DNA from: Candidatus Nomurabacteria bacterium
GTDB lineage: Bacteria > Patescibacteriota > Minisyncoccia > Phycocordibacterales > UBA918
DNA length: 64,000 bases
Assembly (NCBI GenBank): GCA_020631995.1
Contig: JACKGJ010000002.1
Span: forward strand, 26,773 to 90,772
Direction: 5' to 3'
Shown: in pieces, positions 1 through 64,000 of the stretch
Layout of the letters: every line of letters starts with the position of its first letter
How positions within the stretch are numbered: position 1 is the first letter of the stretch
The notes under the pieces: model-generated
Seen by the model: only the letters and a program-made list of their open reading frames with translations
Databases searched by the model: none
Told to the model about the DNA's origin: nothing
Made by a program: the position numbers and the translations under genes

Positions 1-445
1 CGGAACGTTCACCGCTCCGCATCAGCTTAGTGGCTTCGCTGATTGAGTTTCCTGGACCAGAGTTTAAAGACCCTCGCCCGCTGTTGCTACTTGTCTGACC
101 CATTTCAGCCCTGAGTTTATTGATTCGCTCTTCTGCTTGTTTTTTCAACTCCTCTAGTTGTTCCTTATTTTTGTCACGCAATTCTTGCAACTGCTGCTTT
201 TGCTGCTCACTTAACTCGTCTAGGTCTGCTTTGTTTTGTGCACGCATCTCATTAATGCGAGCACGAGCCTCTTCCAGGCGTTGTTTGATTTGCTCCTTTG
301 CTTCAATACTTAGACTTGAGCCCACAGTGTCGTCAGATGAGTCTTCAGCATTAGCGGTTTGTACAAACGCTAATGCAAAAAAAGCAGATATTATAAAACC
401 TATTAATATAGAGATCGTTAGTTTGTGCGTAGTGGCGTTTAACAT
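1..445 (-). CDS. hypothetical secreted coiled-coil protein, N-terminal part only (gene runs off the left window edge)
   Basis: Absent from the ORF track because it has no in-window stop. The reverse complement from ATG (CAT 443-445) reads MLNATTHKLTISILIGFIISAFFALAFVQTANAEDSSDD..., a signal-peptide-like h-region with an AxA site. K/E/Q-rich heptad-like text follows (KEQIKQRLEEARARINEMRAQNKADLDELSEQQKQQLQELRDKNKEQLEELKKQAEERINKLRAEMG) and stays open to nt 1. The + strand ORF 120-494 is its C/S-rich antisense shadow. Confidence 0.55.
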   Translation of the reverse strand, partial: MLNATTHKLTISILIGFIISAFFALAFVQTANAEDSSDDTVGSSLSIEAKEQIKQRLEEARARINEMRAQNKADLDELSEQQKQQLQELRDKNKEQLEELKKQAEERINKLRAEMGQTSSNSGRGSLNSGPGNSISEATKLMRSGERS

Positions 446-628
446 TTTTGTTTTTGTAAGTCTAATAAAAAGAATAAAGGCCCGCCCCAGATAGGGACGG
501 ACCTCCAACACGATCATATTAACCTATAATTACTCAGATTAAGTTGATGGGTGTGGACAGGTATTTTGAAGTGTACTGAGTTTTTCTTATATACAGGTCA
601 GCTAATATGTGTTAATAATACTGCCACT

Positions 629-1597
629 ATGTTTGTAGATGAAATAACTATAAAAGCTAAGGCTGGCGACGGTGGCGACGGTGTCGCTCGTTGGAGACAG
701 GAAAAATTTAAGCCACACGGTGGCCCAGCTGGAGGTAATGGTGGAAGAGGAGGAAGCGTCTATGTACGTGCTGTTCGTGATTTGTCTCTACTCTCTAAGT
801 ACACTGGATCTAAGGTATTTAAGGCTAAGGATGGCGAACAGGGACGTAGTCTTAGTCAACATGGTCACGCCTCAGAGGACCTCTATATAGACGTCCCCGT
901 CGGGTCTCGTGTCACTGACCTTGGTAGAGAACGTACTGTGGAATTAGTGGAAGAGGGACAAACCGAGAAGATATTAGAGGGTGGTCGTGGGGGACTTGGA
1001 AATGAATATTTTAAGTCATCAGTCAATCGGACTCCGATGCAAACGACTCTTGGCAAAAAGGGAGAAGAGGGAGATTTCCTAATTGAGCTTGCTCTCGTGG
1101 TGGATGTTGGACTGATTGGTAAGCCAAATGCTGGAAAGTCTACATTACTTAATGCAATGACTAACGCTCGTTCAGCAATAGGTGACTATCCTTTCACCAC
1201 ATTAGAACCACACCTAGGAGATATGTACGGATTTGTCTTAGCAGATATTCCGGGGCTTATTGAGGGTGCTTCTGAAGGAAAAGGTCTGGGTCATAAATTT
1301 TTAAAGCATATTTCTAAGACGAAAATGCTCCTACATCTGGTTTCTTTAGAGGAGGAAGACCCAAAGGAAGCGTATTATACAATTTTGAAAGAGCTATCTG
1401 CCTATGATAAAACTGTAGCTGATAAAGAAACTTGGATTATATTTACTAAAAAAGACCTTGTTTCTCAACATAAAATAGACGAGGTACTAGAGAGTATTGA
1501 CACACCTGAAAATCGTGTGTTTGTAATATCAACTTTTGACTCAGAAAGTGTCAAATTGCTACAAGATTCACTCACTAAAAATCTTCGAGACAAATAA
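629..1597 (+). CDS. obg: GTPase Obg/CgtA (short form, no C-terminal extension)
   Basis: Lies in track ORF 551-1597. The conserved Obg N-terminus MFVDEITIKAKAGDGGDG...GGNGGRGG begins at ATG 629. GTPase motifs present: GKPNAGKST (G1), DIPG (G3), TKKD (G4). Confidence 0.9.
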   Translation: MFVDEITIKAKAGDGGDGVARWRQEKFKPHGGPAGGNGGRGGSVYVRAVRDLSLLSKYTGSKVFKAKDGEQGRSLSQHGHASEDLYIDVPVGSRVTDLGRERTVELVEEGQTEKILEGGRGGLGNEYFKSSVNRTPMQTTLGKKGEEGDFLIELALVVDVGLIGKPNAGKSTLLNAMTNARSAIGDYPFTTLEPHLGDMYGFVLADIPGLIEGASEGKGLGHKFLKHISKTKMLLHLVSLEEEDPKEAYYTILKELSAYDKTVADKETWIIFTKKDLVSQHKIDEVLESIDTPENRVFVISTFDSESVKLLQDSLTKNLRDK

Positions 1598-1651
1598 AAA
1601 CACAAAGACCCTTGTGTTCAGAAGTGCCAAAAGGTACTATAAGTGTCAATT

Positions 1652-3097
1652 ATGAGCACTTACAAACCAACAATTGGAATCGAGGTCCACGCCGAATTGA
1701 ACACAAAAAGTAAAATGTTCTGTTCGTGCAAGAACGATCCACATTCAAGTCAACCCAACACTAATATATGTGCAGTGTGTTTGGCTCATCCGGGAACGTT
1801 GCCACGTGTTAATTCAGAGGCTATTAAAAAAGTTTTAATTTTAGGTAAAGCAATTAATGGAGAGATTGCTGACTTTAGCGAATTCGACAGAAAACAGTAT
1901 TTTTATCCAGATATACCAAAAGCTTATCAGCTCAGTCAGTACGCATATCCTTTTGTTAAGGGAGGGAAGTTGGCAGGAGTAGAAATAACGAGGGTCCATC
2001 TAGAGGAAGATACGGCCCGAAGCGCACATACTAATGCAAATGATACTGAGCTTAATGCAAGTGGACATAGTGCAGTAGATTTCAACAGGGCAGGAGTACC
2101 ACTTATGGAGTTGGTTACAGAGCCAGTAATTCATGATGCGAACACTGCCTCTGATTTTGTTAAAGAACTACAACTCTTGCTTCGTACCCTAGGGATATCC
2201 GAGGCAAATATGGAGAAGGGTGAGATGAGAGTGGAGGCTAACATATCAATTAGTGCCACAGATCAGCTCGGAACCAAGGTAGAAGTAAAAAACCTTAATT
2301 CTTTCAAAGCTATGGCTCAGGCGATTGATTTTGAGATATCTCGTCAAGCCGAGATGTTGGACAAAAATATGCCTATAAAGCAGGAAACTCGCGGCTGGGA
2401 TGAAAATAAGTCTCGTACATTTTCACAAAGATCTAAGGAAAAGGCAGACGAATATCGTTATTTTCCTGACCCTGATATACCGAAATTCAAAATTTCTGAG
2501 ATTTCTTCATTTGGTCCAGAGAGTTTATCCAGCGCTATCCGAGATACGCCTGAGAATATAAGGAATAAGTACCGAGATATCGGTTTGACGGAAATACAGA
2601 CAGAAACTTTACTTCTGAATCCTGCACTGAGGAGCTTCTTTGAAATAGGTTTTGCTGATATACAAAGTGAAGTAAAAGGTGAAGAAGCAAGAATGGCTGC
2701 AAACTACCTAACCTCAGACGTATTAGGTCTACTGTCTACAAAAGACGAGACTTCGTTGAGCACAGAAGCCGTAGCAGGCTTCGTAAAGCTAATTGTGATG
2801 CTTCAGAAAGGGGAGATTGGCTCAAGAGTGGCTAAAGACCTACTTCCTCAGGTGCTTTTTGATCTAAAGGACCCAGAAATAATCGCAAAAGAGCAAGGTT
2901 TATTGCAATTGTCTTCTTCAGATGACCTGAAAGCCGTAATAGACAATGTTATTGAAAACAATCCGAAGGTTGTGGATGATTATAAAGCTGGAAAGGAGGC
3001 CTCTGTGCAGTATTTGGTTGGCCAGGCTATGAAAGAAACAAAGGGTTCAGCTAATCCGGCTGTCTTGCTTACCCTCTTTAAAGAAGCTTTGAAGTAA
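1652..3097 (+). CDS. gatB: Asp/Glu-tRNA(Asn/Gln) amidotransferase subunit B
   Basis: PTIGIEVHAELNTKSKMFCSCKN, CAVCLAHPGTLP, and a C-terminal GatB/YqeY domain (YLVGQAMKETKGSANP). ATG 1652 is preferred; GTG 1643 is the track alternative. Confidence 0.9.
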   Translation: MSTYKPTIGIEVHAELNTKSKMFCSCKNDPHSSQPNTNICAVCLAHPGTLPRVNSEAIKKVLILGKAINGEIADFSEFDRKQYFYPDIPKAYQLSQYAYPFVKGGKLAGVEITRVHLEEDTARSAHTNANDTELNASGHSAVDFNRAGVPLMELVTEPVIHDANTASDFVKELQLLLRTLGISEANMEKGEMRVEANISISATDQLGTKVEVKNLNSFKAMAQAIDFEISRQAEMLDKNMPIKQETRGWDENKSRTFSQRSKEKADEYRYFPDPDIPKFKISEISSFGPESLSSAIRDTPENIRNKYRDIGLTEIQTETLLLNPALRSFFEIGFADIQSEVKGEEARMAANYLTSDVLGLLSTKDETSLSTEAVAGFVKLIVMLQKGEIGSRVAKDLLPQVLFDLKDPEIIAKEQGLLQLSSSDDLKAVIDNVIENNPKVVDDYKAGKEASVQYLVGQAMKETKGSANPAVLLTLFKEALK

Positions 3098-3167
3098 GGT
3101 TTAGTTATACACAGTTAGCGGTAGTACAACGGACTACACTTGGTCCTTAATGTTATATAATTGGGCT

Positions 3168-3914
3168 ATGGAAGAAATCTCGGTTAACGGAGAAAACTAC
3201 GTAAAAGCTAGTGTATTAGCCAAGAATTTTGGCTACACCCCAGATTATATCGGACAACTCTGTCGATCCGAGCAAGTTAAGTGCACCCTGGTTGGCCGTA
3301 GTTGGTATGTTAATGAGGACTCACTCCGTGAACACAGGAAGGGTCGCTACCGAAGTAGCTCTGCCAAATCTAAGGAGCATTTGCGTAAGGCTGTAGTTAA
3401 TCAGTCATCCACAATACCTCAGTCAAAATCTTCATCTTCGTTGAAGTACGAAACAGATGAGAGGGAACTTTTTCCAGTATTAAGCAAAGCTGAAGAAAGA
3501 CATATCGATGATTCCACTGAGGATAGACTAGTATCAAATGTGGCTATAAATAAGCCTATATCGATAGCATCAGTACAAAACGAGGTTAGTACCACAGTAT
3601 CAGGGAATACCTTGGCAATACGTCGTCCTGCGCCCGTTTTACGTACTATCCCAGCCCTGCGATCCACCAAGAGCCCTATAAGAGCTAAACAGACTCCCGT
3701 ATCAAGCAAAAGTGTGTCTGTGACGAGTCGAGTGTCTACAGTGGGTACGTTCGCATTATTCTTAGGACTACTGTTAGTGGAATCAGTGCTACTGTTTGGA
3801 GTCTTGGGCTTAGAAAAGCGTCTTGTCTCTGCAGACAGTAATCAGGCTATGGTTTTGTATGGATTTGATGCAGAAAAGGTCATAGATACAGTAAGACAAA
3901 CATTTCAAAAATAA
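3168..3914 (+). CDS. membrane-tethered protein with N-terminal excisionase/MerR-like HTH and C-terminal TM helix
   Basis: Track ORF 3150-3914. HTH-like text: YVKASVLAKNFGYTPDYIGQLCRSEQVKCTLVGRSWYVNEDSL. An S/T/P-rich linker follows, then TM VGTFALFLGLLLVESVLLFGVLGL. A perfect TATAAT at 3156-3161 lies 6 nt before ATG 3168, so 3168 (MEEISVNG...) is preferred over ATG 3150. The N-terminal module is paralogous to that of the downstream giant ORF. Confidence 0.7.
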   Translation: MEEISVNGENYVKASVLAKNFGYTPDYIGQLCRSEQVKCTLVGRSWYVNEDSLREHRKGRYRSSSAKSKEHLRKAVVNQSSTIPQSKSSSSLKYETDERELFPVLSKAEERHIDDSTEDRLVSNVAINKPISIASVQNEVSTTVSGNTLAIRRPAPVLRTIPALRSTKSPIRAKQTPVSSKSVSVTSRVSTVGTFALFLGLLLVESVLLFGVLGLEKRLVSADSNQAMVLYGFDAEKVIDTVRQTFQK

Positions 3915-3935
3915 AATTATAAAAGTATAAAAGAT

Positions 3936-3959
3936 ATCCCCACATTGGGGATTTTTTTT
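3936..3959 (+). terminator. intrinsic terminator
   Basis: ATCCCC-acatt-GGGGAT hairpin followed by T8. Confidence 0.8.
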
Positions 3960-3993
3960 ATAAATTTATTCTGACATTACTATACAATTACTA

Positions 3994-6900
3994 GTGATGT
4001 CAGATAGTACAGAGCCTTCAGGCGTAGCCGCTTTGAAATCTAAAAAATTTCTTTCCGTCAAAGAGGCGGCTTCTGTTTCTTCTTATACTACTGCCCACAT
4101 AACTAGACTCGCTCAGAAGGGATTAGTCGAGGCTAAACGTGATGGTCGTCAATGGTTGATTGACCCTATTTCTCTCCAAAAATTCGTACTGGAAACAGAA
4201 GAAAAAAAGAAAGTCAGAAAGGAACAATTACGAAAGGAACGAGTGGAGGAATTACATTCTTCTAACGTTGGACAATCTTTAGACGATTCCGAGGAGAGTT
4301 TTTCTATTTTTGATTTTCAAACAGCTGTTATATCTACAGCTTTCACAGTATGTGTTGCTTTACTGTTTTCCTTAGGTGGCGCTTATGGTCAGGATGAATC
4401 AGTGGTTGCTGGTAGTACAGTAGTGTCAGGGGTAGAGAAAATGTCTAATGATTTTAAAGATAGAGTATTTCCTCGCACACGTGATCTGACAGCGACTACA
4501 CTCTTGTCTGCTCCGATTGCTAATTACTCAGGAAAAGTATTGGGATGGTTGTGGTGTGACTTTAAATTACTTTGGTACAAAAACGATAGTTGTGGTGCTC
4601 CACCTATCGAGTATGCCATTGTTCCTAGTGTAAATAATGAGGACTCTAAGGTTGAGACCAAAAATGAAAATGATGTAATTGTGTACAACACTTACATCAC
4701 TAATCCTATAGATAGAGAAGTTGTAGAGCGAGAAATTGTTCGCGAAATTTTCGTTCAGGGAGGTGAGCTCTCCTCTTTTGTCGCATATGTAACTCGCACT
4801 GAATACAATAATCAGGTCGACGCCATAATGCGCTCCATCGAAAATATCGATACTAGTAATAGTGGCGGCGGCGGAGGTGGTACTAGCAATGTCTCTTCTC
4901 TAGAGGATTTGTCAGACGTTGCTTCAATGACTGAGGCTGTTGGTAATTTGTTAGTTTGGACCGGTTCTTCTTGGTCCAACATCGCTACCTCCTCCTTGGG
5001 AATTGTGGGCACTGGTGCTGTCGACTCAGTCAACGGTCAAATCGGCGTAGTAGTACTAGACACTGGAGACATTTCAGAAAACGGTAATCTATACTTCACT
5101 GATGCACGTGCTCGCTCCACTTTATCCTCTACGGCTACTGGTCTTTCATACACTACTTCAACTGGTGTATTTAGTTTGACCAGTGGTTATGTCATCCCAT
5201 TCTCAGCTTCAACTACGCAGTGGGCTAACACTACCAACCTAGTTAACGCATCAAGTTCATCTTGGACTACTGCCTTCAATACCATCAACGCTTCTTCAAC
5301 CTTCTGGGACACTGCATACAGTTGGGGAGATCACAGTCTCGCAGGATACTTAAGCAACATTACTGGTGAATCAGTAGAAAGTCTTTCTGACGTTGCTTCA
5401 ATGACTCAAGCGACTGGTGACCTTCTGTATTGGACCGGTTCTGCTTGGAGTAACATTGCCACTTCTTCGTTGGGAATTTCCGGAGGGGGTGCAGTAGATT
5501 CTGTAAACGGTCAAACTGGCGTAGTGGTACTAGATACTGGAGACATTACAGAAAACGGTAATCTATACTTCACTAACGCTCGAGCTGATGCTCGTATTGC
5601 AGCTGGTACTTCCACTATCCGCAATATGCTCTCCGGCACATCCTCAATCGTATACAACGCTTCAACTGGTGAAATCTCATTCAACAATCCTGGATACATC
5701 ACCGGTACTGCTTGGGGAGATATTACTGGCACACTCTCTAATCAAACAGACCTCCAATTAGCTCTAGACGCTAAACTATCTACCACTACCGCAGCCAGTA
5801 CATACTACCTGGCTTCAAACCCAGCTGGATATACCACTAACACTGGTACTGTTACCTCTGTTGGCCTCACTCTACCAACTGGACTATCTGTGACTGGTTC
5901 ACCAATCACTACTTCAGGTGCATTGGCTGTTACTCTCACTAGTGGTTATGTTATTCCGCTTTCAGCTTCAACTACCGAGTGGTCAACCGCTTATGGTTGG
6001 GGAGATCACAGTCTTGCTGGTTATCTAACCTCAATCACTGGACAATCACTTGAAGACCTTAGTGATGTCGCTTCAATGACTCAAACATCTGGTGACCTTC
6101 TTTCTTGGAACGGTTCAAGCTGGACTAATGTTGCAACCTCATCCCTCGGCTTTGTTGCCACTGAATCCGATCCAATCTTCACTGCCTCAACTGCCTTCGG
6201 TATTGATAACACTGACGTAACTAACTGGAATACCGCTTACGCTTCAACCACCGCCCTCACTCCTTCATACATCCGCAACCTATTCTCTAACTCAGCTACC
6301 GGCCTCACATACAATTCATCTACCGGAGCTACTTCACTAACCGCTGGATACAGTATTCCACTCACAGCTTCAACTACTGCTTGGAACAACACTACCAACC
6401 TAGTTAACGCATCAAGTTCATCTTGGACTACTGCCTTCAATACCATCAACGCATCTTCAACCTTCTGGGACACTGCATACAGTTGGGGGAATCACGGTAT
6501 TGTTGGTTACCTAACCACTGTTGATATTAGTGATAATACTAACTTAGCTGGTGACACTGAGATTGTCCTCACTGGAGACACTCTATCAATCGCTTCATCT
6601 ATCACTCGTGATGCTGAAATAGATACAGAGTCTGAACTAGAGGCCTTCCTCACGGACGTCACTAACATCTTCACTAACAATGATGGTGCACTTAATGACG
6701 ATGACCTCTCAGATAACACCACCACTGACCTAGCAGAAGGCACTAACCAATACTTCACCACCTCACGGGCTCGCTCTGCTCTCTCTGCTGGTGCCGGCAT
6801 TACCTACGCTACCTCTACCGGTATTATTGCCTTGAATGCCACCGGCGACTGGACTGGCACCTTTGACGGTCAAGAAGGTACATACTACCTATCACGTGCT

Positions 6901-9900
6901 AACCACACCGGTACACAACTAGCATCAACTATCTCTGACTTCGCTACCGCAGCTGATGCTCGTATTGCAGCTGGTACTTCCACCATCCGCAATATGCTCT
7001 CTGCTGGCACAGGACTTTCATACAACTCTGGCACTGGACAGTTCACTAACACCGGCGTGCTTTCAATCGGAGGATTGACTGGGGCAATTGCTACCTCATC
7101 TCTCCACGTTGCTACTTCCACATACGCTTTCACTGCTGGTACTTCATCAGTTGCTCTGGCACTTGATGGATTTAACTCAAACGATTATCTAACCCTCGCT
7201 GCTTGGAACGCCACTACCACTGACGCACTTGATGAAGGTTCATCTAATCTATACTTCACTAACGCTCGAGCTCGTGAGTCTCTTTCATCATCAGCTACTG
7301 GTCTTTCATACGCTACTTCAACTGGTGTATTTAGTTTGACCAGTGGTTATGTCATCCCACTCTCAGCCTCTACCACTGCTTGGACAAACTTCTATAACAC
7401 TCCATCAACTCGTATCACTGCTGGTACTAACATCGACTGGACAGGGAATACACTAAACATAGACACTGACCTTGCTAACTACAACAACACCAGCACTGCT
7501 TTCATTGACTTAACAGACCTCTCTTCACTAGCCACCGGCCTCACATACAACAACACCAACGGCCAGTTCTCATTAACTAGTGGATACAACATCCCACTCA
7601 CAGCCAGCACAACCAACTGGAACAACACATACAACACCGTCACAGCAAACAGTGCTTCTTGGGACGCAGCCGCTGCCTCAACCACCGCCCTCACTCCTTC
7701 ATACATCCGCAACCTATTCTCTAACTCAGCTACCGGCCTCACATACAATTCATCTACCGGAGCTACTTCACTAACCGCTGGATACAGTATTCCACTCACA
7801 GCTTCAACTACTGAGTGGTCTAACAAAGTCTCAAGTCAATGGACTACATCAGGTTCAAACATCTACTACAACGCTGGGAAAGTGGGGATAGGGACGACTA
7901 CTCCAACTGAGTCATTACATGTATATGGTTCTGGTAACCAACGCATGATGGTTGAAACTAGTGATGATGGGTCAGCTCAATTTCGTCTTAAAAATTCCAA
8001 TACAGAATGGCACTTTGAAGCATGGAATAACGCTTTTAATTTTGTTGAAACTTATGCAGGCAACAGACTCACTATCTTAGAAGGTGGCAATGTTGGTATT
8101 GGAACAACGACTCCAGGTAGTCTCTTGACGGTCGCCGGAACTGCTAACATTACCGGCGCCACCACACTCTCATCAACCCTTAACGTCACCGGCAACACCA
8201 CTCTTGCTAACGCCTCTTCAACTAACTTCACTGTTTCCGGTAACAGCTACCTCGGTGTAGTCACCAGTGGTACTTGGAACGGCACCGCCATCGACATCTC
8301 TTCATACACCAACCTTGGCGTCACTGCTACTGGCCTTGAACTCTCAGGCGACGCTATTGTTCTATCAAGTGGATACAACATCCCACTCACAGCCAGCACA
8401 ACCAACTGGAACAACACATACAACACCGTCACAGCAAACAGTGCTTCTTGGGACGCAGCCGCTGCCTCAACCACCGCCCTCACTCCTTCATACATCCGCA
8501 ACCTATTCTCTAACTCAGCTACCGGCCTCACATACAATTCATCTACCGGAGCTACTTCACTAACTGCTGGATACAGTATTCCACTCACAGCTTCAACTAC
8601 TGCTTGGAACAACACTACCAACCTAGTTAACGCATCAAGTTCATCTTGGACTACTGCCTTCAATACCATCAACGCATCTTCAACCTTCTGGGACACTGCA
8701 TACAGTTGGGGGAATCACGGTATTGTTGGTTACCTAACCACTGTTGATATTAGTGACAACACCAACCTCTCCGTCACCGCCACTGGCCTCGAACTCTCAG
8801 GCGACGCTATTGTTCTATCAAGTGGATACACCATCCCACTCTCAGCCTCTACCACCGCTTGGACAAACTTCTATAACACTCCATCAACTCGTATCACTGC
8901 TGGTACTGGTCTTTCTTGGACAGGGAATACTTTGAACGCTTCTTCGTCTGCTGACATTAACTACTGGACACTTTCTGGTAGCAACGTCTACCGTACAACA
9001 GGGAATGTCGGTATTGGAACCTCTACTCCAAACAGCGCGCTGACTGTAGTGGGTAACACTTATCTATCAGGTAACTTAACAGCAAGTGGCACTCTAGCAG
9101 TAACCGGGACAGCTACCTCTACCTTTGCCGGTGGTATTGAAATTACTGGCGATATTATTCCATCAGCTGATGATGTTTATTCGTTAGGTTCATTGTCACG
9201 AGTGTGGCGCGACGTATACATTGGACCTGGTTCTTTGTATGTAAACGGAAAGAAGGTGATTCAAGATATTTCTGACACGATTACTATCTCAACTGACCCT
9301 GACCAAAACTTGATGTCACAAACTTCTGGAGTTGGTGTTATTACAATGCGCGCCACTGGTTCTGGAAATGCTAACGTTAATACTGGTTCTGGAAACATCA
9401 ACATCACCTCTACTTCCGGAAACGTTAATATCGGCACTTCTGGTTCTGGTCAGTTAAACTTCGGTACTGTAACTACTGGTGTTTGGCACGGCACCGACAT
9501 CGACGTCTCTGATTACACCAACCTCTCCGTCACCGCTACTGGCCTTGAACTCTCAGGCGACGCTATTGTTCTATCAAGTGGATACACCATCCCACTCTCA
9601 GCCTCTACCACTGCTTGGACAAACTTCTATAACACTCCATCAACTCGTATCACTGCTGGTACTAACATCGACTGGACAGGGAATACACTAAACATAGACA
9701 CTGACCTTGCTAACTACAACAACACCAGCACTGCTTTCATTGACTTAACAGACCTCTCTTCACTAGCCACCGGCCTCACATACAACAACACCAATGGCCA
9801 GTTCTCATTAACTAGTGGATACAACATCCCACTCACAGCCAGCACAACCAACTGGAACAACACATACAACACCGTCACAGCAAACAGTGCTTCTTGGGAC

Positions 9901-12900
9901 GCAGCCGCTGCCTCAACCACCGCCCTCACTCCTTCATACATCCGCAACCTATTCTCTAACTCAGCTACCGGCCTCACATACAATTCATCTACCGGAGCTA
10001 CTTCACTAACCGCTGGATACAGTATTCCACTCACAGCTTCAACTACTGCTTGGAACAACACTACCAACCTAGTTAACGCATCAAGTTCATCTTGGACTAC
10101 TGCCTTCAATACCATCAACGCATCTTCAACCTTCTGGGACACTGCATACAGTTGGGGGAATCACGGTATTGTTGGTTACCTAACCAACATTACTGGTGAA
10201 TCACTCGAAAACCTAAGTGATGTCGCTTCAATGACCCAAGCGACTGGTGACCTTCTTTCTTGGAACGGTGCAAACTGGACTAATGTTGCAACAAGCTCAC
10301 TTGGCTTTAATGACCACTCTTCAGTCACTCTCGCAGGTTCATACGATTACCTTACTCTCTCTGGTCAACAAATTACCTTAAATCAAATAGATCTTACCAC
10401 CGACGTCACTGGTGTCCTTCCTAACGCTAACGTGGCTGATGATATTACCCTTACCAACATTACCCAAATCACTAACCGCGCTATCAGCGACACTACCGGT
10501 ACTTTAACTGTTGCTCGTGGTGGTACAGGTGCCACCTCTCTCACCGGACTTCTGCTAGGAAATGGCACCAGTGCATTTACTGCTACCACTACATTATCTC
10601 AAGGCTACGGAGGAACAGGTATTGGCTCATACACTGCAGGAGATTTACTTTACGCAAACTCTAATGGCGCGCTAGAAAAACTGCCAATCGGTTCATCAGG
10701 ACAAGTATTGAAAGTCTCAGCTGGCTTGCCGTCATGGGGGGTAGATCAAACAGTGGGAGAGGGTGGAGGCGGAGGAGTCTGGGCAACCTCTACTGAATTT
10801 ATTTATCCTCAAAACACATCTAATAGAGTTGTGATCGGTAATAGTGCTACTTCAACTAATAATGCAATATTTGAAGTGACTGGTATCTCATACTTCTCAA
10901 ACAAAGTCGGCATCGGTGACACTAGCCCAACCTCGCTCTTCACTGTAGGTGCTGGAGATGCTTTCCAAGTCACGTCTCTTGGTGTTATTGCTTCTGGAAC
11001 TTGGAACGGCACCGATATCGACATCAGCGACTACACCAACCTCTCCGTCACCGCCACTGGCCTTGAACTCTCAGGCGACGCTATTGTTCTATCAAGTGGA
11101 TACAACATCCCACTCACAGCCAGCACAACCAACTGGAACAACACATACAACACCGTCACAGCAAACAGTGCTTCTTGGGACGCAGCCGCTGCCTCAACCA
11201 CCGCCCTCACTCCTTCATACATCCGCAACCTATTCTCTAACTCAGCTACCGGCCTCACATACAATTCATCTACCGGAGCTACTTCACTAACTGCTGGATA
11301 CAGTATTCCACTCACAGCTTCAACTACTGCTTGGAACAACACTACCAACCTAGTTAACGCATCAAGTTCATCTTGGACTACTGCCTTCAATACCATCAAC
11401 GCATCTTCAACCTTCTGGGACACTGCATACAGTTGGGGGAATCACGGTATTGTTGGTTACCTAACCACTGTTGATATTAGTGATAATACTAACTTAGCTG
11501 GTGACACTGAGATTGTCCTCACTGGAGACACTCTATCAATCGCTTCATCTATCACTCGTGATGCTGAAATAGATACAGAGTCTGAACTAGAGGCCTTCCT
11601 CACGGACGTCACTAACATCTTCACTAACAATGATGGTGCACTTAATGACGATGACCTCTCAGATAACACCACCACTGACCTAGCAGAAGGCACTAACCAA
11701 TACTTCACCACCTCACGGGCTCGCTCTGCTCTCTCTGCTGGTGCCGGCATTACCTACGCTACCTCTACCGGTATTATTGCCTTGAATGCCACCGGCGACT
11801 GGACTGGCACCTTTGACGGTCAAGAAGGTACATACTACCTATCACGTGCTAACCACACCGGTACACAACTAGCATCAACTATCTCTGACTTCGCTACCGC
11901 AGCTGATGCTCGTATTGCAGCTGGTACTTCCACCATCCGCAATATGCTCTCTGCTGGCACAGGACTTTCATACAACTCTGGCACTGGACAGTTCACTAAC
12001 ACCGGCGTGCTTTCAATCGGAGGATTGACTGGGGCAATTGCTACCTCATCTCTCCACGTTGCTACTTCCACATACGCTTTCACTGCTGGTACTTCATCAG
12101 TTGCTCTGGCACTTGATGGATTTAACTCAAACGATTATCTAACCCTCGCTGCTTGGAACGCCACTACCACTGACGCACTTGATGAAGGTTCATCTAATCT
12201 ATACTTCACTAACGCTCGAGCTCGTGAGTCTCTTTCATCATCAGCTACTGGTCTTTCATACGCTACTTCAACTGGTGTATTTAGTTTGACCAGTGGTTAT
12301 GTCATCCCACTCTCAGCCTCTACCACTGCTTGGACAAACTTCTATAACACTCCATCAACTCGTATCACTGCTGGTACTAACATCGACTGGACAGGGAATA
12401 CACTAAACATAGACACTGACCTTGCTAACTACAACAACACCAGCACTGCTTTCATTGACTTAACAGACCTCTCTTCACTAGCCACCGGCCTCACATACAA
12501 CAACACCAACGGCCAGTTCTCATTAACTAGTGGATACAACATCCCACTCACAGCCAGCACAACCAACTGGAACAACACATACAACACCGTCACAGCAAAC
12601 AGTGCTTCTTGGGACGCAGCCGCTGCCTCAACCACCGCCCTCACTCCTTCATACATCCGCAACCTATTCTCTAACTCAGCTACCGGCCTCACATACAATT
12701 CATCTACCGGAGCTACTTCACTAACTGCTGGATACAGTATTCCACTCACAGCTTCAACTACTGCTTGGAACAACACTACCAACCTAGTTAACGCATCAAG
12801 TTCATCTTGGACTACTGCCTTCAATACCATCAACGCATCTTCAACCTTCTGGGACACTGCATACAGTTGGGGGAATCACGGTATTGTTGGTTACCTAACC

Positions 12901-15900
12901 ACTGTTGATATTAGTGATAATACTAACTTAGCTGGTGACACTGAGATTGTCCTCACTGGAGACACTCTATCAATCGCTTCATCTATCACTCGTGATGCTG
13001 AAATAGATACAGAGTCTGAACTAGAGGCCTTCCTCACGGACGTCACTAACATCTTCACTAACAATGATGGTGCACTTAATGACGATGACCTCTCAGATAA
13101 CACCACCACTGACCTAGCAGAAGGCACTAACCAATACTTCACCACCTCACGGGCTCGCTCTGCTCTCTCTGCTGGTGCCGGCATTACCTACGCTACCTCT
13201 ACCGGTATTATTGCCTTGAATGCCACCGGCGACTGGACTGGCACCTTTGACGGTCAAGAAGGTACATACTACCTATCACGTGCTAACCACACCGGTACAC
13301 AACTAGCATCAACTATCTCTGACTTCGCTACCGCAGCTGATGCTCGTATTGCAGCTGGTACTTCCACCATCCGCAATATGCTCTCTGCTGGCACAGGACT
13401 TTCATACAACTCTGGCACTGGACAGTTCACTAACACCGGCGTGCTTTCAATCGGAGGATTGACTGGGGCAATTGCTACCTCATCTCTCCACGTTGCTACT
13501 TCCACATACGCTTTCACTGCTGGTACTTCATCAGTTGCTCTGGCACTTGATGGATTTAACTCAAACGATTATCTAACCCTCGCTGCTTGGAACGCCACTA
13601 CCACTGACGCACTTGATGAAGGTTCATCTAATCTATACTTCACTAACGCTCGAGCTCGTGAGTCTCTTTCATCATCAGCTACTGGTCTTTCATACGCTAC
13701 TTCAACTGGTGTATTTAGTTTGACCAGTGGTTATGTCATCCCACTCTCAGCCTCTACCACCGCTTGGACAAACTTCTATAACACTCCATCAACTCGTATC
13801 ACTGCTGGTACTAACATCGACTGGACAGGGAATACACTAAACATAGACACTGACCTTGCTAACTACAACAACACCAACACTGCTTTCATTGACTTAACAG
13901 ACCTCTCTTCACTAGCCACCGGCCTCACATACAACAACACCAACGGCCAGTTCTCATTAACTAGTGGATACAACATCCCACTCACAGCCAGCACAACCAA
14001 CTGGAACAACACATACAACACCGTCACAGCAAACAGTGCTTCTTGGGACGCAGCCGCTGCCTCAACCACCGCCCTCACTCCTTCATACATCCGCAACCTA
14101 TTCTCTAACTCAGCTACCGGCCTCACATACAATTCATCTACCGGAGCTACTTCACTAACTGCTGGATACAGTATTCCACTCACAGCTTCAACTACTGCTT
14201 GGAACAACACTACCAACCTAGTTAACGCTTCTTCAACTTTCTGGAACACAGCATATAGCTGGGGGAATCACGCTACACAAAACTACTTTGACCTCGACAA
14301 CGCACCACTCACTGTGGCAAATGGTGGTACTGGTACCACAACCCTGACAGGACTTCTGCTAGGAAATGGCACCGGTGCATTTACCGCTACCACGACTCTT
14401 TCTTCTTCATATATAGAAGATGCTTATGTTCGCAACACTGGGGATTCTATTTCCGGCACCTTCACTCTCTCCGGCTCTGCTGCCAACATCGCCCTCGGCA
14501 CTAACTACATCAGCTACGCTGGTGGTGATACTGCCTTCAACATCACTTCTGGTGATGTGGTACGCATTGGAGCTTCTGGTACTGCCAACAGTACATCTAA
14601 CTCCGGTGACCTCTACGTCGAAGACATTCTTGAGGTTGATGGGGCTAGTTACTTAGCTACTGTGTCCACTACCGGCAACGTCGGTATTGGTACCTCTGTT
14701 GGTGCTCAACGATTGACTGTATCGGCTGACGCCACAAGTGACGCTGGCCTCTTCGTCACTGGTGGAGCACTCTCAACTATTGGTACTGCTAACGCTAACA
14801 GTGGTCAGATCTTGGTTGGTAATAGTACATACAATGCTTCAATCGGTTATGACTACACCACCTACGATACTTTTATCGATAACTATTCATCAGGTTCATT
14901 TGATGGAGAAATAGTCTTCCGAACTAGCCCGTCAACCACACTCGTAGCCGGCCTCACCCTCACCAACGCTGGTGCCGTTAAAGTTGGTAGTGGCGGTACA
15001 ACCAACTACGCCACTGGCAACGGTGACCTCTATGTCCAAGATGCTCTTGAAGTTGATGGTACTAGTTACTTAACAGGAGTTACCAATGCCGGCACTTTCA
15101 CCAACACCGGCACCTTCACTCTCTCCGGCACCGCCGCCAACATCGCCCTCGGCGCTAACTACATTAGCTACGCTGGTGGTGATACTGCCTTCAACATCAC
15201 TTCTGGTGATGTGGTACGGATTGGAGCTGGTACCGTCAACAGTGCATCTAACTCCGGTGACCTTTATGTCCAAGACATCCTTGAGGTGGATGGTGCTAGT
15301 TACTTAGACACCGTGTCCACTACTGGCAACGTCGGTATTGGTACCTCTGTTGGTGCTCAACGATTGACTGTATCGGCTGACGCCACCAGTGACGCTGGTC
15401 TCTTTGTGACCGGTGGAGCACTCTCAACTATTGGTACTGCTAATGCGAACAGTGGTCAGATCTTGGTTGGTAATAGTACATACAATGCTTCAATCGGTTA
15501 TGACTACACCACCTACGATACTTTTATTGATAACTATTCATCAGGTTCATTTGATGGAGAAATAGTCTTCCGAACTAGCCCGTCAACCACACTCGTAGCC
15601 GGCCTCACCCTCACCAACGCTGGTGCAGTTAAAGTTGGTAGTGGCGGTTCAGCCAACTACGCCACTGGCAACGGTGACCTCTATGTCCAAGATGCACTTG
15701 AAGTTGATGGTACCAGTTACTTAACAGGAGTTACCAATGCCGGCACTTTCACCAACACCGGCACCTTCACTCTCTCCGGCACCGCCGCCAACATCGCCCT
15801 CGGCGCTAACTACATTAGCTACGCTGGTGGTGATACTGCCTTCAACATCACTTCTGGTGATGTGGTACGGATTGGAGCTGGTACCGTCAACAGTGCATCT

Positions 15901-18900
15901 AACTCCGGTGACCTTTATGTCCAAGACATCCTTGAGGTGGATGGTGCTAGTTACTTAGACACCGTGTCCACTACTGGCAACGTCGGTATTGGTACCTCTG
16001 TTGGTGCTCAACGATTGACTGTATCGGCTGACGCCACCAGTGACGCTGGTCTCTTTGTGACCGGTGGAGCACTCTCAACTATTGGTACTGCTAATGCGAA
16101 CAGTGGTCAGATCTTAATTGGTAATGGTTCATACAACACCTCTCTCGCATTTGACTACAACACCTTTGCCACTTACCTCGACAATTCATACACCACTTCT
16201 GGCGGTGATATTATCTTGCGAACTAGTCCTGCTGGTGTTCGCACAGCCGGCCTCACCCTCACCAACGCTGGTGCAGTTAAAGTTGGTAGTGGCGGTTCAG
16301 CCAACTACGCCACTGGCAACGGTGACCTCTATGTCCAAGATGCACTTGAAGTTGATGGTACCAGTTACTTAACAGGAGTTACCAATGCCGGCACTTTCAC
16401 CAACACCGGCACCTTCACTCTCTCCGGCACCGCCGCCAACATCGCCCTCGGCGCTAACTACATTAGCTACGCTGGTGGTGATACTGCCTTCAACATCACT
16501 TCTGGTGATGTGGTACGGATTGGAGCTGGTACCGTCAACAGTGCATCTAACTCCGGTGACCTTTATGTCCAAGACATCCTTGAGGTGGATGGTGCTAGTT
16601 ACTTAGACACCGTGTCCACTACTGGCAACGTCGGTATTGGTACCTCTGTTGGTGCTCAACGATTGACTGTATCGGCTGACGCCACCAGTGACGCTGGTCT
16701 CTTTGTGACCGGTGGAGCACTCTCAACTATTGGTACTGCTAATGCGAACAGTGGTCAGATCTTGGTTGGTAATAGTACATACAATGCTTCAATCGGTTAT
16801 GACTACACCACCTACGATACTTTTATTGATAACTATTCATCAGGTTCATTTGATGGAGAAATAGTCTTCCGAACTAGCCCGTCAACCACACTCGTAGCCG
16901 GCCTCACCCTCACCAACGCTGGTGCAGTTAAAGTTGGTAGTGGCGGTTCAGCCAACTACGCCACTGGCAACGGTGACCTCTATGTCCAAGATGCACTTGA
17001 AGTTGATGGTACCAGTTACTTAACAGGAGTTACCAATGCCGGCACTTTCACCAACACCGGCACCTTCACTCTCTCCGGCACCGCCGCCAACATCGCCCTC
17101 GGCGCTAACTACATTAGCTACGCTGGTGGTGATACTGCCTTCAACATCACTTCTGGTGATGTGGTACGGATTGGAGCTGGTACCGTCAACAGTGCATCTA
17201 ACTCCGGTGACCTTTATGTCCAAGACATCCTTGAGGTGGATGGTGCTAGTTACTTAGACACCGTGTCCACTACTGGCAACGTCGGTATTGGTACCTCTGT
17301 TGGTGCTCAACGATTGACTGTATCGGCTGACGCCACCAGTGACGCTGGTCTCTTTGTGACCGGTGGAGCACTCTCAACTATTGGTACTGCTAATGCGAAC
17401 AGTGGTCAGATCTTAATTGGTAATGGTTCATACAACACCTCTCTCGCATTTGACTACAACACCTTTGCCACTTACCTCGACAATTCATACACCACTTCTG
17501 GCGGTGATATTATCTTGCGAACTAGTCCTGCTGGTGTTCGCACAGCCGGCCTCACCCTCACCAACGCTGGTGCAGTTAAAGTTGGTAGTGGCGGTTCAGC
17601 CAACTACGCCACTGGCAACGGTGACCTCTATGTCCAAGATGCACTTGAAGTTGATGGTACCAGTTACTTAACAGGAGTTACCAATGCCGGCACTTTCACC
17701 AACACCGGCACCTTCACTCTCTCCGGCACCGCCGCCAACATCGCCCTCGGCGCTAACTACATTAGCTACGCTGGTGGTGATACTGCCTTCAACATCACTT
17801 CTGGTGATGTGGTACGGATTGGAGCTGGTACCGTCAACAGTGCATCTAACTCCGGTGACCTTTATGTCCAAGACATCCTTGAGGTGGATGGTGCTAGTTA
17901 CTTAGACACCGTGTCCACTACTGGCAACGTCGGTATTGGTACCTCTGTTGGTGCTCAACGATTGACTGTATCGGCTGACGCCACCAGTGACGCTGGTCTC
18001 TTTGTGACCGGTGGAGCACTCTCAACTATTGGTACTGCTAATGCGAACAGTGGTCAGATCTTGGTTGGTAATAGTACATACAATGCTTCAATCGGTTATG
18101 ACTACACCACCTACGATACTTTTATTGATAACTATTCATCAGGTTCATTTGATGGAGAAATAGTCTTCCGAACTAGCCCGTCAACCACACTCGTAGCCGG
18201 CCTCACCCTCACCAACGCTGGTGCCGTTAAAGTTGGTAGTGGCGGTACAACCAACTACGCCACTGGCAACGGTGACCTCTATGTCCAAGATGCTCTTGAA
18301 GTTGATGGTACTAGTTACTTAACAGGAGTTACCAATGCCGGCACTTTCACCAACACCGGCACCTTCACTCTCTCCGGCTCTGCTGCCAACATCGCCCTCG
18401 GCACTAACTACATCAGCTACGCTGGTGGTGATACTGCCTTCAACATCACTTCTGGTGATGTGGTACGCATTGGAGCTTCTGGTACTGCCAACAGTACATC
18501 TAACTCCGGTGACCTCTACGTCGAAGACATTCTTGAGGTTGATGGGGCTAGTTACTTAACAGGAATTACCAACACTGGTACCCTTAGCAATTCTGGCACC
18601 TTAACCCTCTCCGGTACCGCCGCTAACATTGCGCTTGGTTCTAACTACCTCTCTGGAGATGGAGACGATGAAGGTATTTATGTAAGTGCAACAGGCAACG
18701 TCGGCATCGGCTCCTCGACTCCATCATCTAAACTCACTGTCCAAGGTGACACTTGGATTGGAGGCAATGTAACTGCCACTGGTACACTAGCCGTCACTGG
18801 TGCTACAACACTATCTTCAACACTTGGTGTTACAGGTCACGCAACTCTCGCTACAGCATCATCTACCAACATCACTGTTTCTGGTAACTCATATTTAGGT

Positions 18901-21900
18901 ACAGTACGAAGTGGAACCTGGAACGGCACCGCCATCGACATCTCTTCATACACCAACCTCGGTGTCACTGCTACCGGTCTTTCACTCTCAGGTGACAACA
19001 TTGCACTAACTGCCGGATACAACATCCCACTCACAGCCAGCACAACCAACTGGAATACTGCATATGGCTGGGGAGACCACTCATCCCAAAACTACTTTGA
19101 CCTCGACAGTGCACCACTGACTGTCGCAAACGGTGGTACCGGAGCTACTTCACTCACTGGACTTCTACTAGGTAACGGTACTGGTGCGTTCACTGCAACT
19201 ACTACACTCAGTTCTTCTTATATAGATGATGTTTTCTTACGAAATGATGGAGATGACACAACATCAGGTATCCTAACTGCAGCTGGTTTTAATACTTCTG
19301 GCACATCAACTCTTGCTACCACTACAATAAGTGGCAGGTTGGGTATTGGAACAGAAAATCCAATTTCTCCACTTGATATTGACGGAGGTACGGTTCCTTC
19401 TGGAGGAAAAGTATTTAATCTTTCTGCAACAATTCCAAACACAACAAGTAACAGTCAATACGGAATGTTGCTTTCTGGAACTGGTTCTGGAACTGGCACA
19501 GGCTTTTCTGCAGTACTGCGCGTTCTTTTTAACGCTGGATACACTGGGAGTGGTGCAAACAGTGGCCTTTCTTTCTATAACAACAACGCAGGTACAGGAA
19601 GCGATCTCAAGTTCAATGTCAGTAACTCAACACCAACAGGAAACTCCGGCTTTGTTGGGTTTGCTGGTAATACTACTATAGGAGCAAACTATGGTGGTAT
19701 CGCTGAAGCTTTGAATGGAAATATAAACATTGGTATGTTTGGTAGAGCTAACTTTGCAAAAAATAGCGCAACTAACATTGGTGTCATTGGTGCCGCTCGC
19801 AACACTGGTACATCTCCGACACAGGTCGGTGGTTGGTTCACTTTAGCCAATACTACTCCATCATGGGAAAGTGCTGCGCTTGTTGCAGACAATGCCGATC
19901 AAACCTCACCAATCTTCCTTGGTAAAGACAATGGAGATACCGTCTTCTCAATAATTGACGGTGGCAACGTCGGCATCGGCTCCTCGACTCCATCATCTAA
20001 ACTCACTGTCCAAGGTGACACTTGGATTGGAGGCAGTGTAACTGCCACCGGTACACTAGCCGTCACTGGTGCTACAACACTATCTTCAACACTTGGTGTT
20101 ACAGGTCACGCAACTCTCGCTACAGCATCATCTACCAACATCACTGTTTCTGGTAACTCATATTTAGGTACAGTACGAAGTGGAACCTGGAACGGCACCG
20201 CCATCGACATCTCTTCATACACCAACCTCGGTGTCACTGCTACCGGTCTTTCACTCTCAGGTGACAACATTGCGCTCACCGCTGGATACAACATCCCACT
20301 CACAGCTTCTACCACCGCTTGGAACAACACTACTAACACTGTTAATGCTGGAGCTTCTAACTGGAACACAGCCTTTGGTTGGGGAGATCATAGTATCGTT
20401 GGTTACCTAACCAACATCGGTGGAGAATCTTTCTACGACCTAGCAGACACTCAAGGAGCATATACAGCTAACCGAGTTCTTTACCAAGATGGTGGAGGAG
20501 TAACTGACTCAGCCAACCTTACCTTCAATGGTTCATTGTTTAATGTAATCGGTACAGCTTCTTCTACCAGCCTAGTGGCTGGTAATGCCTCAACCACCAA
20601 CCTTACAGTATCTGGAAACCTGTATGTTCCTAGTTCTATAAGATTCCCTTCAATCGGTGCTGCTAGTACAATCACTCGAGCAGGAAACCACGCTCTTACT
20701 TTGACATCAGGTGCTACTACCAATGCTACTTTTCCTTCTGGAACAGTTACTTTGGCAGACCTTGGTTCAACCCAAACTTTTAGTGGTGCCAAAACTTTTT
20801 CTAATGCCACTGTTGCTCTATCTGGAGGTACTGCCATTTTGAGCTTTTCATCAGCAACAGGTAACAAGACAATTTCTACTGGAGGTTCCACAAACCTGAT
20901 TTTATCTCCTGGCGGCAACGTCGGTATCGGCACCACCAATCCAAACACCAAACTCGAAGTCTCCGGCACAGCCTCATCTACTGGCCTTCAAGTAAATGGT
21001 AATGGACTACTCACTGGTACTTTCGGAGTCACCGGACACGCTACTCTAGCTACTGCTTCATCAACTGCTCTCACTGTCTCAGGAAAGACCACCTTAGCCA
21101 ACGCTTCATCCACATCTCTAACAATTTCAGGTAACTCCTACCTCGGTACAGTTTCCAGCGGAGTCTGGAACGGTACTGCCATCGATATCTCTTCATACAC
21201 CAACCTAGGCGTCACCGCTACCGGTCTTTCACTTTCAGGTGACAACATTGCACTAACTGCCGGATACAACATCCCACTCACAGCCAGCACAACCAACTGG
21301 AATACTGCATATGGCTGGGGAGATCATAGTATCGTAGGGTACTTGACCAACATCACCGGACAATCACTCGAAGACCTAAGTGATGTCGCTTCAATGACTC
21401 AGACATCTGGTGACCTTCTTTCTTGGAACGGTTCAAGCTGGACTAATGTTGCAACCTCATCACTTGGTATTAGTGGTGGTAGTTCAGTGTTCACAGAAGC
21501 AGGAAATGACGCATACTTCACCGGTGGTCGTATCTCTATTGGTACTACCAGTACTTCAAGCCTCCTCACTATTCAAGCAAGTAGTACAGAGAACGTCTTC
21601 TCACTCCTCACAGCCACTGGTGCAAACCTCTTCACCGTAGCAGGGGAGACTACCGGTACTTCTACTCTTGCTACTAACCTAGCTATCACCGGAAACCTAT
21701 CACTCTCTGGTTCACTCTACGACAGTGCAAGCTCTGCCGGTACATCAGGTATGGTCTTGCAGAGCACTGGTAGTGGCACTACTTGGGTGGCGACTTCAAC
21801 CTTAGGGATTACTGGTATATCCGATGGTGTCGCCTCCTCAAGCGTGGCCTTTAGTGTTCATAAGAATGGGACGAACCAGGGAAGTATAACCAGTGATAGT

Positions 21901-24900
21901 TTCACCAAACTCACTTGGTCTACTGAGCTTTTTGACACCAATAACAATTTCAATACCAGCACTAGTCGTTTTACACCAACCATAGCTGGTAAATACATTA
22001 TCAATGCTACAGCTTTGTTTACAGGATTAGGCTTTGACCAAGTGGAAATAATTACAAGCATCTATAAAAATGGAACACTTTTGTACGACAGTCCCGTCGT
22101 TAGAGGAAGTGGTGCTAACCCTCAAGGAGGTTCCGTATCGGGTATAGTTGATATGAACGGTACTACTGATTATATTGAAATTTATGTCTGGCAAAATTCA
22201 GGTTCCGCCAGGACCATTTCTGGTGCCACTACCAGCACTCATTTCTCCGGCGCCCTCATCGCTCCATCTAACGGTCTCGCTGGCGGTTGGTCTAACGACG
22301 AAACTCAGTCATATCTCGCTGACTATACAGACCTCGTCGCTATCGGTACCACTACTGCTGCTGCAAAACTAGACATCTGGGGCAGTGCTGGCTCAACAGA
22401 TATCCTTGGTATCTCTTCAAGTACCGGCACCCGCCTCCTTACCGTCTCTTCGGCCGGCAACGTTGGTATCGGTACCTCTACACCTGGTTCACTCCTCACT
22501 GTTACTGGCACCAGCACTATGGGTACCATCCTTCCTGGTGGTGCATACACCGGTAATATGTCTGCCTTTAACCTTGGAGCCTCTGCAAGCAGATGGAATG
22601 AAGTCTGGGCTGGTACATATAATGTTGGTACTTCTACTTGGTCACTCTCTGCTACTGGCCCTGACCGCTTTGGTATCTTTAGCTCAGCTAGTGCCGGTGG
22701 TACTGAAGTATTTTCTATACTACAAGGAGGGAACATTGGTATCGGTACCACTACACCGTCTGACAAACTCACCGTAGCTGGTGGTGCTACCTTTGACCAC
22801 TTCACCACTTCATCTACGACCGCCACTTCTACCATTGCTGGTAATCTTGAGGTCACTGGAAATATATCATTCACTGGTTCACTGCTCGATAGTATTGGTT
22901 CAGCTGGCTCGGCTGGTATGGTACTTCAAAGTACTGGTAGTGGTGTGCAGTGGGTAGCTACCTCATCACTTGGTATCTCTGCTGGAGGTTCGGCTGACGA
23001 TGGAGTCCTTTCACACACCTTTACCGCCTCAAGTACTTGGAACGCTATTACGTCACTTAGCGAAACATCAACTGTGCAGGTGGTACTTGATGCTTCAAAT
23101 GTAACTAACGGACAACTTATCCTCACTGTCGATGGGTCTAATGTCCTTACCACTAACGCTGGGGAAAAGAATTACCGTGTAGTGAGTGCTGATAGTTCGG
23201 TGAGTATCTCAACGAGTGAGGTTGGTTTCAGTTTTGCCACCACCACTTTTGTGGATTCGTTTAGTGTTGCATCAGATGAAAGTTCACCAAATGATGTCGT
23301 TTTCAGCAATGATGGGACAAAGATGTTTGTGTCAGGCAATGAATTTAGTGAGATTATAGAGTATCATCTCGGCACTGCCTTCGACGTCTCTACCGCCGTC
23401 TACGACAGTGGATTTTATACCGGATTTCAGGATAATTTGCCTCGTGGCTTCGCCTTCAACACTGATGGTACTAAAATGTTTGTGGTGGGTGGTGAAGGAG
23501 ATGATGTTAACGAATACACCCTCAGCACAGGCTTTGACGTCTCCACTGCCTCCTTCGTCGATTCCTTCAGTGTATCGGCACAGGAGACTGACCCATACGG
23601 CCTCGCTTTCAGTAGCGACGGTACCAAGATGTTTGTGGTTGGTAGTGTTGGGGACGATGTTAACGAATACACCCTCAGCACAGGCTTTGACGTCTCCACC
23701 GCCTCCTTCGTCGATTCCTTCAGCATCTCGGCGCAGGACACTGCTCCAACCGGCCTTGCCTTCAACACCAACGGTACCAAGATGTTTGTGATGGGCTGGA
23801 CTGGTGACGATGTCAACATATACCACCTCGGTACTGCCTTCGATGTCTCCACCGCCGTATACAACAGTGTCTTCAGTGTAGCGGCTCAGGAGACCTCACC
23901 AACTGGTATTGCCTTCAATACCAACGGTACTAAGATGTTTGTGGTAGGTCAGGCTGGTGACGACGTGAACGAATATACTCTTGGAGCTGCTTTTACATTG
24001 AATCCGACTGCTTTCGTTGACTCCTTCAGTGTATCGACACAAGAGTCTGCACCAAACGACGTTGCCTTCTCTACCGACGGCACCAAGATGTTTGTGATGG
24101 GCTGGACTGGTGACGATGTCAACGAATATAATCTAGGTACTGCCTTCGACGTCTCCACCGCCGTGTACGACAGTGTATTTTATGTCGGATCTCAGGAGGC
24201 TACACCATCTGGCCTCGCTTTCTCCACCGACGGTACCAAGATGTTTGTAACCGGATTTAGTGGTGTGGATGTCAATGAATACCACCTCGGTACCGCCTGG
24301 GACGTCTCCACTGCCGTTTATGATAGTATATTTTACGTTGGGTCGCAGGAGAGTACACCACGTGACGTTGCTTTCTCTACCGACGGCCTGAAGATGTTTA
24401 TATCAGGCGCTACAGGAATAGATATTACTGAATATAATCTCGGTGTTGCCTTCGATGTCTCCACCGCAGTCTACGATAGTGCATTCAGTGTATCGGCACA
24501 GGACACTGCACCATTTGGTCTCACTTTTTCACCAGACGGCCTCAAGATGTTTGTGGTGGGTGATACGGGAAATGATATTAATGAATATACCCTCGGCACC
24601 GCCTTCGATGTCTCCACCGCTTCATACAGTACTGTCTTCAGTGTAGCGGCTCAGGACACCACACCTCGTGGTATCGCTTTCAACACCAACGGTACTAAGA
24701 TGTTTGTGGTAGGTCAGGCTGGTGTCGACGTTAACGAATACACACTTGCTGGTCCGTTCTCCGGCACCGCCCATGCATACATCTCATATGTCGCAGAAAA
24801 CACCGGTGGAGCCGACCTGGCAGAAATGTACGCCACAGCAGAAAGTGACCTCGAAGCCGGTGACGTAGTAGCACTAGACACAGAACGTCCTGGCTACGTT

Positions 24901-25878
24901 AAGAAAGCTACCGGTATGGCGGGAGAGCGAGTAGTAGGTATCGTAGCGACTAAACCTGGTATCGTCCTAGACGACAATGCTAATGAAGGAGCACTAAAGG
25001 TACCAATAGCACTAGCAGGACGTGTACCAGTGAAGGTAACTATTGATGGCGGCGTAATAGCTATCGGTGACTTAATCACTATGGGTACTAGTACTCCTGG
25101 AGTAGCTCGTAAAGCAGAGATAGGTGACGCTGTCATTGGTTACGCTCTAGCACCATTTAGTGCAGAAGAACCAGGTACGGTTGAAGTATTTGTTAACCTA
25201 GACCTTGGTGACTCTATGATGGCGTACTACTACCAGAACGCTTCATCAACTGCTTCTTCTACTGAACCGTTCTCAGCTCACTCACTCTTTGAGCGAGTGA
25301 TAGAGCTAGCTCAGGCCTTTGTAGATGGAGTGCTTAGAATTGTGGAGATTGTGGTGCAGAAGTTGACTGTTGGTTCTGCTACACAGCCGGCTGGTGTGAC
25401 ACTCTTCGACGTTGAAACCGGTGAACCATACTGTCTCGTCATTAAGGACGGAAAGCCAGCAAGTCTTGAGGGTACTTGTGAGGAGGCTGATTTGTCACAG
25501 TACCTACCAGAGCCTGAACCAGAACCAGAACCAGAACCGGAAACTGAAACAGAAACACCAACAGAATCAGAAGAACCAACTGATACTACTCCTACCGACA
25601 CGGCCAGCACTACCGATGATGGAACTGGTACTGATACGGGTGAAGAACCAACTGATTCAGACCCTGAAGATTCTGATAACACTGGAGGAGTAGGTTCAGG
25701 CAGTGGGGGTGGCACAGAAACTCCTGAAGGCGGAGAAGACACAGACACTACGACTCCACCAACAACAGGAGAAGGGAAGTCTGAAGAACCAGCTCCAGCA
25801 CCGGAGCCTGAACCAACCTCTGAACCAACACCGGAGCCTGAGCCAGCACCAACTCCAGCACCAGCACCAGCGACATAG
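3994..25878 (+). CDS. giant (7,294 aa) membrane-anchored surface fibre protein: HTH + TM + tail-fibre-like repeats, C1q-like domain, propeller-like repeats, acidic PE/PT tail
   Basis: One uninterrupted ORF of 21,885 nt. Start is GTG 3994 or ATG 3997; TACAAT at 3983-3988 lies 8 nt before ATG 3997. The composition is strongly T/S/G/N/A-rich. Cys occurs only near the two ends. The module map is given in the sub-features and findings. All antisense ORFs inside it are composition artefacts. Confidence 0.9.
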   Translation: MMSDSTEPSGVAALKSKKFLSVKEAASVSSYTTAHITRLAQKGLVEAKRDGRQWLIDPISLQKFVLETEEKKKVRKEQLRKERVEELHSSNVGQSLDDSEESFSIFDFQTAVISTAFTVCVALLFSLGGAYGQDESVVAGSTVVSGVEKMSNDFKDRVFPRTRDLTATTLLSAPIANYSGKVLGWLWCDFKLLWYKNDSCGAPPIEYAIVPSVNNEDSKVETKNENDVIVYNTYITNPIDREVVEREIVREIFVQGGELSSFVAYVTRTEYNNQVDAIMRSIENIDTSNSGGGGGGTSNVSSLEDLSDVASMTEAVGNLLVWTGSSWSNIATSSLGIVGTGAVDSVNGQIGVVVLDTGDISENGNLYFTDARARSTLSSTATGLSYTTSTGVFSLTSGYVIPFSASTTQWANTTNLVNASSSSWTTAFNTINASSTFWDTAYSWGDHSLAGYLSNITGESVESLSDVASMTQATGDLLYWTGSAWSNIATSSLGISGGGAVDSVNGQTGVVVLDTGDITENGNLYFTNARADARIAAGTSTIRNMLSGTSSIVYNASTGEISFNNPGYITGTAWGDITGTLSNQTDLQLALDAKLSTTTAASTYYLASNPAGYTTNTGTVTSVGLTLPTGLSVTGSPITTSGALAVTLTSGYVIPLSASTTEWSTAYGWGDHSLAGYLTSITGQSLEDLSDVASMTQTSGDLLSWNGSSWTNVATSSLGFVATESDPIFTASTAFGIDNTDVTNWNTAYASTTALTPSYIRNLFSNSATGLTYNSSTGATSLTAGYSIPLTASTTAWNNTTNLVNASSSSWTTAFNTINASSTFWDTAYSWGNHGIVGYLTTVDISDNTNLAGDTEIVLTGDTLSIASSITRDAEIDTESELEAFLTDVTNIFTNNDGALNDDDLSDNTTTDLAEGTNQYFTTSRARSALSAGAGITYATSTGIIALNATGDWTGTFDGQEGTYYLSRANHTGTQLASTISDFATAADARIAAGTSTIRNMLSAGTGLSYNSGTGQFTNTGVLSIGGLTGAIATSSLHVATSTYAFTAGTSSVALALDGFNSNDYLTLAAWNATTTDALDEGSSNLYFTNARARESLSSSATGLSYATSTGVFSLTSGYVIPLSASTTAWTNFYNTPSTRITAGTNIDWTGNTLNIDTDLANYNNTSTAFIDLTDLSSLATGLTYNNTNGQFSLTSGYNIPLTASTTNWNNTYNTVTANSASWDAAAASTTALTPSYIRNLFSNSATGLTYNSSTGATSLTAGYSIPLTASTTEWSNKVSSQWTTSGSNIYYNAGKVGIGTTTPTESLHVYGSGNQRMMVETSDDGSAQFRLKNSNTEWHFEAWNNAFNFVETYAGNRLTILEGGNVGIGTTTPGSLLTVAGTANITGATTLSSTLNVTGNTTLANASSTNFTVSGNSYLGVVTSGTWNGTAIDISSYTNLGVTATGLELSGDAIVLSSGYNIPLTASTTNWNNTYNTVTANSASWDAAAASTTALTPSYIRNLFSNSATGLTYNSSTGATSLTAGYSIPLTASTTAWNNTTNLVNASSSSWTTAFNTINASSTFWDTAYSWGNHGIVGYLTTVDISDNTNLSVTATGLELSGDAIVLSSGYTIPLSASTTAWTNFYNTPSTRITAGTGLSWTGNTLNASSSADINYWTLSGSNVYRTTGNVGIGTSTPNSALTVVGNTYLSGNLTASGTLAVTGTATSTFAGGIEITGDIIPSADDVYSLGSLSRVWRDVYIGPGSLYVNGKKVIQDISDTITISTDPDQNLMSQTSGVGVITMRATGSGNANVNTGSGNINITSTSGNVNIGTSGSGQLNFGTVTTGVWHGTDIDVSDYTNLSVTATGLELSGDAIVLSSGYTIPLSASTTAWTNFYNTPSTRITAGTNIDWTGNTLNIDTDLANYNNTSTAFIDLTDLSSLATGLTYNNTNGQFSLTSGYNIPLTASTTNWNNTYNTVTANSASWDAAAASTTALTPSYIRNLFSNSATGLTYNSSTGATSLTAGYSIPLTASTTAWNNTTNLVNASSSSWTTAFNTINASSTFWDTAYSWGNHGIVGYLTNITGESLENLSDVASMTQATGDLLSWNGANWTNVATSSLGFNDHSSVTLAGSYDYLTLSGQQITLNQIDLTTDVTGVLPNANVADDITLTNITQITNRAISDTTGTLTVARGGTGATSLTGLLLGNGTSAFTATTTLSQGYGGTGIGSYTAGDLLYANSNGALEKLPIGSSGQVLKVSAGLPSWGVDQTVGEGGGGGVWATSTEFIYPQNTSNRVVIGNSATSTNNAIFEVTGISYFSNKVGIGDTSPTSLFTVGAGDAFQVTSLGVIASGTWNGTDIDISDYTNLSVTATGLELSGDAIVLSSGYNIPLTASTTNWNNTYNTVTANSASWDAAAASTTALTPSYIRNLFSNSATGLTYNSSTGATSLTAGYSIPLTASTTAWNNTTNLVNASSSSWTTAFNTINASSTFWDTAYSWGNHGIVGYLTTVDISDNTNLAGDTEIVLTGDTLSIASSITRDAEIDTESELEAFLTDVTNIFTNNDGALNDDDLSDNTTTDLAEGTNQYFTTSRARSALSAGAGITYATSTGIIALNATGDWTGTFDGQEGTYYLSRANHTGTQLASTISDFATAADARIAAGTSTIRNMLSAGTGLSYNSGTGQFTNTGVLSIGGLTGAIATSSLHVATSTYAFTAGTSSVALALDGFNSNDYLTLAAWNATTTDALDEGSSNLYFTNARARESLSSSATGLSYATSTGVFSLTSGYVIPLSASTTAWTNFYNTPSTRITAGTNIDWTGNTLNIDTDLANYNNTSTAFIDLTDLSSLATGLTYNNTNGQFSLTSGYNIPLTASTTNWNNTYNTVTANSASWDAAAASTTALTPSYIRNLFSNSATGLTYNSSTGATSLTAGYSIPLTASTTAWNNTTNLVNASSSSWTTAFNTINASSTFWDTAYSWGNHGIVGYLTTVDISDNTNLAGDTEIVLTGDTLSIASSITRDAEIDTESELEAFLTDVTNIFTNNDGALNDDDLSDNTTTDLAEGTNQYFTTSRARSALSAGAGITYATSTGIIALNATGDWTGTFDGQEGTYYLSRANHTGTQLASTISDFATAADARIAAGTSTIRNMLSAGTGLSYNSGTGQFTNTGVLSIGGLTGAIATSSLHVATSTYAFTAGTSSVALALDGFNSNDYLTLAAWNATTTDALDEGSSNLYFTNARARESLSSSATGLSYATSTGVFSLTSGYVIPLSASTTAWTNFYNTPSTRITAGTNIDWTGNTLNIDTDLANYNNTNTAFIDLTDLSSLATGLTYNNTNGQFSLTSGYNIPLTASTTNWNNTYNTVTANSASWDAAAASTTALTPSYIRNLFSNSATGLTYNSSTGATSLTAGYSIPLTASTTAWNNTTNLVNASSTFWNTAYSWGNHATQNYFDLDNAPLTVANGGTGTTTLTGLLLGNGTGAFTATTTLSSSYIEDAYVRNTGDSISGTFTLSGSAANIALGTNYISYAGGDTAFNITSGDVVRIGASGTANSTSNSGDLYVEDILEVDGASYLATVSTTGNVGIGTSVGAQRLTVSADATSDAGLFVTGGALSTIGTANANSGQILVGNSTYNASIGYDYTTYDTFIDNYSSGSFDGEIVFRTSPSTTLVAGLTLTNAGAVKVGSGGTTNYATGNGDLYVQDALEVDGTSYLTGVTNAGTFTNTGTFTLSGTAANIALGANYISYAGGDTAFNITSGDVVRIGAGTVNSASNSGDLYVQDILEVDGASYLDTVSTTGNVGIGTSVGAQRLTVSADATSDAGLFVTGGALSTIGTANANSGQILVGNSTYNASIGYDYTTYDTFIDNYSSGSFDGEIVFRTSPSTTLVAGLTLTNAGAVKVGSGGSANYATGNGDLYVQDALEVDGTSYLTGVTNAGTFTNTGTFTLSGTAANIALGANYISYAGGDTAFNITSGDVVRIGAGTVNSASNSGDLYVQDILEVDGASYLDTVSTTGNVGIGTSVGAQRLTVSADATSDAGLFVTGGALSTIGTANANSGQILIGNGSYNTSLAFDYNTFATYLDNSYTTSGGDIILRTSPAGVRTAGLTLTNAGAVKVGSGGSANYATGNGDLYVQDALEVDGTSYLTGVTNAGTFTNTGTFTLSGTAANIALGANYISYAGGDTAFNITSGDVVRIGAGTVNSASNSGDLYVQDILEVDGASYLDTVSTTGNVGIGTSVGAQRLTVSADATSDAGLFVTGGALSTIGTANANSGQILVGNSTYNASIGYDYTTYDTFIDNYSSGSFDGEIVFRTSPSTTLVAGLTLTNAGAVKVGSGGSANYATGNGDLYVQDALEVDGTSYLTGVTNAGTFTNTGTFTLSGTAANIALGANYISYAGGDTAFNITSGDVVRIGAGTVNSASNSGDLYVQDILEVDGASYLDTVSTTGNVGIGTSVGAQRLTVSADATSDAGLFVTGGALSTIGTANANSGQILIGNGSYNTSLAFDYNTFATYLDNSYTTSGGDIILRTSPAGVRTAGLTLTNAGAVKVGSGGSANYATGNGDLYVQDALEVDGTSYLTGVTNAGTFTNTGTFTLSGTAANIALGANYISYAGGDTAFNITSGDVVRIGAGTVNSASNSGDLYVQDILEVDGASYLDTVSTTGNVGIGTSVGAQRLTVSADATSDAGLFVTGGALSTIGTANANSGQILVGNSTYNASIGYDYTTYDTFIDNYSSGSFDGEIVFRTSPSTTLVAGLTLTNAGAVKVGSGGTTNYATGNGDLYVQDALEVDGTSYLTGVTNAGTFTNTGTFTLSGSAANIALGTNYISYAGGDTAFNITSGDVVRIGASGTANSTSNSGDLYVEDILEVDGASYLTGITNTGTLSNSGTLTLSGTAANIALGSNYLSGDGDDEGIYVSATGNVGIGSSTPSSKLTVQGDTWIGGNVTATGTLAVTGATTLSSTLGVTGHATLATASSTNITVSGNSYLGTVRSGTWNGTAIDISSYTNLGVTATGLSLSGDNIALTAGYNIPLTASTTNWNTAYGWGDHSSQNYFDLDSAPLTVANGGTGATSLTGLLLGNGTGAFTATTTLSSSYIDDVFLRNDGDDTTSGILTAAGFNTSGTSTLATTTISGRLGIGTENPISPLDIDGGTVPSGGKVFNLSATIPNTTSNSQYGMLLSGTGSGTGTGFSAVLRVLFNAGYTGSGANSGLSFYNNNAGTGSDLKFNVSNSTPTGNSGFVGFAGNTTIGANYGGIAEALNGNINIGMFGRANFAKNSATNIGVIGAARNTGTSPTQVGGWFTLANTTPSWESAALVADNADQTSPIFLGKDNGDTVFSIIDGGNVGIGSSTPSSKLTVQGDTWIGGSVTATGTLAVTGATTLSSTLGVTGHATLATASSTNITVSGNSYLGTVRSGTWNGTAIDISSYTNLGVTATGLSLSGDNIALTAGYNIPLTASTTAWNNTTNTVNAGASNWNTAFGWGDHSIVGYLTNIGGESFYDLADTQGAYTANRVLYQDGGGVTDSANLTFNGSLFNVIGTASSTSLVAGNASTTNLTVSGNLYVPSSIRFPSIGAASTITRAGNHALTLTSGATTNATFPSGTVTLADLGSTQTFSGAKTFSNATVALSGGTAILSFSSATGNKTISTGGSTNLILSPGGNVGIGTTNPNTKLEVSGTASSTGLQVNGNGLLTGTFGVTGHATLATASSTALTVSGKTTLANASSTSLTISGNSYLGTVSSGVWNGTAIDISSYTNLGVTATGLSLSGDNIALTAGYNIPLTASTTNWNTAYGWGDHSIVGYLTNITGQSLEDLSDVASMTQTSGDLLSWNGSSWTNVATSSLGISGGSSVFTEAGNDAYFTGGRISIGTTSTSSLLTIQASSTENVFSLLTATGANLFTVAGETTGTSTLATNLAITGNLSLSGSLYDSASSAGTSGMVLQSTGSGTTWVATSTLGITGISDGVASSSVAFSVHKNGTNQGSITSDSFTKLTWSTELFDTNNNFNTSTSRFTPTIAGKYIINATALFTGLGFDQVEIITSIYKNGTLLYDSPVVRGSGANPQGGSVSGIVDMNGTTDYIEIYVWQNSGSARTISGATTSTHFSGALIAPSNGLAGGWSNDETQSYLADYTDLVAIGTTTAAAKLDIWGSAGSTDILGISSSTGTRLLTVSSAGNVGIGTSTPGSLLTVTGTSTMGTILPGGAYTGNMSAFNLGASASRWNEVWAGTYNVGTSTWSLSATGPDRFGIFSSASAGGTEVFSILQGGNIGIGTTTPSDKLTVAGGATFDHFTTSSTTATSTIAGNLEVTGNISFTGSLLDSIGSAGSAGMVLQSTGSGVQWVATSSLGISAGGSADDGVLSHTFTASSTWNAITSLSETSTVQVVLDASNVTNGQLILTVDGSNVLTTNAGEKNYRVVSADSSVSISTSEVGFSFATTTFVDSFSVASDESSPNDVVFSNDGTKMFVSGNEFSEIIEYHLGTAFDVSTAVYDSGFYTGFQDNLPRGFAFNTDGTKMFVVGGEGDDVNEYTLSTGFDVSTASFVDSFSVSAQETDPYGLAFSSDGTKMFVVGSVGDDVNEYTLSTGFDVSTASFVDSFSISAQDTAPTGLAFNTNGTKMFVMGWTGDDVNIYHLGTAFDVSTAVYNSVFSVAAQETSPTGIAFNTNGTKMFVVGQAGDDVNEYTLGAAFTLNPTAFVDSFSVSTQESAPNDVAFSTDGTKMFVMGWTGDDVNEYNLGTAFDVSTAVYDSVFYVGSQEATPSGLAFSTDGTKMFVTGFSGVDVNEYHLGTAWDVSTAVYDSIFYVGSQESTPRDVAFSTDGLKMFISGATGIDITEYNLGVAFDVSTAVYDSAFSVSAQDTAPFGLTFSPDGLKMFVVGDTGNDINEYTLGTAFDVSTASYSTVFSVAAQDTTPRGIAFNTNGTKMFVVGQAGVDVNEYTLAGPFSGTAHAYISYVAENTGGADLAEMYATAESDLEAGDVVALDTERPGYVKKATGMAGERVVGIVATKPGIVLDDNANEGALKVPIALAGRVPVKVTIDGGVIAIGDLITMGTSTPGVARKAEIGDAVIGYALAPFSAEEPGTVEVFVNLDLGDSMMAYYYQNASSTASSTEPFSAHSLFERVIELAQAFVDGVLRIVEIVVQKLTVGSATQPAGVTLFDVETGEPYCLVIKDGKPASLEGTCEEADLSQYLPEPEPEPEPEPETETETPTESEEPTDTTPTDTASTTDDGTGTDTGEEPTDSDPEDSDNTGGVGSGSGGGTETPEGGEDTDTTTPPTTGEGKSEEPAPAPEPEPTSEPTPEPEPAPTPAPAPAT
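4039..4188 (+). other. N-terminal excisionase/MerR-type HTH module of the giant protein (aa ~16-65)
   Basis: KSKKFLSVKEAASVSSYTTAHITRLAQKGLVEAKRDGRQWLIDPISLQKF. This shows the same pattern as aa ~12-55 of the upstream protein: hydrophobic-S/K-V-x-x-A, then YT-x-x-x-I-x-x-L, then G-R-x-W. A K/E-rich helix (ETEEKKKVRKEQLRKERVEEL) follows. Confidence 0.6.
4312..4386 (+). other. single predicted TM helix of the giant protein (aa ~107-131)
   Basis: FQTAVISTAFTVCVALLFSLGGAYG is the only long hydrophobic stretch in the 7,294 aa. Positive charges lie on the N-terminal side, which implies an N-in topology with an extracellular remainder. Confidence 0.6.
6241..7812 (+). repeat. distal copy (about 1.1 units) of the 1,434-bp coding repeat
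   Basis: 6241-7812 matches 11191-12762 (offset 4,950) and 12625-14196 essentially base for base. Identical antisense ORFs at 6507/11457/12891 and 6885/11835/13269 confirm this. Confidence 0.9.
11098..14270 (+). repeat. tandem array, about 2.2 copies of a 1,434-bp (478-codon) unit
   Basis: Unit phase marker GCCTCAACCACCGCC occurs at 11191, 12625 and 14059 (period 1,434). I spotted only a few substitutions, e.g. act/acc near 12330 vs 13764 and agc/aac near 12443 vs 13877. The last copy is truncated by an apparent in-frame deletion (NASSSSWTTAFNTINASSTFW becomes NASSTFW). Confidence 0.9.
14458..18558 (+). repeat. tandem array, about 6.3 copies of a 217/216-codon unit (654, 651, 648, 651, 648, 651 bp plus a 198-bp partial)
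   Basis: The unit start ACCTTCACTCTCTCCGGC occurs at 14458, 15112, 15763, 16411, 17062, 17710 and 18361. There are two body variants: A (ILVGNSTYNASIGYDYTTYDTFIDNYSSGSFDGEIVFRTSPSTTLVAG) and B (ILIGNGSYNTSLAFDYNTFATYLDNSYTTSGGDIILRTSPAGVRTAG). Their order is A A B A B A. Units 2-6 are virtually identical at the DNA level. Unit 1 differs at synonymous sites. Confidence 0.9.
18694..19045 (+). repeat. dispersed coding duplicate, copy 1 (GNVGIGSSTPSSKLTVQGDTWIGG...GYNIPLTASTT)
   Basis: About 350 bp, near-identical to 19963-20314 (offset 1,269). A third, more divergent copy of its 3' half lies at about 21181-21320. Confidence 0.85.
19963..20314 (+). repeat. dispersed coding duplicate, copy 2
   Basis: See 18694-19045. 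The two copies bracket a unique ~900-bp segment (19060-19960) rich in G/N/T/S. Confidence 0.85.
21844..22270 (+). other. C1q/TNF-like jelly-roll domain within the giant protein
   Basis: VAFSVHKNGTNQGSITSDSFTKLTWSTELFDTNNNFNTSTSRFTPTIAGKYIINATALFTG...IITSIYKNGTLLYDS...VDMNGTTDYIEIYVWQ. The pattern is AFSV, then a property-independent F..N.. segment, then G.Y.F/I, then KNG, spread over about 140 aa. This matches C1q globular heads and the BclA C-terminal domain as I recall them. Confidence 0.5.
23248..24777 (+). repeat. ten tandem 51-codon (153-bp) degenerate repeats, beta-propeller-blade-like
   Basis: Approximate consensus: [FY]vDSFSVsaQet.P.GlAFstDGTKMFVvG..GDDVNEYtLgTAFDVSTA. I counted 10 copies by eye. 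They are divergent at the DNA level, unlike the upstream arrays. Confidence 0.75.
24778..25200 (+). other. C-terminal globular module of the giant protein (ADLAEMY...GDVV type)
   Basis: GGADLAEMYATAESDLEAGDVVALDTERPGYVKKATGMAGERVVGIVATKPGIVLDDN...IALAGRVPVKVTIDGGVIAIGDLITMG...AVIGYALAPF...GTVEVFVNL. Non-repetitive, with beta-rich text. The family assignment is uncertain. Confidence 0.35.
25507..25875 (+). repeat. low-complexity acidic Pro/Glu/Thr tail, including a (GAACCA)n-type hexanucleotide run
   Basis: PEPEPEPEPEPETETETPTESEEPTDTTPTD...EPAPAPEPEPTSEPTPEPEPAPTPAPAPAT, running to the stop codon. Confidence 0.9.
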
Positions 25879-26032
25879 CGAGTACTATTAAGATATACAC
25901 TGAAACTATTCGGGCAACACAAGCGCAAATAGTACAGGTGCTTGGAGTTACTCAATCAGGTTGTCTCTAGTAGTATTAAGAACGTGTTTTCTGACGGTGA
26001 AATTGAAGAGAAGAGTAATGTATAAGAAATGC

Positions 26033-26063
26033 ATAACAATAGACACTCGATGTCTATTGTTAT
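26033..26063 (+). terminator. hairpin downstream of the giant ORF (weak U-tract)
   Basis: ATAACAATAGACA-ctcga-TGTCTATTGTTAT forms a 13-bp perfect stem. It is followed by ATGTGTG, so no clean T-run. Confidence 0.4.
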
Positions 26064-26084
26064 ATGTGTGGGTGAGGAGTTGCG

Positions 26085-26654
26085 GTGTATAATGGCTATA
26101 TGAAGCTTGATGCGCAAATAGAGGCTTTGCTTTTTTATAAAGCTGAGCCAATTAAAAAAGCAGTTTTATTAAAAACTTTAGGAGTGAAGGAGGGTGAGTT
26201 GGGCTCCGCCTTGGAGGCGCTCAAAGAGCGCCTCCAAGGCGGAGCGACCGCACTCCTCGTAACTGAGGAGGAGGTGTCATTAGTGGTGGCCCCAGAATTT
26301 GATGAGCTTATTGATAGTACTCGCAAGGAAGAAATGAAGCGTGGTATTGGTAAGGCCGGGGCAGAAACCTTGGCAATTGTGATGTATCGAGGGCCCATTA
26401 CCCGCGTGGAGATTGATCGAGTGCGTGGCGTAAACTCCTCATATATATTACGTAATCTGGAAATACGCGGTTTGGTAGAGAGGAGGATGGGGAAGCGACA
26501 GAACGAGTTTGTTATTACCACTGAACTTTTGCGTCATTTGGGGATACGGGAAAAAACTGAAATGCCAGATTATGCTAAGGTACTTAACGCGTTGGAAGCT
26601 TTCGAGAGTAGTGCTTTTGAAAATGACGAATCTCCGCGTCAGGCTACGGAATAA
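26085..26654 (+). CDS. scpB: segregation and condensation protein B
   Basis: EALLFYKAEPIKKAVLLKTLG and GKAGAETLAIVMYRGPITRVEIDRVRGVNSSYILRNLEIRGLV. SD GAGGAG at 26074-26079 lies 5 nt before GTG 26085. Confidence 0.85.
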   Translation: MYNGYMKLDAQIEALLFYKAEPIKKAVLLKTLGVKEGELGSALEALKERLQGGATALLVTEEEVSLVVAPEFDELIDSTRKEEMKRGIGKAGAETLAIVMYRGPITRVEIDRVRGVNSSYILRNLEIRGLVERRMGKRQNEFVITTELLRHLGIREKTEMPDYAKVLNALEAFESSAFENDESPRQATE

Positions 26655-26813
26655 TAAGTTCAACGTATATTGAATACGCCTCACTTATTTTTCCTTGCCT
26701 TCCTTGACCTTCATTCATTTTCAAAAGCACCAAGAAAGTGGTAAAAATGATGAATTACTGCGTTAGGTTACGGAACATTGATCTCAATATAGGCAACAAA
26801 ATTTGAATAAAAA

Positions 26814-27866
26814 ATGACTAATTTAGAAAACAACGATATTAACAACGAAAATCTCAGTGAGGGAGAGAGCTTATCTTTTGTGCCAGTCTCGGTAAACAAA
26901 ACTTCAAATATGCCGGTTCGACGACAATTGGCCATAGTCGCTTTGTTGCTTTTGGGTATTTTTAGTTTTGGTGCTAGCGCTTTATGGCTCGGTGGTGATA
27001 GTGATAACGGTGGAGGGATGACCGCTTCTTTGGTTCAGTCAGAAGAATTGGATGAAAATGAAACAGATGTTGAGCGTATTAGTTTTGATGATTTAGAAAT
27101 ATTGGCTCAGTCTGCCATTGTGATAGATGTCCAGACAGATGAGGTGCTCTACCAAAAGTCGCCTGATGAGTCGTTGCCACTTGCTAGTATTACAAAGTTA
27201 ATGACAGCTTTGGTAGCTAGCGAAGTAGTGGAAGCCAATGATGTTATTCCAATAACTGCGAATGCTCTCGATCAGGCTGGGGATAGTGGACTCCAGTCGG
27301 GTGAAAGATTTTCTTATAAAAGTCTAATTGACTTAGTATTACTTACTTCATCTAATGATGGAGCTTATGCGCTGTCTGCCTATGTCGGTGGTGCACTTGA
27401 CTCATATGAACCAGAAGTCGCCTTTGTGAAAGCAATGAATGTGCGAGCTAAGGAGCTTGGTCTTTCACAGACTTCCTTCCGCAATCCAACTGGGCTTGAT
27501 ATATCGGAGACTGAAGCTGGTGCATACGGCAGTGCACGTGACGTGGCTAAACTAATGAAATACATCTTAGAAAGTTCTCCAGAGTTACTTGAGGCCACTA
27601 CATATATAGATACTTCAGTTTATAGTGAGTCTGGAACTCTGCATAAAGCTGATAATACTAATTATGTAGTAGACGCTATACCAAACACCATTGCCTCTAA
27701 AACTGGCTACACCACTCTCTCGGGAGGGAACTTAGTTGTAGCTTTCAATGTGGGACTCAATCGACCAGTTATTGCTGTGGTGCTCGGTTCAACACATCAG
27801 GGACGTTTTTCTGACATACTAAAGTTAGTGGAAGCTACCAAGAGCGAAATAATGAGTGGAGAATAG
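26814..27866 (+). CDS. D-alanyl-D-alanine carboxypeptidase (peptidase S11, PBP5-like), membrane anchored
   Basis: SxxK (ASITKLM), SxN (SSNDGA) and KTG (SKTGYT) motifs, plus an N-terminal TM (LAIVALLLLGIFSFGASALWL). Confidence 0.8.
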   Translation: MTNLENNDINNENLSEGESLSFVPVSVNKTSNMPVRRQLAIVALLLLGIFSFGASALWLGGDSDNGGGMTASLVQSEELDENETDVERISFDDLEILAQSAIVIDVQTDEVLYQKSPDESLPLASITKLMTALVASEVVEANDVIPITANALDQAGDSGLQSGERFSYKSLIDLVLLTSSNDGAYALSAYVGGALDSYEPEVAFVKAMNVRAKELGLSQTSFRNPTGLDISETEAGAYGSARDVAKLMKYILESSPELLEATTYIDTSVYSESGTLHKADNTNYVVDAIPNTIASKTGYTTLSGGNLVVAFNVGLNRPVIAVVLGSTHQGRFSDILKLVEATKSEIMSGE

Positions 27867-27915
27867 ACAGAACAGCAACTTGACGTCGTGTTGCTGTTGT
27901 ATATACTATAGGCAT

Positions 27916-28194
27916 ATGGCTAAGACAACTATCAACATCAAAGCTGACAAATATATTAAGGAAGAGGCGCAAAAAACGGCTCGTGAGCTTGGTATGCCAC
28001 TGTCTACTGTAATCAATGGGTATTTAGCTCAGTTTGTCAGAACAAAAGAAGTTTATTTCTATCTTGAAGGGGAGCTCAAGCCTATGGCAAAGCGTCGCCT
28101 TGACCGACTACAAAAGGAGGCTCTGGAAGGCAAGAACCTTACTGGGTCCTTTGATAGTGCGCGGAAGGCAATTGACCATTTACATTCACAATGA
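27916..28194 (+). CDS. type II antitoxin, RelB/DinJ family
   Basis: MAKTTINIKADKYIKEEAQKTARELGMPLSTVINGYLAQFV shows a ribbon-helix-helix pattern. ATG 27916 lies within track ORF 27856-28194. It overlaps the toxin gene by 4 nt (ATGA). Confidence 0.8.
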   Translation: MAKTTINIKADKYIKEEAQKTARELGMPLSTVINGYLAQFVRTKEVYFYLEGELKPMAKRRLDRLQKEALEGKNLTGSFDSARKAIDHLHSQ

Positions 28195-28451
28195 ATATAG
28201 GTTTTCACCGCAACTTTATTAAACAGTATAAGAGAGTGCCAAAGAGTACACGTTTTCGGGTTGATGAGCGTTTGGAACTTTTTGAGCTCAATGCGCTACA
28301 TCCACTACTTAATACCCACCCCTTAACGGGAAATCGGACAGGGCAGTGGAGTATAAATATCACTGGAGACTGGAGAGCTGTTTTTGTTTATCAAGATAGA
28401 GAAACTGTCATTTTTATTGATTTAGATACACACAGTAATCTGTATAAGTAG
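28191..28451 (+). CDS. type II toxin, RelE/YafQ family mRNA interferase
   Basis: 86 aa. ...LNTHPLTGNRTGQWSINITGDWRAVFVYQDRETVIFIDLDTHSNLY. The H.L.G..G.....I..DWR.I/VF pattern is typical of YafQ/RelE. Confidence 0.8.
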   Translation: MNIGFHRNFIKQYKRVPKSTRFRVDERLELFELNALHPLLNTHPLTGNRTGQWSINITGDWRAVFVYQDRETVIFIDLDTHSNLYK

Positions 28452-28495
28452 ATTTAGTTTGTGTTGTGATACTATGACAGTGATAGAATTTTGCT

Positions 28496-29569
28496 ATGGA
28501 ACTTACCCTCATTAAAGTATTTCTACCTACTGCACTCGCTTTCATAATTGGCGTGGCTACGACTCCTATTGTTACTCATTACTTATATAAGTATCAAGCG
28601 TGGAAGAAAGTATCTGGTAAAGGTAATGGCTATGGTGGGGGAGGGACACCACTTTTTGATGCTCTTCATAAAACTCGTGACACTAACACTCCGAGACTTG
28701 GTGGTATTGTGATTTGGTCTAGTGTGTTCTTAACGGTATTACTACTGGCTGTATTTGAATTTCTTTTCCCGGATTCTGTGTTTGGTAAGTTGAATTTTCT
28801 TTCACGGTCTCAGACGTGGTTACCGCTCCTGGCTCTTTTAATCGGTGCCTTGGTCGGTTTTATAGATGATGTACTTACTATTCGGGGAGATGGTAAGCAT
28901 TTTGCTGGCGGGCTTCCTTTATCACAGAGACTCTTGGTTGTGACTGCTACTGCTTTCTTGTCGGCCTGGTGGTTTTTTGACAAACTTGAAGTAGATAGTG
29001 TGTCCTTGCTTGGTTTTGGTGAATTGACCTTGGGTATTTGGTTTATTCCATTCTTTGTGTTTGTGGCGGTATGTGTGTATGCGTCGAGTGTTATAGATGG
29101 TATTGATGGCTTGGCCGGTGGAGTGTTTATGTTCATCTTTACCGCTTACGCTGGAATAGCACTGTGGCAAAATCAGATTGATATAGCGGCACTCTCCGCC
29201 ACCATAGTTGGTGGTATCTTGGCATTTTTATGGTTTAACATCCCTCCAGCCCGCTTCTATATGTCTGAAACTGGAGTAATGGCCCTCACAATGGCTCTAA
29301 CCATCATAGCTTTTATGACAGACACATTGGGAGAAGGGGAAGGTGTGTCCCTTTTGCCAGTGGTAGGATTTTTACTCGTAGCTACAGTAGTCGCTAATGC
29401 TGTGCAAGTAGCGTCCAAAAAAATCTTGGGGCGAAGGGTGTTAAAGATTGCCCCACTACATCATCACTTTGAAGCCGACGGTTGGCCGAACTACAAAGTG
29501 ACTATGCGTTATTGGGTACTCGGTTTCGTTCTGGCAGTCATTGGAATGATATTAGCGATCGCTATCTAA
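28496..29569 (+). CDS. mraY: phospho-N-acetylmuramoyl-pentapeptide transferase
   Basis: TPRLGGIVIW, GFIDDVLTI, IDGIDGLAGG, IAPLHHHFE. Extended -10 TGaTAGAAT (28481-28489) lies 6 nt before the ATG. Confidence 0.9.
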   Translation: MELTLIKVFLPTALAFIIGVATTPIVTHYLYKYQAWKKVSGKGNGYGGGGTPLFDALHKTRDTNTPRLGGIVIWSSVFLTVLLLAVFEFLFPDSVFGKLNFLSRSQTWLPLLALLIGALVGFIDDVLTIRGDGKHFAGGLPLSQRLLVVTATAFLSAWWFFDKLEVDSVSLLGFGELTLGIWFIPFFVFVAVCVYASSVIDGIDGLAGGVFMFIFTAYAGIALWQNQIDIAALSATIVGGILAFLWFNIPPARFYMSETGVMALTMALTIIAFMTDTLGEGEGVSLLPVVGFLLVATVVANAVQVASKKILGRRVLKIAPLHHHFEADGWPNYKVTMRYWVLGFVLAVIGMILAIAI

Positions 29570-29773
29570 ACTTCCAAAATCAGGTAAGGGAACCTTTCTT
29601 TCTGCGTTCGTTCGGTCATATCCAAACTTTCACCACGGCTTGGCTACGACACTCGCTCACTTGAAAGTAAAACCTAGGACTTCAGGGTTTTTCCTCAGTC
29701 ATCGTAGTTTGTTCTACGTATCCCTCACAAAAACCCTTCCAGTCTGTCGGTTTTCCTCTGATTTTGAAAGTTT
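29568..29773. repeat. intergenic imperfect-palindrome element, copy 1 (longest)
   Basis: Terminal inverted repeat AAACTTCCAAAATCAG (29568-29583) / CTGATTTTGAAAGTTT (29758-29773), 15 of 16 complementary. The core is GGGTTTTT-CCTCAGTCATCGTAGTTTGTTCTACGTATCCCTCAC-AAAAACCC (29685-29736). It starts inside the mraY stop codon. Confidence 0.7.
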
Positions 29774-29830
29774 ATAATTTCAACTCATTTCTACTATTAG
29801 ACTATAATAGTGTGTATCTAAAAACTAACT

Positions 29831-30940
29831 ATGGTATCTCCTAAATCAGTCGACAAAATATTACTGGGTATTGTACTCACTTTAGTGGCTGGTGGCTTTT
29901 TTATTTTTTCCTCGGCTTCACTCGGTCTATTAGTAGACGGCAATGTTAGATTTACTTCTGTTGCTTTTAATCAAATAGTCTTAGGTATTGGTGGGGGAAT
30001 GGTAGCTATGTTCATTATGAGCCGTATCTACTACCGCACTTGGAGACGGTTTGCTTTTTATATTTTTCTTCTAGGAGTTCTGGGGGCATTTCTGGTATTT
30101 GTGCCAGGGCTTGGACTTGAACACGGAGGGGCTAGGCGTTGGATAGATGTGGCTGGCTTTTCTTTTCAACCGGCAGAATTTTTGAAGATTGCTTTTGTTA
30201 TATATGTAGCTACTTGGTTTTCAGCTATTCGCAAAGGAACTAATAACTTTTGGCAAAGTACGGCACCGTTTATTGCTAGTGTATTTGTGGTTGGGGTGGT
30301 GATGTTGCTTCAGAAAGACACTGATACTTTCTTAATTATGGTGGCGGCTGGTACGTCTATGTTCTTCGTGCAAAGCGGAAAGTGGCGTGAGATTTTAATA
30401 ATGGGACTCGTGATGATAGCGTTGGTTGGTAGTCTCGCTTTCGTGCACGACTATGTTAAAAATCGCTTATTGGCTTTTGTTAATTCTGATTATGACCCAC
30501 AAGGAGCTGGTTACCAAGTGAAGCAGTCACTAATAGCTGTTGGTTCTGGCGGAGTGTGGGGGAGAGGCTTTGGTCAAAGTGTACAGAAGTTTGAATATCT
30601 GCCTGAGCCAATCGGAGACTCAATCTTTGCTGTCTATGCGGAAGAATTTGGTTTTGTTGGAGCTTTCATTTTAATTTTACTTTTTTCTGGTTTTGTTTTT
30701 AGAGGTTATCGATTAGCTACACATGCACCTGATGATTTTGGGATGTTGCTGGTAGTGGGGCTAGTTACTATGATTGTACTTCAGGCCTTTTTGCATATAG
30801 CGGCGATGGTGAAGTTTGCACCTATGCTCGGACTGCCATTACCTTTTATTAGTCATGGAGGAACCGCTATGCTTATGACTTTGGCAGCGGTAGGTATCAT
30901 ATTGAATGTATCGAAATACCAAAAGAGGATGATAAAATGA
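29831..30940 (+). CDS. ftsW: peptidoglycan glycosyltransferase, FtsW/RodA (SEDS) family
   Basis: QPAEFLKIAF, PEPIGDSIFAVYAEEFGF, LPFISHGGTAM. Multi-TM protein. Located between mraY and murG. Confidence 0.85.
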   Translation: MVSPKSVDKILLGIVLTLVAGGFFIFSSASLGLLVDGNVRFTSVAFNQIVLGIGGGMVAMFIMSRIYYRTWRRFAFYIFLLGVLGAFLVFVPGLGLEHGGARRWIDVAGFSFQPAEFLKIAFVIYVATWFSAIRKGTNNFWQSTAPFIASVFVVGVVMLLQKDTDTFLIMVAAGTSMFFVQSGKWREILIMGLVMIALVGSLAFVHDYVKNRLLAFVNSDYDPQGAGYQVKQSLIAVGSGGVWGRGFGQSVQKFEYLPEPIGDSIFAVYAEEFGFVGAFILILLFSGFVFRGYRLATHAPDDFGMLLVVGLVTMIVLQAFLHIAAMVKFAPMLGLPLPFISHGGTAMLMTLAAVGIILNVSKYQKRMIK

Positions 30941-30943
30941 TAA

Positions 30944-32071
30944 GTGAATATGAGAATAGTACTAGTAGGTGGTGGAACTGGTGGACACTTTTATCCGTTG
31001 ATGGCGGTAGGGGAGGCGTTGCGCGAGCACGACAAGAGAGAGGGAAGAGAAACCGAGGTTTTCTATATGGGTCCAGATGTTTATAGTGCAGAATCTCTAA
31101 ATGCTCTTAATATAAAATTTGTATATTGTTCGGCTGGCAAGAAACGCAAATATTTTTCTCTCTTAAATTACTTCGATACCCTGAAGACAGGTTATGGAGT
31201 GATTGTGGCTTTTGTGAAATTGTTAAAACTCTATCCTGATGCTGTGTTTAGCAAGGGGGGCTATACGAGTGTTCCTGTAACTATTGCAGCAGCACTACTG
31301 CGCATACCGGTCGTGATACACGAATCAGATGCTGTACCAGGTCGGGCTAATAAGCTAGCCTCTCGCTTTGCTCGCATTATCGGTATTGCTCATAATGACG
31401 TGGCAGAATTTTTCCCAAAAGAAAAGGTGATTAATGTTGGAATGCCGATAAGGCAGGCCTTTATGAAACCTGTTGCTGATCCACATACACTGCTTGGAAT
31501 TGGTAAGGACAAGCCAGTTATACTTGTGACTGGTGGTTCATCGGGGGCGGAAAGATTAAATGACTTCGTGCTTGCTGCCTTACCGAAGCTCCTCTCTGCC
31601 TATACTATAGTGCATCAGGTAGGGGAGAAGAATGTAGAAAAAGTATCAGCAGCGGCCACGTCACTTTTTACCGACCAGTCTGCTCTAGCTAATTATTATT
31701 TGTTTGGACATTTGCCACAGGAAAAATTTGCCGCCGCTTTCCAGGTGGCTGACCTTATCGTGACGCGCGCTGGGAGTACTACATTATTTGAAATAGCCTT
31801 AAGTCAGAAGCCATCTATTCTGGTACCTATACCAGAGGAGGTAAGTCGCGACCAGCGTAGTAACGCTTATGCATATGCCCGGGCTACAGGAGCCATTGTC
31901 CTTGAAGAGCATAATTTAAGTGATGATATTTTGGTTGCGGAAATAAACAGAATACTGGGCGACAGCCAAGTCTATCAGACGATGGTGGAGGGAACTAAGG
32001 CTTTGACATCTGACCAGGCCGCGTATAAGCTGGCGGATATATTACTTGAAATTGGCCACTCACATGAGTAA
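30944..32071 (+). CDS. murG: UDP-GlcNAc:lipid I N-acetylglucosaminyltransferase
   Basis: GGGTGGHFYPLMAV, LVTGGSSGAERLN, RAGSTTLFEIA. Start is GTG 30944 or ATG 30950, 3-9 nt after the ftsW stop. Confidence 0.85.
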   Translation: MNMRIVLVGGGTGGHFYPLMAVGEALREHDKREGRETEVFYMGPDVYSAESLNALNIKFVYCSAGKKRKYFSLLNYFDTLKTGYGVIVAFVKLLKLYPDAVFSKGGYTSVPVTIAAALLRIPVVIHESDAVPGRANKLASRFARIIGIAHNDVAEFFPKEKVINVGMPIRQAFMKPVADPHTLLGIGKDKPVILVTGGSSGAERLNDFVLAALPKLLSAYTIVHQVGEKNVEKVSAAATSLFTDQSALANYYLFGHLPQEKFAAAFQVADLIVTRAGSTTLFEIALSQKPSILVPIPEEVSRDQRSNAYAYARATGAIVLEEHNLSDDILVAEINRILGDSQVYQTMVEGTKALTSDQAAYKLADILLEIGHSHE

Positions 32072-32081
32072 ACGAAAACCG

Positions 32082-32190
32082 CCAAAATGAGCGATCTTCT
32101 TGCTCGGCGGAATTTTTATTCCACGCACCGTATAACTGATACGGCTTGGTCACAAAAATTCCGCCGAACGGCGAATCTCATCTCATTTTG
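32082..32190. repeat. intergenic imperfect-palindrome element, copy 2
   Basis: Outer stem CAAAATGAG (32083-32091) / CTCATTTTG (32182-32190). Inner perfect 14-bp stem TCGGCGGAATTTTT (32104-32117) / AAAAATTCCGCCGA (32154-32167). The 5' end CCGCCAAAATGAGCGATC resembles copies 1 and 4. Confidence 0.7.
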
Positions 32191-32232
32191 ACAATTTTCT
32201 GATTGCTGACCATACTGTAAGCTAAATCTCAA

Positions 32233-33699
32233 ATGAACTCTATTGAAAAAAAAGTCGTAACCCGCTTCGCGCCGTCTCCGACGGGCTTTCTACACATAGG
32301 AGGTGTGCGAACTGCTATCTTTTCGTACCTTTATGCCAAGAAAATGGGCGGTACTTTTATTTTGCGTATTGAAGACACTGACAAAGAACGTGAGGTGGCG
32401 GGCTCAATTGAACACATTATGGAGTCATTGCGTTGGCTGAACATTGAGTGGGATTATGGTCCTGATAAGCCGGGGACGTTCGGTTCTTGTATACAATCAG
32501 AGCGCCTCGCTAGTTATAAAAAATATGCACTACAACTGATTGATAAAGGTTTGGCATATCCTGACCCGTATACCAAAGAAGAAGTTGAGAAGTTTCGCCA
32601 AGACGCTGAAGCACAGAAAAAGCCGTTTCTATTTCGTAATTATCGTCCTGAGACATTTGATGAGTGGGATGGTAGTAAGCCACTTCGCCTCAAGGTGCCA
32701 GAGGTAAAACGATATGTTTGGGAAGATGCTGTTCGTGGCCAGCTTGAGGCAGGGGAGGAGATGTTGGACGATATCGTCTTGATAAAGTCAGACGGTTATC
32801 CAACTTACAACTTTGCTCATATTATTGATGACCTAGAGATGGGTGTCACCCATATAATGCGCGCGGATGAATTCATCGCTAGCCAGCCAAAGTTTTTATC
32901 CATCTATGATGCATTAGAAATTCCGTATCCAGTTTTTGTTTCACTACCACCGATTCTCCGAGATGATAGAACCAAGAAGCTCGGTAAAAGAGATGGTGCG
33001 AAAGATATTTTAGACTACAGAACAGAAGGTTATCTACCAGAAGCAATGTTTAATTTTCTAACATTGATTGGTTGGAATCCAGGTACTGAGAAAGAAGTCT
33101 TCACAAAGGATGAGTTAATAAATGAATTTGATCTTCATCGTATTCAAAAGTCAGGGGGAGCTTTTAACGAAGAGAAACTAAAGTGGTTAAACAAAGAACA
33201 CTTAAATAGTTTGAGTGCTTCTAAATATAAGGAGTTGGTGCTAAAAGCAATTCCTGCTAAGTACACAGGACTTCCATCTTTCACTGAAGACAGATTAGAA
33301 AAACTAATGCCTGTGATTCGTGAACGTACACATATTATGGCGGATGTAACGACTGCCTTTGAAGTATGCGAGTACGACTTCGTTTTTACAGACCCAGATG
33401 TTTCTCTAGATATATTGCGTTTTAAAAAGGATCCAGATGTACATTCTGCTGCCCCTCGGCTTCAACATCTGGCTCTGCTATTAGAAACTGCCGATTTTTC
33501 TTCACCTGACACGATAAAATCTGCGGTATGGGATTATGCTGAACAGGAGGGTAGGGGAGAGGTCTTATGGCCTATGCGTGTGGCTCTGACAGGCCTCGAA
33601 CGCTCTCCAGACCCTTTTACTGTGGCTTATATTATTGGTCAAACAGATACGCTACGCCGACTTCAGGCTGCATATGATAAGATCGGTCACGCTAAATAG
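32233..33699 (+). CDS. gltX: glutamyl-tRNA synthetase
   Basis: RFAPSPTGFLHIGGVRTAIF (HIGH region) and KLGKRDGA (KMSKS-type). Confidence 0.9.
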   Translation: MNSIEKKVVTRFAPSPTGFLHIGGVRTAIFSYLYAKKMGGTFILRIEDTDKEREVAGSIEHIMESLRWLNIEWDYGPDKPGTFGSCIQSERLASYKKYALQLIDKGLAYPDPYTKEEVEKFRQDAEAQKKPFLFRNYRPETFDEWDGSKPLRLKVPEVKRYVWEDAVRGQLEAGEEMLDDIVLIKSDGYPTYNFAHIIDDLEMGVTHIMRADEFIASQPKFLSIYDALEIPYPVFVSLPPILRDDRTKKLGKRDGAKDILDYRTEGYLPEAMFNFLTLIGWNPGTEKEVFTKDELINEFDLHRIQKSGGAFNEEKLKWLNKEHLNSLSASKYKELVLKAIPAKYTGLPSFTEDRLEKLMPVIRERTHIMADVTTAFEVCEYDFVFTDPDVSLDILRFKKDPDVHSAAPRLQHLALLLETADFSSPDTIKSAVWDYAEQEGRGEVLWPMRVALTGLERSPDPFTVAYIIGQTDTLRRLQAAYDKIGHAK

Positions 33700-33719
33700 C
33701 GTGACATCGGGGCAATCTT

Positions 33720-33815
33720 TCTAGATAAGGAACCGGCTCCGCCGATACATGCCTTTATTGTTTCCTCCGACAGCGAATAAAATTCGCTGTATTCGGCAAC
33801 ATCTAGTAAAATAAG
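33720..33815. repeat. intergenic element, copy 3 (short and degenerate, core only)
   Basis: TTTCCTCCGACA-GCGAAT-AAA-ATTCGC-TGTATTCGGCAAC has the same layout as the copy 1 and 5 cores but a different stem sequence (hairpin 33771-33789). GATAAGGAACC resembles GGTAAGGGAACC of copy 1. Confidence 0.45.
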
Positions 33816-33818
33816 AGG

Positions 33819-35135
33819 GTGATTGTAGCCAAATCGTATAAATACCTAATAGCTTTTATAATTGGTGCACTTATTTTGCCTGGAGTTTTTTTTATGATGC
33901 CAACGGTAAATGCTCAAACTGAAACTGAGCGTCTACAAGCAGAGATCAAAGAAAGAAATGCACGATTGTCTGAAATTGAGAAAGAAATCGCAGGGTACGA
34001 GGCGGAACTCAAGAAAGTAGGTGCAGAAAAAAGTACTCTACAAAGTGCCATTAACCAGTTGGAGCTTGAAAGAAAGAAAATTCAAGCTGACATTACCTAC
34101 ACGCAAAACAAAATCGATAACACCGACTTAGAAATAAATAAGCTCTCCTTGGAGATAGACGACACTAGTGAAAGCATTAGTAAAAGTGCAGCAGCGGTGG
34201 GGGAGATTCTGCGTGTTGTCGATCAAAATGACCAGGAGTCACTGATTGAATTATTTCTTAGGCACGAGAATCTTTCTGAATTCTGGAATGAAGTCGCAGG
34301 GCTAGAGAGCGTGCGCACAGTGATGAACGACCGTGTTTATGAACTAACGGTACTTAAAAGTTCCCTTGAGGGAAAAGTGGGGGAGGAGACAATGAAGCGT
34401 GGTGAATTGATGTCATTAAAGAATCAGTACTCGGGACAACAGGCTGTCTTGGATAATAATCGTAAGCAAAAAAGCGAGCTGTTAACCGCCACTAAAAATG
34501 AGGAGGCAGAGTATCAAAAGCTACTTAATGATAAAAAAGCTGCCCGTGAAAAGTTGGTGAAGGAAGTACAAGCGATTGAATCTGAACTTCAGTTTATGCT
34601 GGATCCCAACTCTATCCCGGTTAAGGGGAGTTCTGTATTCCAATGGCCACTTGAGAAGGTGGTGCTTACACAGTACTTTGGCTACACTAAATTCGCGCTT
34701 CAAAACCAAGGTGTATACAAAAACAATATGCACAATGGTATTGACCTCGGTGCTCCGACTGGTACTAAGATATTTGCCCCACTTGGTGGAACGGTACGCG
34801 CTACTGCCAATACTGACCTAGTACCAGGTTGTTATTCTTGGGGGCAATGGGCCTTAGTAGATCACCCAAATGGCCTCTCTACACTTTATGCTCATATGAG
34901 CAACACTTCTGTGTCAGCAGGACAAAAGTTGAATACAGGGGATTTGATAGGCTTTGTGGGAGCAACTGGCTACGCCACTGGTCCTCACCTTCACTTTACT
35001 GTTTATGTGAGTGCTGCAGTTAGCGTTAAGAGCTTCAATCAATTTAAGGCCGTTACTGGCTGTGGTGCGGCGCTTTCACCATTCTCCGCAGTGGAGGGTT
35101 ATTTAAACCCGATGGACTATTTACCCGCTTCCTAG
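33819..35135 (+). CDS. M23 family murein endopeptidase with N-terminal coiled coil (EnvC-like)
   Basis: Signal/TM YLIAFIIGALILPGVFFMMPTVNA, then a long coiled coil, then MHNGIDLGAPTGTKIFAP and GATGYATGPHLHFTVY. Confidence 0.85.
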   Translation: MIVAKSYKYLIAFIIGALILPGVFFMMPTVNAQTETERLQAEIKERNARLSEIEKEIAGYEAELKKVGAEKSTLQSAINQLELERKKIQADITYTQNKIDNTDLEINKLSLEIDDTSESISKSAAAVGEILRVVDQNDQESLIELFLRHENLSEFWNEVAGLESVRTVMNDRVYELTVLKSSLEGKVGEETMKRGELMSLKNQYSGQQAVLDNNRKQKSELLTATKNEEAEYQKLLNDKKAAREKLVKEVQAIESELQFMLDPNSIPVKGSSVFQWPLEKVVLTQYFGYTKFALQNQGVYKNNMHNGIDLGAPTGTKIFAPLGGTVRATANTDLVPGCYSWGQWALVDHPNGLSTLYAHMSNTSVSAGQKLNTGDLIGFVGATGYATGPHLHFTVYVSAAVSVKSFNQFKAVTGCGAALSPFSAVEGYLNPMDYLPAS

Positions 35136-35137
35136 AG

Positions 35138-35258
35138 TACTTTTCCAAAATTAGCGCATCTGCACTAGTGTCAGACTTTTACTCAATCACCTTAGGTTAA
35201 CTAAGGCTCTTTCGCAAAATTCCTCCAACTAATACACCCGCATCCGCTTTTGGAAGAA
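35138..35258. repeat. intergenic imperfect-palindrome element, copy 4
   Basis: ACTTTTCCAAAATTAGCGCATC at the 5' end and CCGCTTTTGGAAGAAGT at the 3' end (TTCCAAAA 35143-35150 / TTTTGGAA 35248-35255). Internal CCTTAG-gttaa-CTAAGG hairpin and an AAAATTCCTCCAAC box. Confidence 0.6.
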
Positions 35259-35396
35259 GTTAAATTTAGTAGTTCAAAGCTGTCCACAGTTTACGGCTAT
35301 TTTTATATCGGTTATACTCCGGATTAGGTGAGTACATAAGAGTGTGAGAGTGCGGAGTGACTTACAAAAGCCAAACCAAACTTAACGAGGAAGAAA

Positions 35397-35549
35397 ATGG
35401 AAAAAGATACGGGGACTAATCTCACTGAGACTGAATCCACCTCAAATGAATCAGATGCAGACAAGGGGAAGCTTACTCTCCAAAATAAGTTGATGATTCT
35501 TGCGGCAGTAGCCGTCATCTCTATTCCACTTTTTGGGATCGATCTTTGA
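35397..35549 (+). CDS. small (50 aa) membrane protein candidate
   Basis: Below the ORF-track cutoff. SD GAGGAAG lies 4 nt upstream. The sequence is MEKDTGTNLTETESTSNESDADKGKLTLQNKLMILAAVAVISIPLFGIDL, an acidic head followed by one TM helix. An intrinsic terminator follows about 30 nt later. The antisense track ORF 35324-35563 has neither signal. Confidence 0.4.
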   Translation: MEKDTGTNLTETESTSNESDADKGKLTLQNKLMILAAVAVISIPLFGIDL

Positions 35550-35580
35550 ACTAGTGAGTGCAAACAAATAATGAAGGGTG

Positions 35581-35611
35581 ACGTCGGCTAATTTGGCCGG
35601 CGTTTTGTATT
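35581..35611 (+). terminator. intrinsic terminator
   Basis: ACGTCGGC-taatttg-GCCGGCGT (one G-U pair) followed by TTTTGTATT. Confidence 0.5.
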
Positions 35612-35956
35612 GTCTTCTCTATATCATTTAATTTAGACATCCGTGTCGACGGAGTCTCTTCAGTCTAAAAACAGGATGTACGGTACGGGCTATATACACT
35701 ACTACCTCTCTTGTGTCTGGAAATAAACAGGGAAGTGAGTACCCTTAAACCTGAGCATTCAATTTTTACTTTTATGACTCCCCTACCGGATAGTGGGGGA
35801 GAGGGCCCAGGACTATCCCAGCCTAATTTTAAATTTTAATAAAATATTAAAAATGAGAGAACAAAATCTTTTCTAAAAAATTCTGTGTATGTCGGAGTAG
35901 GGGACTTCAGTTGAACAATATTGAAGATTTAAATCTAAATGCAAAATTTAAGCACC

Positions 35957-35965
35957 TGTGGATAA
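35957..35965 (+). promoter_or_regulatory. perfect DnaA box (TGTGGATAA = complement of TTATCCACA) upstream of the recombinase promoter
   Basis: Exact 9-mer. A perfect -10 TATAAT lies at 35994-35999, so the box sits just upstream of the expected -35 position. Confidence 0.5.
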
Positions 35966-36068
35966 CTTTGCTGTTGTGTTGTAATTTGCAGTATATAATT
36001 GAGTATTAGAGATATTATACTCAGTTCCATATATAGAGTTTAAGCCCTATTCTAACCATTCCTATATA

Positions 36069-37103
36069 ATGTTCTCTAAGTCCCTCCATACTTTCCCCTC
36101 ACCTATGAATGACAAAAAAGAAACAACAGAAGTTACTGAAACCTTAAAGACTGCTAAATTTGCCGTCCTCCCCCACGTGTCTCATTTTCTGACTTCAATC
36201 CTGGCCAATAATTATTCCAGTAAAACTCACGATTCATATAAACGTGACCTTTTGACCTTTGATCGGTTTTTGGCCTCTGAAATGGGACATATTACCTTCA
36301 GTGAGATAGATAAGCACGTTATAGAGCTTTTTAAGGCTTATTTGAACTCCGATGACCGGCACACGACACTTAATACTAAAGTTCCAGAGCGTCGTCTTAA
36401 AAGCGGTTCTGTGAATCGAATGTTGTCGTCACTGCGTCGATATTTTGCGTATTTGATCGATATGGACTACGAGTCGCCGCTTGCACCAACTGCAATCAAA
36501 CTCGTGCGGGCTGAAAAAAAGCATGGACAAGTTGCTGAATTGCATGAATTAATTTCGCTGATTGAGTCACCAACTAAGTTTGAAAAAAATAAATTTGTGG
36601 CCACGCGTAATCGTGCGATGCTTGAGACCTTATTAGCAAGCGGAATGCGTATTTCTGAGCTTCTAGGGCTCAGACTTAATCAACTTGATAAGTCAGGTCG
36701 TATTTTTATTGAAGGAAAAGGTAAAAAGCAGCGCTTTATATATTTAACTGAGCGTGCAAGGCGACATATAGATGATTATCTCAAATTAAGAGTAGACGAC
36801 CTTCCCTATTTATTTATTCCAAAAAGAGGCCAGAATGCTGGAGAAAAAAACAAACGCATTTCTTCCAATTACCTCCAAATGAAGATTAAAAAGTATCGGG
36901 AGCTTCTTGGTATTAATGTGCCAACCTCTGCTCACTCGCTACGTCACGGCTTCGCCACTTACTTGGCTGAACAAGGTGCCAACCCAGCCGCTATTCAGGT
37001 GCTTTTAGGACACGAGTCGCTCGATACTACCACTCGATACGTTCATGCATCAGATCGTTACGCTGAAGAAACTCATCGTAAGTTTCATCCGCTTGGAAAG
37101 TAA
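36069..37103 (+). CDS. tyrosine recombinase, XerC/XerD family
   Basis: ASGMRISELLGLRLNQL (Arg), IEGKGKKQRFIYL (Lys), HSLRHGFATYLAEQG (HxxR), LLGHESLDTTTRYVH (His and Tyr). An N-terminal SAM-like core-binding domain is present. Confidence 0.85.
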   Translation: MFSKSLHTFPSPMNDKKETTEVTETLKTAKFAVLPHVSHFLTSILANNYSSKTHDSYKRDLLTFDRFLASEMGHITFSEIDKHVIELFKAYLNSDDRHTTLNTKVPERRLKSGSVNRMLSSLRRYFAYLIDMDYESPLAPTAIKLVRAEKKHGQVAELHELISLIESPTKFEKNKFVATRNRAMLETLLASGMRISELLGLRLNQLDKSGRIFIEGKGKKQRFIYLTERARRHIDDYLKLRVDDLPYLFIPKRGQNAGEKNKRISSNYLQMKIKKYRELLGINVPTSAHSLRHGFATYLAEQGANPAAIQVLLGHESLDTTTRYVHASDRYAEETHRKFHPLGK

Positions 37104-37120
37104 CGAAATTATGATTAGAC

Positions 37121-37155
37121 AAAACAAAAACTCCCAAAAGGGAGTTTTTGTTTTG
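37121..37155. terminator. bidirectional intrinsic terminator
   Basis: CAAAAACTCCC-aaaa-GGGAGTTTTTG flanked by an A-run and a T-run. It serves the recombinase (+) and the convergent small ORF (-). Confidence 0.8.
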
Positions 37156-37169
37156 AATTAAATTTCTAA

Positions 37170-37283
37170 CTAGCCTTCACAACTGACACACGTTGATTCA
37201 CCGGCAAAATGAACGCGAGGTTTAGCTGCTGCGGCACCTTCTACAGCTGGTAGTTCGAAGTTGAATTCATTTGTGTTTTGCAT
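37170..37283 (-). CDS. 37-aa peptide ORF candidate (Cys/Ser/Thr-containing C-terminus)
   Basis: MQNTNEFNFELPAVEGAAAAKPRVHFAGESTCVSCEG. It ends 15 nt before the bidirectional terminator. No convincing SD or -35 was seen. Below the track cutoff. Confidence 0.25.
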   Translation of the reverse strand: MQNTNEFNFELPAVEGAAAAKPRVHFAGESTCVSCEG

Positions 37284-37387
37284 GACTTATATTTTAACAT
37301 TTTGAGCCAGGACCGCGATGTGTATAACTAGTCTACATTATTACGGCTATAGATAAAGATTTATTTGACCCCGCTCCCCCACCAAAC

Positions 37388-37415
37388 TTGACAATATTTT
37401 AGGCAGTGTTATTTT
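37388..37415 (+). promoter_or_regulatory. sigma70-type promoter (TTGACA-N16-TATTTT)
   Basis: Perfect -35 TTGACA at 37388-37393 and -10 TATTTT at 37410-37415. Confidence 0.55.
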
Positions 37416-37421
37416 AATGGA

Positions 37422-37537
37422 GTAATTTGTTCTTGTTGAGTCCCCGAGAGAGTGGCTGGTCCCCGTTGCCCCGCCAAACCAACTGCTCTCCCCTGCCCCC
37501 AAGATTTTCCTAGGAAAATCTTGGGGGCTTTTCTTTT
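37422..37537 (+). ncRNA. candidate ~115-nt C-rich small RNA, delimited by its own promoter and terminator
   Basis: Only a 2-codon ORF follows the promoter. The body is GAGTCCCCGAGAGAGTGGCTGGTCCCCGTTGCCCCGCCAAACCAACTGCTCTCCCCTGCCCCC. It ends in a perfect 32-nt palindrome plus a T-tract. It matches no RNA family I recognise. Confidence 0.35.
37496..37537 (+). terminator. strong intrinsic terminator
   Basis: CCCCCAAGATTTTCCTAGGAAAATCTTGGGGG (perfect palindrome, 37496-37527) followed by CTTTTCTTTT. Confidence 0.85.
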
Positions 37538-37598
37538 AGTACATATCTCTTTCTAAAAAAACTGCAAATATAAAAATATTATTGTTACAATTGCTTGA

Positions 37599-38396
37599 AT
37601 GAAGTCTTCTCCAAATCAACGTTTTAATGATCTTGATTTGTCCGACTGGAAGAACCTAGATATTTGGACCGATAGTCTATGGCTGATACCAGAACGAGAT
37701 AAAACTGGCAAACATGATGGTTTTTACCATGGTAACTTTGTACCTCAACTTCCACGTCAATTAATATCTAGATATAGTAAAAAGAATGAGGTAATCTTTG
37801 ATCCTTTTCTGGGTAGCGGTACCACAGCGTATGAGGCGGAAGCTCTGGATAGGTGTTTTGTTGGTATTGAGATTCAAAAGGAACTAGTAGATCACGTAAC
37901 GAATCGCTTGGGACCTAGTGACAACTTTTCTGCTGTACTACAAGGTGACAGCACTGAGAAGAAATCTTTTAGTAAAGTTAAAGAATTCTTACGTCTACAT
38001 AAGCTAGAACGTGTTCATTTGGCTATATTGCATCCCCCGTATGCTGACATAGTAAAGTTCAGCGACCTCAATGGAGATTTGTCAAACTCCCCTTCTTTAA
38101 CAGACTTCCTCGATAAATTTTCTGCCGTGGTTCAAAATACCCTAGATATATTAGAGGATGGGCGATATTTGGCAGTGGTAATTGGAGACAAATACAGTAA
38201 AGGACAATGGATCCCTCTGGGTTTTTATTGTATGAACGAGGTCCAAAAATTAGGCCCCACACTCAAAAGTATTATAATTAAAAATATGGCGGGCAACAGA
38301 GCAAAGCAAAACAAGGAAGGAATTTGGAGGTATCGAGCATTGTCTTCTGATTACTACATTTTTAAACACGAATACATACTTCTCTTCAAGAAATAA
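37599..38396 (+). CDS. DNA methyltransferase (N4/N6 family) with motif I before motif IV
   Basis: FVPQLPRQLISRYS (motif X-like), IFDPFLGSGTTAYEAEAL (motif I), FVGIEIQ, then AILHPPYADIV (motif IV, with His in place of D/N/S). Extended -10 TGtTACAAT (37583-37591) lies 7 nt before the ATG. Confidence 0.7.
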   Translation: MKSSPNQRFNDLDLSDWKNLDIWTDSLWLIPERDKTGKHDGFYHGNFVPQLPRQLISRYSKKNEVIFDPFLGSGTTAYEAEALDRCFVGIEIQKELVDHVTNRLGPSDNFSAVLQGDSTEKKSFSKVKEFLRLHKLERVHLAILHPPYADIVKFSDLNGDLSNSPSLTDFLDKFSAVVQNTLDILEDGRYLAVVIGDKYSKGQWIPLGFYCMNEVQKLGPTLKSIIIKNMAGNRAKQNKEGIWRYRALSSDYYIFKHEYILLFKK

Positions 38397-38399
38397 TAT

Positions 38400-39260
38400 A
38401 TGGCTATAGTTAACATACGAGAAGTGAATTTTATTAAACTAAAATCACTCAAAAAAGAATATCTTAAGGAATTTTGTGAAAAATTTTCTATAGCTATTTC
38501 CTCTAACATCGCAGGGACAATTGAAAAAATACTAGAGGATTTTGATAGTGGACGTATTAAGACTTCTGATATTAATGATTTTATTAAATCAAAATATCAG
38601 AACTTAAGGTCAGAAGAAATTATAAAAACAGGAGCTACACATAAAGCGATTCTCTCAGAGTTGAATAAAATTGACGTGCGTACTTGGGGCATGGTTCAGG
38701 GTGCTGTAGACGCACATATACAATCTAATTACGTTAGAAAATTTTTTCGGTTCGAAGATGTAATTTCTGCAATACGAGGGGGGCTCTACCAAACTATTGA
38801 GTCATATACCCTGTCAACTTGGTACAATCACTGGAGTACTGTTTTCTTAGAAGACTTAATAAATGAGAATAAGAATGTCGTTCCGATAATAAAAAAAGTT
38901 AAGGGTGTGGACATTATCTGGAATGAACAGCCTTTGGACATTAAGGTTACTAATTTACCAAGAGAGTGGTTTAAGAATGGACTTACTTTCGAAGATGCGT
39001 TGAGTGACCCAAAAAAAGTTTGTAAATATATGTATCAACTCCAAGGAGCACAACGCTTTGGTAGTGAGAATAGGCTGTTTATAGTGATTTTTGATAGAAA
39101 TAAACCTGAAGAGAGTTGGAAGATAAAACGTGATTACAACCTTATAAAATCAAAGATCAATGACTTTTTTGATCAGGCAGTTCAACTTGATGCAATTAAC
39201 TTTAGTTTTGGTCGTAATCAGTATTTAGCACACAGTAAGGTAATGTTTATAGTGAAATGA
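38400..39260 (+). CDS. putative type II restriction endonuclease
   Basis: 286 aa, sandwiched between two methyltransferase genes with 3-nt gaps. Possible PD-(D/E)xK text: GVDIIWNEQPLDIKVT. No family was recognised by eye. Confidence 0.45.
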   Translation: MAIVNIREVNFIKLKSLKKEYLKEFCEKFSIAISSNIAGTIEKILEDFDSGRIKTSDINDFIKSKYQNLRSEEIIKTGATHKAILSELNKIDVRTWGMVQGAVDAHIQSNYVRKFFRFEDVISAIRGGLYQTIESYTLSTWYNHWSTVFLEDLINENKNVVPIIKKVKGVDIIWNEQPLDIKVTNLPREWFKNGLTFEDALSDPKKVCKYMYQLQGAQRFGSENRLFIVIFDRNKPEESWKIKRDYNLIKSKINDFFDQAVQLDAINFSFGRNQYLAHSKVMFIVK

Positions 39261-39263
39261 TAT

Positions 39264-40334
39264 ATGAATTATATTGGCAGTAAACTCTCATTGCTTCAAT
39301 TTTTGGAAGAATCAATTGACAAAGTGGCAGGTAAAGACTGTCGTACTTTTTGTGATTTATTTGCTGGAACTGGAGCAGTTGGATTGCATTTTAAGAAGAA
39401 AGGCTACAAAGTTATTGCCAATGACATTCAGTTTTATAGCTACGCTTTAAATCGCCACTACATTGGTAACCACAAACCTTTAAAATTTTCTGGTTTAGTT
39501 AAAGACATACCGAATTTAGAGGAAGTGAATGTTACCGATCGAGCAGTTGTTGTATGTGATCACTTGTCGGACCTTCAAGGAACCGAGGGTTTTATATTTA
39601 ACAATTATTGCCTTGGAGGAACAAATTTGTCAGCAGAACCCCGTCAATATTTTTCTGACGATAATGGAAAAAAGTGTGATGCTATTCGTCAGAAAATTGA
39701 ATCCTGGAAAAAGACTGACTTATTGAACGATGATGAATATTACTTTCTTTTAACCACCCTTCTTGAGTCTATTGATAAGTACGCAAACACTGCAGCAGTG
39801 TATGGAGCTTTTTTGAAGAAGCTCAAGAAATCTGCACAAAAGAGTATAGTATTGACCCCAGCAATGTTGACTATAAATGATCAAGAACACTTAGTTTTCA
39901 ATAAAGATGTGAATAGTTTAGCGAAGGAGATTGAGGGTGACATACTCTACTTGGATCCTCCGTACAATCAGAGACAATACGCTACCAACTATCACTTGTT
40001 GGAAACTATAGCTAAATATGACAATCCGGAGATCCATGGAAAGACTGGTTTGCGTGAATACTCAGCACAGAAATCTCTATATTGTTCCAGAAAAGAGGTA
40101 AAGTCTGCCTTCAAGGACCTCATTCTTAGTGCAAAAGCCAAATATATATTTCTTAGCTACAATAACGAAGGTTTAATGTCTGCAGGTGACGTGAAAGAAA
40201 TAATGAGCTTACGAGGAAAGTATGGTTTTTTCACTAAGGAATATGGTCGTTTTAAAGCAGATAAGTCTGAGAAGAGAAATTATAAATCTAATAGAACTAC
40301 AGAATATTTGCATTATGTAGTTTGTAATTCTTGA
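39264..40334 (+). CDS. D12-class (Dam-like) N6-adenine DNA methyltransferase
   Basis: MNYIGSKLSLLQFL, FCDLFAGTGAVG (FxGxG), ILYLDPPYNQRQY (DPPY). The motif order is alpha class. Confidence 0.85.
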   Translation: MNYIGSKLSLLQFLEESIDKVAGKDCRTFCDLFAGTGAVGLHFKKKGYKVIANDIQFYSYALNRHYIGNHKPLKFSGLVKDIPNLEEVNVTDRAVVVCDHLSDLQGTEGFIFNNYCLGGTNLSAEPRQYFSDDNGKKCDAIRQKIESWKKTDLLNDDEYYFLLTTLLESIDKYANTAAVYGAFLKKLKKSAQKSIVLTPAMLTINDQEHLVFNKDVNSLAKEIEGDILYLDPPYNQRQYATNYHLLETIAKYDNPEIHGKTGLREYSAQKSLYCSRKEVKSAFKDLILSAKAKYIFLSYNNEGLMSAGDVKEIMSLRGKYGFFTKEYGRFKADKSEKRNYKSNRTTEYLHYVVCNS

Positions 40335-40357
40335 GATTATTTAGCACTTGATAAAGC

Positions 40358-40390
40358 AAAAGCGCGGGCTGAAGGCCTGCGCTTTTCTTT
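40358..40390 (+). terminator. intrinsic terminator of the R-M operon
   Basis: AAAAGCGCGGGC-tgaag-GCCTGCGCTTTT followed by CTTTC. Confidence 0.75.
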
Positions 40391-40622
40391 CTATATTGAA
40401 TTGACTGATGTGTCTATTGACTCACAGTCAAACTCCGGCGGATTTGGTCGAATGCGGCGATTAGGGAGTCGCGGTTAAATTCTGTCACTGTCCCCTCTTC
40501 GTAATTATCTATCCAAGAGTAATTATTTCGTTTGCGGAAAGCTAAAACTAGAGGTTTGAGTACTAAGTGATTATATGCTTAACTTGCGCTAGCGAATCGA
40601 TAGTTCCCTACAGGAGGAGAGC

Positions 40623-41441
40623 ATGACTAATGCAAACATAGTCTCTGTCTCTGTTAATGAGATTTGGGACAGGGTCAGAGCAAGGCTTAAGGCCACTATT
40701 GGACCCGAGAAGTACAATAGCTGGTTTACCTCTGCTCAGTTGGAGGAAACGCACTCGAATGGAGTGACTGCCACTGTCTCGGTCGCAACGCCCTTCTTGG
40801 TGAATTGGATTAACAATACGTATCACAGTGTCATCCAAGAACTCTGGCAGGAGTATCAGCCTGAAACCAAAGTGCGAGTTGTTCTTCGCAAAAGGACTAA
40901 TGGAGAAAAGATCTTTGATCCGGAGGCGCCAGATAATAACAAACGGAAAGCGACCTCTGTTCCTAAAGACAGGACAAGAAAATCACCTACCAGCAAGGGA
41001 AAAGCAACTACTAAGCCTGCCTCTGGCAAGCTATCAAAAATACCTTCACCAGACTCGTCAGCTTTGGAGGAAGCAAAGTTGATGGTTTTATACCGTCTCA
41101 CTAGTACAGAGGGGGTGATCAAAGTCGAGCTGTGTAGGGCGTTTGTTATACGTGCCTATGGGGTAGATTATGATAAACTGGTCTCTGATTGTGTTAAATG
41201 GTCAGTGACGATACCGAGGCACATTGCGATATACTTGGCCAAGAAGCTGACCCCGCGTTCTTTGGCTGAGATAGGAGGTCTGTTCGGTGGTCGGGACCAC
41301 ACTACAGTGGTCAACTCAATAAAAAGAATAGAGACCCTTTGTGTTCGCAATCCGGAGTTCAATGACTTGATCAGTTCATACATTGATCACTTTGAGGCCT
41401 GTGTGGAACTCTCAAAGAGATCAATCGTCGAGGCGCCATAA
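40623..41441 (+). CDS. mini-DnaA: DnaA domain I + basic linker + domain IV (HTH), no AAA+ domain III
   Basis: 272 aa. N-terminus: IWDRVRARLKATIGPEKYNSWFTSAQLEE...ATVSVATPFLVNWINNTYHSVIQELWQEY (DnaA_N pattern). C-terminus: VTIPRHIAIYLAKKLTPRSLAEIGGLFGGRDHTTVVNSIKRIE (DnaA signature GGRDHTTV). No Walker A or B motif anywhere. Strong SD AGGAGGAG lies 3-4 nt upstream. Confidence 0.7.
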   Translation: MTNANIVSVSVNEIWDRVRARLKATIGPEKYNSWFTSAQLEETHSNGVTATVSVATPFLVNWINNTYHSVIQELWQEYQPETKVRVVLRKRTNGEKIFDPEAPDNNKRKATSVPKDRTRKSPTSKGKATTKPASGKLSKIPSPDSSALEEAKLMVLYRLTSTEGVIKVELCRAFVIRAYGVDYDKLVSDCVKWSVTIPRHIAIYLAKKLTPRSLAEIGGLFGGRDHTTVVNSIKRIETLCVRNPEFNDLISSYIDHFEACVELSKRSIVEAP

Positions 41442-41463
41442 GACGCCTCAACTCACAGACTCC

Positions 41464-41490
41464 AAACGCCTTCGGGCGTTTTTTCTTTTT
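41464..41490 (+). terminator. intrinsic terminator
   Basis: AAACGCC-ttcg-GGCGTTT followed by TTTCTTTTT. Confidence 0.8.
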
Positions 41491-42309
41491 CTAAATAATC
41501 ACCCCTCCCAATAGCTCCTTAAGAGCATTATCATAATCAGGGCGGTGGAGGGTGAGATGGATAGTACGGGTACTTCCCTGGCTAAAGTGACTCTCTAACT
41601 CCGGATGTCTTTCCAGATAATTGACCAGTTTATTAGGGATGATTTCGTCTTGGGAAAGGATCTTAAGACTTGAATTAAAATGGGCGCGCAGACCGTCTTT
41701 GAGTTTGGTGTAGTGGGTACAGCCAAGAATGACCGTATCAAATTGATTACTCCCCTTTTCTTCTTCAATTGTCACTATGGCTTTACTCAAAGCTTCCGCA
41801 CGATCCCCGCTCTCGATTAGAGGGACCAGTTCTGGTGTCGGTACTGAATAGAGTTTAATCTTGCGTGGTGAGCGATTCTGAAGCTCCAGAGCGTATTTAC
41901 CAGACTCGACTGTGCGCTTGGTGGCAATAAGTAGGGTTGAGGTACTATCACTATTAATCAAGGCTTCGACAGTTGGAATAACGACGCCTAAGATGCGTCG
42001 GTCTGGGTAGTTATCTTTAAGGAAGCCGTCTTGAAGTCGACGGAGTGTTTCCGCAGAGGCGGTGTTACAAGCAATGACAACTAGCAGACAGTCTTTTTTA
42101 AAGAGTGCTTCTACCCCGGCTTTGGTTAGTTGGTATATCTCCTCTTCAGTCTTGTCGCCCAAAGGTAGGTTCGCAGTGTCACCATAGTAGACATAGTCAT
42201 ATTGTGGCAATTCCTTAGCCACTACCTTCAGAATAGTCAGACCACCGAGCCCAGAATCGAAGAAACCGATCTTTCCCGCTTTTTGCACATTTGGAGCTTC
42301 TTCAGTCAT
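41491..42309 (-). CDS. murI: glutamate racemase
   Basis: IGFFDSGLGGLTILK, VIACNTASA, ILGCTHY. TATACT (complement of 42316-42321) lies 6 nt before the ATG. Confidence 0.9.
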   Translation of the reverse strand: MTEEAPNVQKAGKIGFFDSGLGGLTILKVVAKELPQYDYVYYGDTANLPLGDKTEEEIYQLTKAGVEALFKKDCLLVVIACNTASAETLRRLQDGFLKDNYPDRRILGVVIPTVEALINSDSTSTLLIATKRTVESGKYALELQNRSPRKIKLYSVPTPELVPLIESGDRAEALSKAIVTIEEEKGSNQFDTVILGCTHYTKLKDGLRAHFNSSLKILSQDEIIPNKLVNYLERHPELESHFSQGSTRTIHLTLHRPDYDNALKELLGGVII

Positions 42310-42395
42310 ATATACAGTATAATGGTTATAGATGTAGCATTATAAGCTTAGATAAGTTAGTTAACTAGCTTCCTAAATAAAAGATTTCAAAATTT

Positions 42396-42785
42396 ATGGA
42401 CTTTATTGATAAAACTCTACGTGCACATGGCGCCATGGTGGGCCGTATGCTCATAGGCTTACTATTCGTATTCTCAGGAGCGGGAATTGTGATGAATGGA
42501 GTAGATGGTTTCGTTGGTATGATCGAGACTCGAGGTTTACCAATGGCTTCCCTGCTTGCTTGGGTAGTGGTGCTCATTAAAATTGCCGCTGGTGGCGCTT
42601 TAATGTTGGGGTACAAAACCAAGGAGGCTGCTTTGGCACTCTTGGTCTTCACACTCCTTGCGACTATCTTCTACCATATGAATCTTGAAGATGTTAACTT
42701 GTTCAAGAATTTGGCGATTATGGGTGGGTTGATGTATGTATATATCTACGGCCCGGGACCGGGCTGGAAACTTAAGACTTCCTAA
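42396..42785 (+). CDS. DoxX family membrane protein
   Basis: 129 aa with four hydrophobic segments. GRMLIGLLFVFSGAGIV fits the DoxX-type N-terminus. Confidence 0.7.
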   Translation: MDFIDKTLRAHGAMVGRMLIGLLFVFSGAGIVMNGVDGFVGMIETRGLPMASLLAWVVVLIKIAAGGALMLGYKTKEAALALLVFTLLATIFYHMNLEDVNLFKNLAIMGGLMYVYIYGPGPGWKLKTS

Positions 42786-42787
42786 AA

Positions 42788-42910
42788 AACTTTCTTAAAA
42801 TCGGCACATACGCACCAGTTTCATAATTTTCCTCGGTCGTCGTAGATGGACCTACGCCTCCCTCGTAAAATTCTTCCAACTGGCACGTCTGCGCTCGATT
42901 TAAAAAAAGT
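42788..42910. repeat. intergenic imperfect-palindrome element, copy 5
   Basis: AACTTTCTTAAAATCGGCACATACGCACCAGT pairs imperfectly with ACTGGCACGTCTGCGCTCGATTTAAAAAAAGT. The core AATTTT-CCTCGGTCGTCGTAGATGGACCTACGCCTCCCTCGT-AAAATT (42825-42872) is collinear with the copy 1 core. It starts 3 nt after the doxX stop. Confidence 0.7.
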
Positions 42911-42937
42911 CTGGACGAGAGGAAAATTCTACACATA

Positions 42938-42967
42938 CAAAAGGCCGCCCTTACGGGCGGCTTTTTG
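42938..42967. terminator. bidirectional intrinsic terminator between convergent genes
   Basis: CAAAAG-GCCGCCC-ttac-GGGCGGC-TTTTTG. Confidence 0.85.
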
Positions 42968-42976
42968 TATGTGGTC

Positions 42977-43399
42977 TTAACCACTGTATGCGACTGTGTT
43001 CCCCCAGCAAGGCCGAGAGGCACTCCATGGCTGTGTACCCTGATTCTCATAGAGAAAACGAGCATAGGCCATATTGTCGTGTATGTTTTCGAGATCGAGA
43101 CCAAGCTTAATAGCTGCGGCCTCGTGATAGCGTTTGTTGATTTGCATTACGCCGGTGTCGGCGGGATCAACCTTTCCTTGTAGGACTGATCCGTCAGATA
43201 AATCATGACGGAACGTTGATTCACAACGTGCCACCTGAACCATGACTGGAATGTCCTTAAAGTACTCGCGGACGATACTTTCAGTATCGGAAATGGCTAC
43301 TTTCTCCGCTTTAACCGTCTCTTCAGTAATTTGGCCATATGCGATCGGTGTTGTACTAATCGATGCTGCGCCAGTAACCGTTATGACGGCCGTTAGCAA
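42977..43399 (-). CDS. secreted lytic transglycosylase-like (SLT/goose-lysozyme-type) protein
   Basis: VARCESTFRH (catalytic Glu context), TGVMQINKRYH, YARFLYENQG. The only available start is TTG 43399, because an in-frame stop lies 9 codons upstream. Confidence 0.65.
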   Translation of the reverse strand: MLTAVITVTGAASISTTPIAYGQITEETVKAEKVAISDTESIVREYFKDIPVMVQVARCESTFRHDLSDGSVLQGKVDPADTGVMQINKRYHEAAAIKLGLDLENIHDNMAYARFLYENQGTQPWSASRPCWGNTVAYSG

Positions 43400-43408
43400 T
43401 GTGGATAA
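43400..43408 (+). promoter_or_regulatory. perfect DnaA box (TGTGGATAA) abutting the TTG start of the transglycosylase gene
   Basis: Exact 9-mer immediately 5' of the minus-strand start codon. Confidence 0.35.
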
Positions 43409-43444
43409 AATAAGCCCGTTGTCTTAGTTTTTAATAGCCCGCAT

Positions 43445-43500
43445 AAAGGACTGAAAATTGTGAGTAACTTCACTGGTTCTTCATCAATTTTCAGTCCTTT
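43445..43500. promoter_or_regulatory. perfect 16-bp inverted repeat with a 24-nt spacer
   Basis: AAAGGACTGAAAATTG (43445-43460) / CAATTTTCAGTCCTTT (43485-43500). No T-tract follows on either strand. It lies in the 5' region of the transglycosylase gene. Confidence 0.5.
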
Positions 43501-43543
43501 GTGCTTTTGAAGGCCTGGCCACGAGAGTTTTAAGGCTCCGTAC

Positions 43544-43566
43544 CAAAAAAACAGCCGTAGCTGTTT
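43544..43566 (-). terminator. intrinsic terminator of the minus-strand sugar-kinase operon
   Basis: Read on the minus strand: AAACAGC-tacg-GCTGTTT followed by TTTTTTGG. Confidence 0.7.
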
Positions 43567-43738
43567 ACCGGAATACAATAGCACAAAATGCACCTAAAAT
43601 CAAATTATGCAATAATTCAGAGTTTTGTAAATAGTATAAAAGCCTTATTTTAAGCCATTTTGCCTAAAGTGCTGAAAGCTAGCCACTGAAGAATAAGAGA
43701 AGTATCCCTCTTGTATTTTAAGTCATTCACTCAGCACC

Positions 43739-44578
43739 CTATTCCATCTGTCCGAGTAGTACCATAGCGCCATATAGGCCACTATCGTCCTTCAGTTTGG
43801 CTACCTTGAGCTCTGGTACCGCAATATCGTCTGCTAGGACCAATTCTGTATGACGTTTAATATTTTCTAGTGGTATGGCAGGGTTACCAGTAATCATTGA
43901 GCCACCAAGCACGATGACATCAGGTGACCAATAGTAGATGGTGTTGCGAAGACCGTGGGCCAAGTAATTGGCTAATTGGTCCCAGATAGCGTCGTCTTGT
44001 GGAATGTCGTAGGGCTTAGCGCCGGTCCTCTCTTCAATAGCGGAACCAGATACTAGGTTTTCAAGCGTTGGCAAGATGTCGTCACCTAAGATGGTGCGGT
44101 CAATATCAAGCACTTGCTTGCCAGGTTCAAAGCCTAAGTGATAACTATCAATCTTTCCTTTCTCTATCTTAGCTCCCCCTACTCCGGTCGAAATCGTGTG
44201 GTAGACCATAATGTCAGCTCCCTTCCCTGCACCAAAGTGAGCTTCGCCAAGACCAGCTAGGGCCGCGTCGTTTTCAAGACATACTTTGGTCTTCAGTCTT
44301 TTTGCTAAAGTGTCAGCCAATGATTCCTCTACCCATTTTGAGAGCACATCATCATGGGCAATATAGGTACGGTCCTCGCTAAGCATTCCTCGCACAGCGC
44401 CACAGGCACCTCGGATGTTAGTCTTGGCTAAACTCTCAGCTGCTTCCACGATTTTATCTATTCCCTCCTTAAAGTTAATCGGCGTCTTAAACTTAATCGG
44501 CTTCTCAAACGATTTTAAATCTTCAGATACCGCCACGCGGGTATTTGTACCACCAATGTCAAAAAGAATGTAACTCAT
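43739..44578 (-). CDS. ROK family sugar kinase (glucokinase-like)
   Basis: ILFDIGGTNTRVAV and ENDAALAGLGEAHFGAG. Confidence 0.8.
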   Translation of the reverse strand: MSYILFDIGGTNTRVAVSEDLKSFEKPIKFKTPINFKEGIDKIVEAAESLAKTNIRGACGAVRGMLSEDRTYIAHDDVLSKWVEESLADTLAKRLKTKVCLENDAALAGLGEAHFGAGKGADIMVYHTISTGVGGAKIEKGKIDSYHLGFEPGKQVLDIDRTILGDDILPTLENLVSGSAIEERTGAKPYDIPQDDAIWDQLANYLAHGLRNTIYYWSPDVIVLGGSMITGNPAIPLENIKRHTELVLADDIAVPELKVAKLKDDSGLYGAMVLLGQME

Positions 44579-44582
44579 ATGA

Positions 44583-45509
44583 TTAATCGACTATTGGACT
44601 TATTTCCTGACCAAAGACTTCACTGATGTCCTTGCAGTAGTCTTCAATACTGTCTTTAAAGTATGAAGGGTGGGCGCGCTGTATCTGACCAACGAAGTGG
44701 TAGCAGGTAGCAAGAGCAGAAGCAAAACCACCGTTGGTCGCCAATGGTAATTCAATCTTCTTGTCTTCCTCTCCCCACCCTAACTGTTCCATACCCACAT
44801 AAACAAAGAGTTCACCCTCATCACGGACGATGGTCTTAGCGTGTTTTATTTCTTCTGGCACAAAAAAGCGAGGAGTGAGCTTGGTACCAAACAATTCGTC
44901 AAACTTAGTGCGAAGCATCGGCGCTACCAAAGCGACGTCTGGAGGCAGGATAAAGGTGAAGCCATTAAACTTTGCTAGGTCTACCCCTGTTTCACTATTA
45001 GACTCAATGTGTGAAAGTATGGCCCTTGGATCTTCTTTGGTCTTTGCCAATATCATTGATAGATAGGTCGAGGTGTTATAGGTGTATGGTTCACGGTTTT
45101 TGGGAAAGGTATAGATGTTTTTAGGCTCCATAAAACTGCCAGCTGGAGCGTCCGGATTGTTTGTATAAAGTACTGCTGGCATTTGAAGTTCCTCTAAACG
45201 CTCGGCAATATTGACCGAGTGTTTACTCCCTGAAGCAGATATCAAAACCGCTCCATCCATATCCCCTATTTTACTTATCACTTCTTCAAAGTTGCTCTCA
45301 TTGGCGAATACGGCGTCCACGTCATTAAAAATAATTCTTCCGGTGTATTCTGCATTTCCGCTCCCAATGACTAAGGGTCTTTTAAAAGGAGCGGAAACGT
45401 CTGGTAGTGAAGTGCTGGAAAGCATCATTAGAGCTCCTTCCACTACCACATCTAAGTCTGGAATGTTATTCAGACCAAATTCTTTTAGAGTTTCAAGCGA
45501 TGACATCAT
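44583..45509 (-). CDS. SIS-domain-like putative sugar-phosphate isomerase
   Basis: VIGSGNAEYTG...AVLISASGSKHSVN...EPYTYNTSTYLSMIL resembles SIS-fold text. It is tightly packed between the ROK kinase and LOG genes. The assignment is tentative. Confidence 0.4.
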   Translation of the reverse strand: MMSSLETLKEFGLNNIPDLDVVVEGALMMLSSTSLPDVSAPFKRPLVIGSGNAEYTGRIIFNDVDAVFANESNFEEVISKIGDMDGAVLISASGSKHSVNIAERLEELQMPAVLYTNNPDAPAGSFMEPKNIYTFPKNREPYTYNTSTYLSMILAKTKEDPRAILSHIESNSETGVDLAKFNGFTFILPPDVALVAPMLRTKFDELFGTKLTPRFFVPEEIKHAKTIVRDEGELFVYVGMEQLGWGEEDKKIELPLATNGGFASALATCYHFVGQIQRAHPSYFKDSIEDYCKDISEVFGQEISPIVD

Positions 45510-46310
45510 TCAGGTGCTTATATTTTTAGTCTTCGGGGTGGATTTCTTCAGACGTTTTTTATTGGGACGTAAGTTACACGTTTTAGATAACTTTTCAATA
45601 ATATACGCCTCAGCCTCATCTACTGAATCTACAACATGGAATATATCTAAATCAACAGCGTCAACTGTTTCATATTTATTCACTAGTTCTTTCTCTATCC
45701 AAGATATGAGTGGCTTCCAAAACGCTTTGCCATATAAGATGACAGGCACAGCGGTAATCTTCTTGGTTTGAATGAGTGTGGCTATCTCAAATAGTTCATC
45801 GAGAGTGCCTAGCCCTCCGGGGAAATATACATAAACCTCAGAGGCATAAGCCAACATCACTTTACGGGAGAAGAAATGATCAAAAGTTAAAGAATCTGTG
45901 GTATATGGGTTTAGACGTTGTTCCATCGGTAGGCGGATATTGAGACCAACTGAGGTCCCGCCAGCCTTGAAGGCTCCTACATTCCCTGCTTCCATAATCC
46001 CTCCTCCACCACCGGTCACGATGGTGAGACCAAGTTCAGACAAACGTGCGGCAAATTCCTCAGCTTCATTGTAGTACTTATCACCTGGATGGGTACGGGC
46101 ACTGCCCCAGAAGGTGGCAGAGGGACCGAGTTTTCTGAGTAAGTTAAAGCCACCGACAAACTCCGACATTATGCTAAATAGACGCCAACTCTGATCGGTT
46201 GGTCGAAGTAGTTCGCTAGTTAAGCGACAAGTGAGAGGTTCTTCGGTTATCTTAGATTTTTTCTTCCCGTTTCCGTTACCAGACAAATTTAAAATCAAAT
46301 CACTGAACAT
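45510..46310 (-). CDS. LOG family (TIGR00730-type) nucleotide phosphoribohydrolase
   Basis: TGGGGGIMEAGNVGA and PGGLGTLDELFE. TATACT (complement of 46318-46323) lies 7 nt before the ATG. Confidence 0.85.
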   Translation of the reverse strand: MFSDLILNLSGNGNGKKKSKITEEPLTCRLTSELLRPTDQSWRLFSIMSEFVGGFNLLRKLGPSATFWGSARTHPGDKYYNEAEEFAARLSELGLTIVTGGGGGIMEAGNVGAFKAGGTSVGLNIRLPMEQRLNPYTTDSLTFDHFFSRKVMLAYASEVYVYFPGGLGTLDELFEIATLIQTKKITAVPVILYGKAFWKPLISWIEKELVNKYETVDAVDLDIFHVVDSVDEAEAYIIEKLSKTCNLRPNKKRLKKSTPKTKNIST

Positions 46311-46363
46311 TAGTATCAGTATAAGGTGTTAGAGGATACTTGTCAGTCGGTAGTTGTTAGTAG

Positions 46364-46963
46364 TTAGCTGGTCTGCCAAGGAATATCAAATTGTTCAAAC
46401 TCAGGAAGAAGTTTTTTATCATAAAGAAGCCTAGAGGTAACTTCAGCGTGGGACATTGCACCAGTTAAGGCATTGTGTGGCATTGGCTCGTTTGGTATGC
46501 CACAGTAGTTTAAGATAGCGTCTAAATCTAGGTTGCTACGCCGGTGTTGATGGTCTACGGGTGCTTCCTCTCCCCTCTTAAGTATGTGCATATAAGCTAG
46601 AGTATGAGTATCGATAGTTCGGTGAGCTAAGTCCCAGGAAAGTTTGGCCCGTCCTGCTGCACTCTGAAGAAAGTCTCGGTCAAATGAAGGATTCTGACCA
46701 GTAATGGTGCGGTTGTTGAGATGCTGACTCCATTCAAGAAATTCGGTCACGAGCTCAGCTTCACTTTTTTTGCTAGTGTCTTTTGCTTGTTCTGCAGTAA
46801 AGCCATTGATCTCTAAGGCTTCATCACTGATGTGTGCCCCATCCCAGACTCTACACTCACCATAAAAACGTCTAGTTGGATTTTCTAAGTCTAAAGCGCC
46901 AATCGAGAGGATTGAACATTTTTCAGGAGAAAGTCCACTAGTTTCAACATCAACAATTAACAT
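46364..46963 (-). CDS. DnaQ-like 3'-5' exonuclease domain protein
   Basis: MLIVDVETSGL (Exo I) and GQNPSFDRDFL (Exo II). The Exo III region reads HNALTGAMSHAE, so the usual H-x4-D Asp is not obvious. Confidence 0.7.
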   Translation of the reverse strand: MLIVDVETSGLSPEKCSILSIGALDLENPTRRFYGECRVWDGAHISDEALEINGFTAEQAKDTSKKSEAELVTEFLEWSQHLNNRTITGQNPSFDRDFLQSAAGRAKLSWDLAHRTIDTHTLAYMHILKRGEEAPVDHQHRRSNLDLDAILNYCGIPNEPMPHNALTGAMSHAEVTSRLLYDKKLLPEFEQFDIPWQTS

Positions 46964-46965
46964 AT

Positions 46966-47733
46966 TTACTCAGCTTCAATTTCTACGTTAATCTCGGTAT
47001 CACTGTCCCCGTCTACACGAGTAAAGCGTAGAGCACCACCACGGTCCATATAGATTAGCTCTAACTCTTCAGATGTGACCTTGGTGAGTTTGTAATACAT
47101 AACTTCGGAGGCTCCGACGTCAGTAGTAATTTTTAAGTAAGCTGTATTCGTTTCAAGCGGAAATGGTGCAGCAACTTCAGAGTTTATTGTGAAAATAAGC
47201 CAAGTTCCCACAGTGTCGTCACTGCCCTCATAGGAATCAGTTACTGTGCCGTTTGCCATAAACTCGCGAGTGAACTTTTCGTCGTCCACACTTCTCCACT
47301 GACCTTTAATGTTTTTGGTCGCCTCAAGAATTAAATCTGTTTCTCTACCACCGCCTTCTCCCATATCACCAAAATTGTATGGTGCGGTATTAGCATCAAA
47401 TGGCTGATTACAACTGGTAGAGGTATCAGTACGGGAATTACTAACTGTTACTTCTTCACCAGCGAAGGTGTATGTGTAGTCTCCTATTTCATACATATAT
47501 AGGTCAGAGTTGGCTACACGCACAGCTGTGCGCACTATGACTCCATCTACCAGTATATCGACTTGTGAAAAATCAGGACTGAATTCAGCCACAAAATATG
47601 AGTCGTCTTTACACATAAAAGATATGCCGTTACTTTCCATTGGCACGTCATCATTCATTGTATTTGAATATACGACGTAACCAGCAATAGCCAGTACCGC
47701 CACCATTACACCAAGAAAAAGTTTTGTTGACAT
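46966..47733 (-). CDS. hypothetical membrane-anchored extracytoplasmic protein
   Basis: N-terminal TM LFLGVMVAVLAIAGYVVY. Two beta-rich halves and an acidic C-terminus. No family was recognised with confidence. Confidence 0.6.
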   Translation of the reverse strand: MSTKLFLGVMVAVLAIAGYVVYSNTMNDDVPMESNGISFMCKDDSYFVAEFSPDFSQVDILVDGVIVRTAVRVANSDLYMYEIGDYTYTFAGEEVTVSNSRTDTSTSCNQPFDANTAPYNFGDMGEGGGRETDLILEATKNIKGQWRSVDDEKFTREFMANGTVTDSYEGSDDTVGTWLIFTINSEVAAPFPLETNTAYLKITTDVGASEVMYYKLTKVTSEELELIYMDRGGALRFTRVDGDSDTEINVEIEAE

Positions 47734-47791
47734 AAATTAGATTGAGTTTTGTTAAATGTAAATCTATTGTACTCCCGTCGCCTTGAATGTA

Positions 47792-47826
47792 AAAGGTCCC
47801 AGCTTGTGACTGGGACCTTTCTTTTT
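47792..47826. terminator. bidirectional-looking intrinsic terminator
   Basis: AAAGGTCCCAG-cttgtga-CTGGGACCTTT followed by CTTTTT. Confidence 0.75.
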
Positions 47827-47834
47827 CCTGCGAC

Positions 47835-48017
47835 CTATGCAAAGTACATCAGTAGTATCCCGAATGCGATGATTGCGAGACCCCCTGTGCCGAGACCTAT
47901 GATTCCTCGGCCTTCGTTTGAAGTTGTTGAAGAATTTTCTTTGTCCATGCAGTAGTCGTTCTCAAACTCCTCCCGCGCCAGCTTTTCTACGTCGATATTC
48001 GGCATATTTGTCTTCAT
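47835..48017 (-). CDS. small (60 aa) C-terminally anchored membrane protein
   Basis: Acidic head followed by GIIGLGTGGLAIIAFGILLMYFA. Its own terminator lies directly downstream. Confidence 0.45.
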   Translation of the reverse strand: MKTNMPNIDVEKLAREEFENDYCMDKENSSTTSNEGRGIIGLGTGGLAIIAFGILLMYFA

Positions 48018-48055
48018 CTCGGCCTCCTCCTATTCAAACCTTATTCTGTCACCAA

Positions 48056-48454
48056 TTAGATTCCTTTGCAATTGGCGGCGGGGCGAAGCCCCGCCGCCTC
48101 AGCTTCCTCTTTGGTTTTAAAGGTAATCTTATTAACTTCAGATATACGCTTCGCTCCTGAACAGTGTGGTAAATGATAGACTTCTCCATTTCGAGAAGCC
48201 ACGTAGAATGTGGACGACTCCCCTGTTCCAGTAGCAGATATAGTCTCTTTAGGGTCTGAAACGCCTTTCTCTGACCCGCTCTCAGCTTCTAGGTTAGCTC
48301 CAGCAGTCGCTTCCAGCACCACCTGCCCTACAGACTGTCTACCAAGCCCAAAGGCAGTTAAAGCCACTAGTACCAATAGGATTGATGAAAAGACCTGGGG
48401 CTCGGCAAGGTAAGCCTTGATTTTTTCTCTTATTTCTTGTAGGATAGCGGTCAT
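48056..48454 (-). CDS. membrane-anchored protein with a C-terminal Cys-containing Ada-like metal-binding-type motif
   Basis: TM VFSSILLVLVALTAFGL. The C-terminus FYVASRNGEVYHLPHCSGAKRISEVNKITFKTKEEAEAAGLRPAANCKG shows the pattern YH..C....I...N...F...eeA...G.RP...C. Confidence 0.55.
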   Translation of the reverse strand: MTAILQEIREKIKAYLAEPQVFSSILLVLVALTAFGLGRQSVGQVVLEATAGANLEAESGSEKGVSDPKETISATGTGESSTFYVASRNGEVYHLPHCSGAKRISEVNKITFKTKEEAEAAGLRPAANCKGI

Positions 48455-48497
48455 TGTATTGGGTTTAATCCCCCACCAATTATATCAATAAGACAGT

Positions 48498-48773
48498 ATG
48501 GCAACTAAAAAATCAGCGGGTACTTCCAAAAACCTACGCGACTCCCAACCAAAATATTTGGGAGTCAAGCGTGGGGACGGCCAAGCCGTAAGTACAGGAC
48601 AGGTAATCGTGCGTCAGCGCGGTACTAAAATTGAACCTGGAAAGAATGTTAAGGCTGGTCGTGACCACACTATTTTTGCTATGCAAGATGGAAAGGTCTC
48701 TTTCCGTCAGTCACGAAAAGTTCGTTTTGATGGACAGGTAGTTACCAAGAAGACTGTGGATGTGGTAGCTTAA
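48498..48773 (+). CDS. rpmA: 50S ribosomal protein L27
   Basis: [58 protein letters not shown]. Confidence 0.95.
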
Positions 48774-48795
48774 CTTTTTCTGAAGTTCGGACAAT

Positions 48796-48828
48796 AAGAA
48801 AGGGCGCGCCTATGGCGCGCCCTTTCTT
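48796..48828. terminator. bidirectional intrinsic terminator
   Basis: AAGAAAGGGCGCGCC-tat-GGCGCGCCCTTTCTT. Confidence 0.85.
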
Positions 48829-48868
48829 ATTATGTTCTGTCTAATTACCAAGAGCTAACTACCAAGCA

Positions 48869-49588
48869 CTACTTACTCACAATCTCAATTGATTCAATCA
48901 CGATAGGTTTCGCTGGTATATCTCTAGCCTTAGTTTCAACTTGTCCGATAGTGTCCACGATATCCATTCCTTTAGATACTCGGCCAAACACCGGATGCTT
49001 TGAAGATAGAGGAGGCTTGTTGAAGTCTAGGCCTGTGTTGTCCACTAGGTTAATGAACCACTGACTACCACCAGAATTTGGCTGACCAGTGTTGGCCATA
49101 GCAATGGTACCGCGGGTATTGGTAAGGAGTTCACCTTCGACGAACTCGTCAGCTACATTTTCTTCTGGTCCTCCGGTACCGTAGATTGATTCGTCACTCC
49201 CTTTAGAGTTAGGGTCTCCTCCTTGAATCATAAAGCCTTCAATGACACGGTGAAACTTGGTCTGGTCATAGAAGCCAGATTCAGCCAGCTTAATGAAGTT
49301 ACCAGTGGTGATTGGCATTTGGTCTTCAAAAAGTTCTAGTTCGATTACCCCCATATTGGTGGTGATGATTGCAGTTCTGTTCATATCATTTGTAGTTATT
49401 GGGTTTTTAACTTTTTGTTCCTCGGCGGTCAGTGGTCCTGTTACTTCCGCTTCACTTGAAAGATTAAGCTCCGCGTTATTCGTTCCTGTAGTAGACTGCC
49501 AGTAGATTAGCAGTGCCAAGATTAGGGCTGAGGCAACTACAGTGATAATTATCAAATTCAATCCTTTTAACTCTTTCAATACATTCAT
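48869..49588 (-). CDS. membrane-anchored cyclophilin-type peptidyl-prolyl isomerase
   Basis: FHRVIEGFMIQGGDP, GTIAMANTGQPNSGGSQWFI, and an N-terminal TM. TAAAAT (complement of 49596-49601) lies 7 nt before the ATG. Confidence 0.9.
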   Translation of the reverse strand: MNVLKELKGLNLIIITVVASALILALLIYWQSTTGTNNAELNLSSEAEVTGPLTAEEQKVKNPITTNDMNRTAIITTNMGVIELELFEDQMPITTGNFIKLAESGFYDQTKFHRVIEGFMIQGGDPNSKGSDESIYGTGGPEENVADEFVEGELLTNTRGTIAMANTGQPNSGGSQWFINLVDNTGLDFNKPPLSSKHPVFGRVSKGMDIVDTIGQVETKARDIPAKPIVIESIEIVSK

Positions 49589-49634
49589 AATTTTGATTTT
49601 AACTTACCATTAACTTCTTCAGAAGTCGTATTGG

Positions 49635-50069
49635 TTACTCAATATTAATCTTAAAGGTCGTATGATTCTCGCCTTGAACAAGTTCAACCTCATGCTCACC
49701 AGTAGTTTTGATAGGGGTGGCTATCTTTAGCATGTCTTTTTCTATCAATATTCCCTGCTCCTTGGCTGCGGCCACGATCTCTTCTGGTTTAACAGCAGCG
49801 AAGAGGTGACCCTTGTCGTTTTTTTGATTCTTTAACACTAACACTGATTCAGATAGAGCTTTTTTAGCAGTAAAAAATCTTTCGGTAGCGACATTTTGCT
49901 TCACGCCTTTCTCGGCTTGTATCTGTTCAATTTGCTTTAGGTTGTCCTTGGTTGCTGGTTTAGCCCAACCCTTTGGGATTAATTGATTCAGACCGTATCC
50001 ATCAGGTACATCAACTACCTCGTGCTTACGTCCAATTCTGGCCACGTCCTTTAAGAGAATGACTTTCAT
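49635..50069 (-). CDS. rplI: 50S ribosomal protein L9
   Basis: MKVILLKDVARIGRKHEVVDVPDGYGLNQLIPKGWAKPAT. SD AGGAG lies upstream. Confidence 0.9.
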   Translation of the reverse strand: MKVILLKDVARIGRKHEVVDVPDGYGLNQLIPKGWAKPATKDNLKQIEQIQAEKGVKQNVATERFFTAKKALSESVLVLKNQKNDKGHLFAAVKPEEIVAAAKEQGILIEKDMLKIATPIKTTGEHEVELVQGENHTTFKINIE

Positions 50070-50093
50070 AGGTCTCCTAATATACCTTAAAAC

Positions 50094-51389
50094 TTAAAAC
50101 TTAACACCCAACTTCTCTCCAATGGTCTTGTCTCCCTTGAGCCACTTGAGAGCAGCCTCCATTTGCTTATCTATACCCTCCATTACTTCTTGTGGGGTTC
50201 GAGGAATGTATACATTCGGTTCTAAACCTCCTTCTGAGAAGGATACTCCTTCTGGGGTAAGCCACCTAGCAATGGTAACTTTCAAAGCGCTCTTATCTGG
50301 TAGGTTGACTAATTCTTGCACAGAGCCTTTTCCGAAGGTGGTGTCACCGATGGTGGTGGCGATTTTATGCTCTGAGAGAGCTCCTGCCAAAATTTCTGAT
50401 GCCGAAGCTGAACCACCGTTAATCAGTACAACAAAGTTGTCTGGATTCAAATTAAATAATCTCTGCCCTTGAGTACGGTAGACATCTTCCTCTTTACCTT
50501 CACCAAAGTTTTCACGAACCACTACCTTGCCGGCTGGTAGGAAGTAACCAGCGATGGTGACAGCACTTTCAAGGAATCCGCCTGGATTACCACGTAGGTC
50601 AAGGATCAGATTATCCTTTCCGCTTTGTTCAAACTGGGTTATTGCTTCACGCATCTTTGACTCCGAGATACCGTTGAAACTGTACAGCTTTATCACAAAA
50701 GCGTTGTCCTTGGTCTCAGTATCAAGGGTTGGAATATTTATGACCTGACGAATGATTTTCTTCTCGAGCAGTTCGACTTCACCTTCACGATAAATCGTAA
50801 GTGTCACTTCAGTACCAGCTTCGCCACGGATGAGGCGTACCGCCTCATCGACATTCATACGATCAGTAGAGGTGTCATCAATCTTGGTAATGATGTCGCC
50901 GGTTTGGATACCTGCACCAAGAGCTGGAGAATCAGGTAATGGAGCAATGATGGTGATAAGGCCATCACGCAGTCCTACTTCCATTCCGACCCCACTAAAG
51001 TTTCCAGAGATGTCCTCAGCGAAATATGAGGCGTCTTCAGGTGGCATATAGACAGTGTATGGGTCACCATAACTGTCTACCATTCCAGCGATAGCTCCTC
51101 GCAACCTGTCGGTCTGGTTTGGAGTACTGGTTGGAGATGAAGTAACAAACTTCTCTTCCAAAAGATTCCAAACTCGCCAAAATTCACCGAGGTCTGCCTC
51201 GTCGTCTGGCTTCTCCTTAGAATATAGGAAACTGAATATACTAGCTTCTAGTGGTGACTCTCCTTTTATTCCTCCTTGTCCGAATTGGACTCCGGAGAAG
51301 AAGGCAGCTACTGCCAACATAGCGGCTAGCCCGATTCCGAGCAGTTTTCCGTTATTTTTAGTTTTCTTAGTTGTCTGTTCATTTTGCAT
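50094..51389 (-). CDS. S41 C-terminal processing peptidase with PDZ domain
   Basis: GVGMEVG, PDSPALGAGIQTGDIITKID (PDZ), LDLRGNPGGFL, NGGSASASEI, TFGKGSVQ. Extended -10 TGcGATAAT (complement of 51396-51404) lies 6 nt before the ATG. Confidence 0.9.
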   Translation of the reverse strand: MQNEQTTKKTKNNGKLLGIGLAAMLAVAAFFSGVQFGQGGIKGESPLEASIFSFLYSKEKPDDEADLGEFWRVWNLLEEKFVTSSPTSTPNQTDRLRGAIAGMVDSYGDPYTVYMPPEDASYFAEDISGNFSGVGMEVGLRDGLITIIAPLPDSPALGAGIQTGDIITKIDDTSTDRMNVDEAVRLIRGEAGTEVTLTIYREGEVELLEKKIIRQVINIPTLDTETKDNAFVIKLYSFNGISESKMREAITQFEQSGKDNLILDLRGNPGGFLESAVTIAGYFLPAGKVVVRENFGEGKEEDVYRTQGQRLFNLNPDNFVVLINGGSASASEILAGALSEHKIATTIGDTTFGKGSVQELVNLPDKSALKVTIARWLTPEGVSFSEGGLEPNVYIPRTPQEVMEGIDKQMEAALKWLKGDKTIGEKLGVKF

Positions 51390-51497
51390 TCGGCTATTAT
51401 CGCATAACGGCTTATATATCGGAAATGTGGAATACTGATGCTTTCAAGTATCATTTAACCTTTCTCTGCTTCGGCTAATTCTGTTAGAATGGTCCTA

Positions 51498-52946
51498 ATG
51501 TTACGTTTATTCAAACGCCCACCTATTCGCGAGCCGATTTTTCTCTATAACACTGCTTCGCGCACAAAAGAAGAGTTCGCTCCGCTTAAAAAAGGGAAAG
51601 TCACCATGTATAGCTGTGGTCCGACTGTCTATGATCATATACACATTGGTAATTTGCGTGCCTATCTCTTGCCAGACCTTTTGACTAGACTCTTTCTCTA
51701 TAACGGCTACCGTGTTAACTCCACTATCAACTTCACTGACTTTGGTCACTTAACCGACGACGCTGATGCGGGTGAAGACAAGATGGTGAAGGGTATGAAA
51801 CGAGAGGGTTATGACATCACACTCGACAATATGCGTGTGTTTGCAGAACCGTATATAGAATCATTTAAAGAAGACAATCTGGCTTTCGGAAACCGCCCCC
51901 CTACCCAATTCTCTCGGGCTAGTGACTACATCAAAGAACAAATAGCCTTAATTCGGACCCTTGAAGAAAAAGGCTACGCTTACCGAACTTCTGACGGTCT
52001 CTATTTTGATATCTCTAAGTTTCCATCGTATGGAAAGCTAGGTAATGTCGATATTGAAAAAATGAAGGCAGGGGCCAGAGTCGAGGTTAATGAAGAAAAG
52101 CACCACCCAGCTGATTTCTCGCTTTGGAAGCTGTCTGACCTTGGTTGGGAGAGTCGATGGGGTAAGGGTTTCCCTGGTTGGCACATAGAATGTACCGCTA
52201 TGGCTTTCGCTACCCTTGGTAAGCAGATTGATGTTCACACCGGTGGTGAAGACCTTCAATATACTCACCACAATGGTGAAGTAGCTCAAGCTGAGGCTGT
52301 GACCGGAAAGCATTATGTGAACTATTGGCTTCATAATGCTCATATCACGATAGATAGTATGAAGATTGCTAAGTCTCTTGGTAACGGTCTCCGCCTCAAG
52401 CATTTAGCAGATAGAGGGTTCTCCCCCACTGTCTATCGTTACTGGCTACTCCAGAGTCATTACCGTTCAGGCGCCAACTTTACCTGGGAGGCTATGACTG
52501 CTTCTAAGAATGCTTTGACTCGCTTATACCGTCTAGTCTATGAAGAGTTGGTGGGACTTCGTCCTGGAATGGTTAATGAAGATTATGAAAGACGCTTCTT
52601 GCAAGCTTTGTCTGATGACCTCGATACTCCACGGGCGCTATCGATACTTTGGGAGTTAGCGAAAGACACTAGCGTGGAGTCAAAGGAAAAGCTTGCCACT
52701 ATTCATGCTTTTGATTCACTGCTGGCAATTGGTTTGTCTAAAACACCTGACGAAGGTCGTCATATTTTAGGAGTTGTAGAAGAAGAGGATGTACCAGAGG
52801 TGGTACGTGAATTGAGTGTGCGTCGCGAAGCGGCGCGCGCTGCCAAAGACTTCGCTCTATCTGACCAGCTCCGAGAAGAAATTAAAGCTAATGGTTATGA
52901 AACGAAAGACACTCCTGAGGGGTCACAGCTAAGCCGGGTGGATTAA
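51498..52946 (+). CDS. cysS: cysteinyl-tRNA synthetase
   Basis: HIHIGNLRAYL (HIGH) and KIAKSLGN (KMSKS). Track ORF starts at ATG 51489, but that codon overlaps the extended -10 TGtTAGAAT (51482-51490). ATG 51498, 7 nt downstream, is preferred. Confidence 0.9.
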   Translation: MLRLFKRPPIREPIFLYNTASRTKEEFAPLKKGKVTMYSCGPTVYDHIHIGNLRAYLLPDLLTRLFLYNGYRVNSTINFTDFGHLTDDADAGEDKMVKGMKREGYDITLDNMRVFAEPYIESFKEDNLAFGNRPPTQFSRASDYIKEQIALIRTLEEKGYAYRTSDGLYFDISKFPSYGKLGNVDIEKMKAGARVEVNEEKHHPADFSLWKLSDLGWESRWGKGFPGWHIECTAMAFATLGKQIDVHTGGEDLQYTHHNGEVAQAEAVTGKHYVNYWLHNAHITIDSMKIAKSLGNGLRLKHLADRGFSPTVYRYWLLQSHYRSGANFTWEAMTASKNALTRLYRLVYEELVGLRPGMVNEDYERRFLQALSDDLDTPRALSILWELAKDTSVESKEKLATIHAFDSLLAIGLSKTPDEGRHILGVVEEEDVPEVVRELSVRREAARAAKDFALSDQLREEIKANGYETKDTPEGSQLSRVD

Positions 52947-53048
52947 GTCCTTATCAGTGCAGGTTATTTTGTACTTTTCCCCACTGTCCACTTAGTCCAC
53001 AATTGTCATACCCAAACGTCAATCGGCTGTCGGTGCTAAAATAGACAA

Positions 53049-54425
53049 ATGGTAGATTTAAATAAAAGTTTGCGTGTCCCTCCACATAACATCGAAGCTG
53101 AGCGAGCACTGCTCGGAGCAATCATCCTAAAGCCGGAAACTATCCACGATGTATCCGCCATTGTTTATCCAGAAAGTTTTTATGCAGACAAGCATCGCGA
53201 AATCTTTCGTGCTATTTTTGAAATCTTTGCAAAGGGTGACCCTATTGATCTGCTTTCAGTATCAACTCGCCTTAAACACAATGGTCAGATAGAGAGAGTC
53301 GGAGGTGCAGCTTATTTAACTGAACTTATCGAAACAGTACCAGCGGCCGGTAACGCCATCTATTACGCTACTGAGGTTCAAAACAAATCGAGCTTGCGTG
53401 GCCTCATTCATGCTGGGGATGATATCGCTGAGCTCGGTTACTCTAACCCAGACAATATTGACTCCACTTTGGACCAAGCAGAAAAGAAAGTGTACGAAGT
53501 TACCAACCAAACCACACTGCAAAAATTTGTCACTATTGGTTCAGCCTTAACCGAAGCGTGGGAGCGGTTTGAGCACTTAAGTGAGAATCATGATGATATT
53601 CGTGGTGTACCGACTGGTTTTGCTGGAATTGATAACCTGCTTGCTGGTCTCCAAAAGTCTGACCTCATCATCTTAGCTGCCCGTCCATCTATGGGTAAGA
53701 CTACCTTTGCTATGGACTTAGCTCGTAATGCTGCGGTTAAGTATAAAAAGTCAGTGGGTATATTCTCACTCGAAATGAGTTCGCAACAGCTAGTGGACCG
53801 TATGCTTGCGTCAGAGGCGGGAGTAGACTCTTGGAAGCTTCGTACTGGTAAGCTGAAGAGCGACCAAGAATTCGAAGCGGTGCAGGCTGCGATGGCACGA
53901 CTCTCTGAAGCGTCTATTCATATTGATGACCAACCAGGCACTAATATTTTGAAAATGCGTTCTTCTGCTAGACGACTCCATCATGAACACGGTCTAGACC
54001 TGCTTATTGTGGACTACCTTCAGCTGATGTCCCCTACCGCCACTAAATCATCTGACTCGATGACGCAACAAGTGACTGAGATATCGCGTTCCTTGAAGAT
54101 TCTCGCTCGTGAGCTCGATGTACCAGTCCTTGCTCTCTCTCAGCTTTCTCGGGCGGTGGAACAGCGCGGTGGACGACCGCGACTGTCTGACCTTCGTGAC
54201 TCAGGTTCTATTGAGCAGGACGCGGACGTCGTGATGTTCATTCACCGTGAAGATAAACTTAATAAAGAATCAGAGCGACCAAACATTGCAGAAATTCTCG
54301 TGGAGAAGCACCGTAACGGTCCGGTCGGAATGGCAGAACTCTACTTTGATGAGAAGCATGTACGTTTCTTGGATATTGATAAGCAACACTCTAATGCTGC
54401 TATGGCTGCAACCGAAGACTTTTAA
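53049..54425 (+). CDS. dnaB: replicative DNA helicase
   Basis: PPHNIEAERALLGAIIL and Walker A ARPSMGKTTFAM. Extended -10 TGcTAAAAT (53034-53042) lies 6 nt before the ATG. Confidence 0.95.
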   Translation: MVDLNKSLRVPPHNIEAERALLGAIILKPETIHDVSAIVYPESFYADKHREIFRAIFEIFAKGDPIDLLSVSTRLKHNGQIERVGGAAYLTELIETVPAAGNAIYYATEVQNKSSLRGLIHAGDDIAELGYSNPDNIDSTLDQAEKKVYEVTNQTTLQKFVTIGSALTEAWERFEHLSENHDDIRGVPTGFAGIDNLLAGLQKSDLIILAARPSMGKTTFAMDLARNAAVKYKKSVGIFSLEMSSQQLVDRMLASEAGVDSWKLRTGKLKSDQEFEAVQAAMARLSEASIHIDDQPGTNILKMRSSARRLHHEHGLDLLIVDYLQLMSPTATKSSDSMTQQVTEISRSLKILARELDVPVLALSQLSRAVEQRGGRPRLSDLRDSGSIEQDADVVMFIHREDKLNKESERPNIAEILVEKHRNGPVGMAELYFDEKHVRFLDIDKQHSNAAMAATEDF

Positions 54426-54433
54426 ACTTAAAT

Positions 54434-55051
54434 ATGAATCCGCTCGATAAACTAGTCACATACTTTGAGAACTTTCCCGGTATCGGCGCTCGTCAAGCGC
54501 GGCGTTTTGCTTTTCATATTCTCACTATGACACCAGAAGAGACTAAAGAGTTTTCTGCACTTGTTAGTGGTCTTCAGGACAGTGTGGCTGAATGTGCATC
54601 TTGTCGTAGGTTCTTCGCACAGAATGATGGAAGGAGTGATATTTGTGAGCTTTGTGCTAGTCCTGCTCGTGACCACGGGAAGCTGCTAGTAGTTGAGCGT
54701 GACACTGATATTCGTTCGATTGAACGCTCTGGAGTGTATGACGGTCTCTACTTCGTACTCGGAGGCACTGTGCCACTACTCGACTCACGAGAGAATAAAA
54801 AACTTCGTGGCGGTGGACTGAAGCGCATCATTGAAGCGAGACTTGGGAGCGGTTTGAATGAAGTCATTCTCGGTTTTTCAGTTAACCCTGATGGTGAAAA
54901 CACTGGTCGCTTTATTGAGTCAATTATTCGTGAAATTGATGGTGCTGATAAGCTTAAAGTTTCACACCTCGGGCGCGGTCTTTCTACTGGTAGCGAGCTT
55001 GAATATGCTGACCCAGAGACTCTAAAGAATGCCTTGCAAAACCGGTATTGA
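54434..55051 (+). CDS. recR: recombination protein RecR
   Basis: FPGIGARQARRFAFHIL (HhH), a Cys4 zinc finger (CASCRRF...CELC), and a Toprim region. Confidence 0.9.
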   Translation: MNPLDKLVTYFENFPGIGARQARRFAFHILTMTPEETKEFSALVSGLQDSVAECASCRRFFAQNDGRSDICELCASPARDHGKLLVVERDTDIRSIERSGVYDGLYFVLGGTVPLLDSRENKKLRGGGLKRIIEARLGSGLNEVILGFSVNPDGENTGRFIESIIREIDGADKLKVSHLGRGLSTGSELEYADPETLKNALQNRY

Positions 55052-55108
55052 TGTGCTATAGTTTTACGTAGCAGGGAAGCTGTCTCAACATATTGAAAAG
55101 GAGATGGC

Positions 55109-55363
55109 ATGCTAGACAAACAACTAGAACACTCACTGGCTGACAAGAAAAAAATCATCATTCTCTACAGAGCGGTTGTGCATTATTCGCACAGCTCCGT
55201 TCAGGACACGGTGAGATTTCTTGTCCCACGTGTGCCCCTTTCTGATCTCGCAAAGATGGGAATTGAATGGGGTAATGCGCGGAGCTGGTGGGAGTGGAGA
55301 GTTACGGAAAAGGAGAAGCAGCGGCTTGGACTGGAATATAAATTTGCCGCAAAGCTTCCATGA
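55109..55363 (+). CDS. orphan hypothetical protein (84 aa), GC-elevated cassette 1
   Basis: SD AAAGGAG lies 5 nt before the ATG. A GC-rich terminator follows immediately. Trp-rich text (ARSWWEWRVTEKEKQRLG). No family recognised. Confidence 0.5.
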   Translation: MLDKQLEHSLADKKKIIILYRAVVHYSHSSVQDTVRFLVPRVPLSDLAKMGIEWGNARSWWEWRVTEKEKQRLGLEYKFAAKLP

Positions 55364-55365
55364 AC

Positions 55366-55398
55366 ATGCCCGGGTGCGTTTACCACGCACCCGGGCAT
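55366..55398 (+). terminator. GC-rich intrinsic terminator
   Basis: ATGCCCGGGTGCG-tttacca-CGCACCCGGGCAT followed by AATTTTAT. Confidence 0.8.
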
Positions 55399-55420
55399 AA
55401 TTTTATACCCGGCACAAAAT

Positions 55421-55450
55421 AAAAACTCCCTTTTGGGAGTTTTTACTTTT
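55421..55450. terminator. bidirectional intrinsic terminator (serves rplU on the minus strand)
   Basis: AAAAACTCCC-tttt-GGGAGTTTTT followed by ACTTTT. Its reverse complement is identical to the 24-nt hairpin at 37126-37149. Confidence 0.8.
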
Positions 55451-55458
55451 AGTCTTTC

Positions 55459-55803
55459 TTAGATCTTGGTGATTTCAACGCGTGAGTACTTCTGTCGATG
55501 ACCAATCTTTCGGTCACGGTTACTCTTAGCCTTATATCGAACGATAGTGATCTTCTTACCCTTCTTAAGTCCAAGGTAGGTAGCGGTGACAGTAGCGCCA
55601 TCAATGTATGGTGTACCAAGAGTGGCAGCCTTACCATCGTCAGACATTACAACTTTATCAAAAGTAACTTTGTCTCCTTCAGCGTAGTCACCCAAAAGCT
55701 CGACATCGATGATGTCGCCAGCAGAAACGGCATATTGCTTCCCTCCAGTTTCAATAACTGCGAAGTCGGTGCCGAGTTCTTTTTTAGGCGCTTTTGTAGG
55801 CAT
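55459..55803 (-). CDS. rplU: 50S ribosomal protein L21 (short basic N-terminal extension)
   Basis: FAVIETGGKQYAVSAGDIIDVE...RYKAKSNRDRKIGHRQ. Confidence 0.9.
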   Translation of the reverse strand: MPTKAPKKELGTDFAVIETGGKQYAVSAGDIIDVELLGDYAEGDKVTFDKVVMSDDGKAATLGTPYIDGATVTATYLGLKKGKKITIVRYKAKSNRDRKIGHRQKYSRVEITKI

Positions 55804-55830
55804 AGTGGCGATATCCTACCTCAAAGATGG

Positions 55831-56139
55831 TCAATTTGCAATACTGCCGTCACCCTTGCGGGCTTTCTTAAGAATCCACTGAACTAAGCCCATACTCAAA
55901 CCTATTAGTGTGACCAGTCCTCCGACCGGAACAGTAAAAAGGGCCAACCACCCCATTATGCCCATAATGGAAAGCAATTCTCCCCAATCAATACCTCCAA
56001 TAATGCAAGGATGAGCAGAACTTTCATCTAATGCACAACCACCAAGGTTGGCGACTGTTAGTGCTGTCAATAATGAAATGATAGGTAATATTGCAAAAAG
56101 AATTCCACCAAAAACTAAGAATTTAACCAGTTTTTTCAT
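55831..56139 (-). CDS. small multi-pass membrane protein
   Basis: 102 aa with three hydrophobic segments and a basic C-terminus. Confidence 0.5.
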   Translation of the reverse strand: MKKLVKFLVFGGILFAILPIISLLTALTVANLGGCALDESSAHPCIIGGIDWGELLSIMGIMGWLALFTVPVGGLVTLIGLSMGLVQWILKKARKGDGSIAN

Positions 56140-56159
56140 AATATTAGACTGCTTAATAA

Positions 56160-57212
56160 CTAATCATCCTCATCCTTCGTTGGCTTGTCTAGTGTCATCA
56201 CCTCCACTCCTCCGACTTCGCCGGTGATACGAGTGACATCCTTATCCATCTTAGCTAGTTCCTTGTATCCAGCGTTGTAGTGATTAACGGTAGTGGCTAG
56301 TGTATTACCCAGCTTCTGATAGTAGTCTTCGTACTTTCCAATATGAATACCGAGCTTTTCAACATTCTTGATGATGTCCTTGGCCTTCTCTTCAATCTCC
56401 AGAGCTTTGAGACCTTGGAGTACGGTTTGAAGATAAGCCAAGAATGAGGTTGGTGAAACAATAATGACCTTGTACTTTCCAGCTGCTCGCTGAATGAGGT
56501 TCTCTTCCCCGCCGGTGATGTGATTTGAAAGTAGGTCGTAGTAGACACCTTCGGACGGAATAAACATAAAAGCAAAGTCAGTAGTCTTCTCGGTTGGACG
56601 CACATACTTGGCGGTTTCAGTAATACGGTTTTTAAGGTCATTGATGAAAAGTTTTTCAAGCGCTGCTCGTTCAGCTGGATCATGCGCTTCCACCAGACGG
56701 TTATAGTTTTCGAGTGAAAACTTTGAGTCGATAGGAATCACTTTATCTTTCACGAAAACGGCCGCATCCACTATCTCACCGTTTTCAAAAGCGTACTGCA
56801 TTTGAAAACTGCCTGGTGGCAGGACATTCTGAAGCACAGTCTCTAAATAATACTCACCAAGAATTCCACGTTGTTTAGGGTTTTTTAGTACATCTTGGAG
56901 TTGGCGGAGCTGTTCGGCGAAGCCAACTACCTGGCGGTTGGTTTCTCCAAGTTTAGTTAAACCCTCAGTTACTTCGCGTACGATTTTATTTGATTCACCG
57001 AGCTGAGTCTTTACTGACTCTTGAATGGCACGGTTTCCCTCACCGAGTCTCCGGTCCATCGTGTCGCGCAGTGTCTCCATTTGTTGCTGAATAAACAAAA
57101 GGCCGTCTCGTCCTTCGGTTTTATCTTCGGTCTTTCTAAAGAAGGTTGAGTAAACCTGGATCAGTAAAACTGCTGCCAATACCACCACTACAATGATTTG
57201 AATCACTTCCAT
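56160..57212 (-). CDS. rmuC: DNA recombination protein RmuC
   Basis: N-terminal TM, a coiled coil, and FAFMFIPSEGVYYDL. Extended -10 TGtTAAAAT (complement of 57220-57228) lies 7 nt before the ATG. Confidence 0.85.
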   Translation of the reverse strand: MEVIQIIVVVVLAAVLLIQVYSTFFRKTEDKTEGRDGLLFIQQQMETLRDTMDRRLGEGNRAIQESVKTQLGESNKIVREVTEGLTKLGETNRQVVGFAEQLRQLQDVLKNPKQRGILGEYYLETVLQNVLPPGSFQMQYAFENGEIVDAAVFVKDKVIPIDSKFSLENYNRLVEAHDPAERAALEKLFINDLKNRITETAKYVRPTEKTTDFAFMFIPSEGVYYDLLSNHITGGEENLIQRAAGKYKVIIVSPTSFLAYLQTVLQGLKALEIEEKAKDIIKNVEKLGIHIGKYEDYYQKLGNTLATTVNHYNAGYKELAKMDKDVTRITGEVGGVEVMTLDKPTKDEDD

Positions 57213-57401
57213 AAGGGCTATTTTAACATAGGGTATTAATGGGCTCTGTCACTAGGGCCTACACGTATCATTGATGATACGTAGACCCTCCTTATTATCG
57301 ATGATAAGGAGAGAGGAGGTTGATAGTAAATGAAGTCGGAGGTCTTGTTTATGACAAAAAGTTTAATCCCGAATAAATAGGATTACGAGTACTATAAAAT
57401 C

Positions 57402-57457
57402 GAAAAAAAGAAAATCGCCACCCAAAGAATCACGGATGGCGATTTTCTTGGGTGGCG
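57402..57457 (-). terminator. intrinsic terminator of GC-rich cassette 2 (two overlapping alternative hairpins)
   Basis: Read on the minus strand: CGCCACCCAAGAA...TTCTTTGGGTGGCG followed by ATTTTCTTTTTTT. An alternative 12-bp pairing is AGAAAATCGCCA / TGGCGATTTTCT. Confidence 0.7.
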
Positions 57458-57464
57458 AAAGTTG

Positions 57465-58085
57465 TTAATCGCTCATCACCATAGCAAGGCGTTGAACAGC
57501 GATGTCGAGAGTGCCGAATTGTGAATTGCGCTTGAGAAATTCGACGGCAACCTTCGCCCTGAGCTTCTCATTCCGCTTTCCGCTATCGAAAAGGGCTTCA
57601 CGGAGACGCCCTTGTGCCATCCATAGGCCAGGCAGGAACCATAGCTCCCAGAACTGACCGGACTTCATGTCTCGTTGGGAACGCATACAGACGAATCCAC
57701 ACTCCGTCAGAAAATTCGCCTGATCCTTGTAGTTCTGTGGCGTGTAGTGGAACCCGCAGAGATGCTGGATAATGATTGAGGGAGAGCTGTGGCGATGGTA
57801 TGCCTCAACGCTGTCGCCCAGAGAAAACATTTCCATCTGCACCGACGCAGGGTTACCAGCCGGTTGCCAAAACGGATGCATCTCCATATCCTGCTCTGGT
57901 GCCGGTAGCTGCTCGTATGCAGGTACGTGCTCCAAACGGCCGTCTTGTCCACGCCGCACCCAGTGGAAGCCTGCTTTGAAAGCACCAAGGAGGAGATCAG
58001 TCTCTTCCTCCTGCGCTCCACTGATGGTGAATCTGCCAGGACCGTGTGCGGACACGTCAATCGTTGCAATTTCGTCGGTCTTCAT
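57465..58085 (-). CDS. orphan hypothetical protein (206 aa), GC-rich cassette 2
   Basis: Track ORF 57465-58103. SD AGGAG lies 8 nt before ATG 58085 (MKTDEIATIDV...). My hand count of 57841-57940 gives 59 G+C per 100 nt, against 44 per 100 in 56401-56500. Three overlapping shadow ORFs are typical of a GC-rich insert. No family recognised. Confidence 0.6.
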   Translation of the reverse strand: MKTDEIATIDVSAHGPGRFTISGAQEEETDLLLGAFKAGFHWVRRGQDGRLEHVPAYEQLPAPEQDMEMHPFWQPAGNPASVQMEMFSLGDSVEAYHRHSSPSIIIQHLCGFHYTPQNYKDQANFLTECGFVCMRSQRDMKSGQFWELWFLPGLWMAQGRLREALFDSGKRNEKLRAKVAVEFLKRNSQFGTLDIAVQRLAMVMSD

Positions 58086-58260
58086 GGTGATGACTCCTGT
58101 CAATGAAAGTTGATACCGATGGCTACAATGTCACATCTACTCGCTAAACACAAGACTGCTTAATTAGACGGATTTCCTGAAAAAGAACAGTATATGATTC
58201 CAACCCCGACCCACTAAGGTCACTTTCCACTTTCCACTTTTAACTCTATACTAGTTTTAT

Positions 58261-58716
58261 ATGTCATTACATTCCGATATCAAAGGTGAACTTAAGGAGG
58301 CGATGAAAGCTAGGGACGAAGTGCGACTACGTACTGTTCGTGGCATGATGACCGCTTTTACCAATGAGTTAGTAGCGACTGGTAAAACACCACAGGATGA
58401 ACTAGATGATGCTAGTGTTTTAGCGGTTATTAAGCGTTTGGCTAAACAACGCAAGGAGTCTATTGTGCAGTTTGAAGCCGCAGGGCGAAATGAATTGGCT
58501 GAGCCTGAGAAGCTTGAGCTTGTAGTACTTGAGGGCTACCTTCCTCAAATGATGAGTCAGGAGGAAATTGAACCAATTGCTAAAGCTAAGCTTGAAGAAA
58601 TGGGTATTGCTGACAAATCTAAAATGGGAGTCGCTATTGGTGCAGTAATGAAGGAATTGAATGGAAAGGCAGACGGAGGTGATGTGAAGGTAGTGGTTGA
58701 AAAACTCCTCACCTAA
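58261..58716 (+). CDS. GatB/YqeY domain protein
   Basis: LKEAMKARDEVRLRTVRGMMTAF...LEGYLPQMMSQEEIE. TATACT (58247-58252) lies 8 nt before the ATG. Confidence 0.85.
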   Translation: MSLHSDIKGELKEAMKARDEVRLRTVRGMMTAFTNELVATGKTPQDELDDASVLAVIKRLAKQRKESIVQFEAAGRNELAEPEKLELVVLEGYLPQMMSQEEIEPIAKAKLEEMGIADKSKMGVAIGAVMKELNGKADGGDVKVVVEKLLT

Positions 58717-58848
58717 AGCTTGCTTTTAAATCGCGATTTGCTACGTTGGACCGCAAAAAATGGCACTCACTGGACTACCTCTGTCCCGTTCGTGCCCTTT
58801 TTCTTGTCCGCTTTGCATATCATCAATTTTAAAACAATCTTATGAGTA

Positions 58849-58887
58849 TGTGGATAAATTGCTTTTTATGCAATTTTGTGGTATATT
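58849..58887 (+). promoter_or_regulatory. perfect DnaA box abutting a sigma70-type promoter (TTGCTT-N17-TGgTATATT)
   Basis: TGTGGATAA at 58849-58857, -35 TTGCTT at 58859-58864, and extended -10 TGg-TATATT at 58879-58887. Confidence 0.5.
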
Positions 58888-58935
58888 ATAGGTCGGTATA
58901 GAGTATTGACGACAATCTATCAAGGAGATTCAGTC

Positions 58936-59253
58936 GTGAACTCACAAAGACAATTTGTTTCTGGACTTCCTGGTCCAGATAGAACCCAGAAGAAAACGTT
59001 ACAACAAGCGTTGGATGATTTGGGTCGAGCCATCCAGGAAAGAAAGTTGCGTGACAGGCACATTCCTCCTAGCGATCATTCCTCCAATGAGGTGAAAGAA
59101 AAAGAGGAAGAAAAAAAAGCCCTCCTCGAGGAACTGGATGCTGAGGAGTGGTACGCTGAGAAAGCTCGGCGTGAGAAAGTCCAAGCTGCTTTCGCGGCAG
59201 CCTGGGCACGGCGCGACCATCTTCTTTCTGACGATGACCAGTTACCCTTCTGA
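58936..59253 (+). CDS. orphan hypothetical protein (105 aa), GC-elevated cassette 3
   Basis: Lies in track ORF 58876-59253. SD AAGGAG lies 8 nt before GTG 58936. Charged helical text (EEKKALLEELDAEEWYAEKARREKVQAAFAAAWARR). A GC-rich terminator follows. Confidence 0.45.
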   Translation: MNSQRQFVSGLPGPDRTQKKTLQQALDDLGRAIQERKLRDRHIPPSDHSSNEVKEKEEEKKALLEELDAEEWYAEKARREKVQAAFAAAWARRDHLLSDDDQLPF

Positions 59254-59260
59254 CGAAACC

Positions 59261-59290
59261 CACCCGCGACCTTTGCTAAGGCCGCGGGTG
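59261..59290. terminator. GC-rich hairpin between convergent genes
   Basis: CACCCGCGACC-tttgctaa-GGCCGCGGGTG followed by AATTGTTTAT. Confidence 0.6.
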
Positions 59291-59296
59291 AATTGT

Positions 59297-60001
59297 TTAT
59301 ATCTCCTCCGCATCCTCAACTTTAAATTCCCCTACTTTGGTGCGACGAAGTGATTCAAGTCTGGCTGGGTAATCACCCAGTCGTTTGCCAAGTTCCTCTC
59401 CCAGTGAGCGAATATATGTTCCACTACCCACATAAAAACGGGCTTTAATTATTACGGTTTTGGTTTCAGTATCATATTTAATATCAAGAAGCTCGGCTTC
59501 ATAGACTTTCATTTCACGAATTGGAAGCTCCGAGTCCTGTATCACTTCGTCTTGTCGCGCCACAGCGCGAGCTTTTTTATAAAACGGTACACCGTCTTGC
59601 TTGATAGCCGAGTAGGCGGAGACTGGAAGAGTTAAGGTGCCCACCATTGAGGCCAAGGCGACAGAAACTTTCTCCATAGAAAAAGTTTCTGTCGCATCCG
59701 CTTCAGTAATCTCCCTCTCCTTTAGTACTCGACCGTCTCTATCTCCACTCTCTGTTCTCACACCTATTAATATTTCGGTGACGTATTCTTTATCGAGCTT
59801 GGTGAGCTCGGTCAATTTCTTGGTCCCCTCACCTACTCCAATGATCATAAGTCCCGACGCTAAAGGGTCCAAGGTCCCAGCGTGACCCATCTTTCTAATA
59901 TTTAATTTGGGACGCAAACGGCGAATAACATCAAAGGACGATATTCCAACTGGCTTATCAATCAGTAGTATGTGTGGGTATATGGATGTGTTGATCATCA
60001 C
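59297..60001 (-). CDS. truB: tRNA pseudouridine-55 synthase
   Basis: LLIDKPVGISSFDV and GHAGTLDPLASGLMIIGVG. Its 5' end overlaps the 3' end of the ATPase gene by 44 nt. Confidence 0.9.
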   Translation of the reverse strand: MMINTSIYPHILLIDKPVGISSFDVIRRLRPKLNIRKMGHAGTLDPLASGLMIIGVGEGTKKLTELTKLDKEYVTEILIGVRTESGDRDGRVLKEREITEADATETFSMEKVSVALASMVGTLTLPVSAYSAIKQDGVPFYKKARAVARQDEVIQDSELPIREMKVYEAELLDIKYDTETKTVIIKARFYVGSGTYIRSLGEELGKRLGDYPARLESLRRTKVGEFKVEDAEEI

Positions 60002-62552
60002 GGTATACGATAATCCATTTTGCTAATTCAACCAAGGCAATGTTAGCGATTATCCATAGCATCACGAAGAAGAGCCAAGTAACAGGTAGTGCCACTGTTC
60101 CGAATAAACTCTGGAAGAATGGTAGGTAAATGGTTAATAGGATTAGACAGACCCCTAGTCCAAGCCCAAAGTTTAATACTTTATTCTCAAACATTGGATA
60201 GGTGAACAGAGGCTTGCGAAGATTGCGGAAAGAAACAGCCACAAAGAGGATATAGCTAGAAAAACAAGCAAACAAAAATGATCGGCCAATGGCATTATCA
60301 AAACCAAATTTTATCGTCAGATAGTGAAGGGCGAGAAGCGCTGCGGAACTCACAATACCAATCCCGAAAGTGAGGGCAACTACTTCGCGACTCAATATAG
60401 CTGGCTCCTTGTGACGACGGAATGTTCTTTGTTGGTCGAAAGCGTAAGCGATGGCCGGTATTCCTCCAGTGAAAAAGTTAACCCAAATAACCTGCAGTGG
60501 TGTGAGTGGTAGTGAGAGACCAAGTGCTAACGAACCACCAAGTAACACTATTTCATCAAAACAGTTGGACATTAGGTAGACAAAAGACTTGCGTATGTTG
60601 GCTATAATTAGTCGCCCTTCTTCTATAGCAGCCTTAATAGTATGGAAGTCGTCATCAAGGAGCACTAGGTCGGCTACTCCTTTCGCCACGTCAGTTCCGC
60701 TCCCTACTGCTACTCCAATCGATGCGCGCTTCAATGATGGCGCGTCGTTCACCCCATCTCCGAGCATTGCCACCACTTGCCCATCGGCTTCGAGCATCTC
60801 GATGAGGCGGTACTTATCACTTGGTGTCATACGCGCAAAGATGCGCACTCTCGATAACGCATCCTGCAGTTCTTCGTCTGTCATATTCCCCATACTCTCA
60901 CCGGTCAGAACGTGCTTGTCGCTCCCTGGCCAACCTAAAGACTTGGCAATAGCTATGGCGGTGCCAGGCAGGTCACCAGTAGCCATAATGATGCGACAGC
61001 CAGCCGATTCAATATTGGCTATTGCTTCTTTCATTTTGGGACGTAGTGGGTCGTAGAATACTAAGAGTCCGACGAACTCGATTGTGAAATCTTTATCCTC
61101 TCCCGGTCGTTTTATCCCTACTCCCAACAACCGCTTACCAGAACCGCTTTCCTTTTCTAAGGTATCGAGTACCTTTTGGTGATCCTTGGCAGTTAGTTTG
61201 GCGTGTCGCAGTAATACATCTGGTGCGCCGAGTATCACCTCCTTTCCATCAGACTCATATATAGAGTATTTGTGTGCAGATGAGAAAAGTTTTACCGGCT
61301 TAGTGTTCTTGAGAACCTTAAGTACATTGATCCCCTGTTTGATGGCTGCATTCACAATACCAACATCAAGGTGTCGACCGGTCACTTTCCATTTCTGTGG
61401 TGATTTATCAATGTTGCTGATAATAGTGGAGGTGTTAGCGACAGCGTAGGCTAAAATCGTTTTCTTGCTTTCGGTCACTGAGGGCGTTCCGTTTAGGATA
61501 GAAGCAATACTTAACACTTCAACTAACTCCAACTTCCCGGTGGTCAATGTACCAGTCTTGTCCGTGATGATTACATTCGTACTACCAAGCGTTTCAGCGG
61601 CGAGAAGTGAGCGCACAATACCGCGGCTTTTTGCAATACGCTCCACTCCGACCGCCAAGATAGCGGTGAGGCCAGGTGGCAAGGCTTCAGGAATAGCTCC
61701 GACGGCGATAGCTACTCCAAGTAGGAAGATGTCGAGGTGTTCCATTCCGCGTGCCATACCGAGTATGTACACCACTCCTACTAGTACGAGTGTGATAAAG
61801 GTAATAACCCAGCCCAGTGACGAGACAGCTTTCTGAAGCGGAGTCTTTTCGCTTTTTTGGGTCAGAACTGATTCTGCTATCTGACCAAATTCCGTCTCTA
61901 TTCCAGTGGCGGTGATTAATATACGCCCTTGTCCTTCGGCTACGTAGGTACCGCCAAAGACCATATTGGAACGCTCTGGCAGTGAAGATGCTTCGGCGAG
62001 CACGCCACCTTGCTTGACTACTGGTAGGGATTCTCCGGTCAGGATAGACTCATCTATAGCGAGTTCGTGACTTTCGATTATCCGACCGTCGGCGGGAATG
62101 CGCTCTCCAGCGCGCAGTAAGATGATATCGCCTGGTACAGTCCACTTAGCTTCGGCTTCCATTTCGCGACCATCTCTTATGAAACGTACGCGTTCTTCAA
62201 TATATGACTTCAACGCAGCAGTTGCTCTTTCGGCTTTGTATTCTTGATAGAATCCCAAGCCTACTGAAGTAACAACAGCTAGCAAGATAAACAGAGCGTC
62301 TACTATATCTTCAAAGTATAAGGTGACAGACGCAGCTACTAACAGGATGATGATAAGAGGGCTAGCAAACTGTCGCAAAAAAGTCAGTAATGTTGAGTGA
62401 TTAGCACCCTCACCAAAAGTGTTTTGCCCGTAGGTGGTTAGTCTATCTTTTACTTGCTTTTCAATCAGTCCGTCCCCCTTACTCACCTCTAGTTGTTTTA
62501 GAAGAGAGTCGATATTCTTTGCCCACGCGTTTTGGATAGTGTTAGGTTTCAT
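59958..62552 (-). CDS. P-type cation-transporting ATPase (P2-like, Ca2+/Mg2+ type)
   Basis: LTGESLPV, ITDKTGTLT, MATGD, GDGVNDAPSLK, and about 10 TM segments. TATACT (complement of 62560-62565) lies 7 nt before the ATG. Confidence 0.9.
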   Translation of the reverse strand: MKPNTIQNAWAKNIDSLLKQLEVSKGDGLIEKQVKDRLTTYGQNTFGEGANHSTLLTFLRQFASPLIIILLVAASVTLYFEDIVDALFILLAVVTSVGLGFYQEYKAERATAALKSYIEERVRFIRDGREMEAEAKWTVPGDIILLRAGERIPADGRIIESHELAIDESILTGESLPVVKQGGVLAEASSLPERSNMVFGGTYVAEGQGRILITATGIETEFGQIAESVLTQKSEKTPLQKAVSSLGWVITFITLVLVGVVYILGMARGMEHLDIFLLGVAIAVGAIPEALPPGLTAILAVGVERIAKSRGIVRSLLAAETLGSTNVIITDKTGTLTTGKLELVEVLSIASILNGTPSVTESKKTILAYAVANTSTIISNIDKSPQKWKVTGRHLDVGIVNAAIKQGINVLKVLKNTKPVKLFSSAHKYSIYESDGKEVILGAPDVLLRHAKLTAKDHQKVLDTLEKESGSGKRLLGVGIKRPGEDKDFTIEFVGLLVFYDPLRPKMKEAIANIESAGCRIIMATGDLPGTAIAIAKSLGWPGSDKHVLTGESMGNMTDEELQDALSRVRIFARMTPSDKYRLIEMLEADGQVVAMLGDGVNDAPSLKRASIGVAVGSGTDVAKGVADLVLLDDDFHTIKAAIEEGRLIIANIRKSFVYLMSNCFDEIVLLGGSLALGLSLPLTPLQVIWVNFFTGGIPAIAYAFDQQRTFRRHKEPAILSREVVALTFGIGIVSSAALLALHYLTIKFGFDNAIGRSFLFACFSSYILFVAVSFRNLRKPLFTYPMFENKVLNFGLGLGVCLILLTIYLPFFQSLFGTVALPVTWLFFVMLWIIANIALVELAKWIIVYRDDQHIHIPTHTTD

Positions 62553-62603
62553 TTATACCAGTATAACGTGGCGCTATATGAAAATGACCGTGGTTTCAAC
62601 AGG

Positions 62604-63011
62604 TTAAACAACCAACATATCTTTCACTGATAGATGGTCATATTTTTGAATAGCCCGCTTTCTTTCTTTGTAATCTGGTATCGTCTCACCAACCAAGTCC
62701 CAAAAACGTTGCGAGTGGTTAAGTTCTTTTAAATGACAGAGTTCGTGAACGATAATGTAGTCACATAACTCTGGTGGTATGAATAATAAGCGGTAGCTAA
62801 AGTTTAAGTTACCAAGAGCAGAGCAACTGCCCCAACAACGCTTCTGGTTGCGAATAGCGACACGTTTGTATATAAGACCATAGTGAGTATTAAAAAATTC
62901 TAGGCGTGCGTGCACCAAGGCGCGAGCCGCTTCCTTATTATCTATATAGTGTTTGGTGACTGATGAAGTGCGGCGCCTACGGCGCCGCACAATTTTAAAC
63001 CACTTCTGCAT
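62604..63011 (-). CDS. YgjP-like (DUF45/M48-related) zinc metallohydrolase, short form
   Basis: VHELCHLKELNHSQRFW contains the HExxH motif. Confidence 0.75.
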   Translation of the reverse strand: MQKWFKIVRRRRRRTSSVTKHYIDNKEAARALVHARLEFFNTHYGLIYKRVAIRNQKRCWGSCSALGNLNFSYRLLFIPPELCDYIIVHELCHLKELNHSQRFWDLVGETIPDYKERKRAIQKYDHLSVKDMLVV

Positions 63012-63039
63012 AAAAGTATCAAACCTAGTGCCCCTTAAG

Positions 63040-64000
63040 CTACTTAGTAGTTAACCTCCAATAAATACGTCCGAGTCTCACTTGGTCGTAGTCATACTTC
63101 TCTTTTAGATACTCAAAGATTGGTTTTAACTTCTCGTCCCCTACTTCTTCAATCGCCTTTTGCATATGTGGCCAAGTCTGTTCCCAGTCACTTGGTGTTA
63201 GGTGTGCAATTTCGGTCCTCAGTAGCTGTTCTTCATTAATAAGATTCTCAACATGACTCCAAATAGTGGATTCTACCATTTTGCGATTCTTTGCAATTTC
63301 ACTAACCGACATTTTATCGAGTAGCATTCGTTTGGTAACTTCGTGTGTACTTTCCTTCTTTACCCTCTCCCCTGCTTCCACTGCCTTTACTTCCTCGGGC
63401 TTTGGTAATTTGCCTCCACCGGATTTCACGAAGTTCGTGTGTAGTTTCAATAATTCCTCATCTGACATTTCATTGAAGACATCTTCGGCTGATTGGCTAT
63501 CATCTTTAAAACGCACATCCTGTGCCACAACTCGAGGATCCACCGATAGTGCGTTTGGATTCATTCCAGAGAGTTTGAGTCCAGCTAAGGCTCGCACACG
63601 TGAGAGTGCCACATAGCCCTGGCCATAGACGAAGGCCTTTGAGAGATCTATCTCAGCAGCATCCAGCGACATACCTTGGCTTTTGTGCACGGTAATACCC
63701 CAGGCAAGTCGCAGTGGTACTTGTTCAATAGTGGCACGCACCTTGCCGTCTTCGGCCACTTCCCAACTGGTTGATTCCGCCTTAATGGTTCGGCCGTCTG
63801 AGGTTTTCACTATTGGCCAGCCTTCGGTACGATCAAAGTCAATGACCCGGCCCAAAGTCCCATTCACATAGCCCTTCTCAAAGTTGTTTTTGGTGAACAT
63901 CACCATCGCTTCTTCTTTCAGTTCTAGAGTTTCTGGAGATAAACAGTTGCGCATCAGGCTTTCTACCAAGACTCTCCCGCCCTTGCCATGCATTCTAAAG
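63040..64000 (-). CDS. PIF1/RecD-like helicase, C-terminal part with terminal HTH (5' end beyond the right window edge)
   Basis: ITVHKSQGMSLD, GYVALSRVR, and a C-terminal HTH-like MSVSEIAKNRKMVESTIWSHVENLI. The frame stays open upstream of the track start 63993 through nt 64000. Confidence 0.8.
   Translation of the reverse strand, partial: FRMHGKGGRVLVESLMRNCLSPETLELKEEAMVMFTKNNFEKGYVNGTLGRVIDFDRTEGWPIVKTSDGRTIKAESTSWEVAEDGKVRATIEQVPLRLAWGITVHKSQGMSLDAAEIDLSKAFVYGQGYVALSRVRALAGLKLSGMNPNALSVDPRVVAQDVRFKDDSQSAEDVFNEMSDEELLKLHTNFVKSGGGKLPKPEEVKAVEAGERVKKESTHEVTKRMLLDKMSVSEIAKNRKMVESTIWSHVENLINEEQLLRTEIAHLTPSDWEQTWPHMQKAIEEVGDEKLKPIFEYLKEKYDYDQVRLGRIYWRLTTK

Follow-up and report, generated by a model that had tools for sequence, protein, structure and literature searches.

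A 6.3-unit tandem array within a giant gene for a predicted surface fibre of a Candidatus Nomurabacteria bacterium, and its shorter allele in a sister strain

The window, i.e. the whole 64-kb stretch of DNA analysed here, is part of a Candidatus Nomurabacteria (CPR/Patescibacteria) chromosome and contains a giant gene between gatB and scpB, in a wider neighbourhood comprising obg, gatB, scpB, dacA-like, mraY, ftsW, murG and gltX. Proteins encoded in the window have identical counterparts among NCBI entries filed under Candidatus Nomurabacteria bacterium. The open reading frame (ORF), 21.9 kb in length, is intact and open through every repeat junction, and all long repeats found in the window fall inside it. 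Outside the array that is the subject of this report, the features of the gene are:

3997..25878, + strand: giant ORF, 7,293 aa from the ATG, with a GTG at 3994; the array lies in frame inside it
4306..4386, + strand: hydrophobic segment, residues ~104-130, predicted N-terminal membrane anchor
6241..14228, + strand: second young repeat system of the same gene, blocks of 1,434-bp period with 99.7-99.9% identity

Repeated minus-strand ORFs, from 9714 to 14249, were taken as by-products of the repeats. In a sister strain, L003, the gene call begins at an ATG equivalent to that of the giant ORF. Translated from either start codon, the giant protein had no exact match in a protein collection, and neither did the 184-aa start variant of ScpB. 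The protein is rich in Thr, Ser, Gly, Ala and Asn and starts with an HTH-like segment, followed by the predicted transmembrane segment. A Kyte-Doolittle 19-residue scan of all 7,293 residues found values above 1.6 for windows 104-112 alone, the other 7,160 residues having no hydrophobic segment. Residues 1-103 are predicted to be cytoplasmic and the rest of the protein, including the array, extracellular. The first 1,002 residues are matched by the PHROG tail fibre family phrog_9729 (E = 4e-19). Relatives of this N-terminal part carry Peptidase_S74, PF07921, PF07484 and PF05662; in the giant protein itself, a Pfam search found Peptidase_S74 nowhere along the sequence. Distal to the array are a C1q-like-looking segment, 51-residue repeats and a C-terminal domain, the last belonging to a family without a Pfam entry and common to P0006.

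The array comprises 6.3 near-identical tandem modules of 216-218 residues (~217) each, spanning 4.1 kb, all of it coding. Head (H), body (A or B) and tail (T) classes were read from a MAFFT alignment of the units, to which the column numbers below refer:

14458..15111, + strand: unit 1, 654 bp; H1 head, A body (column 420 = C), T1 tail
15112..15762, + strand: unit 2, 651 bp; H2 head, A body, T2 tail
15763..16410, + strand: unit 3, 648 bp; H2 head, B body, T2 tail
16411..17061, + strand: unit 4, 651 bp; identical to unit 2 at 100%
17062..17709, + strand: unit 5, 648 bp; identical to unit 3 at 100%
17710..18360, + strand: unit 6, 651 bp; H2 head, A body, T1 tail
18361..18558, + strand: partial unit 7, 198 bp; H1 head only, identical to the unit 1 head
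18559..18648, + strand: degenerate tail/head junction relic directly 3' of the array; TGITNTGTLSNSGTLTLSGTAANIALGSNYLSG...
15064..18224, + strand: tract perfectly periodic at 1,299 bp over 2.43 periods

All seven units are in the reading frame of the giant ORF. Their starts agree base for base with those given in a preliminary description of this DNA, and the alignment returned the body order that it had reported, A A B A B A. By BLAST homology, the limits of the array are 14453-18561, after which the degenerate relic, recognised by 76% identity between 18481-18648 and 14995-15162, reaches ~18648. Tandem Repeats Finder did not report the array because its longest period is 500. Antisense or alternative-frame ORFs within the repeats (e.g. 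16118-16372 and 17417-17671 on the + strand) were set aside as repeat by-products. Each module consists of one GNVGIGT....L.V motif, a ~95-residue variable insert (A or B) and two GDLYVxDxLEVDG motifs. In its longer form, GDLYV(Q/E)D(A/I)LEVDG(A/T)SYL, the latter motif is indeed present twice in each full unit, as had been noted, and 13 times in total, with no occurrence outside the array.

Within the array, identity is perfect over long distances. Positions 15064-16925 equal 16363-18224, i.e. 1,862 bp without mismatch at an offset of 1,299, which bears out the proposal that the recent amplification unit is a 1,299-bp A+B pair; a 563-bp exact tract is present in three copies, at 15064, 16363 and 17662. 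Such kilobase-scale perfect identity far exceeds chance, and the tract at 15064..18224 is taken as the trace left behind when the A+B pair was last duplicated. The edges of the array share a different haplotype. The head of unit 1 and partial unit 7 had been described as identical, and the match is perfect over 203 bp (14453-14655 = 18356-18558); likewise the tails of units 1 and 6 are the same, both T1, unit 6 switching to the outer haplotype between columns 420 and 519. Units 2-6 had been called virtually identical to one another, which is correct outside the A/B body and incorrect within it. H1 and H2 differ by 26 nucleotides and a 3-bp indel (columns 19-339), A and B by ~50 nucleotides and a 3-bp indel (columns 357-488), and T1 and T2 by 5 nucleotides (columns 519-606).

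The sister strain offers an independent view of the same locus, in the form of a single short-read MEGAHIT contig. Its gene flanks are 99.6-100% identical to those described here, strain divergence being 0.2-0.4%, and its array has 2.3 units (A + B' + partial) versus 6.3, the difference being exactly 2,598 bp or 2 x 1,299 bp:

L003 unit X1: H1-A-T3
L003 unit X2: H1-B'-T1/T2 mosaic
L003 unit X3: third head type

Thus, with near-identical flanks and an array shorter by exactly two pairs, L003 supports the recent expansion by unequal recombination that had been put forward, and the locus is, on this reading, a familiar but clear instance of a surface fibre that varies its repeat number through recombination. 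Several H2/T2-type alleles are present in the L003 units in other combinations, indicating a recombination mosaic. The second repeat system differs as well: L003 lacks its interior, window positions 6411-14228 (an in-frame stretch of 7,818 bp), and keeps one copy of the 170-bp boundary repeat (6241-6410 = 14059-14228).

The preliminary description had also derived the array from an ancestor of about 1.3 units, and this part is not supported. A and B-type bodies are both already present in L003, so that the A/B dimorphism is older than the strain split; the divergence of A from B (dS ~1.08) and of H1 from H2 (dS ~0.26) is far older than the 0.2-0.4% between the strains. In addition, exchange within an H1-A-T1-H1' array cannot yield H2 or T2, and removing the interior haplotype tract leaves no in-register 1.3-unit array. 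We propose that unequal homologous recombination between long perfect repeats would change copy number. As a minimal last step, one unequal crossover in the 563-bp perfect repeat would convert a 4.3-unit array (units 1, 2, 3, 6 and 7) into the present one, duplicating the 1,299-bp A+B pair via this identical tract. For the steps before the last crossover several reconstructions are possible, none of them unique. Head, body and tail variants may in addition have been shuffled by gene conversion or allelic recombination.

Both the 6.3-unit copy number and the perfect interior identity rest on one assembly, the only one to span the array, and read polishing could homogenise interior copies. We considered whether the true unit number differs or the interior units are not in fact identical, in which case mis-assembly, or polishing with multi-mapped reads, would account for the complete (100%) identity as well as for the unit order A A B A B A. 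Pipelines that combine Nanopore reads with short-read polishing exist for such samples (e.g. PMC8012365, not tied to this genome), short-read contigs break at the gene edges or at internal repeats, and the contig of a sister MAG, GCA_020632025.1, ends inside the giant gene ~4.6 kb short of the stop. However, the 21.9-kb ORF stays open across all junctions with an exact, in-frame alternation of 651 and 648 bp, the length gap to L003 is an exact multiple of the pair, and that strain independently shows both body types, A and B, together with the H1 head and alleles of the T1/T2 type. Nor would the edge-specific haplotypes of units 1, 6 and 7 be expected to survive such a process. An artefact of assembly or polishing is thus improbable. 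The reading that we retain is that the array probably consists of coding modules in the extracellular part of an N-terminally anchored giant fibre, with a copy number driven by recombination.

We also compared the variant classes at the codon level. Unit 1 had been said to differ from the others at many synonymous sites, and this is indeed where it mainly departs from the interior units (18 synonymous versus 6 non-synonymous codons, dN/dS 0.09). All variant-class comparisons gave dN/dS below 1 (range 0.09-0.36). The classes are old and, judged from these ratios, under purifying selection, while the interior copies are 100% identical in DNA. The unit diverges most in the insert that distinguishes A from B (25 non-synonymous and 8 synonymous codons among 51), and A and B alternate along the array, as might be anticipated if the modules were ligand-binding units and not spacers, with amplification tuning avidity or specificity and the A/B inserts serving as alternative surfaces; some arrayed Periscope domains may bind ligands too (PMC8201768). 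Against this, dN/dS is 0.30 for A versus B and 0.14 for B versus B', values that give no hint of diversifying selection. The conserved motifs belong to the fibre-shaft type, and beyond the array, on its distal side, there are candidate tip domains, namely the 51-residue repeats and the C-terminal domain that P0006 also has. We regard a ligand-binding role as unlikely, though deserving some weight.

CPR genomes often carry diversity-generating retroelements aimed at surface proteins, and the mosaic of head, body and tail variants could in principle reflect programmed variation, the A/B bodies being cassettes of such an element or of pilin/vls-like conversion. However, a scan of the ORFs in the 64-kb window found neither a reverse transcriptase nor a silent cassette locus, every long repeat lies inside the gene, and A is separated from B by substitutions of every type and by an indel, with no adenine specificity. 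The variants are also old (dS ~1). Programmed variation is accordingly very hard to credit.

The nature of the module was addressed by profile searches. The giant protein contains eleven distinct GNVGIGT-type segments, and a profile derived from nine of these matches the Bdellovibrio mosaic adhesive trimeric (MAT) fibre of PDB 8OND (E = 5.9e-15) as well as those of 8OL4, 8OJN and 8OML. These fibres form a trimeric beta-helix with a V-G-G/N-pi-x-x-P-x-x-x-L capping loop (PMC10769870). With a profile made without any array segment, the array unit pair still reaches 27.8 bits, versus 4.0 bits for the best of 2,000 shuffles; in the capping-loop motif of the array units Gly replaces Pro (VGIGTSVGAQRL). 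Single-chain AlphaFold2 models were computed for 499 aa (9-row alignment, pLDDT 39) and 240 aa (13-row alignment, pLDDT 54.6). As both are unusable, the term "beta-helix" is taken from motif homology alone, on which basis we consider a beta-helix-like module plausible.

The unit itself has few relatives. No Pfam or NCBIfam family scored above cutoff, DUF4012 and Herp-Cyclin being rejected as sub-threshold, and a PDB search with the unit as sole query gave no match. The GDLYV motif has no counterpart in Pfam or the PDB; designer "Cake" propellers, retrieved from the PDB with a profile of this motif, were rejected since their scores are sums of matches of ~3 bits each. A literature search for the motif found nothing relevant. 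Among 1.84 billion representative proteins, ~50 relatives of the unit were detectable, with Peptidase_S74 in 6/50 of these distant proteins, and a profile search of a 5.8-billion-protein set returned just 5 short ones. Single-protein scans yielded solely distant motif-sharing loci, from a Saccharibacteria MAG and six JGI contigs. No relative was found in IMG/VR or among the GenBank phages of INPHARED.

Together, these results bear on how CPR bacteria may contact other cells. Few candidates exist for how CPR bacteria attach to other cells, giant surface proteins rich in repeats being one such group; metagenome assembly usually loses or collapses their genes. Here the locus provides a fully resolved example and an independent shorter allele, showing that in-frame gains or losses on the kilobase scale can arise in such genes inside one population, and a sequence profile links a CPR giant protein to the structurally characterised MAT fibres. 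A practical warning follows, namely that short-read assemblies are not trustworthy for copy number in these genes. The surface location, the trimer and any effect of length are predictions from sequence: a longer array would project the C1q-like-looking segment, the 51-residue repeats and the C-terminal domain farther from the cell, altering fibre length and possibly also surface pattern, as in "Periscope" proteins, in a host that probably lives attached to other cells. We suggest, tentatively and with more doubt than conviction, that the fibre is a fast-evolving cell-contact determinant of an episymbiont-type CPR bacterium, which would have gone from ~3.4k to 7.3k residues between strains 0.2-0.4% apart through in-frame amplification of two module systems (7.8 kb + 2.6 kb), using the GDLYVxDxLEVDG family. 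This family, with the small number of relatives given above, is without structural or Pfam description.

Four known systems invite comparison. The giant surface proteins of West-Roberts et al. 2023 (bioRxiv 10.1101/2023.11.21.568195) are likewise very long, membrane-anchored and largely extracellular, their repeats fragment short-read assemblies, and adhesion to other cells has been proposed for them; they differ in phylum, in domains and in size (>30k aa versus 7.3k aa here), and the GDLYV module is not described there. With phage tail fibres and tailspikes that have a Peptidase_S74 chaperone (K1F endosialidase, T5 pb1), the protein shares the phrog_9729 match of its N-terminal part and the occurrence of S74 in relatives of that part and of the unit, whereas the gene is chromosomal, lies between housekeeping genes and lacks S74, and the unit has no relatives in the phage collections. 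The MAT fibres of Bdellovibrio, such as Bd2133, Bd1334 and Bd3182, have a conserved beta-rich ~130-aa N-terminal domain after a signal peptide (Caulton et al. 2024). Both have the capping-loop motif GNVGIGT..P...L and the strand before it, as well as a mosaic, modular, putatively beta-rich build, and relatives occur with and without Peptidase_S74. In contrast, the giant protein is ~7 times longer, has a predicted transmembrane anchor instead of a signal peptide and no detected S74 domain, and its GDLYVxDxLEVDG motif and A/B insert are without counterpart in the solved structures.

A close parallel is with the Periscope Proteins (SasG, Aap, Rib, Sgo_0707, Esp and CdrA), a concept that combines high DNA identity, intragenic recombination and length variation (PMC8201768; Whelan et al. 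2021, PNAS). Here, too, a predicted surface-anchored protein carries long tandem repeats near-identical in DNA and protein, repeat number varies by strain (one short-read contig versus one spanning assembly), intragenic homologous recombination is proposed, and candidate functional domains are distal to the array. A Periscope-like rod is compatible with the fibre-type motifs and with the 51-residue repeats and C-terminal domain on the distal side, the AlphaFold2 models being of low pLDDT as given above. What sets this protein apart is a 217-residue composite unit with tail-fibre-type motifs, probably part of a trimeric fibre, an amplification unit that is a pair of old variants (A+B), and an uncultured CPR host with a predicted N-terminal transmembrane anchor. 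That near-identical tandem repeats and unequal recombination lead to length variation is already well established, and the array protein would belong among the known variable-length, Periscope-like repeat stalks of surface fibres.

Alignment of the units of the array (14458-18558) reproduced exactly the seven unit starts claimed in the preliminary description and placed all units in the frame of a single 21.9-kb open reading frame (3997-25878; 7,293 amino acids). Units u1 to u7 are 654, 651, 648, 651, 648, 651 and 198 bp long, respectively. The variable columns of the alignment fall into three blocks:

Head block, columns 19-339: 26 substitutions and a 3-bp indel separate type H1 (u1 and u7) from type H2 (u2-u6).
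Body block, columns 357-488: ~50 substitutions and a 3-bp indel separate type A (u1, u2, u4 and u6) from type B (u3 and u5).
Tail block, columns 519-606: 5 substitutions separate type T1 (u1 and u6) from type T2 (u2-u5).

No difference was observed between u2 and u4 or between u3 and u5. Exact-run scans identified 1,862 bp of identity at an offset of 1,299 (15064-16925 and 16363-18224), a 563-bp tract present in three copies within the array, and a perfect 203-bp match between the first and last heads (14453-14655 and 18356-18558), which are identical to each other and 9% different from all interior heads. Together, alignment and scans show that the array as previously described is real and accurate; Tandem Repeats Finder failed to report it only because the period exceeds the limit of that program.

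Looking up the upstream neighbour of the giant gene led to a sister-strain contig (ENA MEGAHIT contig ERZ27333130 k141_393530, here L003), which shares 99.6-99.8% identity with window positions 1-6240 and matches 14059-14457 completely (100%). The gene in L003 jumps in frame from the equivalent of 6410 to 14229 and is therefore without 7,818 bp (6411-14228), a segment bounded by two 170-bp direct repeats. The L003 array has 2.3 units:

X1: H1 head, body identical to A, third tail type.
X2: H1 head, B-like body (B'), T1/T2 mosaic tail.
X3: third head type; downstream of it, L003 and the window have the same sequence.

The array of the window is 4,101 - 1,503 = 2,598 bp longer than that of L003, i.e. 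2 x 1,299. Since X1 and X2 show a difference at least every ~107 bp, they are separable in a k = 141 assembly graph, and since L003 ends at a repeat present twice in the window (18694/19963), identical units hidden as a cycle in the graph would probably have broken this contig as well. The two strains diverge mainly within the array (identity of u1 and X1, 94.3%; of u3 and X2, 91.2%; of u7 and X3, 84.3%; of the flanks, 99.6-100%), and X1-X3 carry several H2 and T2 alleles in new combinations, the pattern that gene conversion or allelic recombination between variants of the repeat leaves behind. That the long array is instead an assembly or polishing artefact is, in our judgement, improbable. 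This explanation draws on the fact that one assembly only spans the array: all other assemblies of the population (L005, L002, L006 and L003) are interrupted within the giant gene or at its edge. The sister MAG GCA_020632025.1 (L005, JACKGK010000001.1) stops ~4.6 kb short of the stop codon; the Logan contigs start with the 3'-terminal ~25 bp of the gene, and two of them break within 25480-25875.

The age of the variants was estimated from dS, which is 0.26 for H1 versus H2 (dN/dS 0.09), ~1.08 for A versus B (dN/dS 0.30) and 0.40 for B versus B' (dN/dS 0.14). Thus, the variant lineages are old and under purifying selection, although their present copies are identical. Within the 1,862-bp tract, ~4-7 differences would be expected at 0.2-0.4% divergence and none was observed, indicating that the amplification is younger than the strain split. 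The evolutionary reading first put forward therefore holds for the recency of the expansion and for the A+B pair as its unit. Its ancestral array of ~1.3 units has to be abandoned, as A and B are both older than the strain split and unequal exchange cannot derive H2/T2 from H1/T1. A single unequal crossover inside the 563-bp perfect tract, converting u1-u2-u3-u6-u7 into the present array, fits as the last step. The identity of the terminal heads possibly reflects conversion of the last head by u1, or recombinational import of a divergent allele. Generation of the array by a programmed cassette or retroelement system is very hard to credit: no reverse transcriptase was found among the scanned ORFs of the window, the substitutions show no specificity for adenine, and the variants have a long history.

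The giant gene is preceded by obg, gatB and a gene for a 254-amino-acid protein of unknown function, and followed by scpB, a D-Ala-D-Ala carboxypeptidase gene, mraY, ftsW, murG, gltX and an M23 peptidase gene. Proteins of the window match exactly NCBI entries labelled 'Candidatus Nomurabacteria bacterium' (locus tag H6788_). From these neighbours and matches, we conclude that the gene is chromosomal in a CPR/Patescibacteria bacterium and not a phage gene. No tRNA genes were found within the 64-kb window. In the gap between the carboxypeptidase gene and mraY (~27916-28450; 2062-2597 of sister contig L002), the sister-contig gene calls include two small genes, encoding 92 amino acids without a Pfam match and 86 amino acids with a YafQ_toxin match, which may form a toxin-antitoxin pair. 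Further downstream, a candidate small island (36069-41441) comprises an integrase (36069-37103), an N6/N4 methyltransferase, a 286-amino-acid unknown protein and a D12 methyltransferase; GC falls to 0.35 at 38-40 kb in this region. After the island genes lies a gene for a 272-amino-acid protein with DnaA_N and Bac_DnaA_C matches and without an AAA+ domain match.

All long repeats of the window are confined to the giant gene. A second young repeat system (6241-14228) has a 1,434-bp period and 99.7-99.9% identity: 11095-12794 matches 12529-14228 at 99.88%, and 6241-7813 is found again at 11191 and 12625 (99.7-99.8%). A 344-bp repeat pair lies at 18694 and 19963, and about ten diverged 153-bp (51-residue) repeats of 65-78% DNA identity occupy 23311-24750. 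The latter (FVDSFSV..Q...P.G.AFS.DGTKMFV.G..GDDVNEY.LGTAFDVSTA) have a weak Kelch-type match, because of which we read them as probably forming a beta-propeller-like distal domain. Thr accounts for 16% of the protein, Ser and Gly for 12% each and Ala for 10%, and Cys is nearly absent. The sole hydrophobic segment of the protein, residues 104-130, suggests an N-terminal membrane anchor with ~7,160 residues extracellular. Residues 19-65 (4051-4191) give a weak, sub-cutoff excisionase/HTH_17 match (E ~1e-3) on the predicted cytoplasmic side of this single transmembrane segment, an odd N-terminus for a surface fibre. No Pfam family scored above threshold anywhere in the protein. The first 1,002 residues match a PHROG tail-fibre family (E = 4e-19), and residues 1-748 have 183 relatives, many from Patescibacteria. 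Several of these carry Peptidase_S74, and others PF07921, PF07484 or PF05662, which we take to be the fibritin C-terminal, phage tail collar and YadA stalk families, respectively. A segment at ~21950-22330 (FSVHKNGTNQGSITSDSF...AGKYIINATALF...IYKNGTLLY) resembles the N-terminus of a Saccharibacteria fibre protein (L001) and by eye looks like a C1q/TNF-type jelly roll. No match in Pfam, NCBIfam or PDB exists for the C-terminal domain of ~135 residues (TGGADLAEMYATAESDLEAGDVVALD..., 24800-25210), which recurs at 37% identity (E = 1e-11) in P0006, the closest relative found for the array unit. The final stretch of the giant protein (25480-25875) is an acidic tail of low complexity, rich in proline (PEPEPEPEPETETETP...APTPAPAPAT).

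Each array unit consists of a head with a first VRIG...GDLYV(Q/E)DILEVDG motif, GNVGIGTSVGAQRLTV, an A/B insert of ~95 residues, AVKVGSGG..NYATGNGDLYVQDALEVDG and a linker. In the alignment with distant relatives, VRIG...GDLYV..LEVDG directly follows the capping-loop motif, which makes the A/B body an insert in a more common ~75-residue module. The protein contains eleven distinct GNVGIGT..P...L.V segments; nine were combined into a profile, which matches the crystal structure of the Bdellovibrio mosaic adhesive trimeric (MAT) fibre Bd2133 (8OND, E = 5.9e-15) and further MAT structures (8OL4, 3.9e-8; 8OJN, 1.8e-7; 8OML, 1.8e-5). MAT proteins are trimeric beta-helix fibres, divided into S74 and non-S74 subgroups, whose helix edges bear a capping loop of consensus V-G-G/N-pi-x-x-P-x-x-x-L (Caulton et al. 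2024, PMC10769870). Against a profile of the non-array GNVGIGT segments, an array unit pair scores 27.8 bits (shuffles, at most 4.0 bits; n = 2,000), which places the unit in the same motif family, although it has Gly where the MAT loop has Pro. For the GDLYV motif, neither PDB nor Pfam offers a counterpart. As two AlphaFold2 runs returned pLDDT values of 39 and 54.6, we describe the fold only as beta-rich with fibre-type motifs.

The unit itself is rare. It has 5 matches in an indexed set of 5.8 billion proteins, and an exhaustive HMMER scan of 1.84 billion representatives gave 50 at E <= 1e-3 and 7 at E <= 1e-10, the best being P0006 (44% identity over part of its length). Peptidase_S74 ends six of these 50 relatives. 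GTDB representative genomes yielded one distant locus, in a Saccharibacteria MAG, and JGI six; IMG/VR and GenBank phages contained no relatives. The giant protein is absent from the protein collections and the longest match returned is 1,878 amino acids, so that missing orthologues in protein searches are weak evidence. This longest match, the fibre protein P0009, is a distant relative with about a dozen near-identical 85-residue GNVGIGT repeats and a C-terminus judged by eye to be S74-type from its SDRRLKENIE motif. Such module amplification is thus not unique to the giant gene, P0009 providing a second example of its recent occurrence in this protein class.

We propose that long near-identical repeats promote unequal homologous recombination, by which 217-residue modules would be gained or lost in frame, changing the length of a surface fibre that is probably trimeric, judging by motif homology to MAT/S74 fibres. 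Added modules would push the distal parts, namely the C1q-like-looking segment, the 51-residue repeats and the C-terminal domain, further out. The modules may alternatively be binding units rather than spacers, which we regard as unlikely, if somewhat less so than an artefact, and which is compatible with the length-change model. The locus probably encodes a repeat stalk of variable length within a tail-fibre-like surface protein, a general type already known, and its value lies mainly in offering a CPR case that is resolved and can be compared between alleles. Periscope Proteins, length-variable repeat surface proteins, have been proposed to act through length change of this kind (Whelan et al. 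2021, PMC8201768), and this is the model we adopt for the giant fibre protein.

Follow-up and report, generated by a model that had tools for sequence, protein, structure and literature searches.

Introduction

Several families of bacterial repeats are non-coding, multi-copy imperfect palindromes of 100-200 nt, such as ERIC/IRU in enterobacteria, Correia/NEMIS in Neisseria and BOX/RUP/SPRITE in pneumococci. They are co-transcribed with the flanking genes, vary between strains and can donate promoter hexamers, and Correia elements duplicate TA. The palindromes of REP/REPIN-RAYT systems (Y1/HUH) and those derived from IS200/IS605 are long-persisting extragenic hairpin repeats with a single-strand-specific structure, which do not duplicate their target and insert beside a short specific sequence. 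A REP is a palindrome of 20-40 nt and a REPIN a doublet of two such palindromes, and in the IS200/IS605 ssDNA transposons the structured strand is the strand carrying the upstream target. Integron attC sites are imperfect palindromes of 57-141 nt located directly past ORFs in a fixed orientation; their structure is conserved above their sequence and they function as a folded bottom strand. In Rickettsia, whose genome is reduced, the palindromic selfish inserts named Rickettsia palindromic elements (RPE) can be translated within host proteins. Pneumococcal repeats have been described as parasitic elements, of which only about 61% lie on the leading strand (PMC3049150), and GTAG-tagged REPs have also been reported (PMC3733652).

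Here, we analysed a window of 64,000 nucleotides, meaning the whole stretch of DNA under study, from a genome of the candidate phyla radiation (CPR; Paceibacterota, Kaiserbacteria-like), and found an element that shares traits with each of these systems. It resembles the ERIC-, Correia- and BOX-type repeats in size, copy number, lack of coding content, co-transcription, strain variability and, possibly, the donation of promoter hexamers. In contrast to them, its ends are loosely conserved in CPR bacteria, its structure is specific to one strand, which carries the G.U and G.A pairs, its core is common to several phyla rather than to one genus or family, and its copies are found within operons, not chiefly in the gaps between convergent genes. 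Its orientation relative to the abutting gene is near-absolute in CPR bacteria, unlike that of the pneumococcal repeats, and it lacks the target-site duplication of Correia elements at two reconstructed sites. With REP/REPIN and IS200/IS605-derived palindromes it shares the extragenic hairpin, long persistence, single-strand-specific structure, lack of target duplication and insertion beside a short specific sequence, and some copies carry GTAG/CTAC in the apical stem. However, it forms a single uninterrupted hairpin of about 55 bp, other copies have GTAC, GTAT or TTAG in place of GTAG, its folded strand is not the one bearing the upstream TAA or TAG, and neither the window nor the neighbourhoods of the copies yielded a RAYT or TnpA gene. 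The element is placed, oriented and folded like attC sites, and like them is more conserved in structure than in sequence, but has no R''/R' core sites, intI gene or cassette array, and its neighbours are essential housekeeping genes. One copy encodes the C-terminal tail of a host protein, as RPEs may do, whereas most copies lie past a stop codon and not in frame within genes, and the lineages and sequences differ.

Results

Seven copies of a hairpin-forming insert of about 120 bases were present in the window, each placed just 3′ of a stop codon (Table 1). The original prediction had listed five copies and a possible sixth. Its copies 1, 2, 4 and 5 (c1, c2, c4 and c5) were retained: they had common boxes and one long imperfect hairpin, were the four matches of a gapped core pattern in the window and scored 78-109 bits with a covariance model (R1). 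Pfam identified the genes upstream of them as mraY, murG, M23 peptidase and doxX. Both R1 and a 58-sequence covariance model (R2) were scanned with filters off. R1 gave six matches in the window, five of them at E <= 4e-6; the other was a 56-nt hairpin that may be an apex-deleted remnant, given its weak match. The sixth copy (c6) was real, although displaced from the predicted 26720-26770. It had a perfect 16-nt terminal inverted repeat, with the pyrimidine-rich strand on + and the purine-rich, better-folding strand on −. Its 5′ arm encoded the final 14 amino acids of ScpB plus the stop, the 3′-terminal 44 nt of scpB lying within the copy; this tail (SAFENDESPRQATE) was missing from the L128 ortholog. 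The covariance-model scan, which had been proposed together with the prediction, yielded with R2 one further copy beyond the R1 set and outside the range considered originally (c7, after a gene assigned to YqeY by Pfam); with R1, more than 100 copies were matched elsewhere.

Table 1. Coordinates of the element copies and neighbouring features in the window.
Feature	Position	Strand	Evidence or context
c6	26611-26730	+	R1 39 bits, R2 62 bits
c1 (predicted copy 1)	29568-29773	+	directly after mraY stop; R1 78 bits
83-nt sequence nested in c1	29588-29670	+	alignment of c1 with L091
c2	32076-32197	+	4 nt past murG stop codon; R1 109 bits, R2 86.5 bits
Promoter-like TTGACA-17-CATACT	32188-32216	+	consensus scan, 10/12 matches; upstream of gltX
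Predicted copy 3	33700-33818 (predicted 33720-33815)	+	between gltX and M23 peptidase gene
c4	35137-35261	+	directly after TAG stop of M23 peptidase gene; R1 108 bits
c5	42787-42910	+	directly after doxX stop; R1 108 bits, R2 89.5 bits
Canonical bidirectional intrinsic terminator	42937-42968		read from sequence; terminator scan and weak Rfam terminator-type matches
56-nt hairpin	43445-43500	+	model match to outer stem only; R1 E = 0.056, R2 E = 0.2
c7, divergent member	58719-58838	+	3 nt past stop of YqeY-like gene; R2 43 bits, E = 2e-6

The predicted copy 3, which had been taken as covariation-like evidence, matched neither R1 nor R2 with filters off and is not a member; it is a separate hairpin insertion outside the family. 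BLAST placed it only at the window locus, in the near-identical L001-L003 and at the same junction in L127 (86% identity). Among orthologous junctions it was missing from L126 and L128, and present but enlarged in L127. The length of c1 is due to the 83-nt sequence nested within it, an insert-free relative being found at L091 6717-6839. This sequence follows GGTAA and ends in GTAA, that is, it lies after TAA and ends in TAA. Its own fold was not significant, and BLAST revealed no copies other than the one at this locus.

The complement of the abutting gene's mRNA folded better than the mRNA strand. Free energies on the minus and plus strands were -62.7 vs -43.0 kcal/mol for c2, -47.6 vs -22.3 for c4, -52.2 vs -32.8 for c5, -54.1 vs -40.6 for c6 and -41.9 vs -31.4 for c7. 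Of 99 copies, 95 folded more stably on the antisense strand, the antisense and sense means being -43.5 and -32.5 kcal/mol (a gap of about 11 kcal/mol). In the alignment, G.U cells numbered 185 on the mRNA-complementary strand vs 54 on the mRNA-sense strand (p = 6e-18), and symmetric GA dinucleotides gave tandem G.A motifs on the purine-rich strand. Exactly opposite these G.U and tandem G.A pairs, the sense strand presented A.C and pyrimidine-pyrimidine mismatches. The same asymmetry was repeated in Saprospiraceae, Ezakiella-like and Bdellovibrionota/Desulfobacterota copies. As originally proposed, the fold is conserved by covariation: when 58 copies were aligned independently with MAFFT, double changes were seen at 30 of 34 pairs, and 87.5% of the cells were paired, a share that fell to 65% on shuffling and to about 45% on sliding, the observed values being attained by 0 of 500 shuffles. 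Compensatory change maintains the base pairing of the element. Structural selection acts on the purine-rich strand, which in CPR bacteria is the complement of the abutting gene's mRNA.

In CPR bacteria, no more than about 15 nt separated the element start from the stop codon of a co-oriented gene, and a co-oriented upstream ORF was found in 77 of 89 copies. The upstream ORF ended between -13 and +26 nt from the element start in 65 copies, 64 of them within 15 nt; all 65 abutting ORFs were co-oriented because the search covered same-strand ORFs only. Only one opposite-strand ORF abutted an element, and it did so with a gene start (L031). Between convergent gene pairs, the element adjoined the co-oriented gene in 14 of 14 cases. 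Many copies were located inside operons, 8-40 nt before the next start codon, and their neighbours were housekeeping genes.

Comparison with relatives showed that the element is DNA inserted at gene junctions, some orthologs of which carry it while others do not; the empty sites that the original prediction had suggested looking for were found at the c1 and c4 junctions. Specifically, c1 was missing from the mraY-ftsW junction of L126, L127 and L128, and relatives lacking it, with 89% and 84% MurG identity, carried the junctions TAA-TATT-ATG and TAA-TCTTCAT-ATG. The c4 site was filled in the window and in L126; L127 and L128 had a clean empty site there, its flanks colinear and of matching lengths. 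Orthologous c2 copies with compensatory changes were present in L126 and L127, whereas in L128 murG and gltX overlapped as ATGA. L127 also carried a c5 ortholog (18948-19071), while 20 kb of L128 contained no copy and showed overlapping genes. No target-site duplication was detected at the two reconstructed insertion sites. Orthologous-site copies with compensatory changes were kept after S7, S9, L11, NusG, RpoC and M23 genes across genomes, and subfamilies differed after the same S7 gene in the close relatives L062 and L013. Terminal sequences in CPR bacteria were loosely conserved (AAAC....AAAAT): the 5′ flank was TA in 23 of 93 copies, and the first three element bases were A in 70-76 of 93. 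The outer stems were locus-specific and included native coding bases, e.g. the S9 tail KR*. Shorter copies had lost both ends symmetrically, with no one-sided truncations.

The repeat family is common to CPR bacteria and several other phyla, at odds with the lineage-specific element first supposed. The core pattern occurred at at least 120 genome loci, and the taxa among the matches listed were Saccharibacteria, Paceibacterota, Saprospiraceae, Ezakiella, Bdellovibrionota and Desulfobacterota. On the first 100 of these loci, R1 gave 104 non-overlapping matches, mostly full-length. The element was about 120 nt long in CPR bacteria, whereas in other phyla its length was 140-205 nt; a conserved apical module lay above more variable lower stems. 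CPR copies had 60-80% mutual identity, and a recent burst was not evident there. One Saprospiraceae genome contained near-identical copies of 161-204 nt with 25-nt terminal inverted repeats at unrelated loci; these had ordinary genes as neighbours, no recurrent transposase and, within that genome, no gene-orientation bias. Tandem copies occurred in L088 and L105. The Rfam, phage and plasmid collections gave no match to the element, and none for the repeat family was found in the literature.

Discussion

The element is multi-copy, without coding content of its own and dispersed over phyla. We consider a non-autonomous, hairpin-forming mobile element with single-strand-specific structure the best explanation (probability about 0.55), and it is somewhat probable that it behaves as small mobile DNA rather than as a 3′-UTR RNA signal. 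The MITE/ERIC/Correia-like repeat proposed originally fits in broad terms, since the element is small, non-coding, hairpin-forming and present or absent at its sites in many genomes. A Correia-type element in the strict sense does not, as MITEs of that type duplicate TA and the two reconstructed sites show no duplication; this and the loose ends in CPR bacteria are also unlike DDE-type MITEs. The element would have moved in trans, with its purine-rich strand as a single-stranded intermediate, either ssDNA for a HUH/Y1-type or recombinase-type enzyme or RNA copied back to DNA. Insertion would take place directly past a TAA or TAG of the coding strand and leave the target unduplicated. CPR operons are ultra-compact and may tolerate an insert almost nowhere but in the few bases past the stop codon, and the orientation bias could be reinforced if the very stable hairpin orientation within mRNAs were selected against. 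Several points count against mobility: the structured strand is opposite to that of IS200/IS605, no recent burst is evident among the CPR copies, and neither the window nor the surroundings of the copies yielded a transposase, reverse transcriptase or other partner gene. In addition, persistence at orthologous sites with compensatory changes could mean a host function, not parasitism.

Such a function might reside in the sense RNA, where the element, placed in the 3′ UTR or between two cistrons, could be a site of RNase III/Y processing or punctuation, an mRNA stabiliser, an attenuator, or a translational-coupling or S1-binding module; it may derive from a mobile ancestor by domestication. The element is always in the transcribed orientation directly past stop codons, often in operons, it is retained after ribosomal-protein, nusG, rpoC, rpoD and secY genes, orthologous c2 copies show compensatory substitutions, and the sense strand still folds (z = -6.3 for c2 and -4.6 for c5). 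However, the sense fold of c4 was not significant (z = -1.7), individual copies are missing in close relatives, one of which has none in the same operon, and the Saprospiraceae copies lack orientation bias. We regard a host-beneficial sense RNA as improbable. The structured 3′-UTR RNA for mRNA stabilisation or termination that had been put forward is unlikely because the covariation involves G.U pairs on the mRNA-complementary strand, the sense strand being pyrimidine-rich and systematically weaker in folding; moreover, a consensus scan found the elements not terminator-like, while canonical terminators lie nearby. It is equally doubtful that the mRNA-complementary strand acts in place, as a one-way antisense terminator or insulator, or as an attC-like ssDNA site, folded from the bottom strand, at which a recombinase or HUH enzyme would work. 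That strand holds the structure, the G.U pairs and the tandem G.A motifs, its hairpin of -42 to -63 kcal/mol is followed by AUUUU, and the abutment to ORF 3′ ends is attC-like. Nevertheless, an A/U-rich stem beside the U-run makes a poor terminator, and an insulator leaves the cross-phylum apical sequence and the random Saprospiraceae orientation unexplained. As for attC, the core sites RYYYAAC and GTTRRRY are missing from most copies whose ends were read, the neighbours are housekeeping genes and not cassettes, and the Xer-like integrase near c4 also occurs in L128, which has no copies.

Even less probable are SINE-like retro-copies, in which reverse transcription of a structured purine-rich RNA with terminal U's would start from the coding-strand 3′-OH at the A-rich stop codon (TAA-A), so that the pyrimidine-rich cDNA continues straight from the gene. 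This would jointly explain the orientation, the TA/AAAC junction, the lack of target duplication and the antisense structured strand, but no reverse transcriptase was found nearby, no master RNA gene was identified, and neither the symmetric trimming of short copies nor the locus-specific outer stems with native coding bases agrees with it. Finally, the idea that there is no real family, only AT-rich low complexity and chance palindromes, is refuted. Short end motifs alone did occur at chance frequency, but the four core-pattern matches compare with 0.00 expected in shuffles, R1 E-values in the window reach 1e-14 to 1e-21, and both the homologous copies elsewhere and the covariation speak against it.

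The element separates genes formerly overlapping or 4-7 nt apart, contributes a 3′-UTR hairpin and can supply a C-terminal peptide tail, as in ScpB. It may also supply a -35-like hexamer to gltX: the -35 hexamer of the promoter-like site lies in the 3′ arm of c2, a lead only, as such sites occur at chance frequency in the region. The canonical terminator near c5 lies outside the element, 26 nt downstream of it and before the convergent gene.

Members of the family in the window

After the extra sequence of copy 1 had been removed, copies 1, 2, 4 and 5 matched end to end in a MAFFT alignment, and R1, a covariance model trained on the four, recovered its own sources at 78-109 bits. It also added a sixth copy (39 bits, E = 4e-6) and a 56-nt hairpin (E = 0.06). 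The gapped core pattern TTTTNNTC..C..C.TA.....TA.G..T...TC..AAAAW matched the same four copies versus 0.00 expected in shuffled sequences. The proposed repeat family is thus real, four of its five initial copies being re-found, and chance similarity is excluded. A second model built from 58 copies (R2) gained a seventh copy, so that scanning with covariance models yielded two further members in the window and many elsewhere. Pfam agreed with the genes named upstream of the five initial copies (mraY, murG, gltX, M23 peptidase and doxX). Membership had to be corrected for copy 3, which was matched by neither model. The sixth copy had been anticipated as a weak match near 26720-26770; it exists, at a different location (see the table). 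Its 5′ arm encodes the final 14 residues and the stop codon of ScpB, a tail that was present in two element-bearing relatives and missing from the element-free relative.

The extra length of copy 1 is due to a nested 83-nt sequence, inserted after a TAA and itself ending in TAA. A relative of copy 1 lacking this insert exists in another genome and, when searched as a repeat, the insert was found at the window locus only. The gltX-M23 junction holds a different hairpin insertion, the one proposed as copy 3, which is absent from two syntenic relatives (L126 and L128), while the orthologous insert of the third (L127) is enlarged to 347 nt by further perfect palindromes. Searched as a repeat, copy 3 was found only at the window locus and at its L127 ortholog. 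Therefore, unrelated hairpins also accumulate at these gene junctions. In L127, which belongs to UBA6201, an insert with its own long inverted repeat (CCCGTTAGAAATAGCGGACACG ... CGTCCGCGTCCTATTTCTAACGGG) occupies the ftsW-murG junction, where the window genes are 3 nt apart; the family models did not match it.

Features of the window and of the syntenic relative L127 (window coordinates unless stated)
Feature	Position	Strand	Remarks
7294-aa ORF	3994-25878	+	Single ORF; long internal repeat families, periods ~1434, 651 and 153 nt
Sixth copy	26611-26730		Overlaps the last 44 nt of scpB
Small two-gene pair	27856-28451		Second gene YafQ-toxin-like; between the D-Ala-D-Ala carboxypeptidase gene and mraY
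Copy 1	29568-29773	+	mraY-ftsW junction
Copy 2	32076-32197	+	murG-gltX junction
Hairpin insertion (initial copy 3)	33700-33818		gltX-M23 junction; not a family member
Copy 4	35137-35261	+	Downstream of M23
Xer-like tyrosine recombinase gene, then restriction-modification island	36069-40334		Variable island; integrase gene at 36069-37103
Two terminator-like hairpins	37121-37155 and 55415-55449		Inverted orientation, 18 kb apart
272-aa ORF	40623-41441		DnaA N-terminal and C-terminal DNA-binding domains, no AAA+ core
Copy 5	42787-42910	+	Behind doxX
56-nt hairpin	43445-43500		Added by R1
Seventh copy	58719-58838		3 nt past YqeY-like gene
ftsW-murG insert	L127 9806-10000		195 nt
Copy 3 ortholog	L127 12747-13093		347 nt

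Filled and empty junctions in relatives

Contig JACKGK010000001.1 (GCA_020632025.1) was 99.85% identical to the window. Window MurG shared 84% identity with Patescibacteria UBA6201 and 60% with a Kaiserbacteria genome, and the host was therefore placed in the candidate phyla radiation (CPR), in the Paceibacterota/Kaiserbacteria neighbourhood. Through MurG homologs we reached three syntenic loci, L126, L127 and L128 (89%, 84% and 66% MurG identity, respectively), and compared their junctions. The search for empty sites that the original prediction had proposed gave clean examples at mraY-ftsW and downstream of M23. The mraY-ftsW junction is filled in the window (261 nt, copy 1) and empty in L126 (TAA-TATT-ATG), L127 (TAA-TCTTCAT-ATG) and L128. 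The site downstream of M23 is filled in the window (copy 4) and L126 and empty in L127 and L128; its flanks are colinear, with 65 versus 69 nt to a common block, and the insert begins exactly past the TAG without duplication. The murG-gltX junction is filled in the window (copy 2), L126 and L127, and empty in L128, where the two genes overlap as ATGA. Over 20 kb, L128 contained no copies; its genes either overlap or are separated by a few bases. At empty sites, the genes are only 0-7 nt apart.

Among the reconstructed sites, copy 1 lies directly behind a TAA, as does its nested insert, and copy 4 directly behind a TAG; some other copies start 4-12 nt past the stop codon or inside a gene. The orthologous copies at murG-gltX carry compensatory changes (T-A to C-G, and G-C through G.A to T-A), and different subfamilies are found behind the same S7 gene in close relatives with identical S7 C-termini. 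In one Saprospiraceae genome, copies sharing a conserved 25-nt terminal inverted repeat are near-identical and occupy unrelated loci, which indicates a recent burst. These comparisons identify the elements as inserted DNA. In three Saprospiraceae (SLDF01) loci (L065, L093 and L103), some copies have an extra 33-nt perfect palindrome, CCTGCCCGCCACCTGTCGATGGCAGCAGGCGGG, in the 5′ arm, a nested insertion analogous to that of copy 1.

Distribution across genomes

In contigs representing one genome per species, the core pattern matched at least 120 stretches. Carriers among the matches listed were Saccharibacteria, Paceibacterota (Nomura-, Kaiser- and Zambryskibacteria), Saprospiraceae, cultured Ezakiella isolates, a Clostridiales MAG, Bdellovibrionota and Desulfobacterota, together with a few doubtful others. 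The family thus crosses phyla and is wider than the single lineage considered at first. R1 gave 104 non-overlapping matches in the first 100 loci, mostly full-length (~120 nt). Non-CPR copies carry the same 45-nt apical core atop longer lower stems, the elements measuring ~140 nt among Ezakiella-like genomes and 161-204 nt among Saprospiraceae. In a 2.5-kb contig labelled Bdellovibrionota (L013, JBPOIE010000016.1), the S7 C-terminus equals that of a Paceibacterota locus (L062) over 25 aa. This is probably a mis-binned CPR contig, and some non-CPR labels in the match list may therefore be unreliable.

Rfam 15 returned no gathering-level matches in the window and six loci. In E-value mode on both strands, nothing explained copy 5, an Ezakiella-like copy or a Saprospiraceae copy; matches within the element were sub-threshold and at chance level (e.g. 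MIR2630), and other weak matches fell on neighbouring flanks. The core pattern was not matched in viral contigs, nor did BLAST against plasmids and phage records give a match. A 36-mer pattern specific to copy 1, tried as a sign of its recent transposition, was unmatched in metagenome contigs, and no near-identical sister copy was thus recovered. We did not find the family described in the literature on CPR, Saccharibacteria and Parcubacteria repeats, MITEs and hairpins.

The complementary strand carries the better fold

The pairing was analysed on a MAFFT alignment of 58 copies, not fitted to structure, with consensus pairs taken from RNAalifold. Compensatory double changes occurred in 30 of the 34 pairs, and 87.5% of cells were paired, compared with 65% in shuffled alignments and ~45% when partners were slid. 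None of 500 shuffles attained any of the five pairing measures.

The fold is better on the complement of the strand carrying the upstream gene in 95 of 99 copies (mean -43.5 versus -32.5 kcal/mol), the difference amounting to 10-25 kcal/mol for the window copies. G.U cells in the consensus pairs number 185 on the complement and 54 on the sense strand (p = 6e-18). Pyrimidines prevail on the sense strand (C 2718 versus G 1713), and its invariant TC dinucleotides become symmetric GA on the complement, where they form tandem G.A/A.G motifs, two close to the apex and one (AGAU opposite AGAU) in the lower stem. With these motifs, the purine-rich strand is modelled as a nearly continuous rod. Copies from Saprospiraceae, Ezakiella-like genomes and Bdellovibrionota/Desulfobacterota have the same strand asymmetry. 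Mutation would be expected to favour C-to-T on the non-template or leading strand and so to yield the opposite pattern, and for this reason we interpret the asymmetry as selection acting on the purine-rich strand in single-stranded form. A small peptide encoded on that strand was rejected, as a mini-ORF with a Shine-Dalgarno (SD) sequence and AUG occurs in copy 5 only and is not conserved.

Position, orientation and outer stems

In CPR loci, the upstream ORF was co-oriented for 77 of 89 copies. A search restricted to same-strand ORFs placed an ORF end between -13 and +26 nt from the element start for 65 copies (all but one within 15 nt), the commonest arrangement being a stop codon overlapping the element's first one or two bases. 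An opposite-strand ORF abutted an element in one case, at a gene start (L031). Between convergent genes, the element abutted the co-oriented gene in 14 of 14 pairs, and at two loci copies on both strands each lie behind their own gene, indicating that orientation tracks the gene and not a fixed strand. The upstream genes are housekeeping genes (S7, S9, S18, L11, NusG, RpoC, RpoD, SecY, aminoacyl-tRNA synthetases, YchF, GAPDH and M23 peptidases), and several of these sites are common to multiple genomes. Saprospiraceae copies, located in longer intergenic regions, do not abut stop codons and have no preferred orientation (upstream gene co-oriented in 5, opposite in 9). Stop-codon adjacency follows in part from genome compactness.

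The outer 12-19 bp of the stem are copy-specific and yet pair near-perfectly, and they can take in native coding bases (the KR* tail of S9, for example), suggesting adaptation of the 3′ arm to the end of the gene. We infer that this could possibly occur by template-switch correction of quasi-palindromes, a known hairpin-creating mechanism (PMC10710096).

None of the ~20 minus-strand genes of the window has a copy behind it, and seven plus-strand genes do (an observation listed under 43400-64000). Chance may account for this, or else an effect of strand or replication. Because GC skew tracks gene orientation in the window, it is uninformative on replication direction.

Comparison with known elements and interpretation

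The element resembles DDE-type MITEs (Correia/ERIC-like) in its small size, lack of coding content, multiple copies and variable presence at orthologous sites; unlike them, it shows no target-site duplication between filled and empty states at mraY-ftsW or downstream of M23. A duplicated TA target was also rejected: just 8 of 93 copies have TA on both flanks, and no reconstructed site shows duplication. DDE-type MITEs have terminal inverted repeats of conserved sequence. In CPR copies, the ends always pair, the outer stem is locus-specific and only AAAC....AAAAT is semi-conserved; Saprospiraceae copies have the conserved 25-nt terminal inverted repeat. Neither the window nor the fetched loci showed an autonomous insertion sequence with matching ends. 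IS200/IS605-derived elements insert in a fixed orientation and without duplication 3′ of a short specific sequence; the sites reconstructed, those of copy 1, copy 4 and the nested insert, lie exactly behind TAA or TAG, and some copies start 4-12 nt past the stop codon or inside a gene. IS200/IS605 hairpins fold on the top strand, which carries the upstream target, whereas the better fold of the element lies on the complement of the TAA/TAG strand. The features thus fit neither class cleanly. REP/REPIN-RAYT palindromes measure 20-40 nt and form inverted doublets with an invariant GTAG or CGTC tag, in contrast to one long hairpin whose apical stem reads CGTAG, CGTAC, CGTAT or CTTAG; no cognate RAYT gene was found in the stretches of 8-20 kb covered per genome. 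Intrinsic terminators require a G+C-rich stem directly followed by a U-run; the terminator scan left the elements unflagged on the sense strand and flagged ordinary terminators nearby, including a canonical one 26 nt downstream of copy 5, and this identity was rejected. A link to the Xer-like integrase was rejected as well, since the gene is present with or without copies, including in the copy-free L128.

The best-supported reading, to which we assign a probability of 0.55, is a mobile hairpin element, non-autonomous and with a structure specific to one single strand. An enzyme would move it in trans, inserting it directly behind TAA or TAG without duplication; in CPR, it would survive only where its orientation puts the weaker, pyrimidine-rich version into the mRNA. 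The window ORFs scanned encode neither a transposase nor a reverse transcriptase, and the 80 ORFs flanking recent Saprospiraceae copies yielded no transposase among the top 25 of 110 matched Pfam families. SINE-like retro-copies are judged very unlikely. The structured 3′UTR RNA of the original prediction conflicts with the strand selected, the complement of the mRNA, and a sense RNA of benefit to the host is an unlikely explanation despite the location behind housekeeping genes. We give similarly little credence to a role for the non-coding strand, for example in insulating against antisense transcription or as a single-stranded DNA site resembling attC. Integron attC sites share bottom-strand folding and placement at the ORF 3′ end; they differ in their R″ RYYYAAC and R′ GTTRRRY core sites, which are missing from the element, and in belonging to a cassette array by intI, where the element neighbours mraY, murG, ribosomal-protein genes and rpoC. 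On inspection of both ends in the window copies and in 90 further copies, only copy 4 had GTTAAAT, by chance. Identity with attC was rejected on the missing core sites and the essential neighbours. Explanations beyond those considered retain a slim share.

Small mobile hairpin repeats are a known kind, and no described family matched this combination of features. A bolder version of the mobile-hairpin reading, which we regard as doubtful, is a new class of cross-phylum mobile element. Its active form would be a purine-rich, rod-like single-stranded DNA or RNA with three tandem G.A motifs, which an enzyme would insert strand-specifically and precisely where transcribed genes end in TAA/TAG, leaving the target unduplicated; it may have been domesticated in CPR as a strand-specific operon-punctuating element. 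To our knowledge, opposite-strand structure, stop-codon-flush insertion and lack of target duplication are combined in no described bacterial repeat family, and the combination may therefore lead to a new transposition or recombination mechanism. The core common to cultured Ezakiella and Saprospiraceae points to horizontal spread and a common mobilising activity.

Relative to the original prediction, membership is corrected, the scope becomes cross-phylum and the opposite strand is the one selected. CPR/Patescibacteria genomes are regarded as minimal and nearly repeat-free; ~100 copies per Mb between essential genes, extrapolated from seven in 64 kb, would if so be an overlooked and substantial source of change. 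The inserts separate genes that are coupled in translation, append peptide tails and may supply promoters. The covariance model could serve for masking or annotating elements in metagenome-assembled genomes and for detecting mis-binned contigs.

Other features of the window and its relatives

The 7294-aa ORF ends in a Pro/Glu-rich low-complexity tail, and relatives carry comparably huge ORFs in the same position. The YafQ-like pair is missing in L126, L127 and L128, where the flanking genes are 10-12 nt apart. The restriction-modification island contains N6_N4 and D12-class methyltransferases in the window, a C5 methylase and a Bsp6I-type endonuclease in L126, and other genes in L128. The DnaA-domain ORF is conserved in L126. 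The two terminator-like hairpins have a common 35-nt sequence, 91% identical (AAAACAAAAACTCCCAAAAGGGAGTTTTTGTTTTG).
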